Shown here: one piece after another, positions 1 to 64,000 of the stretch
How positions within the stretch are numbered: the first letter of the stretch is position 1
How the letters are laid out: the number at the start of each line of letters is the position of its first letter
Notes under the pieces: model-generated
What the model saw: only the letters and a program-made list of their open reading frames with translations
What the model was told of the DNA's origin: nothing
The model's database searches: none
Made by a program: the position numbers and the translations under genes
From: Phallusia mammillata
Taxonomy: Eukaryota
Direction: 5' to 3'
Assembly: GCA_965637545.1 (NCBI GenBank)
Contig: OZ281494.1
Location: 6,510,001 to 6,574,000 of the forward strand
DNA length: 64,000 nt

Positions 1-94
1 TCCTAAGGCTTCCCTGAGGTTGGACACATCAGGCACACTGGCTCATGGGAGTTTCTTTATTTTGAGCTCCTCAGGCCCTGAGGCTCAGGGCTTT

Positions 95-1699
95 TCACAA
101 TATCGTCAAATTTACTGAATCCGAGAAAAAAAAATGTGATACATTGCAGTTTGTATATTTGTATAGCTTTTTACCGATACCATATCGTTTACCACGCTGC
201 AATGGTGTATTGCCAAAATCGATTTTTAAACCATTTATCCATGGGCATTTTGTAGAAGTTTTTCTTGAAAAGTATTTTCCATAGTTTTCCATCTCAGACG
301 TATTTAATTCCACAAAACATGGCAGATTTTTCATTTCCTTCATCCAAGCGACCACCATAGGGTATTTCCCCCCAATGATGCCAGAATCAATAATGTCAAG
401 ATATTGAAATAAAGTTACTCCAAAAAAATCTGAAAAATATGATGTTTTGGGTGAAACGCTATAAAAAGGCTACAAAATTTTAACACAAGACTGTAATTAT
501 TGTATTTGTTCGCACACCAGCAATGGTGATATTGGGACCAGCCATAAACTTGTCTTTTTTCAGATAGTTTTCAAGCTGTTTTAAAGCCTCGTGCACCTTG
601 GGAAGATTTTCGCTGCGGGTTTGTCAACCGTTGACCAAAATATTGCTTACATTCTGCAAGCAAATAATACAAGATATTTAATCAAGCCTGTAAAATACAT
701 GTGCAAAGAGTGCAAATATCAAAGTTGTTTGTTAGTTCTTATGTGTATATTTTCCATACCGTACCAAATACGTTTTTTCCGATAGAAAATCAATTTAAAA
801 CCTAAAGACCTTTTGACAAACGTTTGATAGCAACCGAGTAATATTGTGATGACTAAATTCGAGCAAAGTTGACTTACGAATTTGTGGGTCTTTACTTGAC
901 TTAAGTTAACAAAAAATAAAACTTTATTGAACAACGAACGATTTGTAAAAAAAAATTGACTAACCAGCCTTAATCGCAAAATTAGACATTTGTTTAGCGT
1001 GATTACTATAAGTAACTGCCAGTTTGTAAAATCAACAAAACATGTGTACTTAACGATGTCCGAGACACAGCAAGTAAAGTCTTTAGAGAAACTGTGTCTA
1101 TTCAAGTCATCTCATCAAAGAAACTTGTAACATTAACTGACATTGCATAGTTATTCAATTAAAGTAAAAGTAAGATGCGACGAAAACATGTTACAGTGCT
1201 AGTCTGCAATTTCGCCTGGTTTGCTTACAAGGTACTCTGCAATCTCTAGGGAAATCAATTCTTCAACATAAAGCATCATATCAACCCTTGCACGTTTCTC
1301 CGGATCACTGGGGTACAATGTTTCCTCGACTTTACCGTACTTGTTGCACAGATAAGCAGCAATGGTACGGCTGCAAACATACGCTGTTCATTTTTACAAG
1401 CAAAACGAATTTTACGGTTATTATGTTCCTGTTATATTAGGACTTAATGCTTTTATAGAAGCAAGGTCAGTACAGGACATAACTTAGAAGACTCGTTACC
1501 TCTCAGTTAGAATAAAGTCTCCGTCAACTAATGCTGGAACTTTTCCTCTTGGGTGAATCTCTAAATACTTTTGGGACAACTGTTCTCCGGCAAGCAAGTT
1601 TAAAACCTCTACATCACATTGAAGATCAAGCGCTTTTACGACCATCAAAACACTGCGACTTGGCGGACTTATGTCGCTGTGATAAAGTTTCATCGCCAT
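95..1699 (-). pseudogene. GST copy 1 (theta/delta-like glutathione S-transferase), probably damaged; exons 1699-1500, 1370-1229, 653-518, 429-(235/95)
   Basis: MAMKLYHSDISPPSRSV...HPRGKVPALVDGDFILTE/SRTIAAYLCNKYG...LYPSDPEKRARVDMML is the GST N-domain signature, with GT-AG introns at the same positions as copies 2-4. In-frame TGA at 624-626 (Glu in copy 2). An extra T near 268-271 shifts the C-terminus off the paralog-like FQEKLLQNAHG* ending (stop 235-237) into a longer tail ending at 95. Confidence 0.8.
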
Positions 1700-2942
1700 A
1701 TCTGGGATTTTTGCTGCGTTCGAGTCAGCTATAATGATTCTAAAATTTAAGCTGCAAATAAATGCACTCCGGGCTAACAAAAAATGTTTTGTATCTAACA
1801 ATTTAAGCTTAACTGAAATGCGTGTATACACATAGTTTCCGAATGATAAACTGTTGCTTAAATTTTTTACAACAAGTGTAATAGCAAAGCTATGACAACA
1901 GTACAGCCGCTGTACGTTGAACATTCTTGCCCAATTGTTTCCGCTAGCTATTTCCGGCTTTGTGCTTGCTTTTAGCGCCATTGTGTAGCTATGTTTCCGT
2001 TCACCGAGCAAAATGAACTTGTTTTAAGTAGTTGACTTTACATTATTCTGGTTTGTAACTTTATAAACGAATTCAGGCCTGACTTTGCACAGTTTCAATC
2101 TTAAACCCATTCTGCGCTTTCCTGATAGTTACATTTATTCGTGGTGTTACAAATAATCAACTGTGCAAGACCAGATATGGTGTTAAATGGCACAATCTTT
2201 GCACATTGTTAAAAGCAGATCACGAACAAACTAACAGTTTCTAATTAGATCCAATGCGCGTGAAACAAGTTCGTGACAAAATTCAATATTGAAGTAAAAT
2301 TTGTAAATCAAGTTTTTACAAGTGCACAAGTAAAAAACACAACAAACAAAGTTAGACAAAAACAGTGATAAAAACAACAACTTTAGAGATATGGTTAGCA
2401 CTACTGCTTTTAAACTGGTTTAACAAGCAACGCTTGACAAGCAACACAACATCGAGTCACGTCTTATATTCGTCAGGCGCGCACGCCAAAGCTTTGGGCA
2501 CTAAGCACAGTTACAAAGCATACATATGGCGACGCACATGCCATATGTATGCTGTGTAAAGATTGCCGCAGGCCAAAATGGTCTTCAAAAAAACCAATCA
2601 CGCATGGCAACATTCTTACGAACTACATTTGGATCGCATTTGGCGCTGGAGCGTATAGCGGCTTATCGCCTTTTTTATTGAGTGTTTCCGTCTCACTTTG
2701 TTTGTTGTGTTTGTTTACTTTTATTTCTTTATACTGATGTTTTGTCCTGTGGTTTTATAGGATCTGAAAATGCTATTAGGCAATATATATATATATTCCA
2801 AGATATTCAAGTTAGTTTTCGTTACCAGGAAAATACTTTTCCTACCTAGTTTTACGACCAATCGTATTTTTATTTTGTTTTTACTTTTGTGGACAACATG
2901 TTATACAAAGGTTTGTAGCAATAGTTCAAAACTATTCGTCAC

Positions 2943-4690
2943 TTATGCATATTTTTGAAGTTTATCATGAAATATTTCTTTCATGTTAACCATGCCAGAT
3001 TCGTTACATTCTTTGAAATATGGCAGTTTTTCAATTTCCTTCACCCACTCGACAACTTTAGGATATGTCCCATAATCTTTAAAACCAATAACGTCAAGAA
3101 ACGAAACGGAATTGGCACCAAAAAAATCTGCAAAAGTAAATAAATCTTGGGACAAACCATCATTATTTTAATGAGAACAAAAATAATTTAATTTATACAA
3201 AGTTCAACCTTTTTTTCACTTACCAGCTATAGTGATATTAGGACCGGCCATAAACTTCTCTTTATTCAAATAGTTTTCAAGCTGTTTTAGAGCTTCGTGC
3301 ACCTTCGGAAGATATTGGTCCCGAATATTTTCGCCCTCCAACACAACATTGCGAACATTCTGCATGTAAAAATATAAACTCAGTTACATCTGTTCCAAGA
3401 CCAGTTATGCTTGTGGTATTGGATTTTACTCGTCTAGTATAACTTGCCCCGATATGGTGGCGCAGTTAGATATGAAATTCATGCACCCTCAATAATGCCA
3501 CAATTCTTTGGATCGTAAGTGACCATGAGGCCAAGTTATGATTTTCAAGGGTTTAACTTGATCAAACTTTGTAAAATAAACGTTTAGCTCCGGCTTTCGA
3601 CGATACAAGTTTCTTTGAATGAGCCTACACGGACTCATCATTCATTGTAAGCAACTATTTACTGTGAAGTAAAATAATCAAAAATGGCTTGACAATGACT
3701 TGTAAGAGTAAATTGACACATGACCAAGCATAAGTTAAAGACTTAATTGATGTTGGCATAAACTTGTATTTTAATATTTTAACTAAAATAATCAAAAATA
3801 GCTTGGAAATTACTTGTCAACAAATGACATAACTCACAACTAACGTAGAAATTAGGCCTTGTTTGTAAAGCTTAAAGTTCAAACAAAGAAAAAAAAAAAT
3901 TGCATGTCGAAGTGCATGATCACACATTTCCGGAAGTAAACAAACGTTAGGGGTATGTTTGCTTGCCAGGTATGTTGTAATTTCCTCGTACACCCATTCC
4001 CCAACATATAGCATCATGTCAACCTTTGCACGTTTTTCAGGGTCACTGGGATACAATGTTTCATCGACTTTACCGTATTTGTTGCACAGATAGGCAGCAA
4101 TGGCACGACTGAAATCATGTAGTATTTTGTATTAAACAAATTATCTTAGTGGCGTTTTGATTTGAATAAAAGGCCTCCATTTATGCCGAAAAACACTGTA
4201 TAAAAGTTAACTACTTTTGAATGCATCGGAAACTTTTATTTAAACTACTAGAGAGTGTAAGCTATTTTCCCGGCATAAAACGCAAACTTAAAACAATTCC
4301 ATTCATAACTTAAAGTGCTATTTCATTCAATAAGAGAACTTAATATGTCAAAACTCACTTTGTCGGCATCGGTGCTAACGACAATGTTCAAAATAAATCA
4401 AAAATTTGCTTTTCCTGTCAAACGGAATGCGATGGCAACCCAGTGACGTGTGGCATTTTTTCCATTAAAACTTGTCACTACAGGACATACCTTTCAATTA
4501 GAGTAAAATCTCCGTCGGTTAAAGCTGGAACCTTTCCTCGAGGATGAATCTCTAAATACTTTGGGGAGAACTGTTCTCCGGCAAGCAAATTCACAACCTC
4601 AACATCACATTTGAGATCAAGCGCTTTGAGGACCATCAAAACGCTGCAACTGGGAGGACTTAATTCGTGATAATATAATTTGATCGTCAT
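2943..4690 (-). CDS. GST copy 2 (theta/delta-like), intact; exons 4690-4491, 4108-3967, 3359-3224, 3127-2943
   Basis: Spliced ORF MTIKLYYHELSPPSCSV...ESRAIAAYLCNKYG...KFMAGPNITIADFFG...MKEIFHDKLQKYA*. Intron 2 needs a GC donor (CTG|GCAAGC at 3966-3965), at the position where copy 1 has GTAAGC. Confidence 0.9.
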
Positions 4691-6413
4691 ATTCAAAGGA
4701 CCTGTACTTTTTGTGTTTGTGTAAATTATTCAAAATTGGAAAAATATCACTGCTAATAACATTATAGTTATGTATTGTTTTTTGTAGTCAGTCTGAACAA
4801 TTTAGTTTGAAAGCAAAACATTTAAGTGACAACATTCTAATTGTTATTACATGGTATGTTTATTTGCAAGTTTTGGTATTATAAAAAACACGGTTGCAGA
4901 ATTTGCAAAATGAGTTTCGATCAAACGGCAAAACATACCAAGATTAAAGAAAGGAACACTTGATTGGAACAAAACAGTTCAACAAATGCAAATTAGGTGC
5001 AGTAGCCACGCCATTTAAATTTGGCATCACGCACTCACATAGAAAGAAAAATAAGTGTAATTCTTGAGACCAGACGGACCAACTTTAGTTTACATTTAAC
5101 ATTTTTGTCTTATTTAACTTGAAAATCACTAAAAAATACCAATGTAGAACAATAATATTCTTATATGCAATGTGACATATAGTTAACAGACATGACGTGA
5201 AAGGTTGCAATGTCTGCTGAAATAAAATCTTAAACTTGAAGTCATAGGCAACCGAACGTAAACTTGAAAGCATAGTTATTAATACCCGACTATTAGTACT
5301 GCATAAACGCAATCAAGCTTGCTCAGCCAACCTTGTCGCACCAGCAAGTTGAAATAACACGTCCTCTATAGTCTGTATTGCCCAGACTGTCTTGTATAAA
5401 TCAAAAGTCTGATTCTGCAGACTCTTGTTCAAATATAGATTAGTCAAAAACGATTTCGTAAGTTTGCATCAGCAGTTGTAGGTTGTACTTTGCTATTGAC
5501 ACAGTACTGCACTTGACCAATAAAACGTGTCAAGCTATAAACTGTGCTGACGTATAACATTTGCAAAGCATCCAGCGGTTAAGTTTAGCAAGGCTAAAAA
5601 GGAATCTGAATACCTTAAATGTTTAATGATGGGTATGTCAGACTGATTTTCGTTTTCTTTGTAAAGGGATCAAGTTTCAAAATGCACACTGAATAGTTTG
5701 CCAACAAAACACAGGATGCCCTGTTCTTTTGCCCACAGTTCAGATTGCGACCTAAACATTTAGGCTTGCCTTTGTGAAACAAACTTAAACGATGGCATTC
5801 AAAAATAATGATTGATGTAGTTTTTGTCGAAATCTCGTAACTTTTTTTCGCAAGTATTCTATTTTAAGTCCATAAAAGAAACTTAGGGCGCAACCCGGTA
5901 AGACACATACACCATTTTTTATTTAGGGTGTGGATTGGTTGTATTAAGATTAACATCTTGTTATGCCTTTGTTAAAGCCCAGGATTTGTATTATCTATAA
6001 TGTGTTGTTACTATTTAGGATTGTTGTCTAACTATGTGTGTAATCGGATAGTCTGTAATTATACATATAGATATAGTCTAGGTTGATGGGCTAACTAGAA
6101 ACGTTGCAATGTATGAGTTCAAATAAGCAGTTTTATAAATATTCTTCGAAACGTTGTTTAATTTTGATCAATTTTCTTTCCGTAAGTGCAGATATTTTAA
6201 TGGCGGTTGACATTAAAGAACTATTGTGTTAGTATTGAATTAGGTTGTTCAGTAAACAAATACGTTCGCAAGCCTTGAATCTGCCAAGTCTACAGCAATG
6301 CTTGGATAAAACAGACACACAAACGACAGAATAGTATGTTTCACATCAGTTTGTGTTGCAATTTTGAATATAATATCCGTGGCGACATCACGAGTTTTCA
6401 CCACGCAAATCAG

Positions 6414-8115
6414 TTATTGATGTTGTTTCATTTTCTCCATAAAGATGTCGCGAGAAATTTTTAATGCAAACTCGTTGCATTCGGCGAAGTAGGGAAGACT
6501 TTTCATTCGCTTGATCCACGCGTTTAAACCAGGATATTCTCCGTACCGAGAAAAATCGCACAGGTCCAAACAGAGAACCCCATTTATGCCGAAAAAGTCT
6601 GAAACAAAAAGGTGATTAATTTTGGAAGCATCAGTAGTTTTATTTAAATTACCAGCAATTGTGAGGTAATTTCCCGCCATAAAATCCCCTTTCTCAAAAA
6701 ATCCATTCATAACTTGAAGCGCCTGCTCGACTTTAGGTAATTCGTCCTTGCGCATGTTGGAGCCGTGAAAGGTAACATCATGCAAATTCTGTAATTACAA
6801 AAACGATAATTCATGTTACATTGATAAAATTCATTCATCACATTAGCAAAATTAGCTCACACTACCAAAGTTCGTATGTGGAAATCTCTACACTCCAATT
6901 TTCTTATAAATGTCCCACTAAAACTGGTTAAACTCCAAATTTCTTATAAATGACACACTAAAAACGAGTTTTCTAACCAGGGGTACATGGACCTTTTGGG
7001 GACATAAAGCAACAAACAGGAGGTTCGGTATATAGTTTCAAAATAATTGCTGTACCGAATGTTTCATAAAATGTAAGGTTTCGGTATGGATTAGAATATT
7101 TTTCAAAATACATTTTCACAAGCAACTACGCCACTAAATGTAAATTAACATTTCGAACATATTTTTAGTCACCCTGCTCTAGAAAGTTGGTTTGAATAAG
7201 AGCTCAGTAAGCAGGCAAATTAACGACAGACTACTGTACTACTTGCATGACAAAGTGGGCCAAAATCAGATTGTGGGAAGAAAAAAACAGAACAGGCCAA
7301 TGAAGCAACATGCCATGAAAATGTCATTTTTACCAAGTAATGATAAACAATGTTGTAGACCCAATCAGCTTTGGATAACAACATGTCGACGATCGCTCTT
7401 TCTTTTAGTGCCGAAGGATACAACGATTTCTCGTCACCTGATGCGTATTTGTTGCACAGATATGCTGTAATTGCTCGGCTGAAACACAAAGATTTTTAAG
7501 TGAGAAGCGGTCACTAAAAGCAGGGGAATTTACTACCCAAACAATACTTTTATCTCATTGATGCAAACCACATAAAGTTGTATGTCATTTTATACGGTTA
7601 ACATGGCTTTGTTAAACAGTAAAAACATTTCGTGCCATGGCTATAAGCAGTGGTGGGATTCAAACTTTTTGTCAACCGGTTTAATCACGAAAGTCATACT
7701 TTTTAGCCAGTTCTGTTACAAAAAGTCATAAACAGTAAATAGTAATGCTAACCGGTTCGCTGATCGCATAATATTTCGTGAGACGGTTCTATAGAACCGG
7801 TGCGAACCGGCTTAATCCCACCACTGACTATAAGTTCTGTTATAGATTTAGCATAAAAGACGAGTGCAACCATTCTTGAACAAATGGTGACATTAAAAAC
7901 AAGGTGACGTCATACCTTTCAGACAGAACGAAATCGTCATCAACGATTACGGGGACAAGGCCACAAGGGTTCAGTTTCATGTATTCTGGTTTCTTTTGAT
8001 CTAAAGCTAGAAGGTCGACGTTTTCAAGGTCAAATTCCACGTCGAGAGCTTTTAATGTCATGTGAACAGCTCGACTGGGTGGACTTCCAACACTGTGGTA
8101 AAACTTTATCGGCAT
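6414..8115 (-). CDS. GST copy 3 (theta/delta-like), intact; exons 8115-7916, 7478-7334, 6788-6653, 6598-6414
   Basis: MPIKFYHSVGSPPSRAV...NPCGLVPVIVDDDFVLSESRAITAYLCNKY...FMAGNYLTIADFFG...FMEKMKQHQ*, all introns GT-AG. Confidence 0.92.
7648..7826. mobile_element. hAT-type MITE in GST3 intron 1
   Basis: TIR CAGTGGTGGGATT / AATCCCACCACTG; flanks gctataag / actataag (7 of 8 match); absent from the homologous GST4 intron. Confidence 0.85.
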
Positions 8116-9993
8116 TTTACCTTACAATTTGTGGCAAACGGGATTCTAAAGATCTGGTAAAGGTTATTATTAACACAACTGATGTTTCAAAGTGTGCATA
8201 GAGTTTCGGATTTTAGTGTTTTTACTTGTTTATTCCTACATTTTCATAGTGTTTGTTAAGACAAGATCAACCACGTGACAAAGTTTGTTGCAAATCAGTA
8301 GTGCGTGACGGAATTTGTTTACCAAGTGAGAAAGTTAATTTGAGTATTGGAAGAAATGTTTTATAATTGGCACCACATCAACAGTTATAGTTTGAATTTT
8401 TGCATAATTTAAATCAAACTAAAATTTAGCAACCCTAGAGCAAATAGTTAGAGTTTAAATTGCTAACACGCACAGTTTACCAACTGCTTTCCTGTGCCTA
8501 CCTTGGCGTAAAAAGTGCAGAAGTTATGGGCGAGCAAGAAAATTATTGTGCCCACGGAACACGTTTGCAAAGCTGTTCCTACTTACCGCTGATCAGACAT
8601 GTTACCCTTAGTCGTTACAAGCTTTAATGCTTTTATTTCATCTGTATGCCATAAGAACTTGGCTGTAGTTGCGCCAGAATTAGACGACGCCATATAGGCT
8701 GCCCTATGTTTTTTCGGAAACACAGCATTACTGGTTTTGCGTCTGGCTAAACATAAAACACTCTTACAGTGACTATTTGTTGGACATCATCTCATTACCG
8801 AAACTGATCATAACTGCAACGTGAATTTCCACTCGACTGAGACACGATTTGCTTCCTACTACAAAACTACTCATCACGACTTATAAGCTGCAAGCAGAAG
8901 TGAAGTCAGTGATTTAGTTGCCAAATACTTGGTGCTCGTTAAAGCGGAACGTCAACAAAAGTTTAGTGCAAAAACGCTTTTCTGTTCTGTGTTGAAATAT
9001 GAAATTAGGTGCTTAAACGTTAATAGATTATTGTCTTTTTTGTTTCAATAATATTCTTATCTGTGAAGTGACAAATAGTTAACAGACATGACGTTTAAGG
9101 TTACAGTGTCAAAATAAAGTGGTAAACTTAAAGTCATTAGCAACTTTGAAAGCGTTATCAACACCTGACTATTTCAGAAATACTTTATAAACACAAACCA
9201 ACTGAAGCTTGCTTGATCAGCCAACCTTGTCACCCCAGCAGGTTGAAATATCACATCCTTTTTGATCTATGTTGCCCAGGCAGTCTTGTATAAATCCAAT
9301 GAGGCTACTTTATATTACATTAAGTCAAACAAAAAGTCTGATTCTGCAGACTCTTGTTCAAATATAGATTAGTCAAGAACGATTTCGTAAGTTTGCATTA
9401 GTTGTAGGTTGTGCTTTGCTATTGACACAGCACTACACTTGACCAACAAACAATGGCAAGCAATATACTGATGCTGTGCTGATGTATGTATAACATTACC
9501 AAAGCATTCAACCGGAAAACCGCTTAGGTTGAAAAGGCCAAAAAAGTAAACTGATTGCCTGAAATGCTTTGGTAATGGGTATTAAGCATATTCCAAACAT
9601 GGTGTGATTTCAAGACAGACTCAGACTGATTCCCGTTTTCATTTAAACGGGATCAAGTTCCAAATGCACAGTGAATGCTTTGCCAACAAAGCGCAGGATG
9701 CCCTATTTGTTTGTACAAGGCTCATTTTTTTCGGATTGCGACTTAAACGATTAGGCTTGCCGTTGTTAAACAGACTTAAACGATGCATTTCAAAAATAAT
9801 GTTTGATGTATGTTTTCTCGTAAATCTCGTTATTTTATTCCGAGTTAAAAAACCTTGGCCTCAAGCCAGGGAGATGCATAAGCCTTAGGTGCATCGTGAC
9901 AGATGTTTTATGTTTAGGGTTAGGATTGGTTGTACAAGCACTAACTCTTGCTAAGCCTTTGTTGTTGAAGCCCTGGATTTGTATTATCTATAA

Positions 9994-10295
9994 CAGTGGT
10001 TCTGGTGTTCCATTGATCACCAGTGGTCCATGATGACTTTTTGGGTGGTCCACAGGACGTCCTCGAAGTTTGGTGACAAATTAAAGATGATTGCTTATTA
10101 TACGTCGAAAGAGCATCAACATGTTACCTGTTAATAATTGTATCTCACTTCTCGAAAATCGGTTTAAAAGAATTAGGTTTAAAGCCCAAATAGTAGTTTT
10201 GTATGCGTACTTCGATCTTTCTCAAAAAAAATGGTCCACGATATTATTTTTGCTGAGGCGGTGGCCCATGGCCTGAAGCGAGTTGAGAACCACTG
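9994..10295. mobile_element. hAT (Charlie/Buster-like) MITE
   Basis: Ends CAGTGGTTCT / AGAACCACTG; degenerate 8-bp TSD atctataa / atcgatga; the empty site is visible in the other duplication unit near 5995. Confidence 0.75.
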
Positions 10296-10785
10296 ATCGA
10301 TGATATGTTGTTAATTTTTAGTATTGTTGTCTAACTATGTAATCGGATAAGCTGCCATTATTGATGTGTGTTTTATATCGTAGCTCATAACATTAAAACT
10401 AGATAATGGTCAGTAAATGGTTGTAGACATTTATTCTGCTAAAATAGTTTAGCTTTCATTTAAGCTGAAATTAGCACACACAGATCCATAAGCGTAGGAG
10501 TGGATTCACACTTGGCCAAGTACAAATTACAAGACTTAAATTCGTTCTGTTAGTGCAGATATTTTAATGGCGGCTGGCATTTAAGAACTATTATGTTGGT
10601 ACTGAATTAGACTGTTTGGAGACAAATACATTCAGAAACCTAATATCTGCCATACCAACAATCATGGATAAAACAGAAATAGTATTAACAAACGACAGAA
10701 TAGTATTAATATTTCATATTAGTATGTGCTGCAATGTTGATATTACATTTGTGGTGACATCATGCTATTACACAACGCAAATGGG

Positions 10786-11947
10786 TTATTGATGTTGTTT
10801 CATTTTCTCCATAAAGATGTCGCGTGAAATTTTGATCCCTATCTCGTTGCATTCAGAGAAATAGGGAAGGCTTTTCATTAGCTCGATCCACGCCTTTAAA
10901 CCAGGGTATTCTCCATACCGAGAAAAGTCGCACAAGTTCAAACAGAGAACCCCATTTATGCCAAAAAAGTCTGAAACAAAACGGTAATTAATTTTGGAAG
11001 TATCAGAAGTTTTGGTTTATACTACCAGCAATTGTGAGGTGATTTCCCGCCATAAAATTCCCTTTCTCAAAAAATCCATTCATAACCTTAAGTGCCTGCT
11101 CGACTTTAGATAATTCATCTTTGCGCATGTTACTGCCATGAAAAAAGGCGTCGTGCAAATTCTGCAAGAACAGAATCGAACAAGTGGTCAAATATTTTGC
11201 ATTTCAAAAGTTTATTCATGCGGTTGAGAAATTAGATAAAATAAAGAAATTCTACCCGCGTAATTAAAAAAGAACCTTTCCGCCGAAACGTTGGCTTAAT
11301 TTTAAGGTAGTAGGCAAGTTAAAGACAAAGTGATCAGATGCGTAACAAAGTTAACTCAACACAAACAGCGGGAAGAAAAACACAACAGGCCAATAAGGCA
11401 ACATGCCATGAAAATGTAACTCGTACCAAGTAATGATAAACAATGTTGTAGACCCAATCAGCTTTGGATAGCATCATGTCGACGATCGCTCTTTCTTTTA
11501 GTGCCGAAGGATACAACGATTTCTCGTCACCTGATGTGTATTTGTTGCACAGATATGCTGCAATAGCCTGGCTGAAACACAAAGACTCTAAGTTAGAAGC
11601 AGTCACTAACAGCAGAGGAGTTTACTCTCAAAACAGTATTCGATCTTATCACTTTATTGGAATAACCTTTGGTCTGATAACCGGAAATGTTTTGTTCAAT
11701 GGCTATACGTACTGTTTCAGATTTTGTTACAAAACATAACCTCATACCTTTCAGACAGAACGAAATCGTCATCAACGATTACGGGGACAAGGCCGCAAGG
11801 ATTTAGTTTCATATATTCTGGTTTCTTTTGGTCAAAAGCGAGAAGGTCGACATTTTCAAGGTCGAATTCCAGGTCGAGAGCTTTTAATGTCATGTGAACA
11901 GCTCGACTGGGTGGACTGGCAATACTGTGGTAAAACTTTATCGGCAT
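10786..11947 (-). CDS. GST copy 4 (theta/delta-like), recent paralog of copy 3, intact; exons 11947-11748, 11571-11427, 11161-11026, 10970-10786
   Basis: MPIKFYHSIASPPSRAV...ESQAIAAYLCNKY...FMAGNHLTIADFFG...FMEKMKQHQ*, nearly co-linear with copy 3. Confidence 0.92.
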
Positions 11948-13883
11948 TTTACCTTAACATTTGTGGCAAACGCGACTCTAAATATGTAGTAAAAATTAGT
12001 ATTAACACAACTGACGTTTAAAAGTGTACATAGAATTTCGACTGTTAGGATTTTATCTTGTTGATACAAAGATGATAAAAGTGCCATGTTTGCTAAGGCA
12101 AGCTATACCACGTGACAACGTTTGTGGCAAATCAGCAGTGCGTGACGGTACTTGTTTAGTGAGCGAGAAAATTCGTATGGGACTTGCAGAAAAATGTTTT
12201 ATAAGTAGCACCACATAAACAATTATAGTTGGATTTTTGCATCATTCGCCTCAGAACAAACATTAGCAATAGCTGATGTAAACATTAGCTAACCTAGAGC
12301 AAATATAGTTTCAGTTTGCTAACACCAAAAGTTGACCAACAGCTTTCCTTCGAATATCTTAGCGTAAAACAAATGCAGAAATTGAGGCTAGCAACAAAAG
12401 CATTGATACACGTAACCCCTTTACAAGGCTTCTGCTACATCTTATTGTTCAAATGTGTCACTCGTGGTTGCTGCCATTGCCAGTTTTAGTATTTTATTTT
12501 GCCCACTTAGCTTGTTTGCATATGATATGAGAACTTGACTGTAGTTGCGTCCGCCATATTAAACGACGCCATAGACGCTAGCTTATGTCTATGTTTGTTC
12601 ATCAAGATATATTTCTGGTTTTGCGTTTGCCTAAAAGCAAAAACGCATTGCCTACAGTGACCATTCATAAGCCATGATCTTATGAACAAAACTCATAACA
12701 AATGCAACGTGAATTTCCACTCGACTGAGACACGTTTTGCTTTCTAATGCAAAAATAATAACGACTTGTAAGCTGCAAGCTGAAGTTAAGTCTGCTATTT
12801 GGTTGCCAAATACTTGGTGCTCATTAAAGCGGAACAGTTTCATGACATTAACCGCTATGTAGGTCAATACAGTAAGGGAAGTTTTACATTTAATTATTCA
12901 GTGCAAAATCTTTTTTCTGTCGTGTCTTGAAACATGCATTTTATAGGTGCTTGGGTAGAAGTTTATAGATTATTGCTTTTGGTTCTTTTCTGAAAATGGA
13001 TTAACCGGCTATGTTCATTCAAAGAGGGTTCACAAGAAAATTTTTACTTAATTTACTGACCACTTTATCAAGCTGAATTATGTCCTTTAAAGCAACAGTG
13101 TAAATTGGGAAAAAATAGCAAACTTGTCAAGCGAGTTGGTAAGAATTGACTAACATTTTTTTCGTTTTTGACATATCTGCAACGATTGTGGTACCGTTCC
13201 CGTAATCTAAACTCAATCAATAAAACACTAATCTGAGCTACATGATAGACTTTGGTTCAAACATAAGCCTTTTTTTAACCTACAGGTAACTTGTTTGGTT
13301 CCTGGGCAACACCGTCAGTGAAAGCGTAATATTATTGTTTGCAGTGACGCCGCGCTACATACAGGAAGTTGTATAGTGCCTCATAAAGGAAGTGTGTCAA
13401 TAACACTTTGAAAGGTAAATAGGCATTTAAAAAGTAATATTTCAGTTTCGACGGATTAAAACTCATAGGCTTAGTTAATCCAAACACCAGCATAACATAA
13501 ACTTGCCATGTTCAATTATTGCAATCAGCGAGCCTAGCAAAAAACTGCCTGAAATATGATGTTTCTTTTCGTTTGCTGTGTAGAATATTTTTGAACCAAA
13601 AGAATCAACAAGAATCGTCTTCAACCAGGAAAAACAGCTCAGCTAATAAAACGCGGCAACCAGTGTCTATGGAGCGAGTTCTAACATTCAGTTTTATAGT
13701 TAGTAACTTGTAAACATGTACTACACAACAATTTGCAACCCTGCACAGTTTAACCCTACCTCAAAAAATGAAGTTTTACTTAAAAGTCCAATCTACTACT
13801 TGATGAACGGCTTCAATGACCCAATAACTCATTTAAAATCGGTATTTGTTTTTATAAAAGAACCGGAAACATTTTCAACGCAA

Positions 13884-14760
13884 AGTGAGTTTTTGATTAG
13901 GGTTTAACATGAAACTGCGTACATGTAATTTGTTGCCCGACAGTTAGCAAGGCCGCGGACGCAGTTGCATGTATTGACTGCCATGTTCAAACCTCAGGAA
14001 CCTACAACATATGTGACTTAACAACACAGAAGCGACACTTAAAGACCACACGATGAGTTGTTATGTATTGTAACTTAGCAAAAATAAACAAAACGTTCTC
14101 CCCCATCCATCAGAACTGCCTCGTACTTCACAAGATCAGAAAAGTCATTGGAGAAAGAAAGGATTCAGCTGGTCACACCCACTGATTTTCGATTTTTTTT
14201 GTTTAAAAAGGATTTCAATCTCATTCAAAGCATGATAGAGTCAGCTAGACCAGTGGTCGGCGACCGCCTGCGGTCCGGTGCCGGTACGTGAGGAGTTCGC
14301 TACCAGGCCGTATAGTTTTTTGGCTTTAGGTTGCCGACCCCTAGACAGACAATTGCTGTCAAATTAACATACTTGGATGATTATTCTGATGTTAGCTTTT
14401 AATGAGGAATATTCCAAAGAATATTTTGATTTTCTTTTTTTTATTGATTTTTTTTCAAAGGACATAACTCAACACAAACAAAACTGTTCAACAGCGAATT
14501 AGTATACTAGACACAAAAGAGTAAAATAAAAACTACCAGCTGATAATAAAAAAAAAAGATTATTAGAAAATGAAATATCTAAATTTTGATTTGAAATATT
14601 TAAAATATTTAGATTCAACTGTCGTTTTGAACAATTTAGGCATGGTGTCGTTCAGTCCGACAATCACCTTAATTGAGACGTTACACAGCGGTCGGTAGAC
14701 GTTAATATAGAAACGACCGGTCTATCGGTTGTCTGTTAATACGTCTTACGTATCCTGCCT
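13884..14760. repeat. degenerate non-coding homology block, second copy about 21505-22000, each upstream of an adhesion GPCR gene
   Basis: atgaaactgcgtacatg(t/c)aatttgtt at ~13909 and ~21529; aacacagaagcgaca / aacgcagaagcgaca; ttttga(a/c)caatttaggc(a/t)tggt..tcgt..agtccgaca at ~14626 and ~21857. Confidence 0.7.
14251..14342. mobile_element. very short degenerate hAT-like MITE
   Basis: cagtggtcggcgacc ... ggttgccgacccct imperfect inverted ends, with ctagac on both flanks. Confidence 0.5.
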
Positions 14761-15487
14761 CCTGTCACCATGCAGGAAATATTGGACTTGTTCCTTTCAA
14801 AATTCGGTCTGTTAGCACGAAAATAGCTTGAACTGCGTAAAATGAGATTCAACTCGGCATCTTGTGTGACAGCAAACCATTCCTTGCTGGTGTGTTATGT
14901 GGTATTAAGCTAAAGAGACACATTTAATTGTTCAGTTATGTCTCATGCAACCACATCTTAATTGCATGAACAAGCTACGTTTGTAACACGAAAGTTTCTA
15001 CATGCAATATTAGATTAAAACAGATGATGCAGGACATACACAGAAACTGCACAGAAGCAGTTACTGGTAATTGAAACCAGTAACTATTAGGTTTTGTAAG
15101 TAAAAGAACTCCTATTTGACAGTGTTATTTCATACATAACGTGAATTATATAATAGGTGTGGGTTTTCGCATAAGTTTTTGCAACATCGACGTTTTAATT
15201 TTTAGTTTCATTGTCACCCGTTTCATATTGATTAAATCACCAAGTCATACATCGTTATGAATTGAGATAAATATATTTCGCCTATATGCGGCACTTTTAG
15301 TTATTCAAATGTAATGGATGATTTAGTGATTTAACAAATTTGAATCAATAAGCATAAGGTTCATTCAAGTCTTTATCCACCAAGCAATCAGCTTAAAGTT
15401 TAAATATACTGTATTTTATCATCAGTAATCAAATTCAATAACAGTCAATACAGCAAATTGTTATATCAAACTGTGATTGTTACAAAG

Positions 15488-18400
15488 ATGGATCGACTTG
15501 GTTGGGTTTTTATACTAATCTTGTGCTTTTCTATTACTCAACTTGTCCAAGGTATTTTGCTTTTGCTGACTCCAGTAGTGGGTAGAGCTATACAAAATTT
15601 TCCCCGTTAATTCTGCATTTTTGTAGGGGTTTGTTTATCTGACAACAAAACATCAGTACTGGATCCACAATCTTGTGCTTACAACACTTTAAAGTTGGCC
15701 GAGAAACGTCCGACAATAAACCCGGGTAAAATCTGCTGTGTAGATAATATGGTAAATGAAGTACTACAGGTACAAAGTGGTATTGGATAGTGGCGAAAAA
15801 TGTTGCTTTGTTCAAAGATCTGATAAAAAAAAACGCTAAAACTGATCAGACGGCAATTCTCAGCGAGTAAATAACCAAGCTGGAGACTTGTACGTCGAAA
15901 CAGTGCGCATTTTCTGCTGCTTATTGTGTATTGGGTCGATGCTTTTATTTTGTTATTGCAGTCTTGAAAAACAAATAATTCTCTTTAATGTGTGTAAAAT
16001 GTGTTGAAATGTTGTTTCACAGACCGGAAGTTTAAAACTTTTTACTTACAGTCACGGCGGAAACAAGTGCAATTGTCGTTGGTTGGTCGGATGCCAATAG
16101 TAAGAAAGTTTAAATTAAAAATGTTTGGTAAAGAATTCTTAAATTAAAACAAATATATTTATTAAAATTGTAAACATTCGCAGTTTCTGTTGTCCAGTCA
16201 AAATAATTGTCGGTTTTCAATATACATTACTCAACAACATTGTTCTATGATTTTTTCTAAGAATGCTGTACATATGTCTACACAGAAGGGAAATGCTACG
16301 ACGCATCTACATATCGCTTGGGTATGCATACAGAGCGTTATTGAAACTTTGTAGTAATAACAGTGGAATGCAACCTCCATGCTACAATAAGAAAATTAAT
16401 TTTCAATTTCAAATTTAAATCCAGCCCTTATGATTGAAAATTTCTAGAATCTGCCATTGCGGATTGAGATCGACGAGAGCAAAACGCAAACAGACATAAA
16501 TTCCTTTATTTTTCGCTCCATGTAGGTATGACGCATTGGTTAAAAGCCCACACGTGTTTTTTTTTTCAGCAAACCGTCGTGTACACGGGTGCGATATTCT
16601 AAACATTGACAAGTGGAAGTCAGTAAACTTCAACCTCTACCACAGCTTTCAAGTCAAGGCAACAAGAAATGAAAACGGTAAGTAAATATGTTCTAAGTAA
16701 TCAAATGACCAGCCACAAAGCTTGAGTATTTGTTGTGTTTTGCATCAAGTTTTGGAATTTACAAACAGAAATCTAGGTTAATTTTCATCATACTGGGCGA
16801 AATCGTTCCTACAGCTTACGTTTCAATATGCAATCAGGGAAAAACACTCTACCAGAACAAAATGCACATCGTTTCACACAGCCAAAAAAACACTATTATC
16901 TGGCTATGGACATTCGCTAAATTGTCAGAAGATTTATAGTTTTTTTTGCACATTCTTACAACTAACAATTTTCTTATTTTTAGAAATTCAATTCTCTGCA
17001 CTGCCTTGCAATGTTGCGGGTGAGAATGAAAAACCATTTGTTTCACTTAGCTACTGACTAAATCTACTTGATATCAGTTTCAAATATTCTATTTATAAAC
17101 GATTTCTATGAAAATTTGTCCTATTAAAATAGTATAAATCATAGTTTTAGGCAGTGAGAAAAAGGCTACAAAACTTCCTAACAGGCAGATTTATATATTT
17201 TAGTTATCCAAGAGCATATATTCCTTGTTTACAATATCTAAAATATGTTTTCTTATTTAAGATACATGCCTGGCTGAAACCACAACTACAAATCCAACCA
17301 CGACTGCAGGTCACAAACCGATTTTTTTTAAATATTCATGTTTGTAGTTGTGAATATTGTAATACACTTGCTATTGCCTTTGTCATTTACTTTATCGGGG
17401 ACAATCCAAGCAACAAAAACTGGTCCACGTCTGGTATGTGCAACGGTTTTTAAGATTTAGTTCCCACAAATTCACTGGCAACTGTTTAATTTATCGGGGA
17501 AAATCCAAGCAACAAAAACGGGTCCACGTCTGGTACGTGCAACGGTTTTTAAGATTCAGTTCCCACAAATTCACTGGCAACTGTTTAGGGTTTCGTAGCC
17601 TGGGAAAAACGTCTGGTCTTGACACAGTGTCAACTTTCCAATATTTTTAGCACCGATGTGTTTTTATTTTGGAATATTTATCATGGCTGTGCACATATAA
17701 TAGTGACTCGCTACATGTTTAGATGTCGATTTTCTATAAGAAGCTAGCATTTATCCAAAGTGTTAGAGTTTAATTGAACAATTTTGCAACTAAAAATATT
17801 ACTGTAAGTTTACATTTGTTTATCTTTAGATTCTGCTGCTTTTTTGAGTGACACTATTGCGAGTCTGAATCCAGATTCTACAGATGATTTGGAAAAAATT
17901 GAAAATTTAATCCGAAGAAAGGTAACCGAAGGTCAAAACCTCACGGCAGATTACGGCAATGCTCAACTGCACATTGAAATAGTCAAAAATAACCAGAGTG
18001 AATACAATTCAAACCTACAACTTGGATCAACTCACATCGACTTCACGCTACAAACCAATGAAAAGCGTCTCGTGACTGCTGCGCTTGTCTTCCGCATTAA
18101 CACAACAAAAACAGCACAGACTCAGCCGGCCGAAGCAAGTTCGCTGGCCACAACGCGATACATAGCTACGGTAAACACACCGTACATTGCTATTGGGGGT
18201 TGGGATGCCGATGGTACTGATGAACCAATCCATCCACTGCAAGGACAGGCAACTATCGTTGGGTCTTTAACTTCACCGGAATCTGTTTGTAAGGAGATCG
18301 ATGCCGAAAAGAAAAACACAGGAAATTTGATGATCAACAAAGTGGAACCATTATGTCTCTTTTTCGATAAAGTTGAAAGAAAATACTCCGATCATGGTTG

Positions 18401-19706
18401 CGTCACAATTACTGATGACCTAACAGGCAACGTCACTTGCAAGTGCAACCATCTTACCCTTTTCACTGTTCTACTTGCTGTCCAATCTATCAAAATACCA
18501 AAGGGCGTCACGGTAAGCACGTCGCTGTAAATTAAACACAACCAAGTAAGTCACGTTTTGCATTTAGGTCACATCTTATACGACAAAATCAGCATCCATC
18601 GTATTTCTGTTTGCCACCATAATAATCCTTCACAAATCGAAACACAGCGGAGATCGGGTTCCTGCTCAAATTAGCTTGTCACTGGCTCTTCTTCTCTTAC
18701 ACGTTGTCAACATATCACATAATCTTGCCGTCTTGAATGAGGTTGCTTGCGTGGTGCACACAGCATTCAATCAGTATATGTTGCTGTGTTCAGGTGAGTG
18801 AAGAGATGATGTAACAGAGCACGAAGTGTTGGAGCACTGCATGAAATCTAACAGATTTTGTTTTAGGAATGTGGTTCCTGGTGGAAGGCATTCGTCTCTT
18901 CATGGCAACCTCGTTTCCATTTGAGTTTCACAACCAGAATTCGTCAAATCGTCTCAAGATATTCATGCTGATTGGTTGGATTATTCCTGCTTTTTTGGTG
19001 TGCTTGTCCATAGCTGTTGGGTTGCCCCTCGGTATCTACATGAAGCCTCAACCTTTGTTCAAGCAATGTAACGAATTCATTCCGATTCTCAAGTATGACC
19101 GATGCTGGTTGACCCCTGGTACTCCGATCTTCTATTCAACTGTGGTCGCTCCTCTTGCTCTCATCATCTTGATCAACTTCATGATTGTATTGAAGACGAC
19201 ACATGTGATGCTGAACTCAAAGAAGGTGCAAAACAGAGGTGAAGATGCCGTGAGAGACGACGCGTTGAGTGCAGCAAGGTGTTTCATCTTACTCTTCTTT
19301 ATGCTCGGCGGAACCTGGATTTTTGCTTTCTTCACAGGTGATATTTGTGTGTAAACATTTTTTTGTTTTTATTATTCACACCATTGTCCCTGCGTTGTTT
19401 TTCCTAATTATTTAACAAAAACACCTTTTGACAGGAATTGGCAACAATATTTCGAACGAGATATTCATGTACATCCACAACGTGTTGAACGGATCGCAGG
19501 GAATCGTCGTCTTCCTGTTGTATTGCGTCATGAATGGCGACCTCAGACAGGAAATGCTGACATGCAAGCGTAAAGCTGATGTAGCATCTGAGCTGCAGGA
19601 GAACGAGGCAAACCCAGAAGGAGGTGAAAGTTTAAACCCGATAGGAGGCGAAAGTTCGATTGAGCACCAAGGTGAAAGTGCGCGAAGGCTGTCAAATTTT
19701 GCTTGA
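15488..19706 (+). CDS. adhesion GPCR A: signal peptide, small Cys-containing exons of uncertain structure, GAIN/GPS, 7TM. Firm exons 17830-18512, 18568-18793, 18867-19337, 19435-19706; probable 5' exons 15488-15551, 15627-15725, 16570-16677, 16984-17019, 17262-17309
   Basis: GPS motif CLFFD...YSDHGC...VTCKCNHL|TLFTVLL followed by seven hydrophobic segments with family-B hallmarks (WFLVEGIRL, IGWIIP, RCWL, LGGTW, NGSQGIVVFLLYCV). Exon 1 encodes signal-like MDRLGWVFILILCFSITQLVQG. The 5' exons are inferred from splice signals and open phase-1 frames only. Confidence 0.85.
17391..17588. repeat. two tandem 99-bp units in an aGPCR-A intron
   Basis: tttatcgggga(c/a)aatccaagcaacaaaaac...ttcactggcaactgttta repeats at 17391 and 17490 with few mismatches. 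Confidence 0.95.
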
Positions 19707-22700
19707 AGAAAGAGGTAAAGACACAAATTTAGATGTTTAAAGGATTTGTTGCAGTTTTTGCTTGTACAGCGTCTGTTTTCTTTGCCTCACCCTTTTTTGT
19801 TGGATGGCCTGAATATGCTAAAATGTTATAAAACTGGGTTGTTGGGGCGGTCACATACCATAGACATGTGTTTTTGGTTTGGTGCCACACTTTCAAGCTA
19901 AAACTATTTTCTCTTTTGTTGCTACCACTGAAAACCGTAAAGCAGCAGCTACGTTTTTATTCGTTTCACTGTTGTTATGTGGCTTTGAAATTATTACCAT
20001 TTTGTCATTTAAATTTTGGCTGACATATTTTTTATTTCGTTATTTTTAAATCACGCCTGTTTCGTATTTCGTATTATTGGTCGCACAACAGGATTTTATC
20101 CAATTTCTGTTTACAAATCGCTACATTCACCTATTTCAATGCATTCGTTTGTGTATATATTACTGTGTGTTAATTGACCGTCCTATTTGCACGTCACCAT
20201 AACTGTTGACCTCTAATTAGAATGTTAATGGCGCCAGTTAAGGTTGAAAAATCCGAAATCTGCTAACATCAAACAAACACAGTTATCATTTCGTTGCTCC
20301 TACCATTTTGTGTTGTGACAATAGTATTTGTATGTAAATTTTAAATTTTTATATAACGTTAAAATAAATGAGTGACGGGAGTTATTGGAAAATTTTGACC
20401 ATGTGTTTTGTCTCAGTTTAGAGCTTATTTCCAAACTCAACTTCAGCAACTTTAACTACTTCTGAAAAAACTCGAAACAAATACTAAACCAAAGATACTT
20501 AAGCCTTGGGTAAATACCCCTAATGGAGTAATCTCACACTTTACAGAAGTGCTGACTTCAGGGGAACTGCAAAAAATGTTTTACTAAATTGAGATTCAAA
20601 GCAAAGATTTTTCGTTTTGGTCTATTTTGGTCCATGTATGTCAATAGAGGGTCAGTGCTATTATACCTCTGCAGCAGTATAATGCCAAATAGTAATCTTG
20701 TTTTGAAATTGATTGATGACTTAAGGAAAATACAATGCATTTTGCCACAGTCTACACAAACATGAACGTTTAAACCTCTCCCTGTGATTATCATAAATAT
20801 ATCACACAATTTGAGCTGTATCTAATGATGTTTGTCTGCGTGACTTATATTGTAACAAACCATTTCTCATAAATGCTTTGTTGCGTCAATGCGTGCTTGG
20901 CCAACGTTGATTGGTTAATGTTGTTTCAGGTAGTCACGCCCTATAATTTAATGTTTAGGTAGGGGTTGCGTTTCTGACGGTCGTAAATTAGTATTTGTAA
21001 AGGTAATAGATGAGTAGGTTGCAAAAAGAAAAGTCAAAAGCAAAAGTTTAGCACATTAGCATATGAACAATAAATTTCATACACCATTTCCCATTTGACA
21101 GGATTTGTATTTTTAACTTAAAGAATCAACTTGGAGAAAAGTAGTTTTCAACTGGAAACCTAGATTAGCTAATAGAATCCAGCAATCCGCTAGTGTCAAA
21201 TAATCAAATTTCAGCATTCAGTTTGGTATGTTGAAATTTACAAATTATGTACCACTCATTAATTTATCACAGCACCCTGTCACAATTTCTGCGAATGTGA
21301 ACGTACACGGTAAAGGATATCCCTGACAGATATCCAATCTGTAAATACATTTTGGGCCTGTTTGAAAAATAGCAATGACGAGTTATGTACGCTAACGTCT
21401 GTTTTACATTCCCTTTCAACTTTGTGCAGGTGCTTTAGTGAACCCGTTTCAAACTCGATTCTTGTTCTTTTGAAAGAACCGGAAACAATCAAATTAACGC
21501 CTAGTGAGTTTCTTAGAAGGGTGTAATATGAAACTGCGTACATGCAATTTGTTAACCAACAGTTGGTAAATGTGTGGAAGCCGTTACTTGTATTGACTGT
21601 TACGTTTATAACGCGATCAACAAATGCAACTAAACAACGCAGAAGCGACAACTAACGACTACGAAAAACATGCATGGCCCACACAAAGAGTTCAAATTAT
21701 ATTTTCGAATAGAATTCGTATCTTTTTCGATTTTTAACAAATGTCTTGCTTTATAAGTATCTGTCGAGACGAAATAAACCATAAAGTGCACACACAATTC
21801 AAACCTTTTTCTCTCGTGTTAGAAAAAATAAAATAAAATTCTCAGTTAAATTTTCGTTTTGACCAATTTAGGCTTGGTTTCGTATAGTCCGACACACGTT
21901 AATTTGGACACCAGACAGCCTAATTCGTCAGATCTTGATATCACAACGACCGGTTTATTTATTATCAAAACGGCCGGTCTATCGGTTTGGTAATACGTGT
22001 AGTGACCGTACTTTATTTTTAAAGTCTATGCAGCCTGGATGTCACCGACAACCGCACAAGGGTTTATTAATTTGTCTCCAATGCAACACTGCCTGCCTGA
22101 CGGGTACTTTTAACCGTGTCTGTTGCACAACAGCATTGGTTCTCTGTTAAACGAACAGAAAATATGTCACAAACACATTATAACGAATACGCTGATCAAC
22201 GTACACCAAGCAACATGTTAAGAATCATTATTACAGTATTTTTCATTTATAAGTTATCACAAAATAAATCTCATAGAATAAACACAATCAAAGTAAGTAC
22301 CAACTTGTTAGCAATCCAGGTTTAAATTACAGGTTTTAATTGCACTTTGTTTGAAAAAAGACATTTCAACACTTTAAATCACTTTCATTATCCAAGTTGA
22401 TGTAGCTGCAGTCTGCACAAAATTGCACCACCAATGACATTATACGCATTGTTACGTTAGAGTTTTCTCCACCAATCATGACAGGCGTTTTGTCACAATA
22501 AAATGTCAAAACACAAGCGTGTAGCAGAAGCAGGGAAAGAAAGCACAAGTAAGCAAATTCTCGCTGGAACAATGTGCGTTCCAAATTAAAGCTTTTTACT
22601 GTAAAAATGTAACATTTTTTCCTATAAGGTACCTGCAGCTAACAAGGCCCATGAAAAAACTATTGCGTATAACTGAAAAACCATTTAACCATTCCAGGCC

Positions 22701-24109
22701 AAATTCGGCATGATTGTTTCAGAGGTTGATATTAAACATCCATTAGATTTTGAGGACGTTTGCAAGTTTTGTTTTTGTAGGATAACAGTTTAAAAAAAAT
22801 TAAAACTTGGACCTTAATACAATCCTATGCTGTTAATAAAGCCCAACATTTTCATGTTTTTAAAAATAGTCTAGAAACCAATCAGACTCATTGATACTTT
22901 GCTTCAGTCAAATGAAAGTTCAAACAAGCAACGTTATTGACTCATATTACATATACTGTTAACTAAGACATATAACAGTTAATCTGAAGGTACTAAAAAA
23001 AGAATAAACGACCCCTTGACATTTGATAACCAAAAATACTAAATGAAAGATTACTTCCACAAACATCTTATTCGGACTTTTTATCTCCCTAAGAAAGCAA
23101 AAAAGCAAATTTTGTGCATATCAGTCGCCTTTACTATAAAATACACTTGAGAAAATAACAGATTATCGTTGGGCCTTATTGCAAGCAATGGGTGATAAAC
23201 AAAACCGTAATAAAATTTATTTGAAGGAATTCTTTTTTCCGGATCGGATATGTATTTTAAAATTACATCAAAACGGAAGCATTTTTTCTGGCACATAAAA
23301 AAATATTAGCAGTAGGCCTTATTACCTTCCAGGCCTATATACCTTCAGGTACCTTACATTTTGTTTGGCATATAACACCTTTTATAGTTGTACAAGGACA
23401 AAAAATCCGTTCATTACTTGTCCGATATCAAATGTTGTGGTTGCATTTTGAAGCAAAAACGTAACACGGGACAAATACAGTTTTATATTGGAAGCAGTAG
23501 TTTAAAACCAACTCATGCGTTAGACTTGACATGACTATATTAATCAAAACTCTCATCACGAACTGCATCCTGCCGAGGCGTAAGAAACACTGGAATTTCC
23601 GTTTAAATGATGATTAGATTAAGCTATGTAGATGCCGTTGAGCTGCTTGCCTTTTGTTATAACAAACCATTATTTTCGGTACTTTAAGGCGGTTGCTTAT
23701 GTCACAGCGTGATACGTGAAGCAAGCTGATTGGTCGCTTGTGGTTTATTTGTTTGTAAGAAAGTTGCTGTTATATGTTGTCTGGTATGACAATACTTGTT
23801 TAAAAAGCAAGTTAATTTTTTCAAAAAACAAAGCCAGGGACAGGTTCGATGTTAAATGACATTGTTGCATAAATAAACCGGAGTGTGGAGTTAGACTCAT
23901 ATTAAGCTTGTTTATCTCGAACTAAGACAGATTTAACATTTCCCGAAAAGCCCGGCCCGACTTACAACCTTAACTCAAAGTAAAAACAAGTTATGTATTG
24001 TAAGAAATAGTTTGAATTCTTTTAAGTGCTATGCACTGGAGGTAATGTGTTTAAATTTTTGTTTAAGACTTTTATTTTGTTCAACCGAAACAAAATTTCA
24101 GCGAATGTT

Positions 24110-27100
24110 ATGAACTTCATAGGCCTTGTTGCATTGTTGAGTGCTGTGCTGATCAACAGTGTGTCAACCCAGATTGTACTTGACGCAGGTAAGCTAAATG
24201 TTTAAACTTTTGTTTTCTGAATTTGTTTGAAAAAAGGACTGGCAAATTTGAACTTAATCATATACCGGTACCGGCTGTGATATTTTTATGTGTATATTTT
24301 TGACTAATGTCCAACTATATTTCTGTTTTAGTAAGCGTCATGTACAACGTCACGACTAACACTCCGGATGGTTTTGGAGGCATGATTACAAGCATTGTAG
24401 ATGTTCAAACTATTTCCTGTGCAAACATATCCATCGCCCAGTCATCACGAGACACTATTCTAGCTGGTCGTAACTCGATCGGAAGTAGGTTGTAAACAAA
24501 ATGACGCCAATACAACCAACTCCACTTGTCATAAAATATTTTAATATCGTTGACAAACTTTTCCATTTTACGTGTGATGCCTAGATTGAAGTCTAAGTGG
24601 TTTTGAATAGTAGACAATTCCATATTTTAACAAAGACTAATTTTGAAATCGTTCAGTTGCTGACATATGCAAGACCACTCTCCATCCTTGCGATATAAAC
24701 GCCAACTGCACAGAACCAGGATTCTCGTTGGTCCAATGCAGGTGTAAGAGTGGTTTTAACGACAAAAGCACATCAAGGTTTACTTCAAGAATCATTCCAG
24801 CAGGAACAATCTGCACAGGTAGGTGCTTTTTTACAAATTTTATGACCGATAAAACATAGACATACACAGAAGCTTAATAAACCAATATCATAACTTATTA
24901 ATTTATAAGCATACGTTTACAGAACGGTTTGGCTTTATCCCAAACAAAGTTGAGCTCACAATACGATTTAAGTTATTGAAATAAAAACGGTGTGTTGAGA
25001 TTGATATGTAGAGAAAACAGCTTATAAGAGGAATTTATTGTTTTTTCTGAACTGATTTTTATATTCCGGCTTTTTTTCGTTTTCATTGCACAGCACCTCT
25101 TTCCAACTATGTCAAATACTGTGTTGTAATAATTAAAGTCACAATCGTATTACTGCGAAACTGGATGCGATTTCGTTGTCCAAAAACATTTTGAACACTT
25201 TGTTCCAGATATTGACGAATGCGCCGCGAACGGAACGGTTTGCGGTCCACAAACTGCTTCATGCACCAACTCTATTGGAACATACACTTGCACATGCAAC
25301 ACTGGATACGAACCTAATTTCGAGAAGGTTTGCGTAGGTTAGTGGGGTATTCTCTTTTTTATCTATTATGCTCCATATACAGGTCAACTATAGACTTTGT
25401 CGTTACAGACATTAACGAGTGCTTTGACCCAAGTTTAAACAACTGCTCCACTTTCGCTACTTGCTTTAATACAATCGGCGGCTTCAGTTGTGATTGTGAT
25501 TCGGGTTTTACAAGAAATGGAACGGCATGTGCAGGTAAGAATGTTTAACGCTGAAAACTCCAAACACTGTATGGTTGATTGCTGGTCCCCACGTGTGTAA
25601 GGGTCCGTAAATGCTGTTAAATATTTCGTAAACACATGCATTATGATTAAGTAGATACAATTCTCCGCCCACTCCCTGTCAGTCATGTTTATTATAACGA
25701 AGCAGTGAACAAAACAAACTCGGTAATGTAAAAGTAGCTATTAATACAGCTGAAAGAAATTTTATCATGACAACCACACGTAATTTTCGACTGTGTCCAA
25801 AAAAATAATGGAACATGTTTATTGTTATGTGTCTGCGGAACTATTAATAATTATGTAAAAAATCTTTGTAAAAAAAACAATTAAGAAAACTATTCTCTAG
25901 ATATTGACGAATGTGCCTTGAACGGTACGGTTTGCGGTCCACAAACTGCTTCATGCACCAACTCTGTTGGAACATACACATGTACCTGCAACTCTGGATA
26001 CGATCCTAATTTCGAGAAGGTTTGCGTAGGTTGGTGGGGTATTCGTTTTTGTTCGTGTCTCCGAATACAGATTAATTGTTGTCATCGTCGTTGCAGACAT
26101 CGACGAATGCTCTAAACCCGGTTTGAACAACTGCCATATCCAAGCTATTTGCAGCAATATCGACGGAAGCTTCAATTGTGATTGTAACTCTGGTTTTACA
26201 GGAAACGGAACATCATGTACAGGTAATAATTATGAATCTCTTTCCTGACGCATATTGATCCTACTCGATTTGTTTTGTTTATTTCTTTTTTTTTCTTCCC
26301 TAAAGTTTGTCCACGCTTTTTTGCCATGAAATGTTTGGTGGATTTGGATGAAACTTTTACAGATGTTCGATATAGTTATGTAGATGTGCCATCTGCTTTG
26401 TTTGTCATGATAACCCAAGTATTTACCCCGCTAGGCCCCCAAGTTGTTGGTGCGCACCACAACATTTTACATGTTTTTGTGGTGTTATAAAGCTGAGCTT
26501 CCCAAACGTTTTTGATCGCGACCCCTTTTAATCTCTTTAAATTTTCCGCGACCCTTTACGGATAATATGATAGACAATGCAAAACAATACGTTTGTTGTA
26601 TTTATTGAAACGCCTAATTCGGGCGAAAACTAAAACAACCTATTGGTACTCGGAGTACTACTTCACACGTCCAAACACCGATACCTTATTTTTAGTTCTA
26701 GTTTCTGTGACATTGTTTCGCAAATGGGCACTTGTCACAATTTCTTCCTGTGGTTTGGACGTTTGCTGTGCGTCGAGAACATACGCACGTTCGTAAAGAA
26801 CGTTTTGCCGAATCGGCAATTTTAACGATTTAAGTAATTTGTTAGGGCAGAAAATAGAAGTAAAAGCAATTTAGGTATCAAATCATGTATCAAATCAAAA
26901 GCAATTTAGGTATCAAATCACCTTGGACCAAGTTTAGGTCGTGCTTTGGAAACGGATATTAAACACTGTTTAAAAATCGTAAATTTATTACCCATTTTTA
27001 TTAGAGAAAGTTATTGCCCCAAACAATACTTAAACGTTAGTCTATAACTTTATATGTCATGTTTATGTTACATTAAAATGCCTGTGTATTTCAAAACAAT

Positions 27101-30100
27101 TGCAATTGTTGCGTTTTAACCGATGTCTGTTCGATCAATCGCGTCACTACAAGTGCGTTTGCTCTTAGCTGGAAACGTTATAAAACCGACGTAACTTGAA
27201 CAAATGAGACGTTATACAGGGGTCAAGGCCCCGCACTCTACGCCAGTGTATGGAGTACTTTCTGCAAAATTAATACAGCTTTCTTTTTTTCTTTTTTCTT
27301 TTTGCCCCTCAAGTTTGTTAAGCGACCCCTTCCGGGGTCGCGACCCCCAGTTTGGGAAGCCCTCTTATAAAGTCAACCAGAAATACGTTGCTTGTGTTTA
27401 TGGGTTATTTATTTTAGTGGATGTTTTGGCAGTTGGCAGTTCGAGGGATGTTAACAGCCTGCGATGACGTCAGAAGCATTAACTTTTGTGGCTCTAAAAA
27501 AATATGGGTTGGTTAGACCAGTGGTTCTCAAACTCGGTTTTCGGGGCTGCATGCGGCTCCCAACTACATATTTTGCGGCTCGCACCAGACCTCAGAAAAC
27601 CACCAAACATTGCTATTTTAGCTTTCAAAGTCATCTTCTTTAGTGATTACTCAAGGTTTCGTTTTTGCGCGGTTTCCTACACACTTCAAAAATACCATTT
27701 GGCCCCGGCAATAAAAAAGTTTGAGAACCACTGGTTTACAGGACTGTTCAGTTACTCCTCTGGCCCTCAAAAATGGGTGAGTTTTTTAAACAGTGTTGGA
27801 ATTGACTGGAATCTGTATGGCTTGTAAAATATGCCAGTTATAGGTGTCGATTGTTGTATCAACCCTTTTCCCACACATTTACCGTACCAGCTCCCTAAAA
27901 TGGGCGAGTTTTTTTAAACAATGACGGAATTGATTGAAATTTGTAAAGCTTGCACAATATACCATTTATATGTGTCGATTTGTTGTGTTCAACCCTTTGG
28001 TCCCCTCATACTCCCATCCAGCTCCCTAAAATGAGTGGTTTTTTTCAATGTCAAAATTGAATGAAATTTGGATAGTTAATAGAACACGGTATTTTGAGTC
28101 GTTAATTGTTATGTTTAACCCTGTAGTCCCACGATTTACCCCTCCGTCTCCTAAAAGTGTGATTTTTTTAATAATGTTCCAATTAAATGCATTTAGTACA
28201 GTCTGTAAAATTTGCCATTTAAGGGGGTCGGTTATTGTGTTTTACTTTATTTCGTAATTTATTCCTTCTGTCCTTGATAATATAACATTAAATAGAACAA
28301 CAAACAATGTCTGAATTAAATCTGATTTGTATAGTTTGTACGTTTAATAGCATAATTATTGAAGCCAAGTACTGATCACTGCCTTTTACCTACCAACACC
28401 AAGATTAGTAATGGCTATCTCTTGATATGTGTTATTTTGAACTTTGAATGTGTGGGGATCCATGCGTCTCCATACAGAAACAACTAAGGTAACAAAAGAC
28501 AGCGGCAAATATGGCATATAAAACAGGTGTAGGAAATATATTAACGTTTTGAAATATGTTATAGTGTATGTGCAAAGGCAAAATGTGCTAAGTCACCCTT
28601 CTAGTTTTTTTTTTCTGTTGGTTTTGAATAGTATGTAAACTGGTAATTATACTTCGTTTAGCATAATGTCTATAATCAACCAAACACATATTGTCTAAAT
28701 CAGTGGTTCCCAACCTTTTGTGGACCAGTACCTCTTTGGCCTTGCGATCCCCTTCATGTTACATTGCAGAACCTGTGGCCCCCTTAAAATGTAGATAGCA
28801 ATTACGCGTTGGAATGGGATGTTAACTTTTGACCTAAACAGGTCTAATAGAGTAAATGAGCGTGATAAACCTTACTATAAACAAATAGAATGTGAAATAG
28901 TCGATTAAATTCGGAAATAAAGTTAAAGTGAAAATGACTTTTAGAGGGTGTTTCTTGGGAATCTACGCCTGTGGCCCCCCAGAACACAGCTCGTGGTCCC
29001 CCTGGGGGGCCCTGGGCCCTGGTTGGGAACCACTGGTCTAAATCAACTTTATTTGTAAATATAGAACGCGATGACACAGAAACAATAAAATTTGTAATAT
29101 ACTGTTCATTTCCTCGTTGCAGATATCGACGAATGCTCTAAACCCGGTTTGAACAACTGCAACTTCAACGCTACTTGTAGCAATACCGATGGTGGCTTCA
29201 GTTGTCGTTGTAATTCTGGTTTTGGTGGGAATACTACAGGTTAGACCGCAATTTTACAACAACATTAAACAGTTGATTTCTGGTAAACAATCGGTCAAGT
29301 AACAATCAGTATTTCTTTGCTATGCGATCACTAGCATTTTTAAATCTTTTTTTGTGGACTTCGTATACTTTTCACGTTAAATGTTTTGAAGTATGATACC
29401 TAGGTGCGTCGTGTTGCAGCTAAAGAATGTTTTTATTGAATCAATGCTGTATTAACGTTTTTAAAAGGCCGATCCGCGTTAAAATTTCTGTTTTAAAGAG
29501 GTCCGCAGTGTAAAAAGGTTGCCGTTCCCTGTAAACAATCTATTTATAACTTTGTAACAGCCGTGTAATACTATTCTGCTCCAACGCTCAAACATAGAAG
29601 TAAGATAATAAGCTTATGCTTTGTTTTTGGCCCTGCGTGAAACGTTAAGGAAAAACAATCGTTATGTTTTGTTTTCATTCAGACTGCGTGTCTTCTTTGC
29701 TTATACACTCGGAAAACCTCAACCCAGCGAATGCAGATGATCTAAAAATGGTTGAGAGTTTTTTGCAGCACGCTGCAAGAAAAATATATGAAACAAACAA
29801 AACTTCTTATGACGGCAACGACCAATTATACATTAAACATGTCAAAAATAACCACAGTGAATATCATTCAAATGTAATGCTTAATTCAACTCGCATTGAT
29901 TTTACGCTGCAAACAATCGGGGTTAGACGACTCGTCATTGCTGTGTTTGTCTTTAAGATAAACACGACAGAAACTGCACAGACTCAACCCGTTGAATCAG
30001 GTTCTCTGGCCACAACGCAATACATAGCTACGTTAAACTCAACCTACATCGCTATAATAGCTTGGGACGCGGATAGCTTCCTGCGCTCACGCCGCAAACG

Positions 30101-31613
30101 ATCAACTACCGCTAAACAAGACAATCAGTTGACAGGAAATTTGACTTACACAGGACCCCCGATATCCCTGATGTCTTTTTGCAAAGAGGTAAAAGCAAAA
30201 AATATAAACGGGGCAAATCTAAAAATCAACAAAGTAGAACCAATCTGTCTCTTCTTCGACAAAGTTGACAAAAAATATTCCGATCGTGGTTGCGTCACAA
30301 TTACTGATGACGTAACAGGCAATGTCACTTGCAAGTGCAACCATCTTACCCTTTTCACCGTTTTACTTGCGGTCCAATCTACCACAATACCAAAGGGCGT
30401 GAAGGTATACATTCAGCTGTAACCTATAAAATGTGCTTTGGTGGATACAAGTCTTCGATTTTTAGGTCACTTCTTACGCCACTGAGTCAGCATCTATCAC
30501 GTTTCTGGTCGCCACCACAGTTATCCTCTACAGGTCGAAACACAATGGAGATCGGGTTCCGGTTCAAATCAGCTTGGCACTGGCTCTTCTGCTTTTCCAC
30601 TCCGTCAACATAGCACATGATCTTGCCATCCTTAATAAGTTTACTTGCGTTATACACACTCTTGCCAATCAATACCTTTTGCTCTCTTCAGGTACGTTTC
30701 ATGAATTGTCATTTTGCCAGTGATCTAATACAATACCAAAGAGAGGTTATAATGAAACCTACTAATTGTCACTAAAGTTATTGGATAGAAGTGATCATTA
30801 ACTCAATTTTTTCAGGACTGTGGTTTTTGGTGGAGGGAATTCGTCTCTTCATGGCGACTTCGTCTCCAGTCAAATTCCAAACTCAGGATTCATCAAAGCG
30901 TCTCAAGATCTTCATGCTGATTGGTTGGATTGCTCCCGCTTTTATAGTGGGAATAGCCATGACTGTGGGGATTCCCTTTGGAATGTTCATGAAGCCCCAG
31001 TTCCTATATGAGCATTGTAACGAATTTATTCCGATTCTTAAATACAACAGATGCTGGTTAGCCCCTGGGACTCCGATCTTCTACACAACGCTGATCGCGC
31101 CTCTTGCTCTCGTCCTCTTCATCAACTTTATGATTGTTCTGAAAACAACACATGTGATGTTGCACTCGAAGAAGATGCAAAACAGAGGAGAGGATTCAGG
31201 GACAGGAGATGCGTTGAGAGCAGCAAAAGCTTTTATCTTACTCTTCTTTATGCTGGGCGGAACTTGGGTACTGGCTTTTTTGACAGGTGAAATATTCAAG
31301 TGTGTGTGGACTTTTACCAATCTTCAGTTGACACACAACTTTACAGTTAAGCAACAAATCTATTTTTGCAGGAATCGGAAATGGTACTTCGAACGAGGTG
31401 TTCATGTACATCCACAGCTTGGTGAACGGTTTGCAGGGAATCGTTGTCTTCTTGCTGTACTGCGTTATTGATGACAACATCCGACAAGAAATGCTTTCTT
31501 GCAATTGTTTGGCTGGTGCCAGACCTGGGCATCAGTACCACGAAGCAGATAAAACAGGGGGTCTAAGTCCAAACGTTGATGAAAGTGGGTGTTTCAAGAA
31601 CATTACTATTTAG
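24110..31613 (+). CDS. adhesion GPCR B, EGF-TM7-like (signal peptide, 6 EGF, GAIN/GPS, 7TM); exons 24110-24188, 24332-24484, 24657-24818, 25209-25337, 25409-25534, 25901-26029, 26097-26222, 29123-29239, 29683-30404, 30466-30691, 30816-31286, 31372-31613
   Basis: Signal MNFIGLVALLSAVLINSVSTQ; phase-1 exons with calcium-binding EGF consensus (DIDEC/DINEC...CxNxxGx[YF]xCxC); GPS CLFFD...YSDRGC...TCKCNHL|TLFTVLL; 7TM co-linear with gene A. Confidence 0.92.
26493..27364. mobile_element. non-autonomous hAT element (872 bp) in an aGPCR-B intron
   Basis: Imperfect TIR ctgagcttcccaaac / gtttgggaagccctc; perfect 8-bp TSD ttataaag (26485-26492, 27365-27372). Confidence 0.88.
27519..27733. mobile_element. 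hAT (Charlie/Buster-like) MITE
   Basis: TIR CAGTGGTTCTCAAACT / AGTTTGAGAACCACTG; TSD degenerate (ggttagac / gtttacag). Confidence 0.75.
27769..28260. repeat. degenerate tandem array of ~125-130 bp units (about 4 copies)
   Basis: Recurring (ccagctccct)aaaatggg..gagttttttaaac..tg..ggaattga..g(g/a)aat(c/t)tgta core at ~27769, 27897, 28028 and 28152. Confidence 0.75.
28701..29035. mobile_element. hAT (Charlie/Buster-like) MITE
   Basis: Perfect 15-bp TIR CAGTGGTTCCCAACC; perfect TSD gtctaaat on both sides. Confidence 0.95.
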
Positions 31614-34600
31614 TCAATATTTTTAAGATAAAGCATTGGGTTGAATCAAAGAAAACAATACATTCTTTTTTATTTTTTATTTCTGTGACTTGCTAAGTAA
31701 ACATTATAGAATGTTGTACGGTACAAATACGTTTTTCACTGCTCTATTGTCTACGCTTGAACATTTAACATTTTTCATTTTGAATCATTGAGGTCGCATG
31801 AAAAAGTGTATGAATTTGGGTCGAAAACTTTGCTGTTTCCTAATGCTTTATTTGTTTTTTTGAAACCATTATGAGCCTGTTAATATATGTTTTGATGACA
31901 ACTAGGCATTCAGTGATTGTTATTGTCTTTTAGTTCACAACTTTTATCTCTTGGTTTTTACCAATGTTTTACCAAAATTTTTTATCAAACGAAAGCGTGT
32001 ATTATTTCTGTCATTCGACTTTTTTTCGACGCCAGTGGGCGTTAAAATCTCTGAATTCGGTGTCACGCAACAACGCTATACTTCCTTTGCGCCTATCATG
32101 ATGTGTTGTGAATATTTTAACAAAAGCCTATGTAATGCGGTTGCCCTGTTTATTATATATCTTGTCAATAACACTTTATTTATTGCGCAAACAAAATATC
32201 TCCACATGAAAAGAACTAAAATCGAACCGAACCACTCACTTTGAAACACGGTAAAATATAATTTAGAATTCCACATTATACTGATTACAGAAGGAAGGGG
32301 GCCATTTCAATTTAATACTTTTTAACAGGTTACAACTTTTTGGCATTGCTTATCCAAACGCCAGGATCAAACAATGATCTTGCCAACACTGCTTTTATTG
32401 TCAGGTATCAGGTTTTCTTTGGGCTAATTAGCGTCTTAAGACGCAATCATAAATTTTGATGATTTCCTTTATAAAGGGGGAAAACAAACTGTTCCAACAC
32501 CATTTCCCATCAACATGATTTGATTTGTGTTTAATATTTTTACTTTCCAACCAAAAAATCAACTTAGACAAAAGTAGAAATACAACAAACAGCGTAAAGG
32601 GAATACAGCAAACACCGTCAAAGAAAAAGATTTAAAACATTCAGTTTCATATTTAGCAAACGGTAAATATGTACTACAAATCACTTTATCAGAGCACTGT
32701 GGCTCATCACCTCCGAAAATGAACTTACAAGACCTTGTCATATATTAAATAAATACATGCATATTATCACGATAGTTGCGCAACGACGTTAAAAAGTGCG
32801 ACAAACTTGAGGTCACAAGGCAGATTAATGGTAGGCGCTCTGTAGCTACGCCGTTACTACAAGCGTTATGTAACAACTCACATTGGAGGTAAAAGGGTGG
32901 CCAGCGAGACAATGCCATGTTGTCGCATCTACGTGCAAAGTGGATCAAACGCAAGAAACTGTTCAGTTTCCGAAACTCGCTTCAACCTGTGTAACCAGGT
33001 TATTGAGGATCTGCAACTTAGCCACATCAATTTAAAAGAGAATTTGCACTTTATTCAGCAGTGATGTCATGTCATTTCAAAGATTGTGAGGCGAATGTTA
33101 CGACAAAGATCATGCAAAACAACGGTAAATCCTTGCTTAAAAACAGTTATTTCACGATTATTGAAATTGTTATCCATACTGGTTCAGAACATCCCCAATA
33201 ACTTATTTTCTTTTATAGATGTCTTTGCTGCATTATCGAAACCGAGGCAAAATACTTCGATACCAAGTGCAAGTATCGATGCTACCGAAATCCATCGATG
33301 CCATCGATGCCTAATACCGAGCACCGGGTACTCGTCCCATCACTATGGACTTTTAAATTAAAGCCGCACAGGAGGTATATGTACGTATTTTTACTTAATT
33401 CTCCATGTATAGCTCAACAAAATCTTTGTCTCAAGGTATACTGGCACTAACAAAATATATGGCAACAAACAAGTGGTTGTCAGAACGGTTGTTTAAGATC
33501 ATGGTTTGAGGAGATATTATAGTGAGCTGTTCTAACCGACCGAATACCATGGTTTGTTTTAACCTGACTTATATAAGCTTCCTTGAACTAAAATTAGTTG
33601 CAGCGTTTGTGTGTGTAGCTACGAAACCAACAGGATGAAAGTTGAAAACTATTCATCGCACGTTTAAAACTGAAAGCTGATGAAGAGTAAAGCAAAGCGT
33701 GTTTGCTTTCGAAGATTTGTTGTTGTCATGACATGAAATGTCGGTTGCTTTCATGTTTAAATCTGCTGTCGTTTCTCAATGTTGGTGTTATGTTTAACAC
33801 AATTACAAAATGACGATCTATAGCATGTTGGGAAAAGTATATGTAAGAATAATCCACACAAATGTCAACCTGATTATTTATTTTCGATTCGGTCGATATA
33901 ATTCGATGGGATTCTAGCCAACATAACAAATCTTTACAAGACCTTTAACTCACTGCCTCTAAATCGCATGTACAGGATTGTAAAACGATGAGATACTTTC
34001 GCTATTCTGTTGAGTAAATAATTGTTTCTGCCACGAAGTCAGGCGCAAAATGTTTTCACTTTATAACGCGTTTGAAAGTCAAATAGGGTATCAAAGAAGC
34101 GAAGGCGCCGCACTGGTCACGTCACGTATGATCCTATGACGCGTGGTAGTAAATGCGGAACTACAAACATTTCCATTGAAAAGAGTTCGGTGTCCCTGAT
34201 AAGAAACGCTATACCATCAGTGCTTTCCGTTTTTGCTGAAATGCACATACGTTTAGTCTTATTGTTAACGTAGACAGGGAACAGTTCTGCTCTGGTAAAT
34301 ACTTGATTAAAAGTGTAAACTAACTTATTGAGAGGAAAAGAATTGTGTAATCAAGGCATTTTTGTACTTGACTGTGATTAAAATAATGCAAATGGAATAT
34401 ACCTGTTTACAACTGCATGTCAGTTTGTTTAGAAGTATTCATTCAGTCACGAGCAGCAGACCAATCATGTTGCAACCAAATGATTTTGAACTAATGTTAT
34501 CTAAATGCAACGGAATTAAATCTTTCGCTACTAATTACTAGTTGTCAGTATATATGGAGTTGAGTTGCGTTTATTTACAAGTCTTTGTTGAATAGATTGT

Positions 34601-34676
34601 AAAGTATTGCAGACTGTTTGCGTTTTAACTATATGTTGTATTCTTTCTATGTGTTTTCTTAGAGCACAGTTAAACC

Positions 34677-36105
34677 ATGTTAAGTTTAAATAATTTAAAC
34701 GCTGTTAAGCACTGTATTATACAAACTAACACCATTATCAGTGGTAAGTCAACAGTTTTTTTTTAAAGAAGATTTGTCATCGTGATGCCTTTTTATTATT
34801 TTGGTGTAGTTTTCATCAGTTTTGCAACAAGTTATTGCCTCCGACTTCCCACTTCAAACAGCTCGGGTTATTTGGTTCACGCCACTGGTTATACAGGGCG
34901 CGATTGCCCATGGAACTTTGATTATGATTTACCAAACCGAACAAATCTCATGATGGTATTCAAGGTTTTTGAAGTCTGGTACCATCGGATGGGGTCCACA
35001 TTACTACAATTTCTACACACCAGATAATCCAGGTTTATATCTGTTACATTATCTTGCCAACAATAAAAAAATCTGTTATTTTGTTGTCGTAGGCAAAAAG
35101 TGGTGGCAATCGGGTCCATTCTGTCGCATTTACGTAAAGTCTGGTTCCAGCTTGCCGAACTGCAAACCTGGAGATAACAGACCAGAATTGTGTGGAAATG
35201 TCATACAAGAATCAATGCACTGGCCTCCCATGATTAAAACTGATTTTGCAAAATATTCTGCTGTAATGTCGTTTGATTTCATTGACTGTGAGGCAAACGT
35301 GTCGAATGTTGTCCCTGATATAGGTAACATTTTTCTTGTCCAGAGGAAGCTTGATTGATGTTTTATAACTGCCTGTCATAGACCTACTTATAAATCAATT
35401 GTTTTCTTTTAGAATTTTGTTTGTTTGGAGCTTTAGTTTAAATGTACTTACAAGGGCAAAATTGAACCTGAATTGATACATTTTGAGTACCTTTGATGTG
35501 AAAAATTTTCCCTTCAGTAACAACACTAGATCTTTTTATGTTTGCTTCAAGTGGTTGTAAAATCTGACGATACAACAACACACAATAACACATTGTTTAA
35601 ACCTTGGATAAACACAATTCAGATGACATCAACAACAACAATAACAACAGGAACATCACCCATTTCCGGTAATTTAGCTGATGTCACTGCAATTTATGGA
35701 AAAGCAAATTGTAAAAAAAAGATTTGTGTTTCAGCAGGTCAAACCGCTCCACCGCCGTCGGTATTTTTGTGGGTTTCTGTGGTTCTTGCTGTTTTACTGA
35801 TGATGGCATCTACGGCTATTGTGTATTTGCTGGTTAAAATTAGGTAATTAATTGAGAAGGGCTAACAAAACTTAAATAAGATAAAAATAGAAGGCAATTT
35901 TAATAAAATTCTCGATGCCAATTTTCACACGTTTTGAAGTCAATCTGGTTTGGTGTCATACAGAAAGATAAACGGATCTTCCCAAACCGAAGACAAATCA
36001 TCTACCAAATCGCAGGATAAAGAAATTGTGGTAAACGAACTTTACCACTCAAATAATCCAACGTTTGAAACTGAGACTGCGTACAATACTTTGTACAACC
36101 GATAA
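34677..36105 (+). CDS. R1: uncharacterised single-pass receptor, ectodomain subfamily A with type-I (ITSM-like) tail; one +1 frameshift. Exons 34677-34743, 34810-35032, 35093-35323, 35552-35668, 35735-35843, 35964-36105
   Basis: YCLRLPTSNSSG...CPW...PNRTNLMMVFKV / ...FYTPDNP; KWWQSGPFCRIY...YSAVMSFDFIDC; Thr-rich stalk; TM VFLWVSVVLAVLLMMASTAIVYLLV; tail KEIVVNELYHS...ETAYNTLYNR*. The T5 run at 34966-34970 has one T more than the paralog frame needs (real lesion or assembly error). Confidence 0.8.
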
Positions 36106-36971
36106 TCATGTAGCAAAGTCAAAAAGTAACATTTCGAGTTGCGTTTAGTGTAACTTGTTTTTGACATACATTTTACACCAAACTGTAGGTGACTTAGCAG
36201 ATGTCTAAGGCAAGAATACTTATTTTGTGATATTTTTCTTCAAAAATGATACCTGATTGTGCTATTGTTTGTTATATTTGTACGATTAAATTTTGGAATA
36301 AAATGAGATTAGTGTAATAAACGGACCCGATTGACATTTAAACAATCTTTGATTTGTTAAAGAGCAGCTCGAATCGTTTTTGTCTGAAGCATAACTGAGC
36401 AGTATGAGGTATTTAGGCAGCTAGATCGGGTTTAACATTACAACTAAGACTAAAATACATCGGGACGTAATGTTACGTAGAATACATTAGGTTGTCGGTT
36501 AAATAAAAAATCGATCCAAACGCCTCGATCCAAACCCTATACTGCACAGTAAGACCTAAATCAGCCCGAATGAGCTTGGACGGAACTAACGCAATACGTT
36601 GCATGTCTGTGTCCCAAACACTAACCGATCATATAACGTTTAACCCGATAATCCATGGCTATTATTAGAATTTGCATTGACAAAGCCTTTGTTATCTGCG
36701 GGCATACAAAATAGTACAGCTAATGATAAAGGGAATTTTATGTTTATTTATACATGTTTTTGAGGCGATTTACTGTGTTAAATTCTGTTAGTGATTTGAG
36801 TCATTGCGACGTAATAAGTGGCAAAAAAGTAACATGTATAGTTTCCTTAGTTTGGTTTTAGTTAAAATTTAAAGTCAAACAACATGGCACAAATGTAATC
36901 AACTTTAACACATATAAAAAAAAATATTTTGTTAAGTTATGATTTCAAGTCATTAAAAATGTTTCGAAAGA

Positions 36972-38966
36972 ATGTCGAGTTTCATAAATTTACACACTAT
37001 CCAACATTTTGTCAAAATGGGTTGCATCTTCTTAAGTGATAAGAAATTCTGGACTTCGTGCGTGGAAATAAAAAAAGTGAACAGGCTTAAATTTTTGCAT
37101 GAAATGCTTCTTCGGCTTTGCAACAAGCCTCCAACTTCCCTTTTCAAACAGGATTCATGATGCATGCTCCTGGATATGGTGGACATTTTTGCCAATAGAG
37201 GATTTATTACAATTCACCAAACCGAACAAATCTTATGATGATTTTCAAGGTTGTGAAATCCGATACTGTAGGTCAGAGGTGCAAGTCGGGCCGGGTTCGG
37301 GTTCGGGTTCGGGCTTAGGTATTTGTGAGAAAACAGGCTTAAAACGGGCCTGACTTTACGTTCCGCTTCCGCCAATGTTTTTTGTTTTTTTTAACAAAAA
37401 CACTCAGCTAAGTAACAATTCTCTGGCTTTGACCTAATGCCCACCCTCCTCTAAAACGTATTGTTTACCCTATTGTCTACTATTGTTCATTGTGTTTGTT
37501 GTCTTTCTCTTTTTTCTTTCTCATCCTTTGTTACAAGGCTTTCGTGGATAGGCCTGTCAATCAAAATTTCGGGCCTAAACGGGCTTTGCAAAAACGTTTT
37601 TTGTTCGGGCCGGGCTTCGGGCTTATACTTTCGGGTTCGGGCTCAGATTTCGGGCCCGCTTGCAACTCTGCTGTAGGTTATGTTGATAATCATTATAACT
37701 TTTGACAGACCAGGTAAGTTTTGGATAACTTTTAGCAGCAGGTGTCGAATAAACCAGCACGTTTGTCATTCTTCTTTAGAACACAAGTTCTATCAGGAGG
37801 CTCCTTGGTGCCGTATTTACGTCAAAGAAGGTTGAAATATGACCAAATGCAAAGTTAAAGATAGCAGAATAGAGCTATGTAAAAGTGACATACAAGGTGC
37901 TTTAAGCTGGCCACCCGAAATTACCACCTGGTTTAAACGATTCTCGGCTGTTATGTCTTATCAGTTTATTGATTGCGAATCAAATACTTTAATAGAAGCA
38001 TCTCAAAACCCAGGTAATTATAACCATTGGTAAACGAATTTGCATCACGAGAAGAATCAAACAAATATTTTGGCGGAATTTTCAGTGGTTGTTTCATCCA
38101 ATACATCACGACGTGACAATGGGACAGTTGCTGGACGGATAAACTTTACTCACCCAACTTACACCACTACAGTGACAGGAACAACGCCACTTTACGACGA
38201 CGTGTTGCGCTACAAAGGTATTGTGATAGTTTCATTAACATAGAATCGCTATTCACTAAACGGTCTTGCAGGGAAATGTATAATCCTTATTTACATACTC
38301 GTGATATACTTCACTAGAGAAACAAGGAAGTCGCTATTACGAATTATAAACCATATTTCCCATTTGCTATATTCGTGTTTTTAGAACCAGCTGCCTAGTT
38401 ATTGTATAACACACTCTGCGCACCTGTATAGCATGGAATCACTTGCAGTGAATAAAAAATAACTTGTTGACAGGTCAAACCACTGAGAAAACCTCCCCAT
38501 TTTTATGGGTCGTCGTGATCCTTGCAGTTTTGCTTCTCTTTGCATGTTGTGTCACCTTGGTTTTGCTTTTCAAAATCAGGTAAATATTTGACATGAAAAA
38601 CACCGTCAAATGTAACGTTGCAAACCTGATCAAAATCCTAGTGCAGTAAAACCTTAAACAGAATCGACTGATAAGAATATTTTTAACAGAATACATATTT
38701 TACAAATAAGCTTAGTGCAGTATAAGATTTCATGCAATATAAGTTAGAGTTGTTGTACTGAATCTGGATGTAAGTTTATCAGTTTGATGTATTAAATTTA
38801 TGTATTGCTTACACAGGAAATTGAAAACAACAAGAGTTCTTCCAACACGCTAACAGAAAACACTTCGGAACCGCAGTGTAGGGAAATTGTGGTCAACGAG
38901 CTTTACCATTCTACCAATCCATCATCTGAAAAGGAAGTTGTATACAATGCCTTTTACAAAACATAA
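36972..38966 (+). pseudogene. R2: pseudogene of the receptor family (ectodomain A, type-I tail)
   Basis: Exon-1 donor is G|ATAAG; frameshift after LPFSN; TAG where paralogs have Trp; hAT MITE inside exon 2; TGA in exon 3 near 37832; recognisable TM exon 38474-38579 and tail EIVVNELYHS...EVVYNAFYKT*. Confidence 0.88.
37274..37670. mobile_element. hAT MITE with internal (GGGTTC)n repeats, inserted in R2 coding exon 2
   Basis: TIR cagaggtgcaagtcgggcc / gggcccgcttgcaactctg; perfect TSD ctgtaggt; the reading frame ...KSDTVG|YVDNHYNF rejoins across it. A related end fragment lies at ~23945-23972. Confidence 0.93.
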
Positions 38967-39622
38967 TGGCCTTTTACAATAACCTAAACCAACCATATGT
39001 TTGATTGTAGCATAATTCAATTCTACACAAGCATTTTGTGTGTTTTCGTCAATGTGTGAACTGTGTTGAGATTTACAATGCCTGTATTCTTAACATAATT
39101 ACGTTAAACGCTGTACACTTCAACTGAGAAACACGGTCTAAACGCGAAACTTTGGGTGTCTTGCAACTAAGTTGATCTTACGCACCAAATCGCTCAAATC
39201 ACGTTTTAACACTGTGACATATAAACGACAATAAATTTGCATTCATTAAGCTTCGGTGGAAAATGCCCCAGATTCCGCTGCAGTACTTCAAGTGGTTATA
39301 CTGATAAGTAGTTTGCATTTACTTGTGAGGTTTCGACAAGAAAGAAATAAAAGTTATATCATCGCATTTTTTTCGGTTTGTCATTCGAGTCAACAAGACC
39401 GTGAAAAATGTGTGAATAGAACTTTATATACTGCAATATAGTTTTACTAGTCGCCGTTTAGGCAATCTCAGAAAATAGAGTGGTGATAAAAGTTTTACGC
39501 ATGCAAGTGAAAAAAAATTGTACACTATACCACAAGATACTTATTCATACGTAGTAATTTACTGAAGCTAGTAATGTTTGACATTTTTTGTTTGACCTTA
39601 TTTTTTAGTGCACAGCTAAACA

Positions 39623-41739
39623 ATGTTATGTAAAACCGCTTTAAACACTATCCAGCATTTTGCTGCGACGATTTGCGTCATTGCAAGTGGTAAGTTATTA
39701 TTTGTATAACATATCGTTGAACAGTTAAAACCTCTCTACTTTAAATTTGTGTTTCAAGTTTCGTTCAGTCCCACGTCAGGTTATTGCATCCGACTTCCAA
39801 CTTCAAACAGTTCCGGATATTTTTCACACGCTTCCGATTATTCAACAGTGCAATGCAATTGGGTTTTTGATTACAATCCACCCAACCGAACAAATCTTAT
39901 GATGGTGTTTAAGGTTTTAACATCTACCAGTGTAGGATCGATTCTTAATCACTACAACTTCTATACACCCGATAACCCAGGTACGTCATTACCACCTGAA
40001 GTATCTTACAAAATAAATAAATAAATAAATAAATATTGTCTCGTCTTAGGCATGAAGTGGTGGTTATCAGGTCCTTTCTGTCGTATTTATGTAAAGTCTG
40101 GTTCCAATTTGACAAACTGCAAACCTGGAGTTACGAGACTAAACGTGTGTAAAAATGTCATACAAGAATCTGTGATGTGGCCTCCCATAATTAAAACCGA
40201 TTTTATACAATATTCTGCTGTGATGTCATACCAGTTTATTGATTGTGAAGCAATAGAAAAACAAAAACAAATCAGCACAACGCCTAACCCAGGTACAATA
40301 CTTATTTCATATGCAAGATTCAAAGCATTATTGCGGAAAACTGTGATTTGTTGATTAATATAACTGTAGACAAACCTGTTATTAATTTAGAAATAAAAAA
40401 ATTGCGGCCTAGAGTGTGGTTTAATGATTCTGTAGCAATGTAATTTAAACCATTGATTTGTCCATTGATTAAAACATACTTCATTCCTCTTGAAGTCTCG
40501 GAGTCGAGCACATCTCAGTACGATAAGCAAACGAGTAGTGGTTTGCTAAACAACTCGATTCAGGCAACAACAATGTCAGGAAAAACGTCATCTCCCGTTG
40601 GCACAGCTTGCGCTTCAGGTATTGACACTCTGTTTAGTTTCAATCAAAACAATGCTTGTTTTTGCTAGTAAATTTCAGACTGAAAATTGCTGTGTTGATA
40701 AAGCAAATTACAAACACTTTGATTCTTGCCATATTTTCCTTATATGTATACACCACAAAACAGGTATTACAGTTATTAGGACGCGGTGGGGTGTATTTTT
40801 TCGAACCCAGAAAGCTCTCGGGGACAGATCCCGATCAAGTTTTTTATGTCTGTACATGGTTTAGGCGAGCCGGATCATTCGGCCAAGTTCCTGCCCAACA
40901 CGATGCGCTGTTTTTTCCTTCTTTTCACGGGCCCAGGACTTTTTTTTTTTTTTCACGGGGTTCGAACCCAGGACTCCCCCGGGGACGAATCCCGATCAGG
41001 TTTTTTATGTCTGTATATGGGTCAGGCGCGCCAGACCGTTCGGCCAAGCTCCTGCCCTTCACGGGCCCAGGACAATCTGCAACGACATCTAGCGTAATAA
41101 TAAAATCAGACATTAAAGTTAATACTTGTCCGAAATACTGGCAATGACAAACATGTGTTTTAACTTAATTTTTACCAAGTTTTATACACCAACCACAAAC
41201 TAACACAAACCTTACACTGATACCAGTTACTAATTATTGCAGGTCTTTCCACAACTGATACCATCATTATAGCATCAGCTGCTGGTGTTCTTGCAGTATT
41301 TTGTTTACTGCTCATCCTGCTGTTGTGGCAAAACTGCAAAAACAAACGCAAAACAAGGTTAGCTATTTGTACGAGTTTAAATAAAAAGCTTTCTAAATTG
41401 CACATTTAAATCCCCAATGATTCGCAAAGTTTTAAACCTCAGTTTAAAACCAGAAATATGTACAGAAACGGCTCCATGATTTCACTTTCGACGCAAAACG
41501 AACATCTACAAGGCCAACCACCTCCTAAACAAGCTTACACAAATTTTCCACCAGCACCGCCGAATCACGGTAAAAGTTTGTTTATTCTGTGACGGTGTTA
41601 TCAGTGTTGATTAGTTTCATGTTTTGTAGATTCTGTGGACGTGAATGCAGTTTCAAAACCTAACGACGACGGTTATGTTGTTCCAATTCAACGCTCTGAT
41701 CCAGTTTACGAAGATGTAAACGGAATTTATCGTAATTGA
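39623..41739 (+). CDS. R3: intact receptor, ectodomain A with type-II tail; exons 39623-39689, 39759-39980, 40050-40292, 40496-40618, 41243-41357, 41430-41569, 41630-41739
   Basis: Continuous spliced ORF: signal, YCIRLPTSNSSG...QCNW...PNRTNLMMVFKV...FYTPDNP, KWWLSGPFC...FIDC, Ser/Thr stalk, TM IIIASAAGVLAVFCLLLILLLW, tail ...NDDGYVVPIQRSDPVYEDVNGIYRN*. The exon-6 acceptor is my best in-frame choice. Confidence 0.85.
40776..41095. repeat. GC-rich intronic insertion in R3 with an internal ~160-bp direct duplication, probably a TE relic
   Basis: gggac..atcccgatca.gttttttatgtctgta.atgg...ttcggccaag.tcctgccc at ~40820 and ~40982; ttcacgggcccaggac occurs twice; not seen in the homologous R4 intron. 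Confidence 0.6.
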
Positions 41740-42435
41740 ACTGTTTACTTCATCAAAAAGTTTTCTCACATTGGATATTCAAACACAATATTGCAATTTC
41801 TCAACCTCGCATTTCTAAAACTTTTTTTTCTTAGTTCCTAATTTTTCAAGCTCTGTTTAATAGAAGTTAAAATCGCATACAAAGGCATACTCCTACAAAA
41901 GACGATTTAGGTGAAAAAATTTTTATCCGTGAGTTTGCACTTGTGTTTACTACCGTCATCTTACCTGAACTGTTTCTATGTTCAAAACCTGTTGTGACGA
42001 CTTACGTTTATTACAGAAGTCAAATCACAATTCTTTTTGAAAAGACTTACAATAGGGAAAACTGGATGACATCAAAACCGTCTAATGTACCTGGTGCAAA
42101 ATCTAACGCAGTGTGTAATGATATCGTATTTTGTTTACAAGTAATGCAATCATTGTAACAACCGAAATACTTAAATGCGTTGAACAAACATCGAATTGTC
42201 AATCACGAAAGTTGCTGACTCAACGTCTAACAAATTATCTCCTGTTAGATTCTAGCAGCTAGAAGATTACAGTGCAGAACGAGCAGCAAAGTTTAAGTTT
42301 ATCTCGCAAACAAGTCAATCTACTAAGGGCAAAATTTTTATGTAGAAAGAAAAGATATAATTTGTTAATCAAACATGCATACTCAGCTTTTTCAATTAGA
42401 TCATTAACACGTTGTTCGAAACGTTGTTAACATAG

Positions 42436-42576
42436 GAAATCGCAAAGTACGAACACGTTAACAGCAAGCACTTTGGAACTGCAGAGTATAGGGAAAGTGT
42501 GGTCAACGGGTTTTTTCAGTCTACCAATCGATCATCTGAAAAGGAAGTTGTGTACAATGCCGTGTATGAAGCATGA
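42436..42576 (+). pseudogene. orphan type-I tail exon, a duplicate of the R2 tail carried along in the R3/R4 tandem duplication
   Basis: Encodes ...ESVVNGFFQSTNRSSEKEVVYNAVYEA*. The downstream flank 42660-42930 matches 39060-39350. No ectodomain or TM exon precedes it. Confidence 0.8.
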
Positions 42577-43145
42577 GGTTTCAGTAACCTACGCAATCCA
42601 TATGAACGAAGCATACTTAAATTATATAAGAGCATTTATCGTGGTACAATCTTCATTGTTTTAACTATTAATTAATTACCCATGCCAAGTTGTTTTATAA
42701 ACATAATTATGTTTAACTTTAAGCTCTACACTTCAATTGAGAAACCGGGCCTAAAAAGAAAACTTTTGTAATTAAGATGTTTTGCAACTAAGATGATGTT
42801 ACGCACCGACTTGCTCAAATCACGTTTTAAAACTGTGACGTATGAACGGCAATAAATAATTTGCATTTACTGTGTATGGGTAAATAAAGCCTCACCATAC
42901 TTTCAGTGGTTGTATTGCAAATTAGTTTACATTTACTTATGAGGGTTAGACAAACAACAGATTGACGATGAGCCTTTGTGATGTTGTGTTTCGTTTTGTT
43001 GTTTAAATTATTAAGGGAATTACTGCGTTATCACTTTTATTGTTTGGTCAGACGAAGTTAGTGCACAATAAGGCTTGACTTAATTATGTGTTGTTTCACT
43101 AAACATTCACACTTTTACATGTACTTTCTAGTACACAGATAAACA

Positions 43146-45754
43146 ATGTTGTGTAAATTCAGCATGAACACAGCTCAACGTTTTGTTGCAATGATTAGTG
43201 TCATTACAAGTGGTAAGTTAAGTCAAGAATTTAGGGCATTTCGGGGCGATGTTTTATGTTTACTACTTTTCTTCTTTCTATTTGTAATTCAGTGTCGCTT
43301 GGCCTTGCATCAGGTTATTGCATCGAACTTCCAACTTCGAACAGTTCAGGAAATTTCGTCCACGCCTCTGATGTTCGAACAGAGCAATGCAACTGGATTT
43401 TTAATTACAATCCTCCCAACAGAACTAACCTTATGATGGTGTTTAAGGTTTTGCAATCGGGTACTGTTGGTCTGTTGCATCAGCAGTACGACTTCTATAC
43501 ACCAGATAATCCAGGTACGTGTAAACCAGTGGTTCTCAACCGCCTGTCCACTGATCTGTGCCGGTTTGCGTCAACTTTTCTGCCGGTCAGCCAAATATAC
43601 TACAAATTTATATCTCAATTGAAAATGCAAGATGTTAAAGGCCATTTGTCCATTAATTAAAAAATATAACATCCATATTTAAGGTGATTTAGAATGTTCA
43701 CGTTCAAAAATTTGCAGCATGTCGTACGTCACAAACAACTTGTCGTACGTCACAATGCTGTAAGGGTGGTGCCAAAAAGTTTAAAAGTGCAAAAGACACC
43801 AGCAAACTTCTCATTACATCTTTTAAGTTGCATATTGTTGTCGTAGTTACATTTTGGGGTGATTTTGACAGTCCACCGGTCCGCAAAATTTGTTTTGAAA
43901 GTTTACCGGTCCGCAAACTTTAAATGTTGAGAACCGCTGGTGTAAACCACTTCAGGAACCTTGTCGACATAAACACGTGATGAATATTTTCTTACCGTAG
44001 GCAGAAAGTGGTGGCTGAAAGGTCCATTCTGTCGTATTTATGCAAAATCTGGTTCCAGCTTGAAGAACTGCAAACCTGGAGATAAGAGACAAGACTTGTG
44101 TCGAAATGTTATACAAGATTCTGTGATGTGGCCTCCGATATTAAAAACCAGCTTTGCATCATATTCTGCTGTGATGTCATACCAGTTTATTGATTGTGAA
44201 GCAAACGTGACGGAGAACAGAACCAGCACGAAAATGACCATGGGTAAGAGATTTATTTCAACAGCATTAAGATTCGCCATACTTCGCACACATACAGGTG
44301 GCTTACACCTCGCATCTGCGCACCTTTTTATCATTCCACGTGACTCAAGTGTATATGAACAGGTGTAACTGATGTGGACCTACATATCACTGATAATGGC
44401 ATGAGCACTTGCCAAAATATTTGAAAAATAAAGCATGTCGATTTTTAGAGCCGTTATTTCACCATTCACCATTAAGCATCAAGATTTGTTTGGTAGTTTC
44501 ATATTTTATCCTCGTGCAAGGCCTGAATGAGTTATACTCACAATAGGTCCGCTGCCGAGCTGCCGGTTTATTGCAATCACTTTTTTCGAGCAAGAATTCC
44601 ACCGGGTGGAGGCAATGCTGCTCTAGTTTCTTGTTCAGAGAAAACAAACTACCTTGATTGGATTAGAACCAACAACCTTGTGAACAAATAGCGGAACCAC
44701 TTAGCCACCGTGATTTGCGTGATTATTATTGTGACTAAAACAAACCGTGAATTAATTGTGCAAAATTTTTCGTGAGAGGTTAATGATATGGACGTGGTCA
44801 GAAAGACTTACACAACATTTTTTCTCAATTTAATCCTGTTTAACATATTTTGTTTGTGCAGATATCTTGATACCAAACACATCCAACATCACCAACTCAG
44901 TGCAAACAGGAACAACGTCACTTCCTGGAAGCGCAGCTTGCGTCTCAGGTATTGACACTTTATTTTCGGACTTGACTCATTGTGATAGCTGCTGTGTTGA
45001 TAAAGCAAGTTACAAACACTATTGGTTGCAAAATTTTTCTGGAACGAACACCACGTAACCAAACAAATATTGAAATGACAAACTACCTAACGTCCCCAAT
45101 GTTGCAGACCACAAACATGAGCTTTTACGTTGTATGTTACAAGCGAATCTAATAATTAAACTACAATTAACACAAATATTACACTATCATTACCACAGTA
45201 ATTAATAATTTCAGGTCTTACTACAATTGACACCATCGTTGTAGCATCAGCTGCTGCTGTATTTGGGGTATTTTGTCTGCTGCTCATCATATTGTTGTGG
45301 CGAAACTGCAAAAACAAAAATAGATCCAGGTTTGTAGTCACACCGTTACCCAACTATTAAGAAAACAAAACCTCTCAGCATATGTGCAATATAGTGACTG
45401 GGACATGTGTAACATTTCATGCGCATTACAAGGTAGCGTCTACTAACGTAATCGTTTTATTCCGGTAAACACAGCTTTAAAACCATCAGTTTGTCCAGAA
45501 ACAACTCAATAATCTCACTTTCAACACAAAACGATCATCTACAAGAGCAACATATTCCAGAACCAGCTCCGTTGAAACACGGTAAAGCAATGTTTATTAT
45601 GTGACGGTGTCAAAAGTGATGGTGAGTTTTATGATTTGTAGATTTTGTTGATGTGGATGTTGCTTCAAAACCTAACGACGACCACGGATATCTTGTTCCA
45701 ATCAAACAATCTGTTCCACTTTACGAAGATTTAAATGGATTGTCTCGTACTTAA
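43146..45754 (+). CDS. R4: intact receptor, ectodomain A with type-II tail; exons 43146-43212, 43293-43514, 44001-44243, 44862-44948, 45215-45329, 45475-45581, 45642-45754
   Basis: Spliced ORF co-linear with R3; TM IVVASAAAVFGVFCLLLIILLW; tail ...NDDHGYLVPIKQSVPLYEDLNGLSRT*. Confidence 0.88.
43527..43939. mobile_element. hAT (Charlie/Buster-like) MITE in R4 intron 2
   Basis: TIR CAGTGGTTCTCAAC / GTTGAGAACCGCTG; perfect TSD gtgtaaac. Confidence 0.93.
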
Positions 45755-46659
45755 TCGGTCCCAAAGTTCAGCACATTGCAATGCCGAGTTTGAACATCAA
45801 AATTTCTCCAGCTCGTATTTTACGCTTGAATTTGTTCTTTTTAAGTTCTGCTTTATAAAGCTTACGTAATAATTAAAAAAATACACTTGCTGTTACAACT
45901 TAGTATATTTACACAAAAATATTAATTTAGTTGACTTTCCTCTTTGTGTTTAAGATTGTCAAAATCACAATTTCAAATGAAAAAAAGATAAAACCAAAAC
46001 AAATTTATGTATCTGCCCCCAAAACATTTTTATTATGTGTAATATGAAACAATTTTTATTGTTACCGAGTTGCCATTGTTATTTAGACCAAAAATGTTGA
46101 ATGCGCTTTAAATTCTTTAAATTCAATGTTGTTGACTTTTAGTGATATTGATGGTTGCTGACTGATGGTCGTATGCCTTCCATCGACGTCAGGTACACTT
46201 CAAGCATGTCACTCGATAAGTCATGTTTTGGTTAACTTGCTGATTTTAGAAACTGTTTAACAATGACAATTTGATAGTGACAATGCTAATACAACTTGTC
46301 TTGACTTGCCATAAACCAGTAATTGTTATGCTTTTCAGGCAAATGCTTCAATCTACTCAAATCAAGGTTTAGGAAAGGTGTTTTTATACACTTATTATTT
46401 TCGATGCGCAATAAGTTATGCTGGTTTGGTGCACAGCAAGGCCAAATGAGTATCACCTATTAAAATGCGTAGGAAGTGCTATGATGCTCAATATTGTTTG
46501 AAAACAAATCAGTATGATGAGTGTTTGGCAAGTTGCCTACAACGTCAGGGTCTTAGGAGGTTCTCAATAGTACAGCTAGCAGATGCATTAGGCGTATGTA
46601 AAGTTTATTGATTGTAAATTAGCTCTGAAATTTAATTTTCAAAGGTTATGTTGTTCAAC

Positions 46660-47958
46660 ATGTTAAGCTTAAGATTTCCAAACTGGGAACAGCACCTTGT
46701 GAAAGTGATTTCAATTGTAGCAACTGGTAAGTTGAAAGTAAGATGTTGTACATTGTGACGTTTGTTTAGTAATCCAAAACTTTCATATTTTTCTTCAGCT
46801 TTGCTGCAAGTTATTGCACTCAACTTCCCACGTCAAACAGTTCCGGTTACATGGGTTATGTAGCTGGTTGGCGGGGAGAGGATTGCAAATGGATTTTTGA
46901 TTCCGATTTGCCCAACCGAACTAATCTTATGATGGTGTTCAGGGTTTTAAATTCCGACAGCACTGGATGGTCATACGACTTTTACACACCAGATAATCCA
47001 GGTATATTTCGAAGGGTTTAGATTAATTCTCTGGCCAAAACAAAACAGAAAATGTGTTGTTTTCCATCGTAGGCATAAAGTGGTGGCAATCGGGTCCTTT
47101 CTGTCGTATGTAAGTAAAGTCTGGTTCCAATCTGACGAACTGCAAAGCTGGAGATACGAAACAAGACTTATGTAGACATGTCATACAAAAGTCTAAAAAC
47201 TGGCCTCCCATGCTGAAAACAGGCTTTGCATTATATTCTGCCGTGATGTCATACCAGTTTATTGACTGTGAAGCAAATACGACGAAGAACAGAACATTGA
47301 TGGTCCCTAACATAGGTAAAACAAAATTTTCTGGTCGTGAGTTGGGTTGTTTCATAGGTAAGGTCGCCGGTGTGGGTTGTGTTTGTATTGATTTTATTTC
47401 AATTCTGTGTACGCCACCGGTTTTCACTCGCTTTCATGCAAAAGAACCGCGCACGCGTTAAACTTAGTTCACGTATAATTACAATCTAAACATGTCAAAC
47501 TTATTTCGGTTGAAATAAATCGTAAGCTCAACTTCAGTTTCGCCTCAAACAAATTATTGGGTAGGTTGAGTGTTGATTGTACTCGTATAATTGATACCGA
47601 AATGTTTGCAGCGGTCGAAGTGTCAAACATATCTAATCCCGACAATATGACGTTTGGAGAGCAAAACTCCACACATTACACAGCACAGGGTACAACAACA
47701 CCAGAAACGACGTTGATTTCCGCTACACCTTCTGACTCCAGAGGTAAGATATAAACGTTTACTGTATAAAAGTACCAGCATATACATGGTGACATTTAGA
47801 ATTCCAGTCATTTAGTGTTTGGAATATGTACCGTTTAAATTCTATGTTTGTTTACGCAGGGAAAAGACAACAGCTCCTCCAAAAGTTCAACAGTAAACTC
47901 TTCTGAACCCCAGGCCAAAGAAGTAGTGGACAATGTACTTTACACCGTTACTAATTAG
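46660..47958 (+). pseudogene. R5: probable pseudogene (ectodomain A, stalk, type-I tail remnant, no TM exon)
   Basis: Exon 2 SYCTQLPTSNSSG...FYTPDNP has no in-frame acceptor that I could find; TAA at 47111-47113 where paralogs have Tyr; the stalk exon ends at 47743 and the tail exon (KEVVDNVLY) starts at 47860 with no hydrophobic exon between. Confidence 0.8.
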
Positions 47959-48169
47959 TTTTTTTTTTTCGAGAAATTTCGTAATACATCCAAATGCTTT
48001 ATAATTTTTTTCAATATATTTAATATGTTTGAAAATAATAAACTGCCAATTGCTTACATTGTTTTACTTCATTGGGTGAAAGTGCAATTACGGAGACACC
48101 TTTCACCATTTCAAATTTAACAACTTCTGATTATCTAATAATAGCTTCAACGACAGTTAGAACTTTATT

Positions 48170-48278
48170 TTATAAATGAATTTTCCTGTTTTGCCATAAT
48201 GATATGATGAGCAGTGGACAAAATATGGCAAGCACAGTAGTAGCTATTAATATAACTATGCTATCAGTCGTAGAAAAA
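48170..48278 (-). pseudogene. orphan, inverted type-II TM exon relic
   Basis: After ttttcgtttcag the reverse strand reads FSTTDSIVILIATTVLAIFCPLLIISLWQNRK, homologous to the R3/R4/R8 TM exons. Confidence 0.7.
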
Positions 48279-48530
48279 CTGAAACGAAAATTTTTGTCAA
48301 TGTCATTTTGTCAATGACAGGGTAATCAAAACATTAAAACAAGCCTATACATTCGATATGCTTTTCAATAAAACAAAACAAAAATTTACTACATCTCTCT
48401 GGTACATAACCAGCAACACGCATTTTATAACCTGACCTGAGTGGGAAGTTGAAGGCATGGACGACACAAAAACGAAGGAAATAACATTGCCGAAAAAAAT
48501 AGAACAGTGATTTGGCACGAATCGTTGTAC

Positions 48531-48619
48531 TTAGTGCTTGCGAAGCAATGTTGTTATGAGCAGGTAAGAAAATATGACAAGCACAACAGCAGCTGTTATG
48601 GTCTCAGTCGTAGAAAAAC
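48531..48619 (-). pseudogene. second orphan, inverted type-II TM exon relic
   Basis: cttcag|GFSTTETITAAVVLVIFSYLLITTLLRKH* on the reverse strand. Confidence 0.65.
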
Positions 48620-49128
48620 CTGAAGCGTAAAATGGAGCAAGGAAATGGACAATGTATTTTAAACAGTTACTAAATCTTTTTTTTTATATATATCGTAATG
48701 GGATGCTTTATAAAACATTTAGATGGTAATGTTTAAAAAAAACTCTCATTGAATTGCATTGTTTTTACTTCGTTGGATTGTTCTAAAACTGCAATAAGAT
48801 AACTTTAACGGAGTGGCTGAAATACATCGTCGTTAAAAAAGCGTGATTAAAGGTTGTTGTTGTTTTAGGTGTTAAATCACTGTTGTCGATGTTTGCAAGT
48901 TCAGCAAAAAAGCATACAAAAAAAAATCATCAAGTAATCTGAATAATAACCTTATCGTAGTTGTCTCAAAAGTACAGGTATTGTTAATGACTTGTTGTCC
49001 TTCCGTTCAAACATTCTAATAACGTTATATTTTAGTCTGAAATAGATTAGATTAAGAAGCTAGTGATGACAATACATTATAGCAGGGCTTGAGCATCTGC
49101 ATTGAAAACGTGTCTTAATGCTGTCAAA

Positions 49129-51387
49129 ATGTATGGTGTAATTTACTGCTGTAAAAATGTCTCGTGTCAATTACTGCTTTTTCTGTTCGGATTTATCGGT
49201 AAGTCAAGAAAAACTGGTTGTATAACGGAAATTGACAATTTAATAAATTTTTTCAGCCTATGCAGCCGCCATTTGTGTACCGTTCGCCACTGCTGGTGAC
49301 TCTGGGTATTTGGTTCACGCATCACACAGTGGTGGTTCTGTTGGAGAATGCAAATGGCGATTGGATGATGCCTATTTGGGCAGCAGTTCAAACCGCATCA
49401 TGGTTTTCAAAGTTCTGAAAGGAAACATATTTTCTTCAGATTCTGTGTTCAACTTTTGGCTGCCTGACAATCCAGGTAAGCCAGCAATGCTTGTATCTAT
49501 AACCTCTAAAATTTTATAGTAACCTGAAGCTTTCTGTACACTTAGATCAGTTTTCGTTTTTTGTTTTGCAATGTTATATAAATGATTTCGCCGATTTAAA
49601 GATAATCTAAGTTCTAAGCAAGAAATGAATACCACATGTGTTTTACTTTGCCAGGAAAAGCCTATTCTCGATCTGATAGTCCGTGGTGTCGTGTCTACAT
49701 GAAATCCGGTTCTGATGCAAAACTGTGCAGAAGTGTACTTCGGACAAAACATTTGTGCAACAGTGGCATGAAAACATTAACAACTTGGCCACCACCAATC
49801 ACAACTGGTTTTCGAAGATTTTCTGCTTTGATGTCATATCAATTTGATGACTGCAAAGCTGATGCACCGACCCAAGCAACTCCAAATTCAGGTAGACGGT
49901 CCAATAAAAAAAAAACACTAGACAGATCTAAATACGTACCTTGATTTTCATTCATTGGTTTTGAACAATGCTGGTTTTAATCAAAAAAGATAATACCGGT
50001 TGCATCAAACATCTCGGTAGGGCGTTTGTTCAAATTTTCAAGTATTTAGCACTACCTAGTCAAGCAGTGGTCATGTGTCAACTACAGTTTCCATCAAGTT
50101 TAGGTTAAAAAGCTTTAAGTTCCAAACAAACTTTCTTCATATCATAGTTGAGAATGCTGCCGACACCCCCCACACAAAAAAACTGACATTAGATAAAATC
50201 TGCATTTGCAGTGCGTTCGAGCAAAATCTTGACAAAAATTTCAACAACAACAACAAGACCTAAAACAACAACAGCACCACCACCACCAACAACAACAGCA
50301 ATAACGCCTGGAGATATAATTGGAACGGCGGGTGAAAAAATTAATCAAAGTGTGAAGAACACAACATGTGATGTGGTACCACAAGGTACATATTAAAAGC
50401 CGACTCTTTTTTATGCTCCATGTATGTTATTTTATAAATTGATATAATACTATAGTATGCAGATTTTATTTCTGGAACAATAACTATTATCTCAATTAAC
50501 TTTCAAATGAAACGCTAATTTGCATGCTATGATTCAAATGAACTAAATATATACAATATTTGCTGAGTTCATAAGTTAGGTTTCGTATTTAAAGTGTTCT
50601 AGGAAGAAAGTTTAGTGTTTTTAAAACCCACCTTTTATATTGATTTTGTAGTATTTCCATCAACTGGAGCTATATAACAGCGACTATTGTTCTGGCGATA
50701 TTCTGCGTATTGCTCACAATGTCTTTGCTACAAAATCGGCGCCATAATAGATGGTTAAGGTTAGTCAGTGATTTAAAAAACTAAAGGTTTTGAAAGTATT
50801 TTCTCTTCACTTGTTTTCGGATTGTTTTCTGTCGATGTTTACAAAAACAAGTTTGCGAAAACATATCCGCTAAATCAGTGTCAAGTTTTGTGTTTAGAAA
50901 CGCTGCAGTTGCCCAGTTCTCAACACTAAACAGTGCACAACCAAATCATCAGCCTAATTCTTCTGCTGCCTTACAATACGGTCAGAATGTTAGCTACTTT
51001 GAGCATTTTTTATTATTATGCGCAGTGGGGTATTTCGGCTTATACAAGACGGGAAGGCAAAATGTGATGGCCCTAGGCAAATTTTTGATTTTGGCTTTGC
51101 CTCAAATAAAATAACAAAAATAGACAAAGCAGAGAGTCGTTACAAAAAGTACAAAAAATGACCTTATTTTATTTACAACGCAAAGTTGGAAATTGGTCTT
51201 GTCACAACACAAAGTTGCGATGAAAATTGGTCTTGTCATGTGATGTCTATTTAAAGGCTATTTAAAAAGAAGTTCGTTTGCAGATTACGTCAACATTGAA
51301 GTTGTACCTCGGGCCGACTATTCAGATCATCAAGTTTCAATCCCACAACCTGCTGCTGACTATGTGGAGTTTGATGAAACCCATTAA
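49129..51387 (+). CDS. R6: ectodomain subfamily B with type-II TM/tail; a TM-exon frameshift predicts a secreted product or a pseudogene. Exons 49129-49198, 49257-49475, 49655-49891, 50212-50331, 50652-~50759, ~50898-50979, 51284-51387
   Basis: ICVPF...SGYLVH...ECKW...SNRIMVFKVL...FNFWLPDNP; SPWCRVYMKSG...SALMSYQFDDC; Thr/Pro stalk. In the TM exon the spliced frame hits TAA at 50675-50677, while ITATIVLAIFCVLLTMSLLQNRR is in another frame. The last exon reads DYVNIEVVPRADYSDHQVSIPQPAADYVEFDETH*. Confidence 0.75.
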
Positions 51388-52608
51388 GGCTCAAAAGCAG
51401 CTCAATATTTGTTGATAATTTAAGTGTATTTTTATCGTTTTATTTTCAGATATATATTTAATTACACTTTTTCGTTTATTTTGAAATGCATAAATTTCCT
51501 TGTGACAAACTAAAACCTTTAAATAAAACACGTAATTTACAGTTGGGAAATATAAAACAAAAACTTGGGAAAATGTTCTCTTTGCAAACTTTAGCAATTT
51601 CGTTTAGCGCTACTACGACCTACGTATCAAATAAATGTGTACGTTTCATAATCAATATATTGTATACACACATACTAAAAATATTTGCTTTTCTTACATA
51701 TGAATATAGCCACTTGACTCTTCGATCACTTTGTATATTGTTCATTGCTTTGTACAGCCCACCAAACATTACGAATATCTATTTGTATTTTGTAGTTGCA
51801 AACGTTAAACTGGTTTCTGGTTTTAATCCTAAAGTTAAACTGGTTTTAATACAAATATTTTGGAGCATATATTTTGCTGACGCATGTAAAAGTTTGTGAG
51901 TGTGATATGTTGTGTTGTAAAGCAGCCCAACAATGGGCATGTGATGCAAAACCAGTTTGAGCGCTTAAATAAAAGAGAACAGGATGGCCAATCTACGTCA
52001 GATGGTGACGTGCGTTACAATTACAAACACTACAAATCCTAACAACAACAGCAAAAAAATGAATGTTATTAATCCAAGAATAAGTCAGATATCCGATGGT
52101 AATACAATAATGCCATTTTTGTACAGAAGAGACTTACCACTTAATGATAATGCGTAAAGCAGTTTGGCCACTGAAATCCACATTACAAAAAATGTTGTAA
52201 AAATTGTCTAGAAAAATTGTTACCAAATAAGTTTACCCCTATGAAATGTGCCTTAAAAGTGATCTTTTTTAAACAGAACTTATTGTATGTTCATCTGCTA
52301 AAGCAATCTTACATATCATCGTTTCATGTACATGCACTTAAAACATACCAACATACACTGGCACTTTGCCAGTTATTTATACACGTATATTTTGGTCACA
52401 TTTTACTCGGCGTTTGCGTTTTCATAAGTGCATTAAACAGTTTACCGACATATGTTAGCATACAATTCCAGTGACAATCTAACATTATACTCCTATATAC
52501 AATATAGAATCAAGCACAATTTACGGATACCTTACTGAATGATTTGTAATGTTGCGTCAATGTACATGACAGATTTGAACACATTTTTAGTTTCCGAATA
52601 CTTTACAG

Positions 52609-53351
52609 CAGTGGTTCTCAAACTGTGCGTCGCGACGCCCTGGTGCGTCGTTTCAATTTTCCAAGGGCGTCGCAGAATATTTCCGTTTCGTAACTGAACT
52701 CAGTTTATCTCATAAAAATGAGGTTTCAGTGCGGTTAACGTATATCTACGTCCAAATACTTTTTGCGGATTTGAGTGCGGATTGACGTAAATTTACCTCA
52801 AAAGTTTTGGATCAAAAACGCGGCTGTCCGTTAATGTACGTCGAGACCAAACAGTACAAGCAGCAAGTGCGTGATAGGCGCGCGTCTGGGGCGACGCTTG
52901 TCGGGCATTAAACTTGATAATTTGATCATGTGAACGAGTCATAACAATGTAACAAAGGCGACTTTTCTAAGTGATTATTGTACAGGAGTTGCAGCAGTAA
53001 ATTTTGTGCATCAGTTTATATTGTGCGTAAGTTGAAACATTACTTTCATTGTAATTCGTTATTGATGCTGTTGAGACCTTGCAGCAGACAAGACAATGCA
53101 ATTGTGCGCAATAATTGAAACAATTAACAAAAGCCCGCACGTGATTGCCGGGTGCACTAAAAGTGTTGAGTGCAGTTTTATAACTTTGTCGAAAAACAGT
53201 TAGGTTAAAATTGTTCTCTAAGTGCTGTTTAATAGATTTAAATTAACTGTTTATTGATAAGTTTCCTCATTACCTTTTATTTGCTGGTGCGTCGCAAGTC
53301 CAGAAAACTTTTCCAGAGGCGTCGCAACAAAAAAAAGTTTGAGAACCACTG
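52609..53351. mobile_element. non-autonomous hAT (Charlie/Buster-like) element, 743 bp
   Basis: TIR CAGTGGTTCTCAAACT / AGTTTGAGAACCACTG; perfect TSD ctttacag. Confidence 0.95.
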
Positions 53352-54015
53352 CTTTACAGTGATATAAATACATTTTGCGGGCGTATTCCCCGAAAGCTTA
53401 CTTCGTGAAAAGTTATTTTGAACTGCACACAACAACTTTATAAAAGGAAGCAGATTTGCATTAGTGATTACGGATTTAGCCTCAGCGCCACTAAATACAG
53501 GGAAAGAAGCATATAAACAACTGTTTTTTCATGAAAAAGCCATTACTTATAGCGGCATTAATACATAAGCGGCTAGTTGACATTAAAGCGATGAATCAAA
53601 ATGTTCTTTTAGAGGAAAAAAGTCCAAAACTAGATGAATTGTACATGATTGGCAACAAATGACACACAAGCATTCAATGTCAAACACATTAGCAAGATAT
53701 ATAAAAATACATGTGCCCTATACTCCATAATTTCTGAAACGTTTAATTCATATTTTAAATTTTAAACAGGTTTCGTGCAGTTACTAAGAAAGTATAACCC
53801 AAACGTATATGGGTCCACTACCTATATTTTTGACGTAAATTATGGAAAAATAATTATTGTCTGATTCCGATTGCAATAGTTGTTTACAACCTACAACTAT
53901 TCATTCTGCATAATCGTTTTTAGTGTTGAGAAAGAGTTTAGGTGGACATTCATTACTGCAGAAATCGTTTAGTCGCAAAAACCACATTAAATACATAAAG
54001 TAGACTAAAGTAACT

Positions 54016-55857
54016 TTATACGTTAACTGCAGGACGGCTGTACAAATCGTTGTAAACAGTTTTTCGCTCCGTCGAGGGTCCAGTGAGTGGGTTAGATGCG
54101 TTTCCTGGAGTTTGTTGGTTAGGGGGAATGAATAAAGTATCGGTCGCTGCATGAAATGGAAACGGGTGTCCTATGCTTTTTCTTTCCTTTCTACATAATT
54201 AGAGTAATAAAAGACTTCAGTGCTTAGAAAAATCTTATTCTAACGCAATATACATATACTTGTGAATGTATATAGTCTGCAGTAAAGAAAAAAATGCGAG
54301 ATAATAATTGACATAATTTCATACCTTTAAGTTAATTTTATTTATTGTAGTTATTCAGCCAAAAACTTACTTAAATTTCCAAAACATGAACATTAATCCT
54401 GAGCATGCAAGTGTGAGCAGAACAGTTAGAATTACCAGCAAGCACAGTAGGACAGTTGCGTTTGAAGGTGCACTTGGATCTGTGAAATAAAATGATGCAT
54501 TATTGTCGAGCATAATCAGCCAATGACACCAGTTCTGTACCAAACGTTTGTCGCCATGATTCGGTTAAATGAACGCATTTGAGTGGAATCGCTAACTTAA
54601 ACAAGGCCCAATGAGGACAGATGATTGCTACAGTTTTAGGGGGTCGGGGTATTCGTGTCGAGTTTGGTTAAGGATTAACTTGAATTACAAGTTTTCCGAG
54701 TGTGATTTTAATATTGCGACAACTTCATAAATTTTCGGACAGACCAAGGGGTTCACTTCACTTTTACTTCAGGTTCGATCACCAATTATACGAATCACCT
54801 AATTTGGTTGCTTCACTATGTTATTTGACTGGCACCAGCCTTAACTTACCTTCTGCAAATTTTTCACATGACAAACTGGTGTATTTAAAATCAGGTGTGG
54901 TTTCAGTAGTTGGTGTTTTACTGGTTGATGTTGGTGAAAAAACGCTTTTGCAACGGACTGGAATTTTGGTGGTCCCTGGAATCGCTGTGCTTGCTACCAC
55001 AGATGTTGAAATATATTTAGCAGTATGAAAGCAAAATAGTTAGAATCCAAATATTTTGTTTCAGATAAACAAGTTGTAATGCAAACCTATTTGAGAAAGG
55101 TATACACAAAGCATAAATTCTTGTTTCAACAATAACATAGATTACTTTCGCAAAACATCAAATATCATTTTTAAGAAAATTCATGGTCACCTTGAGTTCG
55201 AGTTGTACTGCTGATGGCTTGGGTGTCGCAATCAAATATTTGGTATGACATCACAGCCAATGAATGATAAAACACAGTTGTTAAATTCGGTGACCAACTG
55301 GACAGAGTTTTAATTCCTTCTCTACATAAGTTACTTTTGGTGAGAACATCTTTGCATAATTCTTTGTTGGAGCCTGTTTTCATGTAGACGCGACACCAAG
55401 GACTGTTTGGCGCCGAATACTTTGCTTCTATTTTAGCAAAAACGTAGTTTATTTTCACAACGGCAAAAACAAAACAACTTACCTGGTTGACCAGGCAACC
55501 AAAAATTGAACTCGGATTTTAAGTCGAAAACGACGTTTTCCAAAACTTTGAAAACCAGCAAGCGATTTGAACTGTTGTTCTGTTGAGTGTCATTTAGCTG
55601 CCAGTCACACTTGCTCACTGTATTTTTGCCATATCCGGTGCTGTGCACCAGAATGCCTGAACTATCGGAATTAGGAAAAGGAATGCATAAGCTTGTTGCC
55701 AGTGAAAACAAACCTAAACAAAACTGGCTGAGATGCATTTTTTATGTCTTTCATATTATAATTATATCAAAATGCTATTAATGTAGGCTAATTAACTTAT
55801 AATCTGCCTTTACTTACCGGCAATTGCTGTTAACAAAAGCAGTTTTAATGCCGACAT
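54016..55857 (-). CDS. R7: intact receptor, ectodomain B with type-I tail; exons 55857-55818, 55713-55483, 55427-55191, 54993-54850, 54479-54371, 54190-54016
   Basis: MSALKLLLLTAIAGLFSLATSLCIPFPNSDSSG...KCDW...NRLLVFKVL...FNFWLPGQP; SPWCRVYMKTG...AVMSYQIFDC; stalk; TM VLLCLLVILTVLLTLACSGLMFMFW; single tail exon ...ERKTVYNDLYSRPAVNV*. Confidence 0.85.
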
Positions 55858-55929
55858 TTTTCACAGTACTTCCTGTAAAACTTATGCTCTTAATATCAAG
55901 TCGCACACAGTTGATGAGCTTAAACGTGA

Positions 55930-56040
55930 TATATCGCAGGACTTAGCCGCCACATTCTGCTATTGGTTCGTAAGTTGAGTTAGCGTGTCATCCATAATTT
56001 ATTTGCATAAAGGAGGAAGGACAGTAAGTCAAGATATTTC
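55930..56040 (-). promoter_or_regulatory. conserved upstream block shared by R7 and R8 (second copy ~63430-63545), putative promoter
   Basis: cattctgctattggttcg(t/c)aagtt (contains a CCAAT box) and at(t/a)tgcataaa(g/a)gaggaaggacagt are conserved in both copies; R7 has a perfect octamer ATTTGCAT at 56001-56008. Function is inferred only. Confidence 0.4.
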
Positions 56041-58182
56041 TAACTAAGCTATTCTTGAATGACCTTCTCCGCTTTAAAGTATGAGTTTTGCTGTTGCAAT
56101 CCAGTTTAATTTTTTTTAATCTATTTATTTACATTTTGGCATTAGTTAAGCAACAGGGCAATTCCACTAGGATGAAACTCCGATTAGACTAATTAAGGAA
56201 CTGTGAACGTTATTTTATTTGGTTCCGAAATGCTTTATTGACTCTTTACACGTACAAATTATGTTGTAAAAAATACGCATCGTTAACGGTAACAAAATAA
56301 TTTAAACTCAAACGAAATGGCACATGTTAAAAAAACACGAAATCACACATGTTATGTTTTCAAAAATATACAAATACAATGACATTTTACGTTACGCAAT
56401 GTGGAAATAAGAACCCAATTCTTGTGGTGCATAAAAAGAACTGTTGCATGCAACCTAAAATAAAACAGGTCTAAAACTGTTTTACATATGTTTCTTGCAA
56501 CAAATTATATGTTTTGTAACATTTTTGAAAGCAATTGATATTTGATGACTATTCTGGAGGTGGTTCATCGTAAACGTGGTTTTTAGGAACTTGTCCTTGC
56601 ATTGTAACAGAACAATCGTTATGGTCGTTTTGTGATGGAATTTCCGGTTCGACTCTTCCTGTTAAATGAATCAGATGAAAAAATGGTAAAATACTGTAGT
56701 GTTTGCAACATTTTTATGCCTGTAGAATTTAATAATAACATCAAAAAATGTTGCAACATGGAAGCACACATTTTGCCATAAAAAGTCAATGTTTCGTGGG
56801 ACACTTGCCGTACTCTCTATGAACCGCGTTACTACTCAAAAAGCTCTACCTTATTATTTTAAGGGATCATTACTTATTTGTACCATGATTTGTTGAAAAA
56901 GACACGTAATATAAAGATTGGCGTAACCAGCGATTCATGTCCTCAATAACGGCGTTTCAAAACAAATTTTCTCATCAACAAAGAGTTAAATTTTACCCAT
57001 TGGCTTAGGTGCGCCACAAAACGTAAATCACAACTGACATAGGGGTCCTGAAGTAGGAATGAACCTCACCTTGTTGTAAGGCAGAAGGATAAGGCACGTA
57101 AGCAGCAGAGAAAATAGACTGATGACTTTGTCGTACACTGTTTCTTTTCGACAGCTGGACCATTGGTGGGTTTCTAAACACAAAATGTAAAGCCAAAGCA
57201 ACAAACTTTCAAACCATTCAGTGAATTGTTCTAAGTAATAAACGAGATTTAAACGACATTAATAACAAACCTTACTCTTCGGGTCTGACGCCGATTTTGA
57301 AGCAAAGATACGATAAGCAGTATGCAGAATATGGTCAGCAAAATAGTCGATGTTACAACAACTATTATTTCAGTCAGTGAAAAAACTGAAAATAAAAATT
57401 CGGCATTAAAATACATTTTTTTCGTTTTGCACACCAAAACATGGTAGTTAAAATAGAAAAGTTAACAAAAAACTCAGTTATTCAAATATTTTATATATTT
57501 TTTCTTTATTCGAGTCTTGGCATAAACTACTTTGCGCATCAGTAGAAATTCATTGTGATGCTAGAGCTAACATATGTATACTAAAGTATTATTTGTCAAT
57601 AATAATCAAAGTATACATGTAACATCAAAAGAAGAGATGTCGTCTAAACTTGTTGGCAACATTGTAGATCTAGTTTTCTTTACACTTTATTTGATTTCAC
57701 TTCCTTACAAGATTGACAGACTGTGACGACAGAGTTATGACGGACATTTTTGTAAGGCGTCGAATCTACACTCTACGCTCTACCTGTTGTTGTTGTTGTT
57801 GTTGCTGTTGTGGTTGTCTGTTTGGCTTTCGTTGCGGTACAAATCAAAGGTGTTTTAGTCGTTTCGGTGGTTTCATTTTTTGTCAACCCATTTTCCAAAC
57901 ACACTACAATTCCAGATATAAGTTACTGTCAGTTATTTTGTAATGGGATGAAAATTTCATACCAATAACAGTAATAAAACTTGCAGAGCCTTGCACAAAT
58001 ATTTTACTTAGCACAATTGGTAACATTTAGTTCTGCATTGCATTGTTTTCTAATTTCGTGTAACAGTGAAAATTTGAAATGACGTTTCGTAACTTACTTT
58101 CTTTGAATTGTCTACATGACAAACTGGTGCATTCAGAATACGATGTGATTTTACTCGATGGTGATTTACTGCTAGATGTAGG

Positions 58183-58569
58183 TGTAGAATTCAAGCAGTG
58201 TGCTAATTCTACCTTTCAGTCTCTTGACTGGCAGAATAAGACAGCCGGTTTCAGATGCACTTTATTTTCAGTGATTTAAAACGGATTTTTGACCACCTTA
58301 TTTAAATAGAATCAAAACGTTACAATTACAAACAGTCCAAACAATTTACCTTATATAACATAAAATTATCCACCTCAGCAAAGTTTAATACAACACCACA
58401 GACTTAGATACTGCTGAAACAATGACTGGGCTACACGTGCAGAGACAAGAAACCGAGAAAGCAGGACGTACATAAAGTTGGCAGTTATGTCGTCACAATG
58501 AACGTATAGGTCACGGGTTACAACGGCGGGAAAAGTTTTTGCTATTGGGGAGCGTTACTGTCCGTTACA
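58183..58569 (-). repeat. 3' LTR (387 bp)
   Basis: Direct repeat of 62069-62455; I count 5 mismatches. Confidence 0.95.
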
Positions 58570-58790
58570 TACCGGCCCCTAAATAACGAACGTGGAGACA
58601 AAGTTATTTACACACAACAACAGGAGGACAGAAACGAAACACAAGAAAGTTACGCTGCCTCAAGTAAGCACAGCTTGCGAATATCGCGCGTATATACAGC
58701 TCTCGCGGTGCGAACGCGAACACTTCTGACAGCTCCTTCGCTATCAGGGCACACCACCACCACAATGCCTTTTGGTCAGGCACCTGGGGT

Positions 58791-61700
58791 TCATCTTGTA
58801 CGCGACCAAAACCAGGTCACCGGCCCCAAAGCTCTTCGTTGGTCGTACCCATAAAATTGGCAGGTAGTCGCGAAGCCACCTCTTCCAAAACGTATCTGCC
58901 AGCCACCCAACCGTACGCAGCGTTCCCCGGTAGTCGTCAGCAGTGGCGAACTTGTCCGGGGTAAGGAAACGTCCAGTTCTGGAACAATCATTCTCCTTAT
59001 CTTAACAGCCGTTACCGCAGCGCCTTCCAGATACGGCAATGCGACAGGCCTTACATGGGCCTCACCAGATTTTCCAAACATCAATGAATAGAGAATATAC
59101 CTGACTGAATCAACAAAGCAAAGATAACACACCGCACCGAACCCGGTCTTGCAAGCATTGCAAAAACAGAGCAGCTGTGTTGCAACGAAGACTACGTTGG
59201 GAGGTTTGTAACAACGCAGTGTCAAAAGATTCCAATGCTCGATCGCACTTTCGGAAAGTGGGTTGTCCCAATCCAGTTGCTGGTTGCACAGACTATGCAT
59301 TAGCTGTTTTATAGAAAGCAGAAATGGCTGGATAAATCCAAGCGGGTCGGAGACCTTACTAATCATCGAAAACACTACGACAAGGCCTTTGGTACGGTAA
59401 GACCCTTGTAGCAACTTGTCGTTTAATAATGTTCCATCGTAGGAAGCGGAACAATCGAAAAGAGTTCGAAATTTGCCACCCGTCGCGTGGTGTGGTATAT
59501 TCCGTGTTTGTTTTGTACATTTCAAACTACCTGAAAGGATTCCTGGAGCAAATCCCTGTCTCAAGTAATCCTGTATCTTTTCCCAGTACTTTCCAAGCGG
59601 TTCGGTATACTTGTGGAAGCGACGCTTTAAGTGTGACAGGCGTCGTTTTGCCAAGCTACTGTCATAGGACAGAACCGGGACGGGCAATTTCCAAGGCAAA
59701 ATCTGGTAATGTCCGTTCACTCTAGTGACACTGTTTTCTGTATTTGAAAGAACTCGTTTGTGTTTAAGTGAAAGTCCAAGGTCACTTGAACCTCTATCTT
59801 GAAAGTCAATACTGTATAACTGATCCAACTGATCAGGTAGTTTTGTGTTAGCGTGTATGTAATTTACACTCGTGTGTCTGATGTCATGTTTTCTTTCGGG
59901 GCCGAACAAACACCAGCCCAAACCAGTGCGAATAGCAACAGGGTCGCCACGAGAGCCACGTACAGCCTCGTGTTGCTCATGAGCCTCGTAAACATCGGCT
60001 GCTATGAGCAAGTCCACATCTGGACAATTTATTACAGAGAATTTGAGATTTCGAATATGCGGATACCTCTTAATATCATCAACAGTAGGAATGCTGCCTT
60101 GTAGGTTGGGTAACTTGGGGACGACCCTTAAACTTTTCAACATAAAACAAGCGCCATCGTTCAGGCCTTGTACGGACAGCGAAACTTTGCGACTGCGCAA
60201 TGTTTGTGTTCCGTTTACGGTAGTAATTGTCAAGTTGTCTTCCACACCGCTTAGCCCTAGTTTCTTGGCCAATGCTGCAGAGCACAATGACGTGTCTGAT
60301 CCGTCGTCAAGAAAGGCATGCGTGAAATGGGGTTTACAATTCCTATCCAAAACAGTAACTGGCACGACCTTAAGTCGCACAGAATGAGTCTGCAGTGTCG
60401 CAGCGGATATTCCTGGCAAACCGGCCCCGTCAACTTCCGTTGGATCGCTAGAAGATTGTACAGATAAGCGCGAAGAGTGCGCCCAATGCAATAGCGTGTG
60501 ATGCCTTTTCCCGCAGGAGTCTACACGGCATACATATTTGGACAAACATTTGTCCGCACAATGCTCGGGACGAAAACAATTGAAGCACAGTTTGTTATGA
60601 CGCACTAGCTCAAAACGTTCTTTTACTGGTCGGCTCCTAAAGGCCTCACATTTCCACAAAAAATGTGACGACCCGCATTCGGGGCATGTAGGCGTCCGTC
60701 CCGGTGAGTCGTAATTCACAAAAGACTCTTCATCTGACACTACCGAGTATGTAGTTGTGACTCGATCTGGGAACTTGCCTTTGTTGGTAACTTGTCCTTG
60801 CGACTCGCATTCCTCGTCGGAAATAAACCTCATCAATGGCGATAGAGTGTCCTCTACCAACAATTCCAAAAGATCCAACAACGCTTGAAAGGTCACTGGT
60901 TGATTTCGCAAACGAAGTTCCGAGGATCTAGTGATGAATCGTCTGATTGCAGTATGCGGCAAGCGCTGTACAACAGCCTCAATATTTTGAGGCAGATCAA
61001 GCGTGTATTTACAGTCCCACTGACTGAATATGTAACTTTCTGCAGCTTGTGCACGAAACTGTCGTAAGCCCTTGAAGTCGCTATCCTTCAATTGCGGGCG
61101 TTGTGTCAATCGGTCCATGTGTGCTCTTACAACAAGGTCTAATCTCCCATGTCTCCTCTGGAGTATATCTAATGCTTCCTTGTAACCTAAATCGGGGGGC
61201 ATGCTTTTGCATTCCAAAATGTTGGTCAGAGCATCTTCAGTGCAAAATTCACAGAGATATCCCAGCTTCTCGGCATCAGACAAATACGCCTTATTTATCT
61301 GCCGATCGAAGTCGTTCATAAACTTGTGATAGTCAAGAGGATCGCCGTCGTATTTCATTAAATGCAGTTTCGGTAAATTGAAACCTTGTTTTATAGTTTC
61401 TGCAATTACATACCAATTCTCGGTAGTCGCTGGTGGACCATGAGGGTGAGGTTTTATTGTTGCATTTAGATGTTTTTCTTCAAATGTGCTGGCCCCAGTG
61501 GCCTCTGCGCTGGTGGCAACCACTGGACCTTCTGCCTTAGTTCGGAGGGTTCGAGAAGGCCCGACAGGAACCTGTGACTTGGCTGGTGCAAGTGGTTCGT
61601 CTGTCGGGTTCACATTCGTCTTCTGTTTGTCGTCCCCATGCGAAGGCTCACACGAGTCAAACTCTCTTAAAGTTTCAGCAGCGAATTCTGCCAATTCCTT

Positions 61701-62024
61701 CTCTTGTCGGGCTTTATCAAGCTCGAGTTCCATTTCCAAATTTTGTTCTCTGGCGTTCAGTTCCATTTCCAAATTTTGTTTTCTGGCTTTCAGTTCCATT
61801 TCCAACACTTTGGACTTAATGGCGCATCGACGTTTTAGTTGTTCCATCCTTAACGTTGCAGCTTCGGCCTCACGGCCAGAACGCGAGCTGGCAGTACTTT
61901 TGACACTTAGCACAGAACCTTTAACGGACGGGTCACCGCCGTTAGTTTGTTCATGCCTGACATGATCAATCACGTCAAATAGCTCTTGTGATGTGCTGGG
62001 GATATGTTCTTCCTCGCTTGACAT
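58791..62024 (-). CDS. BEL/Pao Gag-protease polyprotein fused to fragmentary Pol
   Basis: ~1077-codon ORF: coiled-coil N-terminus, LPKLHLMKYDGDPLDYHKF (BEL Gag), CPECGSSHFLWKC / CFNCFRPEHCADKC / CRVDSCGKRHHTLLH, AFLDDGSDTSL. No YxDD RT core and no integrase HHCC/DDE region is visible. Confidence 0.85.
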   Translation of the reverse strand: MSSEEEHIPSTSQELFDVIDHVRHEQTNGGDPSVKGSVLSVKSTASSRSGREAEAATLRMEQLKRRCAIKSKVLEMELKARKQNLEMELNAREQNLEMELELDKARQEKELAEFAAETLREFDSCEPSHGDDKQKTNVNPTDEPLAPAKSQVPVGPSRTLRTKAEGPVVATSAEATGASTFEEKHLNATIKPHPHGPPATTENWYVIAETIKQGFNLPKLHLMKYDGDPLDYHKFMNDFDRQINKAYLSDAEKLGYLCEFCTEDALTNILECKSMPPDLGYKEALDILQRRHGRLDLVVRAHMDRLTQRPQLKDSDFKGLRQFRAQAAESYIFSQWDCKYTLDLPQNIEAVVQRLPHTAIRRFITRSSELRLRNQPVTFQALLDLLELLVEDTLSPLMRFISDEECESQGQVTNKGKFPDRVTTTYSVVSDEESFVNYDSPGRTPTCPECGSSHFLWKCEAFRSRPVKERFELVRHNKLCFNCFRPEHCADKCLSKYVCRVDSCGKRHHTLLHWAHSSRLSVQSSSDPTEVDGAGLPGISAATLQTHSVRLKVVPVTVLDRNCKPHFTHAFLDDGSDTSLCSAALAKKLGLSGVEDNLTITTVNGTQTLRSRKVSLSVQGLNDGACFMLKSLRVVPKLPNLQGSIPTVDDIKRYPHIRNLKFSVINCPDVDLLIAADVYEAHEQHEAVRGSRGDPVAIRTGLGWCLFGPERKHDIRHTSVNYIHANTKLPDQLDQLYSIDFQDRGSSDLGLSLKHKRVLSNTENSVTRVNGHYQILPWKLPVPVLSYDSSLAKRRLSHLKRRFHKYTEPLGKYWEKIQDYLRQGFAPGILSGSLKCTKQTRNIPHHATGGKFRTLFDCSASYDGTLLNDKLLQGSYRTKGLVVVFSMISKVSDPLGFIQPFLLSIKQLMHSLCNQQLDWDNPLSESAIEHWNLLTLRCYKPPNVVFVATQLLCFCNACKTGFGAVCYLCFVDSVRYILYSLMFGKSGEAHVRPVALPYLEGAAVTAVKIRRMIVPELDVSLPRTSSPLLTTTGERCVRLGGWQIRFGRGGFATTCQFYGYDQRRALGPVTWFWSRTR

Positions 62025-62068
62025 CTTTCTCAAGACATTTGAGAAACCAAAGAAGCCGTTTTAAATGA

Positions 62069-62455
62069 TGTAGAATTCAAGCAGTGTGCTAATTCTACCT
62101 TTCAGTCTCTTGACTGGCAGAATAAGACAGCCGGTTTCAGATGCACTTTATTTTCAGTGATTTAAAACGGATTTTTGACCACCATTTTTAAATAGAATCA
62201 AAACGTCACAATTACAAACAGTCCAGACAATTTACCTTATATAACATAAAATTATCCACCTCAGCAAAGTTTAATACAACACCACAGACTTAGATACTGC
62301 TGAAACAATGACTGGGCTACACGTGCAGAGACAAGAAACCGAGAAAGCAGGACGCACATAAAGTTGGCAGTTATGTCGTCACAATGAACGTATAGGTCAC
62401 GGGTTACAACGGCGGGAAAAGTTTTTGCTATTGGGGAGCGTTACTGTCCGTTACA
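62069..62455 (-). repeat. 5' LTR (387 bp)
   Basis: Direct repeat of 58183-58569, followed on the minus strand by a short spacer and a TGGT PBS-like start. Confidence 0.95.
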
Positions 62456-64000
62456 GTAGGTGATAAAACGTTTTTGCAACGGAGTGGAAATTTTGTGGTC
62501 GCCAGGATCGCTGTGCCTGCAGCCACGGATGTGGAAATTATTTAGTTGTATAAGTTGTATAAAAGTAAAATAGTTAGAATCCAAATATATACGTTCAGAT
62601 AAATGTTTTAATGCTAGCCTATTTGAGAAGGGTTGACAAAAATCATGGATTTTGCTTGTTTCAATAATAACATTGATAACTGTTGCAAAACATCAAATAC
62701 ACTTTTTGTCACCTTGAGTTTGAGTTGTAGTGTTGCTGGGTGGGGTGTCGCAATCAAATATTTGGTATGACATCACAGTCAATGAATGATAAAACACAGT
62801 TGTTAAATTTGGTGGCCAAGAAAAAAACAGTTTGTATGCTTTCCCCACATAAGTTATTTTTGTTAAGAACATCTTTGCATAATTCCTTGTCAAAACCTGT
62901 TTTCATGTAGACGCGACGCCAAAGACTGTTGGACGCCGAATACTTTCCTTCCATTACAACAAAAATGTAGTTAAATATTTTAACCAAAAGCAAACCACTT
63001 ACCTGGTTGACCAGGCAACCAAAAGTTGAACTCTGAATTTAAGTCGAAAACGACACTTTCCAGAACTTTGAAAAGCAGCAAGCGATTTGGACTGTTGTAG
63101 TGAGTGTCATTTAGCTGCCAGACACACTTGCTCACTTTATTTTTGCCATACCCCGTGCTGTGAACCAGAATGCCTGAACTATCGGAATTAGGGAAAGGAA
63201 TGCAAACGCTTGCTGCCAGCAAAATCAAACCTAGAAAAAAAAAATTTGTCGTTTAGTTTATAATTATATCAAAGTACTGTTTATGTGATAAAGATCTTGT
63301 ATAACTTACCGGCAAATCCTGTCATTAAATGCAGTTTCGTTGTCGACATATTTCACCACACGAACACGTATTTTATGCTCGTTACTAATCTAACTAATAC
63401 CGACAATAAGCTCGCATAATCGATAACCTACTACGTGACATATTGCAGGTTTATTCGCCGCATTCTGCTATTGGTTCGCAAGTTAAACGTGTCAACCATA
63501 ATTCATATGCATAAAAGAGGAAGGACAGTGATTCAAGATATTTTGAACTAATCTACATTTGTTTGACCTTTCTTCGATTAAAATCTTATTTTACGGCTAA
63601 TTCAGTCCAATAAAGTCATTTCATCCATATTTTATTTTTGATTCATATTTTTATTTTGGAGAGTAGATCGTTGCGTAAAACAACACAGGAATGTTACTGA
63701 ATAGAAAAAATAATTCAGAGGACTAGCAACAATGTAAATTCTTTGTTCGCTTGGAATTGTTTTATTGTTTCTTTACTCGTACTTTTTTCTGTTGTATAAA
63801 ACACGTATCGGGAAAGATAGTGGTCAAAAAGCAAATAATAAAATTCGAAGTTACATGTTAGGTACGGCTGCAGTAAATGAACACAACAAAACCTGATTGC
63901 AGACCTAGGAATTTCGAAAGCTGACAAAACAATGCAAAACGTCGGGATTAGAAAACGTGATCAAGTATGAGCCCAATTGTCGTTGGACTTCACACAAAGT

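Follow-up and report, generated by a model that had tools for sequence, protein, structure and literature searches.

An array of eight tandem receptor gene copies, several of them broken, in a 30-kb stretch of the ascidian Phallusia mammillata

A 30-kb stretch of the Phallusia mammillata genome carries a receptor gene array of eight tandem copies (R1–R8), several of which are broken. The copies were counted by tblastn with exon peptides and by HMMs of the two exons that encode the ectodomain (e1 and e2). Against the six-frame translation of the window, that is, the whole 64,000-nucleotide stretch of DNA that was analysed, the e1 model gave exactly eight matches (E-values from 1e-6 to 3e-29), and the e2 model marked eight loci, with R1–R7 each on a single open reading frame (ORF) segment and R8 on two pieces; the R2 segment is interrupted by its own in-frame stop. 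All copies lie between positions 34677 and 63349, R1–R6 on the forward strand and R7–R8 on the reverse strand, in agreement with the first-pass annotation of this DNA, which had placed eight copies in both orientations in that interval. The exon order is a signal exon, e1, e2, one or more Ser/Thr stalk exons, a transmembrane (TM) exon, and a tail exon, with introns in phase 1 as far as the TM exon and in phase 2 beyond it; the translations show signal and TM segments and NxS/T sites on direct reading. The split signal peptide and the six conserved cysteines described earlier were both recovered: the upstream ATG signal exon is kept between R3 and R4 (59% identity) and between R7 and R8, and the exon alignments contain C...CxW in e1 and [FW]CR, xC, LC, and DC in e2.

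R3 (39623–42576, forward strand) has an intact ORF of 284 amino acids (aa) over six exons (39623–39689, 39759–39980, 40050–40292, 40496–40618, 41243–41357, and 42492–42576), with GT-AG borders at all five introns, and its tail terminates in VVYNAVYEA, a sequence with a canonical ITIM (VxYxxV). R7 (54016–55857, reverse strand), which belongs to subfamily B, is also intact, with its signal exon at 55857–55818, e1 at 55713–55483, e2 at 55427–55191, the stalk at 54993–54850, the TM exon at 54479–54371, and the tail, ending in TVYNDLYSRPAVNV, at 54190–54016. Its ORF runs to 306 aa from an alternative ATG inside e1 (55738), with GT-AG at four of four introns, and a start in the signal exon further upstream, read by eye, would give about the same length. 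R4 (43146–45329, forward strand) is open through its TM exon, giving 244 aa from five exons (43146–43212, 43293–43514, 44001–44243, 44862–44948, and 45215–45329). No tail exon related to those of the other copies was found between 45330 and 46800, and R4 is therefore shown to be intact only as far as the membrane. Thus, the earlier description of R3, R4, and R7 as intact holds for R3 and R7, which have full spliced ORFs and GT-AG borders throughout, and for R4 only up to the membrane.

Five of the eight copies are broken. R1 (34677–36105, forward strand; subfamily A) starts at a signal ATG at 34677 and continues through e1 (34810–35032), e2 (35093–35323), a stalk and TM segment (35542–35847), and a tail (35950–36105) with the motifs VVNELY and TAYNTLY; it carries a frameshift in e1 near 34970. 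R6 (49105–51003, forward strand; subfamily B) comprises a signal exon (about 49105–49200), e1 (49257–49475), e2 (49655–49891), a stalk (50211–50387), a TM exon (about 50652–50760) that is out of frame with its own phase-1 acceptor, and a tail from 50878. The first-pass annotation had given R1 and R6 one lesion each, and the copies it had called multiply disabled (R2, R5, and R8) each proved to carry the lesions checked. R2 (36990–38966, forward strand) is a pseudogene with in-frame stops in e1 and e2 (one in each); it retains a signal relic (36990–37037), an e1 relic (37145–37271), e2 (37780–38013), a stalk (38040–38243), a TM exon (38473–38583), and a tail (38805–38966) with VVNELY and VVYNAFY. 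The pseudogene R5 (46799–47958, forward strand) has an e1 acceptor shifted by one base and an in-frame stop in e2, and consists of e1 (46799–47001), e2 (47073–47315), a stalk (47557–47754), and a tail-like piece (47905–47958) with VVDNVLY. R8 (57005–63349, reverse strand), a pseudogene whose nearest copy is R7, preserves a signal exon (63349–63310), e1 (63230–63003), an e2 (about 62990–62713) that lacks one Cys and contains a frameshift, two stalk exons (62538–62449 and 58185–58099), a TM exon (57437–57249), and a tail (57196–57005). Between the two stalk exons lies a retrotransposon ORF of the BEL/Pao type (58791–62033, reverse strand; 1080 aa; Peptidase_A17, E 1.6e-16; DUF1759, E 1.9e-7), which is a lesion of R8 and no member of the family. 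In addition, three fragments were detected: a ninth relic, R0, outside the range annotated before (32846–33111, forward strand), with e2-like pieces and a frameshift, for which tblastn and the e1 HMM found no e1, and two orphan relics of the TM exon type of R3, R4, R6, and R8 (48182–48289 and 48540–48665, both on the reverse strand), which stand without ectodomain exons.

The family is very narrow and forms tandem arrays in at least two ascidian genera. The window exons had no Pfam match at E≤1, and when 1.84 billion representative proteins were searched with a profile, there were 11 matches, none below 1e-10, among which the only named relatives are full-length products annotated as 'uncharacterized protein' in the ascidian Clavelina lepadiformis (LOC143461689, LOC143462528, and LOC143463424; here P0005, P0006, and P0027). 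The Clavelina genes belong to a tandem array, at least nine genes long and all on one strand, and have RefSeq models with isoforms, and one UniRef record was automatically named 'CUB domain-containing protein'. At least three tandem copies also lie on a metagenome contig. Every identifiable relative is ascidian, in keeping with the invertebrate-chordate origin proposed at the outset. The undescribed status proposed there also stands, and our literature search found no paper on the receptor family. The Clavelina genes are true homologues, alike in exon plan, six-Cys head, stalk, TM segment, and NxLY tail motif; however, identity to the window heads is only about 20–30%, the Clavelina tails are longer and richer in Tyr, and no broken copies were seen in the Clavelina array beyond one short 102-aa gene model. 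In the tree, the window copies group together in a clade (support 89) that is separate from the Clavelina copies.

The tyrosine-bearing tails described by the first-pass annotation are present, but they fall into at least two unrelated types: type 1 is common to R1, R2, R3, R5, and R7, and type 2 to R6 and R8 (43% identity over 46 aa, E 2e-7). NxxY occurs twice each in the R1 and R2 tails and is also present in those of R3, R5, and R7; of the six Clavelina tails read, five have it. It is conserved across both genera (VVNELY, DNVLYQP, DNILYQP, YNxLY, and INPIY), with a true NPxY (INPIY) in one Clavelina gene. When cytoplasmic (I/V/L/S)xYxx(I/V/L) was scored as ITIM in a regular-expression scan, only R3 (VVYNAV) among the five type-1 window tails had a strict ITIM in the conserved C-terminal motif; R1 (TAYNTL) and R7 (TVYNDL) have TxYxxL, and R2 has VVYNAF. 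The Clavelina tails carry VLYQPI and ILYQPV, and some NxxY motifs coincide in part with sites of ITIM- or ITSM-like type. What these tails all share is an NxxY core, which fits signalling through PTB adaptors or endocytosis as well as ITIM signalling. Tails with NxxY once or twice, as here, have the arrangement of NPxY/NxxY PTB-docking tails (integrin beta or LDL-receptor type); the motif is short, and adaptor docking is putative.

Chance can be excluded as the source of the likeness among R1–R8, because paralogue E-values reach down to 1e-38, intron phases are kept, and dN/dS between copies is 0.2–0.5. Values of dS extend from 0.2 to above 1, and those of the closest paralogues (0.2–0.7) make them old. 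Among the allelic differences listed for R3 e1, six are synonymous and one is non-synonymous, and an allelic indel in the R3 stalk (6 nt) is in frame; from the dN/dS values and the synonymous bias of the R3 e1 alleles it follows that the copies are or were real genes. Over the head, no sign of diversifying selection was seen at whole-exon level. In three small RNA contig sets no R3 or R4 exons were seen, the coverage there being only of intronic repeats, and no protein from this species' copies was found in a collection of 15 billion proteins. One DNA run contains possible joints of a one-unit deletion and a one-unit duplication, which are hints only. Taken at the level of the genes, the array is an undescribed and unnamed but real receptor gene family whose copies have exchanged TM and tail modules, and the data support evolution by duplication, module exchange, and pseudogenisation. 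The birth-and-death evolution proposed earlier is borne out by these features and by the separate clade of the window copies.

The first-pass annotation had been unable to assign the ectodomain to a named family. As far as significant sequence matches are concerned this is still the case, but the ectodomain can now be named, tentatively, as a CUB-like jelly roll that is divergent and has a Cys loop inserted. P0005, P0006, and P0027 gave no match to Pfam CUB (PF00431) at E≤10, and no Ig or Sushi domain was matched in the ectodomain in Pfam. The e1 exon of a Clavelina paralogue, which keeps the canonical 'C-x-D-Y-I-E-L-P-D-G', aligned to Pfam CUB in the correct register at E 0.03 (15.1 bits, below the cut-off of 21.4), and the e1 profile aligned to the neuropilin-2 CUB domain from the first Cys onwards at an E-value of 0.87, which is not significant; the e2 profile had no match in the PDB. 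In an alignment of 12 e1 exons from the two genera, the first Cys is invariant, the second, in C-x-[WYF], is nearly so, and the exon ends in 'D/N-x-h-x-h-P-D/G-G/N'. The pattern of the first CUB Cys pair and of a hydrophobic strand ending in D-x-x-x-x-D-G is thus present, with the disulfide itself predicted. The second canonical CUB disulfide pair is missing from the window copies, which have no Cys before the 'YNFYTPDNP' strand; among the aligned e1 exons, only Clavelina gene 5 has that Cys in the canonical C-x-D-Y context ('VCADYIELPDGK'). The Cys of 'FCR/WCG' does occur, and e2 adds three more Cys that are foreign to CUB. Among the 100 clusters nearest in language-model features, 58 carry PF00431.

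Structural comparison relied on an AlphaFold model of the ectodomain of P0006, a Clavelina relative and no protein of the window (pLDDT 79, pTM 0.75). When 48,161 PDB chains were searched without Foldseek (VIA), the meteorin CUB domain ranked first (Z 7.1, 91 residues, 3.2 Å), and about 22 of the top 50 entries were CUB domains in a library where CUBs are rare, including those of GPR126, TSG-6, neuropilins, spermadhesin, C1s, MASP, cubilin, PCPE, and the C3/A2M family. GOLD and cupin domains follow close behind (Z 6.3–6.9), and Foldseek puts p24 GOLD domains and cupins first (E about 3e-3, TM below 0.5 by query length); a second look at the Foldseek matches agrees with the CUB ranking, with GOLD and cupin still near. 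The head might instead belong to a jelly-roll family of its own, new or unrelated and similar to GOLD or cupin, whose likeness to CUB in shape and Cys spacing would be convergent; we consider this rather unlikely. The TMED1 GOLD domain (Z 6.9) scores close to the best CUB, a Z below 8 may mean a mere common arrangement, and no CUB sequence match is significant; against this stand the frequency of CUBs among the top structural entries, the N-terminal Cys pair, CxW, and D-x-h-x-P-D-G strand in CUB register, and the mostly PF00431 language-model neighbours. In the p24/TMED plan, the GOLD domain is followed by a coiled coil and a TM helix, and the short tail bears a COPI/COPII motif (of the KKxx or FF type). 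As a candidate, a p24/TMED GOLD cargo receptor was rejected: a Ser/Thr stalk replaces the coiled coil, the Tyr-motif tails lack a C-terminal KKxx, and neither hallmark (coiled coil, KKxx/FF tail) appears in the translations.

The reading that we favour, with a probability of roughly 0.62, is that of a tunicate-restricted array of type I membrane glycoproteins with a CUB-like head and an NxxY tail that serve ligand-driven tyrosine signalling or uptake. Each gene encodes a split signal peptide and, spread over two phase-1 exons, an ectodomain of about 150 residues; next come a mucin-like Ser/Thr stalk, a single TM helix, and a cytoplasmic tail of 30–60 residues. For the ectodomain, the most likely fold is a CUB-type jelly roll, very divergent, in which the Cys pair predicted to form the first CUB disulfide (C...CxW) and the 'D-x-h-x-P-D/G-G' strand closing e1 are retained and e2 adds an extra Cys-bounded loop. 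We infer that the head binds an extracellular protein or glycan ligand, that binding would lead to phosphorylation of the tail tyrosines or to adaptor docking, and that PTB or SH2 proteins (of the Shc/Dab/Numb or SHP type) would then signal or drive uptake. Within the lineage, the array grew by tandem duplication and its copies swapped TM/tail modules; stops, frameshifts, and a retrotransposon are removing members from it.

The immune or self/non-self role that the first-pass annotation had put forward is hypothetical. Its specific form, variable innate-immune or allorecognition receptors comparable to KIR, Ly49, and Botryllus FcoR, whose diversified heads would recognise self or non-self ligands and whose ITIM-type tails would recruit SHP-like phosphatases, would suit a lineage-specific tandem expansion with many pseudogenes, swapped TM and tail modules, the ITIM of R3 and the Clavelina VLYQPI and ILYQPV, and the possible one-unit joints; moreover, the tails of Botryllus FcoR bear ITIMs and a comparable core motif, '[A/D]VYxxV' (PMC12582321). 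We nevertheless consider it rather unlikely, given the low dN/dS of the heads, the mostly synonymous R3 e1 differences among those listed, and the age of the closest paralogues; no TM charge able to pair with an ITAM adaptor was seen, most window tails share NxxY and no strict ITIM, and the heads differ from the Ig/Sushi heads of known tunicate allorecognition receptors. A bolder form, with the family as a CUB-based counterpart to KIR, Ly49, or FcoR, is distinctly unlikely: a second, non-Ig ascidian system of variable receptors, built on a CUB-like head in haplotype-variable arrays, in which TM/tail swaps switch the output for self/non-self or pathogen recognition. Adhesion, endocytic, gamete, or tunic receptors outside immunity, with a head that binds a matrix, egg-coat, or secreted ligand, form a less likely alternative in which the two NxxY would dock PTB adaptors for uptake or cytoskeletal anchoring, in the manner of the NPxY/NxxY pair in tails of integrin beta or the LDL receptor. 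CUB membrane and secreted proteins (neuropilins, cubilin, spermadhesins, and CDCP1) mostly work in ligand capture, guidance, fertilisation, or matrix processing, and such proteins are the structural neighbours here; the NxxY core in both genera, including the true NPxY, points the same way, whereas large pseudogene-rich tandem arrays are unusual for housekeeping adhesion or endocytic receptors and tail motifs this short could be chance. Very improbable, in our estimate, is that the whole array is a decaying relic in which no copy is still expressed and the R3 and R7 frames are simply unhit so far. The broken copies and fragments, the lack of R3/R4 exon coverage in the three RNA contig sets, and the lack of a protein in the protein collection speak for decay, but R3 and R7 keep 284 and about 306 codons over five or six exons with all splice sites intact, the listed R3 e1 alleles are strongly synonymous-biased with an in-frame stalk indel, and RefSeq models, with isoforms, exist for the Clavelina relatives.

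Lineage-specific receptor families of tunicates, the sister group of vertebrates, hold a central place in ideas about the origins of chordate recognition. Pfam misses the present family, and the only label on its Clavelina relatives is 'uncharacterized', yet in at least two ascidian genera it is maintained as a tandem array with a constant exon plan and conserved tail tyrosines. If expressed on blood cells or gametes, it would be a CUB-based receptor class beside the Ig/Sushi-based fester and FcoR, with concrete genes to test; if it comprises ordinary adhesion or uptake receptors, it would still be a new and very divergent branch of the CUB superfamily. It is also a clear example of TM/tail module exchange between tandem paralogues.

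Among known systems, FcoR and fester (FF) of Botryllus schlosseri are large, clustered, tunicate-specific receptor families of low identity and constant architecture, for which expression, polymorphism, and haplotype variation have been demonstrated (PMC12582321). FcoR proteins are type I, with ITIM, hemITAM, or '[A/D]VYxxV' core tyrosine motifs in their tails; FF and FcoR heads are Ig-like and Sushi, and FF has three TM helices (PMC12582321). The FcoR core motif resembles VVYNAV and TVYNDL of the window, whereas the window head is a probable CUB-like jelly roll with neither Ig nor Sushi. KIR, LILR, Siglec, and Ly49 likewise form tandem arrays with pseudogenes, TM/tail module exchange, and ITIM-type tyrosines in some tails. 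In contrast, the predicted window fold is neither Ig nor C-type lectin, no charged-TM activating partner was seen in the window, and the window duplicates are older (dS 0.2 to above 1), with no diversifying selection detected. CDCP1/CD318, DCBLD1/2, neuropilins, and NETO are single-pass proteins that bind their ligands through an N-terminal CUB-type head, and the tails of CDCP1 and DCBLD are short, with phosphotyrosine docking motifs. The window proteins resemble these vertebrate receptors in being single-pass with a probable N-terminal CUB-type jelly-roll head, the best structural neighbours of the model being CUB domains; unlike them, they have no significant sequence similarity to such receptors, lack the second canonical disulfide, and belong to a pseudogene-rich, lineage-specific tandem array, in which a single head, whose second half bears an extra Cys loop, is predicted to stand on a mucin-like stalk that replaces further domains.

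Peptides of conserved ORF blocks were searched against the window, followed by HMMs of the two ectodomain exons (e1 and e2) on its six-frame translation. The sequence is free of gaps (G+C ~36%), and exactly eight e1 and eight e2 exons were found between 34.7 and 63.3 kb, with the receptor genes R1–R6 on the forward strand and R7–R8 on the reverse; together with the gene models, these searches bear out the description of eight copies in the first-pass annotation. A ninth relic (R0), upstream and outside the range of that annotation, comprises e2-like fragments that include a frameshift (32846–33111, forward strand), for which e1, stalk and transmembrane (TM) exons were not found. Two orphan TM exons of the R3/R4/R6/R8 type, lacking ectodomain exons, lie on the reverse strand between R5 and R6 (48182–48289 and 48540–48665) and are probably remnants of additional inverted copies. 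The copies fall into two subfamilies, A (R1–R5) and B (R6–R8), with 60–86% identity within subfamilies versus ~35% between them. Elsewhere in the window, two paralogous adhesion-GPCR-like genes, each with a GPS motif (CKCNHLTLFTVLL) followed by 7TM segments (17844–19706 and 29664–31471, forward strand), form a further local tandem duplication directly upstream of the receptor array, and several glutathione S-transferase (GST) exons or paralogues occupy 1496–12000 on the reverse strand, with a GST N-terminal domain confirmed in the ORF at 1496–2011.

The family consists of type I membrane glycoproteins with a conserved exon plan, established by reading all three frames and listing the GT/AG sites that are in phase. 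A short upstream exon carries the ATG and the opening half of the signal peptide; e1 and e2, whose introns are phase 1, come next, then one or two stalk exons rich in Ser/Thr, a TM exon that closes in phase 2 and, last, the tail exon. The split signal peptide proposed earlier gains support from the upstream exon, which is conserved between R3 and R4 (59% identity) as well as between R7 and R8. The intact ORFs, assembled by script, are those of R3 (284 aa, five introns) and R7 (306 aa from an ATG within e1, four introns), with GT-AG borders throughout; an R7 model begun in the upstream signal exon instead would be of similar length. R4, previously listed as intact, does read openly through its TM exon, but no related tail exon was found downstream, either by homology or by a phase-2 acceptor scan. 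Likewise, the architecture said to be shared is common to all copies as an exon plan but not in its C-terminal parts, where tails of two or more unrelated types and TM exons of at least three are combined as a mosaic among the copies. A single giant multi-CUB gene was ruled out, since a signal exon, a TM exon and a stop recur in every unit and the units occupy both strands.

The remaining copies carry lesions: an e1 frameshift in R1, stops in e1 and e2 of R2, an e2 stop plus a shifted e1 acceptor in R5, and an e2 frameshift with loss of one conserved Cys in R8. The two R8 stalk exons are separated by an inserted BEL/Pao-type LTR retrotransposon (58791–62033, reverse strand), whose open 1080-aa ORF encodes Peptidase_A17, DUF1759 and an aspartyl protease and has a G+C content of 45% versus 36% in its surroundings. 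In R6, the acceptor and TM exon are out of frame, and reading from the conserved phase-1 acceptor meets a stop after eight codons (50640–50680, forward strand); as spliced, R6 would yield a secreted head-plus-stalk protein, not a membrane receptor.

Outside this species, relatives are few. Among 1.84 billion representative proteins, an e2 profile matched 11 (best E 1.9e-10), of which the full-length ones are "uncharacterized" proteins of the ascidian Clavelina lepadiformis (P0005, LOC143461689, and P0006, LOC143462528; P0027, LOC143463424, was added later), one Clavelina copy bearing the automatic UniRef name "CUB domain-containing protein"; the others are ORFs without annotation on metagenome or read-assembly contigs. 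Pfam assigned no family to single exons or to the full-length Clavelina proteins, and a literature search turned up no description of the family, in keeping with the earlier claim of an undescribed receptor family. An e2 exon from the window had no match in the protein atlas, word-indexed homologue searches returned only the queries themselves and one paralogue (the first being dominated by low-complexity stalk words), and a scan of metagenome contigs with the e2 alignment gave 127 pattern matches, none confirmed. A collection of 15 billion proteins held none from this species' copies. As far as visible, the family is restricted to tunicates.

The Clavelina genes form an array of at least nine tandem members with the same exon plan, on one strand over ~34 kb (genomic stretches L005 and L001 of CAUIVY010000128.1, ~5.97–6.01 Mb), and a 28-kb metagenome contig has three or more copies in tandem. 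A maximum-likelihood tree of e1 + e2 groups the window copies in one clade (support 89), divided into A and B, indicating that the expansions are lineage-specific. Arrays of this family duplicate in tandem, swap modules and decay; the birth-and-death evolution suggested at first reading is therefore upheld by lineage-specific tandem expansion, module swaps and broken copies.

Pairwise dN/dS over e1 + e2 is 0.2–0.5, and dS is 0.22 for R7–R8, 0.5–0.7 for R3–R4 and saturated for A versus B. These rates mark the copies as old duplicates shaped by purifying selection. A second haplotype is visible in a DNA run covering the whole stretch. The differences listed for R3 comprise six synonymous and one non-synonymous in e1, and mostly non-synonymous ones in the stalk exon, including an in-frame 6-nt insertion; such a pattern would be expected where a coding gene's head is constrained and its stalk is free to vary. 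Three small RNA contig sets with the same species label covered none of the R3 and R4 exons and, across the stretch, only intronic high-copy repeats. Very high-copy repeats in the R3/R4 introns (40700–41060, 43850–43940 and 44350–44440) reach a summed contig depth above 1 million in the DNA run, versus ~300 in the flanks, and they alone represent the stretch in the RNA sets.

The nature of the head was approached through both sequence and predicted structure. On the sequence side, several independent but weak indications favor CUB. An alignment of twelve e1 exons from both genera follows the pattern C...G...CxW...hydrophobic strand...D-x-h-x-P-D-G, which reads as the N-terminal half of a CUB domain. 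One Clavelina paralogue retains VCADYIELPDG, the canonical form, and aligns with Pfam CUB positions 23–66 (E 0.03); the CUB motifs kept by the array member at L001:12496–14182 are the most canonical, and it could act as a bridge sequence in homology searches. The e1 profile aligned with a neuropilin-2 CUB domain from the first Cys at a non-significant E of 0.87, PF00431 occurred in 58 of the 100 nearest clusters by language-model features, and neither the e1 nor the e2 profile had a significant match among PDB sequences. An internal e1/e2 repeat was rejected: hhalign was negative, and the similarity in MAFFT, which placed e1 fragments on e2 columns when e2 rows were many, was an artefact.

All fold evidence comes from the Clavelina homologue P0006, as distinct from the window's own spliced proteins. 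A first AlphaFold model, of full-length P0005 from a shallow alignment, was discarded (pLDDT 59, Foldseek matches meaningless). The second, of the P0006 ectodomain alone from 22 correctly registered rows, gave a beta-rich fold (pLDDT 79, pTM 0.75). For this model, p24 GOLD domains and cupins, the rival folds, lead the Foldseek matches, which are weak (E ~3e-3, TM <0.5 by query length); an exhaustive VIA-align comparison with 48,161 chains placed the meteorin CUB domain on top (Z 7.1) and ~22 CUB domains from unrelated proteins in the top 50, with GOLD, cupin and viral jelly rolls mixed in at Z 5.5–6.9. We favor, at a probability of roughly 0.7, a divergent CUB-type jelly roll with a Cys-bounded loop inserted in e2. 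The ectodomain, originally left without a named family, still has no significant sequence family and is now tentatively CUB-like on weak sequence signals and the P0006 model.

The tyrosine-containing tails noted earlier are present, and a scan of all readable tails identified NxxY as the conserved core in both genera. A membrane-proximal h-h-N-x-L-Y is common to R1, R2 and R5, degenerate in R3, and represented in Clavelina by DNVLYQP, DNILYQP and INILYQQ; a C-terminal Y-N-x-h-Y is common to R1, R2, R3 and R7, with EYNSLY and a true NPxY (INPIY) in Clavelina. ITIM fits occur in R3 (VVYNAV) and Clavelina (VLYQPI, ILYQPV), and TxYxxL fits in R1 and R7. R6 and R8 share a separate tail type.

Taken together, these genes tentatively represent a new, very divergent CUB-domain single-pass receptor family with a tyrosine-motif tail. 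The CUB-like head would bind an extracellular ligand, and the tail tyrosines would dock PTB or SH2 proteins, leading to signalling or uptake. A role in adhesion, uptake or gamete recognition is conceivable, if somewhat unlikely. The immune or self/non-self function originally proposed is a conjecture and, in our estimate, an unlikely one. Its leads come from the DNA run X1, in which two joints over 39700–45690, each in a single contig, carry the signatures of the deletion (40593→44996) and the duplication (43220→39700) of one unit; both have short anchors in paralogous sequence and reflect either haplotypes from unequal crossing-over or paralogues crossed over in the assembly graph. Against an immune role, the family's CUB-like heads are unlike the Ig and Sushi heads of Botryllus FcoR proteins, although the tails of the latter combine ITIMs with a core motif, [A/D]VYxxV, that resembles the tail motifs described here (PMC12582321).

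Follow-up and report, generated by a model that had tools for sequence, protein, structure and literature searches.

How does one cluster of receptor genes come to carry closely related extracellular domains on cytoplasmic tails of different kinds, and what might such combinations do? The question is raised by a tandem array of membrane receptor gene copies, R1 to R8, that spans ~30 kb in the ascidian Phallusia mammillata. It was analysed within the window, i.e., the whole 64,000-nucleotide stretch of contig OZ281494.1 in whose coordinates all positions are given. The genes are built from a short signal-peptide exon, two ectodomain exons, a stalk exon, a transmembrane (TM) exon, and one or more tail exons. 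A TM exon together with its tail is referred to as a cassette, with one tail exon in cassette I and two in cassette II. Self-blastn of the window found the receptor exons to be paralogous (E down to 1e-88), with chance matches excluded. A first-pass annotation of this DNA had sorted the copies by two ectodomain types (A and B) and two signalling modules (I and II), and every peptide motif that it quoted was found where claimed. The reading favored here, with a probability of about 0.6, is that the array encodes type I membrane receptors of a lineage-restricted family and is a birth-and-death tandem array with recombined ectodomains and cassettes and with predicted tyrosine-signalling tails. 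The parts of the array are as follows.

32888-33133, + strand: R0, a stand-alone remnant of exon 3 of an A-type ectodomain, with a shifted frame (two-frame tblastn match, E 4e-9; blastn matches to exon 3 of R3, R4, and R5)
34677-36105, + strand: R1, a damaged copy with ectodomain A and cassette I; exons 34677-34743, 34810-35032, 35093-35323, 35552-35668, 35738-35843 (TM I), and 35940-36105 (tail, TAYNTLY)
37108-38963, + strand: R2, a pseudogene with ectodomain A and cassette I; TM I 38474-38579, tail 38796-38963 (VVYNAFY)
39623-41739, + strand: R3, an intact A + II gene of 331 aa with seven GT-AG exons and a complete ORF without internal stop; exons 39623-39689, 39759-39980, 40050-40292, 40496-40618, 41243-41357 (TM II), 41454-41569, and 41630-41739
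42436-42573, + strand: orphan tail exon of type I (VVYNAVY), with 76% identity to that of R2
43146-45754, + strand: R4, an intact A + II gene of 309 aa with seven exons and a complete GT-AG ORF; exons 43146-43212, 43293-43514, 44001-44243, 44862-44948, 45215-45329 (TM II), 45499-45581, and 45642-45754
46648-47748, + strand: R5, a truncated A-type pseudogene that keeps its stalk exon and lacks TM and tail
48181-48284 and 48545-48622, - strand: two degenerate inverted relics of type II TM exons
49129-51387, + strand: R6, ectodomain B and cassette II; exons 49129-49198, 49257-49475, 49655-49891, 50212-50385, 50652-50759 (TM II), 50898-50980, and 51284-51387 (DYVNI)
54016-55857, - strand: R7, an intact B + I gene of 310 aa with six exons and a complete GT-AG ORF; exons 55818-55857, 55483-55713, 55191-55424, 54850-54993, 54371-54479 (TM I), and 54016-54190 (tail, TVYNDLY)
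56549-63349, - strand: R8, a pseudogene in which an R7-like 5' half is fused to an R6-like 3' half (stalk 2, TM II 57271-57385, tails 57070-57173 and 56549-56658, the latter with VYDEP)
58183-62456, - strand: BEL/Pao-type LTR retrotransposon inside the R8 stalk exon

The sorting of the copies largely held. Ectodomain A is present in R1-R5 (motifs at 34.8, 39.8, 43.3, and 46.8 kb, and a degraded fifth copy at 37.1-38.0 kb) and ectodomain B in R6-R8 (49.3 kb on the + strand, 55.5 and 63.1 kb on the - strand). The type II TM and tail exons belong to R3, R4, R6, and R8 as proposed. Type I modules had been assigned to R1, R2, R5, and R7, which is correct for all except R5, a copy with no TM or tail on its own strand. 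The type I TM pattern V.L.VLL occurs only at 35779, 38515, and 54415, and type I tail motifs lie at 36076, 38937, 42547, and 54040. The VVYNAVY motif credited to R5 is in fact an orphan exon between the R3 stop (41739) and the R4 start (43146). It was considered as an alternative last exon of R3 and rejected, because splicing at its acceptor would put it in the wrong frame and no type I TM exon is nearby; its phase does not match that of any phase-2 donor. The R2 tail and R3 recur as the orphan tail and R4 at an offset of 3.5-4.0 kb, and the orphan exon is best read as a by-product of the tandem duplication producing R3 and R4.

Can the modules be exchanged? The ectodomain exons and the Ser/Thr/Pro-rich stalk exons are all phase 1-1. 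TM exons of both types (106, 109, or 115 nt) run from phase 1 to 2, and both tail types start in phase 2. Since the two cassettes have the same phases, any ectodomain can be joined in frame to either cassette. The cassettes themselves are distinct. The R7 TM and tail resembled those of R1, R2, and the orphan exon with z of 3.4-6.9 against shuffled sequences, versus z of at most 2.5 for type II. Type II TMs resembled each other with z of 5-15; the type II tails of A and B genes have little in common beyond the TM (tail z 0.7-5.0). All four combinations of ectodomain and cassette, as originally proposed, exist as sequence. As intact genes, only A + II (R3, R4) and B + I (R7) exist in this haplotype. 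Clade A ectodomains carry both cassette I (R1, R2) and cassette II (R3, R4), and the ectodomain exons of R7 and R8, at 88% identity, come with cassette I and cassette II, respectively. In other words, closely related ectodomains sit on different tails in one cluster, with one partner of each pair damaged in this haplotype, which has no intact gene pair of the same ectodomain clade with different cassettes.

The combinations had been attributed to exon shuffling, and a comparison of separate ectodomain and TM phylogenies had been suggested. The two are strongly incongruent by AU tests. The ectodomain tree groups (R6,(R7,R8)) against (R1,R2,R5,(R3,R4)), with the named splits all at 98-100. The TM tree groups (R1,R2,R7) against (R3,R4,inv1,inv2,(R6,R8)), where inv1 and inv2 are the inverted relics; the split of types I and II is supported at 100/100 and the union of R6 and R8 at 100/98. 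The ectodomain data reject a type I clade of R1, R2, and R7 (p 3e-66) and a clade of R6 and R8 (p 0.0018), and the TM data reject a clade of R6, R7, and R8 (p 0.011). The array thus combines the compatible intron phases and the incongruent module trees of an exon-shuffled family. More direct evidence comes from R8. Over the 1185 bp between promoter and stalk exon it shares 77% identity with R7, rising to 88% in exons, and its stalk 2, TM, and first type II tail exon (IIa) are 71-76% identical to R6. R8 therefore reads as an R7 5' part joined to an R6 3' part, with the breakpoint directly visible at the stalk exon. Because the trees disagree and this breakpoint exists, recombinational shuffling is supported, and the proposal of exon shuffling stands.

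The direction of the exchange can be read in another way, namely that ectodomains were homogenised while tails stayed static. An R7-like donor would have converted an R6-like gene into R8, such that the cassettes are old and the ectodomains spread. The R7/R8 5' half is indeed closer (88% in exons, dS 0.23) than the R6/R8 3' half (72-76%), and both TM types appear older than the A/B split because both occur in another ascidian, Clavelina. However, the similarity of R7 and R8 spans promoter and introns over 1.2 kb with one end point, which unequal crossover fits equally well, and crossover and conversion yield an identical product that is inseparable from one haplotype. This account is a serious contender, although less likely than not. 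Under the favored reading of a recombining birth-and-death family, unequal crossing-over or gene conversion in stalk and TM introns would join ectodomains to either cassette, and duplication, inversion, indels, and the retrotransposon would subsequently erode the copies. As a result of this erosion, each haplotype would hold a subset of working genes (here R3, R4, and R7; R6 elsewhere).

How many of the genes work? Four or five of the eight copies (R1, R2, R5, R6, and R8) are damaged in the window haplotype, leaving only R3, R4, and R7 intact. In R1, a T-run near 34968 is one T too long, a 1-bp frameshift in exon 2, and the donor of this exon is weak (GTTTAT). R2 has stops in both ectodomain exons (2 and 3), a microsatellite insertion, and a tail acceptor that is out of phase. 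R5 has lost the AG of its exon 2 acceptor, carries TAA for a Tyr codon in exon 3 (47111-47113), and has no 3' half. R8 has a frameshift and a Cys-to-Arg change in exon 3, besides the LTR retrotransposon in its stalk exon. The damage to R6 is a 7-bp deletion that shortens its TM exon to 108 from 115 nt and truncates the protein to 241 aa with no TM. In reads mapped over 50100-56099, an allele in DNA run X2 has these 7 bp (behind 50674), which restores the 115-nt TM exon and a 333-aa ORF parallel to R8; an R6 null allele apparently segregates. Read depth over the ectodomain exons of R7 is 4-8 times the baseline.

Such damage raises the possibility that the array is mostly a gene graveyard, its combinations being functionless relics and its tyrosine motifs drifting. 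Five of eight copies are affected, three orphan exons lie in the array, and RNA support for the array was found in none of the sequencing runs searched. The locus is covered by two runs, both of genomic DNA, as indicated by flat depth and intron-colinear contigs, and coverage by small RNA runs is confined to a repeat at 52.6-53.35 kb. A graveyard is nevertheless very unlikely. The ORFs of R3, R4, and R7 are complete and their splice sites follow the consensus, another haplotype has an intact R6, and the C-terminal tail motif is conserved out to Clavelina. Furthermore, dN/dS between R3 and R4 is below 1 in every module (0.28-0.63 across ectodomain, TM, and tail exons). Estimates for part of exon 3 in R7/R8 and part of the TM exon in R6/R8 were set aside, having been computed in a wrong frame.

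What kind of receptor does the ectodomain make? It comprises ~150 residues with six cysteines, split over the two phase 1-1 exons. Exon 2 has the pattern C-x22-26-C-x-W (C-x22-C-N-W in R3), to be compared with C-x(~25)-C-x-W for the N-terminal disulfide of CUB domains. Another four Cys lie in exon 3, a point of difference from CUB. Pfam returned no relevant match for any window exon type or for the Clavelina homologues, even with E up to 1-10, and PDB sequence-profile searches with ectodomain alignments returned no CUB chain and nothing meaningful. An AF2 model, made for the ectodomain of a Clavelina homologue rather than for a window protein, is all beta (pLDDT 79.8, pTM 0.75). Shape searches with Foldseek (PDB, AFDB Swiss-Prot, AFDB clusters) and the ESM Atlas found only generic jelly-rolls (cupin, GOLD, CUB) with TM scores below 0.5, and therefore the ectodomain was not filed as CUB (PF00431). 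It is modelled as a six-cysteine beta-sandwich jelly-roll that is CUB-like at best.

Named relatives are confined to another ascidian, Clavelina, whose proteins of this kind are uncharacterised. An exon 3 profile HMM matched 11 of 1.84e9 proteins, and the full-length matches came only from Clavelina, where they have the same architecture and lie in a tandem cluster. These proteins (LOC143461689, i.e., XP_076815627, LOC143462528, and tandem paralogues of Clavelina lepadiformis) are true homologues of the window family, with E of 2e-5 to 5e-5 for the exon 3 profile and 2e-4 by hhalign for exon 2. The UniRef twin of XP_076815627 carries the name 'CUB domain-containing protein'. The two families share the two-exon ectodomain, Cys pattern, mucin stalk, single TM, and tandem clustering, at an identity of only ~20-25%. 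Clavelina TMs split into both window types (z up to 8.4 and 9.2), and Clavelina type I tails are longer and multi-tyrosine, unlike those in the window. The Clavelina protein P0005 was considered as a full type II orthologue and rejected in part, as its TM is similar and its tail has one exon; a word-indexed protein search with it matched only itself and a fragment. Because of this one-exon tail, an ancient origin of cassette II is no more than suggested.

What do the tails encode? The consensus sequences applied were [ILVS]xYxx[ILV] for ITIM, TxYxx[VI] for ITSM, YxxL/I-x6-8-YxxL/I for ITAM, and DEDGYxxL for hemITAM. The sole intact type I gene, R7, has TVYNDL, whose T at -2 and L at +3 place it outside strict ITIM and ITSM. 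The other type I motifs are TAYNTL and a juxtamembrane VSYRKI in R1, VVYNAV in the orphan exon, and VVYNAF in R2, such that canonical ITIMs within the window occur only in the damaged R1 (VSYRKI) and in the orphan exon. The single element kept across all type I tails is the C-terminal [VT]xY[NQ]x[ILV]. It recurs as a canonical ITIM in Clavelina (VLYQPI, VIYQPL, ILYQPV), most of whose paralogues end in N[VI][LI]YQP[ILV]. Type II tails carry YVVP-x7-YEDV (R3) or YLVP-x7-YEDL (R4). The +3 position of the first half is Pro in both; in DDGYVVP, this Pro stands where hemITAM requires Leu. No canonical ITAM or hemITAM is present in the receptor tails of the window. Peptides representing these motifs are GYVVPIQRSDPVYEDV, DYVNI, and VYDEP for cassette II, TVYNDLY and VVYNAVY for cassette I, and VLYQPIY for Clavelina.

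The tails would signal via tyrosine phosphorylation. Cassette I, with its one conserved C-terminal ITIM/ITSM-like site ([VT]xY[NQ]x[ILV]Y), may dock SHP/SHIP-type phosphatases, and cassette II, with several sites (YxxP-x7-YED[VL], YxN, YDEP), may dock kinases or adaptors. SHP-1, SHIP, Syk, Src kinases, Grb2, and Crk are expressed in ascidians (PMC12065747). An inhibitory versus activating reading of the two tails is a plausible inference.

The tails could instead be alternative docking platforms for Src-family kinases and Crk/Nck/Grb2 in CUB-like single-pass adhesion or scaffold receptors, as in CDCP1 or DCBLD2, with no opposition of signals. The type II motifs (YxxP, YED[VL], YxN, YDEP, rather than ITAM or hemITAM) suit such a role, and the array adjoins adhesion GPCRs and GSTs, not immune genes. 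CDCP1, DCBLD1/2, and neuropilins likewise combine an extracellular CUB-like beta-sandwich with intracellular YxxP and Src-type motifs. They are, however, conserved single genes of several domains, differently built, and neither the Pfam nor the PDB-profile searches tie the window family to CUB. Fast birth and death, null alleles, module swaps, and a conserved ITIM-like C-terminus are hallmarks of immune or recognition families, which makes an adhesion or scaffold role rather unlikely.

Several known receptor systems offer comparisons. KIR, LILR, Ly49, SIRP, and Siglec-5/14 are likewise clustered, copy-number variable, and pseudogene-rich, with similar ectodomains on different tails. Their activating members have a short tail and recruit DAP12 or FcR gamma through a charged TM residue, whereas type II receptors have their own tyrosines and a TM span free of Lys, Arg, Asp, and Glu. 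Neither a charged TM nor an ITAM or hemITAM thus marks type II as an activating member of that kind. Another parallel is provided by CEACAM1 and CEACAM3, which place near-identical ligand-binding domains on an ITIM/ITSM tail or on a multi-exon tail with an ITAM-like motif of its own (PMC5112662, PMC2832619). As in the window, such pairs are made and kept similar by recombination in a tandem cluster with birth-and-death turnover (PMC5112662, PMC2832619). The CEACAM ectodomain is Ig V-type in contrast to the non-Ig jelly-roll here, and CEACAM motifs are canonical and functionally tested while those of the window are near-consensus and putative. Since the predicted docking sites differ per cassette, related ectodomains could have different, possibly opposite, outputs, as in CEACAM1/CEACAM3. 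Among ascidians, fester/FcoR of Botryllus schlosseri are multigene receptors whose tails carry ITIM, hemITAM, or core Yxx[ILV] motifs, and they also show motif swaps between similar receptors and haplotype-specific gene content (PMC12065747, PMC12582321). Unlike the window proteins, FcoR are Ig-sushi-Ig proteins of 520-610 aa from the fuhc locus, and their motif swaps arise by alternative splicing and allelic variation (PMC12065747, PMC12582321). No sequence relation between FcoR and the window family was seen.

The scaffolds on which paired or modular tyrosine-motif receptors are known are those of immunoglobulins and C-type lectins, and to our knowledge the only ascidian examples so far are the Ig-type fester/FcoR of Botryllus. 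A second, unrelated ascidian family, if true, would mean that cassette-swapping clusters arise repeatedly and independent of the Ig fold. A bolder and decidedly unlikely extension is that the two cassettes (ITIM-type and multi-tyrosine ITAM-like) were kept since before the ascidian orders diverged and were reshuffled onto a CUB-like ectodomain that evolves fast and is neither Ig nor lectin, while null and presence/absence alleles segregate. The array would then be an NK-receptor-like paired system on a third fold, invented independently in the sister group of vertebrates, which may serve self/non-self or pathogen recognition.

The family combines an unannotated jelly-roll with a visible breakpoint and compatible phases; a null allele apparently segregates, and the tail motif is conserved in a further ascidian species. 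Only ~30 kb long and with three or four working genes, the locus would be a compact setting to study ITIM-like/ITAM-like pairing among the invertebrates closest to vertebrates. Should the tails not oppose each other, it remains a clean case of exon shuffling and birth-and-death evolution. The retrotransposon in R8 carries a 1089-aa ORF (58794-62060), which had no megablast match to phage, and its LTRs, at least 300 nt each at 58183 and 62069, are 98% identical.

The receptor array was delimited by tblastn and by self-blastn of the window, and consists of eight units plus relics. It starts at 32.9 kb, directly downstream of a pair of adhesion-GPCR genes, in DNA of ~36% G+C with spliced genes and no N runs. 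The limits of the feature studied here are the ATG of R1 and the ATG of R8.

Features of the window (window positions; A and B, ectodomain clades; I and II, types of transmembrane (TM) and tail cassette)
98–12000, minus strand: tandem GST array of at least four genes or gene pieces, with GST_N matches and repeated KLYHS..PPSR..ALD exons
17808–19700 and 25318–31610: two paralogous adhesion-GPCR genes, with EGF-Ca exons, a GPS motif (CKCNHLTLFTVLLAV) and a secretin-type 7TM (7tm_2)
34677–36105, plus strand: R1 (A, I)
37108–38963, plus strand: R2 (A, I)
39623–41739, plus strand: R3 (A, II)
42436–42573, between R3 and R4: orphan type I tail exon (VVYNAVY), 76% identical to the R2 tail exon
43146–45754, plus strand: R4 (A, II)
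46648–47748, plus strand: R5 (A)
49129–51387, plus strand: R6 (B, II)
54016–55857, minus strand: R7 (B, I)
56549–63349, minus strand: R8 (B, II)
58183–62456: BEL/Pao LTR retrotransposon (4.3 kb) in the R8 stalk exon, with LTRs 98% identical, a Pao peptidase A17 domain and DUF1759

The first exon encodes a signal peptide (40–81 nt) and ends in phase 1. Two ectodomain exons (~220 and ~240 nt) and a single Ser/Thr/Pro-rich stalk exon follow, each in phase 1-1. The TM exon runs from phase 1 to phase 2 and measures 106–109 nt in type I and 115 nt in type II. The type I tail is a single terminal exon, and the type II tail consists of two, the first of which (IIa) runs from phase 2 to phase 1. Because both cassettes have equal phases, either can be joined in frame to any ectodomain. 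The first-pass annotation had proposed that two ectodomain subfamilies are each combined with two types of signaling tail. The peptide motifs it quoted all lie where it had placed them, and its modules and combinations are real, but it assigned the VVYNAVY exon to R5 and overlooked the pseudogene status of several copies.

Ectodomain and TM exons give different trees. The ectodomain exon tree resolves A as (R1,R2,R5,(R3,R4)) and B as (R6,(R7,R8)), with 98–100% support for these splits. The TM exon tree separates (R1,R2,R7) from (R3,R4,inv1,inv2,(R6,R8)), where inv1 and inv2 are inverted type II relics, with support of 100/100 and 100/98. In AU tests, the ectodomain data rejected a type I clade (p = 3e-66) and an R6+R8 clade (p = 0.0018), and the TM data rejected an ectodomain-B clade (p = 0.011). 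In other words, the separate trees that had been named as a check on the scheme are incongruent. Module classes were also compared by Smith-Waterman scores against composition-preserving shuffles (given as z). The R7 TM matched that of R1 or R2 (z 3.4–5.5) and the R7 tail matched that of R1, R2 or the orphan exon (z 5.1–6.9), whereas neither exceeded z 2.5 against type II. The type II TMs of R3, R4, R6 and R8 resembled each other at z 5–15. Their tails were more weakly alike (z 0.7–5.0), sharing a start of RN in exon IIa, a start of D[SFY]V[DN][VI] in exon IIb and the exon phases. Since both ectodomain states occur with both cassette states, at least one recombination is required.

More direct evidence came from a breakpoint in R8. 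R7 and R8 share 77% identity along a stretch of 1185 bp that begins in the promoter, takes in the two ectodomain exons with their introns and reaches the stalk exon; past the R8 retrotransposon the match goes on for another 95 bp and then ends. The second stalk piece, the TM exon and the first tail exon of R8 match R6 instead (71–76%). This R7-like 5' part and R6-like 3' part, together with the tree incongruence, support the exon shuffling suggested earlier. The mosaic may have arisen by movement of the tail or by overwriting of the ectodomain; this one haplotype is compatible with both.

Complete ORFs with GT-AG at all introns were found in R3 (331 aa), R4 (309 aa) and R7 (310 aa). R1 exon 2 carries one extra T in a T-run, so that MMVFKV and FYTPDNP lie in different frames, and has a weak donor (GTTTAT). 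Both R2 ectodomain exons contain stops, a microsatellite has been inserted, and the tail acceptor is out of phase. R5 has lost its exon 2 acceptor and has TAA at the Tyr position of the CRIYVK found in other copies; neither a TM nor a tail exon was found on its strand. The two inverted type II TM exons, at 48.2 and 48.6 kb, are degenerate. In R8, exon 3 is frameshifted and a Cys is replaced by Arg. The 1089-aa ORF of the retrotransposon in R8 showed no Pfam match for reverse transcriptase or integrase, and for that reason the element is probably internally deleted. The orphan exon has no adjoining type I TM exon, and its acceptor yields the wrong frame. Together with R4 it forms a tandem duplicate of the R2 tail and R3 block (38844–42400 versus 42452–46000), offset by 3.5–4.0 kb; the exon stands in front of R4 because the 5' duplication breakpoint fell in the last intron of R2.

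In R6, the TM exon (50652–50759) is 108 nt instead of the expected 115. This breaks the frame, so the product ends after 241 residues, short of the membrane span. Sequencing runs were compared over 50100–56099, where the RNA-labelled ones, X3 and X7, covered none of the receptor exons. X1 and X2 represent genomic DNA rather than RNA, because their depth is flat through introns and intergenic DNA and their contigs are colinear with the genome. X1 shares the short exon with the window. An X2 contig has 7 extra bases (TTTGTAG) after 50674, which restore a 115-nt exon in frame, reading VFPSTGAIFVVTATIVLAIFCVLL... and parallel residue by residue to the R8 exon. With these bases and three exonic substitutions of X2, R6 becomes a 333-aa ORF. 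R6 in the window therefore represents a deletion allele, which would be null or, if expressed, soluble. An intact allele appears to exist, the X2 contig spanning 50307–52630 with the R6 5' exons outside it, and the 7-bp deletion seems to be a receptor allele, null or soluble, that segregates. The two R7 ectodomain exons (55100–55700) showed a summed contig depth 4–8 times the flanking baseline in both X1 and X2, with several variant contigs. This suggests that there are further copies or alleles of an R7-like ectodomain, with at least 90% similarity, elsewhere than in the window.

What is the ectodomain? No Pfam family matched any exon. An exon 3 profile found 11 matches among 1.84 billion representative proteins (best E 2.4e-10), and the full-length ones were all from the ascidian Clavelina lepadiformis (286 and 346 aa), whose proteins are the only named relatives; a twin of one is automatically annotated as 'CUB domain-containing'. 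Exon 2 aligned with its Clavelina counterpart at hhalign E 1.9e-4. In Clavelina, at least six paralogues are clustered in tandem (OX392444.1, ~14.72 Mb), with the same two-exon ectodomain layout. A fold predicted for the Clavelina ectodomain, not the window protein, from a 23-row alignment including window exon 3 rows was all beta (pLDDT 79.8, pTM 0.75), and Foldseek returned no match with E <1e-3 or TM >0.5. Exon 2 has a CUB-like C-x22-26-C-x-W pattern and exon 3 adds four cysteines. The ectodomain was classed as a six-cysteine jelly-roll, at best CUB-like.

The sole element shared by every type I tail is a C-terminal [VT]xYNx[LVF]Y (TAYNTLY, VVYNAFY, VVYNAVY, TVYNDLY). Only VVYNAV of the orphan exon and the juxtamembrane VSYRKI of the damaged R1 match the strict ITIM consensus; the R7 motif is TxYxxL. 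Most Clavelina paralogues end in N[VI][LI]YQP[ILV], a canonical ITIM placed likewise at the C terminus and often followed by another Tyr at +4; LOC143461689 has YHNM in place of the ITIM. TMs of Clavelina proteins of the P0007 type share the IVLSVLL core of type I (z up to 8.4). Conservation of the C-terminal Tyr motif across type I and Clavelina is the best argument for this as a putative functional site. Type II tails carry DDGYVVP-x7-YEDV and YTN (R3), HGYLVP-x7-YEDL (R4), DYVNI (R6) and VYDEP (R8); none of the four has a canonical ITAM or hemITAM, and type II TMs have no charged residue. The dN/dS between R3 and R4 was 0.28–0.63 in every module, tails included. Clavelina P0005 combines a type II-like TM (z 5.8–9.2) with a one-exon tail. 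Cassette II may be old, although these similarities are only suggestive.

Inhibitory versus activating receptor pairs, as first proposed, are a putative reading by reasonable analogy, weakened because the motifs are non-canonical and because this haplotype has no intact pair sharing an ectodomain clade. The closest logic is that of CEACAM1/CEACAM3, where recombination in a turnover-prone cluster has put similar ectodomains on alternative tyrosine tails, and where the activating motif likewise lies in the receptor's own tail (PMC5112662). The known ascidian parallel is Botryllus FcoR/fester, whose Ig-type receptors bear ITIM, hemITAM or core motifs; Botryllus ampullae express SHP-1, SHIP, Syk, Src kinases, Grb2 and Crk (PMC12065747). 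A literature search found no published description of the R1–R8 family.

Repeats were also observed within the array. The R3 stalk-TM intron (40640–41150) holds an internally repeated element with two similar open frames, FFMSV(H/Y)G.G.PD.SAK(F/L)LP, and the microsatellite DNA that breaks R2 exon 2 at ~37270–37330 is Gly/Ser-coding and resembles it. A very high-copy repeat lies at 52600–53350 (contig depth 1e5–6e5 against a baseline of ~270). As the sole part of 50100–56099 covered by the RNA-labelled runs X3 and X7, it probably represents a transposable element that is transcribed.

What the first reader, a model, noticed from the sequence alone, without database searches (positions are those of the whole stretch)
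54841..63570. Visible exon-shuffling breakpoint: R7 and R8 share promoter, ectodomain and first stalk exon but have unrelated TM/tails
R7 (56060 down to 54850) and R8 (63570 down to ~58095, ignoring the retrotransposon) are closely co-linear in upstream DNA, introns and exons. Similarity stops right after the first stalk-exon donor. R7 continues into a type-I TM/tail, while R8 continues into a second Thr-rich stalk and a type-II TM/tail resembling R6. This is direct sequence evidence of how an opposite-tail partner for one ectodomain can arise.
Basis: seen in the sequence. Interest (0 to 1): 0.7.

Follow-up and report, generated by a model that had tools for sequence, protein, structure and literature searches.

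The report
Receptor gene chimera with visible junction
Two neighbouring sea-squirt receptor genes share their front half and then switch abruptly to unrelated membrane and tail parts, and a leftover piece of a broken exon marks the join; this is a clear but ordinary case of tail-swapping by recombination, and the copy in this window is dead.

Summary
R7 (56088-54836) and R8 (63591-58084, LTR element removed) align at about 80-85%. Similarity ends 8-14 nt after the first stalk-exon donor and is then at chance level.

From 58083 the R8 intron holds a 58-nt relic of the 3' end of an exon 3, followed by the intron, second stalk and TM exon of an "R9-type" gene. R9 lies just beyond the window, and R6 is only a distant relative. 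So R8 is the recombinant: an R7-type front joined to an R9-type gene broken inside exon 3.

The event is old. Four more copies, 4.6 Mb away on the same contig, carry the same junction, and the order R9-type, R8-type, R7-type recurs there, as unequal crossing-over predicts. A second, younger head exchange (A2/C2, 93-96% up to the end of exon 3) shows the process recurs.

R8 here is a pseudogene. It has a Pao/BEL LTR insertion, a net +1 frameshift seen in contigs of four runs, and a lost cysteine. No undisrupted R8 allele was shown, and opposite signalling is untested.

This scan had already noted similar mosaic receptor clusters elsewhere in this genome.

The parts
54016..55857 (-). R7 gene (R7-type, 'type I' tail). 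Exons: e1 55857-55818, e2 55713-55483, e3 55424-55191, stalk-1 exon 54993-54850, TM exon 54479-54371, tail exon 54190-54016 (stop included). Open 310-aa model.
   Evidence: GT/AG borders and an open joined frame computed from window coordinates. The tail motif around TVYNDL is conserved in the three other type-I tails.
54836..56088 (-). R7 side of the shared block: promoter, e1-e3, introns 1-3, stalk-1 exon and the first ~8-14 nt of intron 4.
   Evidence: No similarity beyond it.
56089..56300 (-). Upstream stretch of R7 that still aligns with the R8 upstream stretch (63592-63850) at 64%.
   Evidence: z 14.7 against shuffles.
56549..63349 (-). R8 pseudogene (R8-type). Exons: e1 63349-63310, e2 63230-63003, e3 62947-62713 (235 nt), stalk-1 exon 62516-62456 plus 58177-58098, stalk-2 exon 57903-57784, TM exon 57385-57271, e7 57173-57070, e8 56658-56549.
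   Evidence: borders and frames. Exon homologies.
62816..62833 (-). Net +1 nt in R8 exon 3 (includes a T7 run at 62821-62827), which shifts the frame and leads to a stop inside e3.
   Evidence: frame switch from frame 2 to frame 0. Contigs of four runs from three studies cover it without gaps (table 8, records 7, 15, 22, 31).
62916..62918 (-). Arg codon in R8 where R7, C1, R6 and R9 have the first exon-3 cysteine.
58183..62455 (-). Pao/BEL-type LTR retrotransposon inside the R8 stalk-1 exon. LTRs 58183-58569 and 62069-62455; target duplication CCTAC at 58178-58182 and 62456-62460. It holds one 1080-aa ORF (58791-62033) with gag-like DUF1759 and Pao peptidase only.
   Evidence: The LTR family gives at least 740 first-look candidates in the genome, of which 40 were scored.
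58084..58097 (-). Junction interval. The first 8 nt after the stalk-1 donor agree with R7; the join lies within the next ~6 nt.
58026..58083 (-). Relic of the last ~58 nt of an R9-type exon 3, now intronic in R8.
   Evidence: Alignment. Identity to R9/A0 exon-3 ends is 82-84%. BLAST.
57150..58025 (-). R9-type-derived part of R8: old intron 3, stalk-2 exon, intron, TM exon and about 120 nt beyond. It is collinear with R9, R10, A0 and C0.
   Evidence: 62% over 680 nt, E 1e-43.
49129..51387 (+). R6, used for comparison. Open 331-aa model: exons 49129-49198, 49257-49475, 49655-49891, stalk 50212-50386, TM 50652-50759, 50898-50980, 51284-51387.
   Evidence: Only the TM exon, the next exon and part of the stalk match R8.

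Best explanation
R8 belongs to an R8-type subfamily made by one illegitimate recombination between two tandem paralogues of a lineage-specific single-pass receptor family. Other agents' notes say the animal is a sea squirt.

The 5' parent was an R7-type gene: promoter, signal exon, two ectodomain exons, stalk-1 exon, then its own TM exon and a tail with a conserved tyrosine motif. It was broken 8-14 nt into intron 4.

The 3' parent was an R9-type gene: the same kind of head, one Thr-rich stalk exon, and the family's common TM and tail. It was broken inside exon 3, 58 nt before the exon's end.

The join left the exon-3 stump as intron. Because the ectodomain and stalk exons are phase 1-1, splicing from stalk 1 to the old stalk exon keeps the reading frame. 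The product is the R7-type ectodomain on the other tail, with two stalks.

The gene order R9-type, R8-type, R7-type is what unequal crossing-over (equivalently, a tandem duplication from R9 exon 3 to R7 intron 4) leaves behind.

Shown:
- the junction, the relic, and collinearity with each parent type;
- the shared junction in five copies;
- the repeated gene order.

Inferred:
- crossing-over as the mechanism;
- later homogenisation of the heads;
- any signalling difference between the tails.

The triplet was later copied to a second place on the same contig, and heads have been exchanged again since (A2/C2). The R8 copy in this window has since died: LTR insertion, frameshift and loss of a cysteine.
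For: - **End of R7-R8 homology:** it ends at 54836/58084 and is at chance level beyond.
- **Start of R9-type homology:** R8 58083-57954 aligns with the last ~58 nt of exon 3 plus intron 3 of A0, B0, C0 and R9. The relic is 82-84% identical to R9/A0 exon-3 ends; by eye on the alignment it is clearly less like the R7-type exon-3 end. Collinearity continues through stalk 2 and the TM exon.
- **Shared junction:** A1, A2, B1 and C1 carry the same junction at 75-83% across it.
- **Gene order:** 0, II, I in both clusters.
- **Upstream homology:** the stretches upstream of the R7 and R8 heads are still homologous at 64%, as a duplication unit running through the intergenic DNA predicts.
- **Frame compatibility:** C1 reads open from e1 through stalk 1, stalk 2 and TM.
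- **Head tree:** R9-type heads form the outgroup at 100/100, and R8 groups with A1/B1/C1 at 94/92.
- **Recurrence:** A2 (type II tail) and C2 (type I tail) are 93-96% identical from the upstream DNA to the end of e3 and ~75% from intron 3 on.
Against: - **Clock mismatch.** Noncoding distance between R7-type and R8-type heads is K2P 0.24-0.35 (dS 0.32). Between R8-type and R9-type tails it is 0.52-0.59. Same-type pairs between clusters give ~0.25 for both halves. One event with today's R9 lineage as the direct donor should give equal values. So either the heads were homogenised later, or the true 3' donor was an R9-like gene now lost.
- The reciprocal product was not found.
- The break lies suspiciously close to the donor site (within 14 nt).
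- No RNA data show that stalk 1 is spliced to stalk 2.
- Every R8-type copy in this assembly carries some lesion.
Confidence: 0.7

Rival explanations
1. A fragment carrying the stalk-1 exon was captured inside exon 3 of an R9-type paralogue, for example during break repair. The promoter-to-e3 similarity to R7-type genes is then due to later gene conversion rather than to the founding event.
For: - The R8-type head and tail are about equally far from R9-type genes: heads noncoding 0.42-0.51 and dS 0.66-0.73, tails 0.52-0.59. This is what a whole-gene paralogue of R9 would show.
- Head conversion demonstrably occurs (A2/C2).
Against: - It needs two joins instead of one.
- R7-R8 similarity is fairly even from 200 nt upstream through stalk 1, with no inner tract edge at exon 3.
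- The gene order 0, II, I is explained for free by crossing-over.
Confidence: 0.15
2. The direction is reversed. R8-type genes came first, and R7-type genes arose from them when everything after stalk 1 was replaced by a foreign TM and tail module.
For: The type-I tail exon is found in only four genes, and the stalk-1 exon only in the nine R7-type and R8-type genes of the genome. Their source is unknown.
Against: - The end of R7-R8 homology coincides within ~6 nt with the start of the exon-3 relic. A second, independent break would have had to fall in exactly that interval.
- The relic itself shows that the sequence to its left was joined onto a broken R9-type gene.
Confidence: 0.1
3. The resemblance is an assembly or alignment artefact, or chance.
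For: Clusters B and C are 99.94% identical over 14 kb, which could be an assembly duplication.
Against: - E-values reach 0 over 800-1200 nt.
- Short-read-derived contigs of four runs reproduce R8 exons without gaps.
- Five diverged copies share the junction.
Confidence: 0.02

Closest known systems
Vertebrate paired receptors kept in step by recombination or gene conversion: KLRC/NKG2 (PMC3210942), Siglec-11/16 (PMC5701461), Siglec-5/14 (PMC4042635), CEACAM families (PMC2832619)
   Same: Tandem paralogues share a ligand-binding part and differ in TM and tail. Identity drops sharply before the TM exon. Heads are exchanged repeatedly, and there are many pseudogenes.
   Different: The ectodomain here is not Ig or C-type lectin and matched no family exon by exon. 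The second tail has neither an ITAM nor a charged TM residue for an adaptor. No ligand, expression or signalling data exist.
Botryllus fester family (FF) and FcoR genes, which 'mix and match' ectodomains and intracellular regions by intergenic recombination within clusters (PMC12582321)
   Same: A tunicate, clustered receptor genes, discordant head and tail histories, tyrosine motifs in the tails, and exchange limited to genes on the same chromosome.
   Different: The protein family is different (FF and FcoR have Ig-like and Sushi domains). In Botryllus the evidence is discordant trees. Here the physical junction, with a stump of the broken exon, is readable in the DNA.
Lepore / anti-Lepore type fusion genes from unequal crossing-over between tandem paralogues (textbook globin case; from general knowledge)
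   Same: The order is parent, chimera, parent. The chimera has the 5' part of the downstream gene and the 3' part of the upstream gene.
   Different: The join is illegitimate (intron against exon, out of register), so it added an exon and left a relic rather than giving an in-register hybrid. The two halves do not show equal age.
Mosaic receptor clusters already noted by this scan in the same genome (s1-403059, CUB-like receptors 10 Mb away; s1-375418, lectin receptors)
   Same: The same genome and the same theme of swapped heads and tails, with many broken copies.
   Different: Those are other loci. Whether the family is the same was not tested here.

Membership tests
Chimeric gene from unequal crossing-over or tandem duplication | The junction joins sequence of two identifiable parent types. 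| tested here: met
   R7-type sequence up to 58084; R9-type exon-3 relic, intron and exons from 58083.
Chimeric gene from unequal crossing-over or tandem duplication | Order is upstream parent, chimera, downstream parent. | tested here: met
   R9, R8, R7 here; A0, A1(A2), A3 and B0/C0, B1/C1, B2/C2 in the second cluster.
Chimeric gene from unequal crossing-over or tandem duplication | Both halves are equally diverged from their parents. | tested here: not met
   Heads K2P 0.24-0.35 against tails 0.52-0.59. This needs later head homogenisation or a lost donor.
Paired activating/inhibitory receptors (functional class) | Closely similar ectodomains on different TM and tail modules, encoded side by side. 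| tested here: met
   e2 is 83% identical and e3 57-73% (over two partial matches) at protein level between R7 and R8. Tails are unrelated.
Paired activating/inhibitory receptors (functional class) | One partner has an ITIM. | tested here: inconclusive
   The R7-type tails share a conserved block around TVYNDL. Thr at -2 fits ITSM-like rather than canonical ITIM. No binding data.
Paired activating/inhibitory receptors (functional class) | The other partner has a charged TM residue for an ITAM adaptor, or its own ITAM. | tested here: not met
   The R8-type TM has no basic residue. The tail tyrosines lie in YVPY and VYDEP contexts, not YxxL/I pairs.
Paired activating/inhibitory receptors (functional class) | Co-expression on immune cells and a shared ligand. 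| not testable with these tools
   No RNA run held the stretch.
CUB domain (Pfam PF00431) | Profile match over the domain. | tested here: inconclusive
   Exon-by-exon Pfam scan found no family at E up to 1. PDB sequences, ESM Atlas and 1.8 billion representatives gave nothing credible. The domain is split over two exons, and the joined model was not searched or folded, by rule.
BEL/Pao LTR retrotransposon | LTRs with TG..CA ends, a 5-bp target duplication, and a Pao-type aspartic peptidase. | tested here: met
BEL/Pao LTR retrotransposon | Reverse transcriptase and integrase (autonomous copy). | tested here: not met
   Only DUF1759 and Peptidase_A17 were found in the single ORF. The copy belongs to the short size class, with LTRs ~3.8-3.9 kb apart, against ~6.0-6.3 kb in other copies.

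The most novel reading that the evidence does not exclude
These genes could be a tunicate-specific paired-receptor system. It would be built on a non-Ig, possibly CUB-like, orphan ectodomain. An ITIM/ITSM-like partner and a partner with a YDEP-type adaptor tail would be generated, and then kept matched in their binding part, by recurrent recombination between neighbours. That would be an independent invention of the vertebrate paired-receptor logic, with the founding junction still readable.
Probability: 0.2. Interest if true: 0.6.

Novelty: new member of a known kind. Interest (0 to 1): 0.4.

Why it matters
Head and tail re-assortment in receptor clusters is usually inferred from discordant trees. 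Here the physical join survives: a stump of the broken exon, both parent types still alongside, five descendants, and a second younger exchange in the same family. That makes this a clean teaching case. It is also a handle for dating and testing how partners with different tails arise in an invertebrate chordate.

It does not change the known picture. The copy in this window is a pseudogene, and no function is known for the family.

Tried and rejected
1. **Empty-site allele of R8.** Read laying showed contigs in all four runs that skip exactly 4278 nt, the element plus one target duplication. These contigs carry exactly the base differences of the paralogues A1/B1/C1 (58111 T>A, 58141 C>G, and in X1 58148 A>T). 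The stalk-1 3' half is 90-91% identical to those paralogues. They are therefore cross-laid paralogue contigs, not evidence for an undisrupted R8 allele. The question stays open.
2. **Family identity of the ectodomain.** Pfam on nine exons found nothing relevant. phmmer of exon 3 against 1.84 billion representatives gave two hits, one a VWA-repeat protein matched in 12 short stretches, which I take as spurious. PDB sequences gave E 0.35 or worse. The ESM Atlas gave scores of 0.84 or less.
3. **Joined protein models.** Spliced models were built only inside scripts, from coordinates. They were not sent to any search, fold or complex tool, so the CUB lead could not be tested.
4. **R6 frameshift.** I first suspected a frameshift in R6. 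That was my own mis-set exon border, and R6 gives an open 331-aa model.
5. **Relic in R7-type introns.** Similarity between R7-type intron 4 and the relic or R9 intron 3 was at null level.
6. **Other carriers of the type-I tail or stalk-1 exon.** None were found outside the nine genes.
7. **RNA evidence.** No listed run held the stretch as RNA.
Full report
**What is in the window.** The window is G000:C1:6510001-6574000 of a 240-Mb eukaryotic assembly. It has 35% G+C and short GT-AG introns. Notes of other agents on this genome call it a sea squirt; I did not verify that.

From about 32 kb on, the window holds a tandem family of small single-pass receptor genes. Each has a signal exon, two ectodomain exons of about 76 aa each with conserved cysteines, one or two Thr-rich stalk exons, a TM exon and one or two tail exons.

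R7 gives an open 310-aa model and R6 an open 331-aa model.

**The observation.**
- With the inserted element removed, R7 56088-54836 and R8 63591-58084 are collinear.
- Segment identities are promoter 0.71, e1 0.75, intron 1 0.70, e2 0.90, intron 2 0.73, e3 0.85, intron 3 0.80 and stalk exon 0.78.
- After the donor of the stalk-1 exon, only the first eight intron bases agree.
- Beyond that, the intron 4 of R7 and of the two other R7-type genes scores no better than shuffled sequence against the R8 intron.
- The TM exon and the following exon of R8 match R6 at 81% and 76%.
- The 5' edge is a step, not an end. Another 200 nt upstream still align at 64% (z 14.7).

**What the junction is made of.** A search of the whole assembly with the R8 3' half and with the R7 head found more copies.
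- The next gene beyond the window is R9, with heads at C1:6576110-6577023. R10 lies further on.
- A second cluster lies on the same contig at 1.865-1.975 Mb.
- R8 58083-57954 aligns with the last ~58 nt of exon 3 plus intron 3 of R9, A0, B0 and C0.
- The alignment then continues through the second stalk exon, the next intron, the TM exon and about 130 nt beyond (62% over about 680 nt, E 1e-43).

The first 58 nt are therefore a relic of an exon-3 end. The relic is 82-84% identical to R9/A0 exon-3 ends, and on the alignment it looks clearly unlike the R7-type exon-3 end. R9-type genes have one stalk exon and the same class of TM exon, and they lack the stalk-1 exon.

So R8 is an R7-type gene up to 8-14 nt past the stalk-1 donor, joined to an R9-type gene that was broken inside exon 3.

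The end of one homology and the start of the other fall within about six bases of each other. This argues for a single join, with the R8 type as the recombinant. R6 is a more distant bearer of the same tail class. Only three short patches align with it, and its last exon is different.

**Age and spread.**
- Four more genes (A1, A2, B1, C1) carry the same junction, at 75-83% identity across it.
- In both clusters the transcription order is R9-type, R8-type, R7-type.
- That is the order left by unequal crossing-over between an R7-type gene on one chromatid and an R9-type gene on the other. It is equally the order left by a tandem duplication from R9 exon 3 to R7 intron 4.
- That model also predicts homology of the two intergenic stretches, which is seen in part.
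- In the head tree, R9-type heads are the outgroup (100/100) and R8 groups with A1/B1/C1 (94/92).
- Clusters B and C are 99.94% identical over 14 kb, and A is about 1% from them. These are very recent copies or an assembly duplication.

**A mismatch I cannot resolve.**
- Noncoding distances between same-type genes of the two clusters are about 0.25 for heads and for tails.
- R7-type against R8-type heads gives 0.24-0.35 (dS 0.32).
- R8-type against R9-type tails gives 0.52-0.59, close to R7/R8-type against R9-type heads (0.42-0.51; dS 0.66-0.73).
- A single event with the present R9 lineage as donor should give equal ages for the two halves.
- Either the heads of the two types were homogenised after the join, or the 3' donor was an R9-like gene that is now lost.
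- Later head exchange is directly visible. A2 (R8-type tail) and C2 (R7-type tail) are 93-96% identical from the upstream DNA to the end of exon 3, and about 75% from intron 3 on.

**State of the genes.** R8 is dead on three counts.
- It carries a 4273-bp Pao/BEL-type LTR element in the stalk-1 exon. The element has 387-bp LTRs that differ at 5 positions, a CCTAC target duplication, and one ORF with only gag-like and peptidase domains. It belongs to an abundant young family.
- It has a net +1 nt in exon 3. Contigs of four runs from three studies reproduce this without gaps.
- An Arg replaces a conserved Cys.

In this assembly the other copies are also damaged.
- A1 has an exon 2 of 227 nt.
- B1/C1 read open through the TM exon but have a 2-nt insertion in exon 7.
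- A2, A3 and B2/C2 have frameshifts.
- A0 has an in-frame stop in exon 3.

Some of these lesions could be assembly errors, and I could not check them. The ectodomain is under purifying selection (dN/dS 0.25-0.35), while the stalk is nearly neutral (0.82).

**Other haplotypes.** Contigs that skip the element exactly were found in all four runs. They carry the diagnostic bases of A1/B1/C1, so they come from the paralogues. Whether an undisrupted R8 allele exists remains open.

**What the proteins might do.**
- The R7-type tail keeps an invariant block around TVYNDL in all four copies, an ITIM/ITSM-like motif.
- The R8-type tail keeps VYDEP-like and YVP motifs. It has no ITAM and no charged TM residue.
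- From general knowledge, YxxP and YDEP motifs suit Crk- or Nck-type SH2 domains. This is a lead only.
- Nothing shows that the two tails signal in opposite directions.
- The ectodomain matched no family when searched exon by exon.
- The spliced models were used only inside scripts.

**Comparison and verdict.** The pattern matches vertebrate paired-receptor clusters, where binding domains are homogenised up to a point before the TM exon (PMC3210942, PMC5701461, PMC2832619). It also matches the "mix and match" of ectodomains and intracellular parts in Botryllus FF and FcoR genes (PMC12582321). This scan has also noted similar mosaics elsewhere in this genome.

The finding is real and unusually legible, but it is a new member of a known kind.

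Noticed in passing
G000:C1:1916500-1930500 and 1961800-1975800 (loci L026/L030 and L027/L031): Two 14-kb stretches 45.3 kb apart are 99.94% identical. A third copy at 1.865 Mb is about 1% different. This is either a very recent segmental duplication or an assembly duplication.
   Followed up: partly
window 58183-62455 and genome-wide: The LTR family is abundant: at least 740 first-look candidates, of which 40 were scored, most at 96-99% identity. It comes in two size classes, with LTRs ~3.8-3.9 kb apart (like this copy, gag plus peptidase only) and ~6.0-6.3 kb apart.
   Followed up: partly
window 57865-58047 (records 9 and 10): Run X2 holds two forms of the R8 stalk-2 region. One is identical to the window. 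The other has 11 differences and one gap in 183 nt, which suggests a second, ~6% diverged haplotype of R8.
   Followed up: no
window 54016-54190; L027:8957-9133; L029:3320-3481: The block GPSTERKTVYNDLYS is invariant in the type-I tails translated here (R7, C2, A3), although the rest of the tail is ~30% diverged.
   Followed up: partly
window 49129-51387 (+): R6 gives an open 331-aa model. Its last exon (YVNI ... YSDH ... YVEF) is unrelated to the last exon of R8, so the 'type II' tail class is itself a mosaic.
   Followed up: partly
G000:C1:1865232-1865465 (A0 exon 3): There is an in-frame stop inside exon 3 of the R9-type gene A0. R9 itself is open in exons 2 and 3.
   Followed up: no
window 55940-56040 and 63449-63543: A promoter core, including a CCAAT-like box, is conserved at 38-44 of 50 between R7 and R8, while the flanking upstream DNA is ~64%.
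   Followed up: no
L027 (C1:1968057-1968141) against L025 (A1:1869074-1869156): The 99%-identical genes A1 and B1/C1 carry different lesions: a 4-nt loss in exon 2 against a 2-nt gain in exon 7. The damage is therefore very recent, or these are assembly indels.
   Followed up: partly
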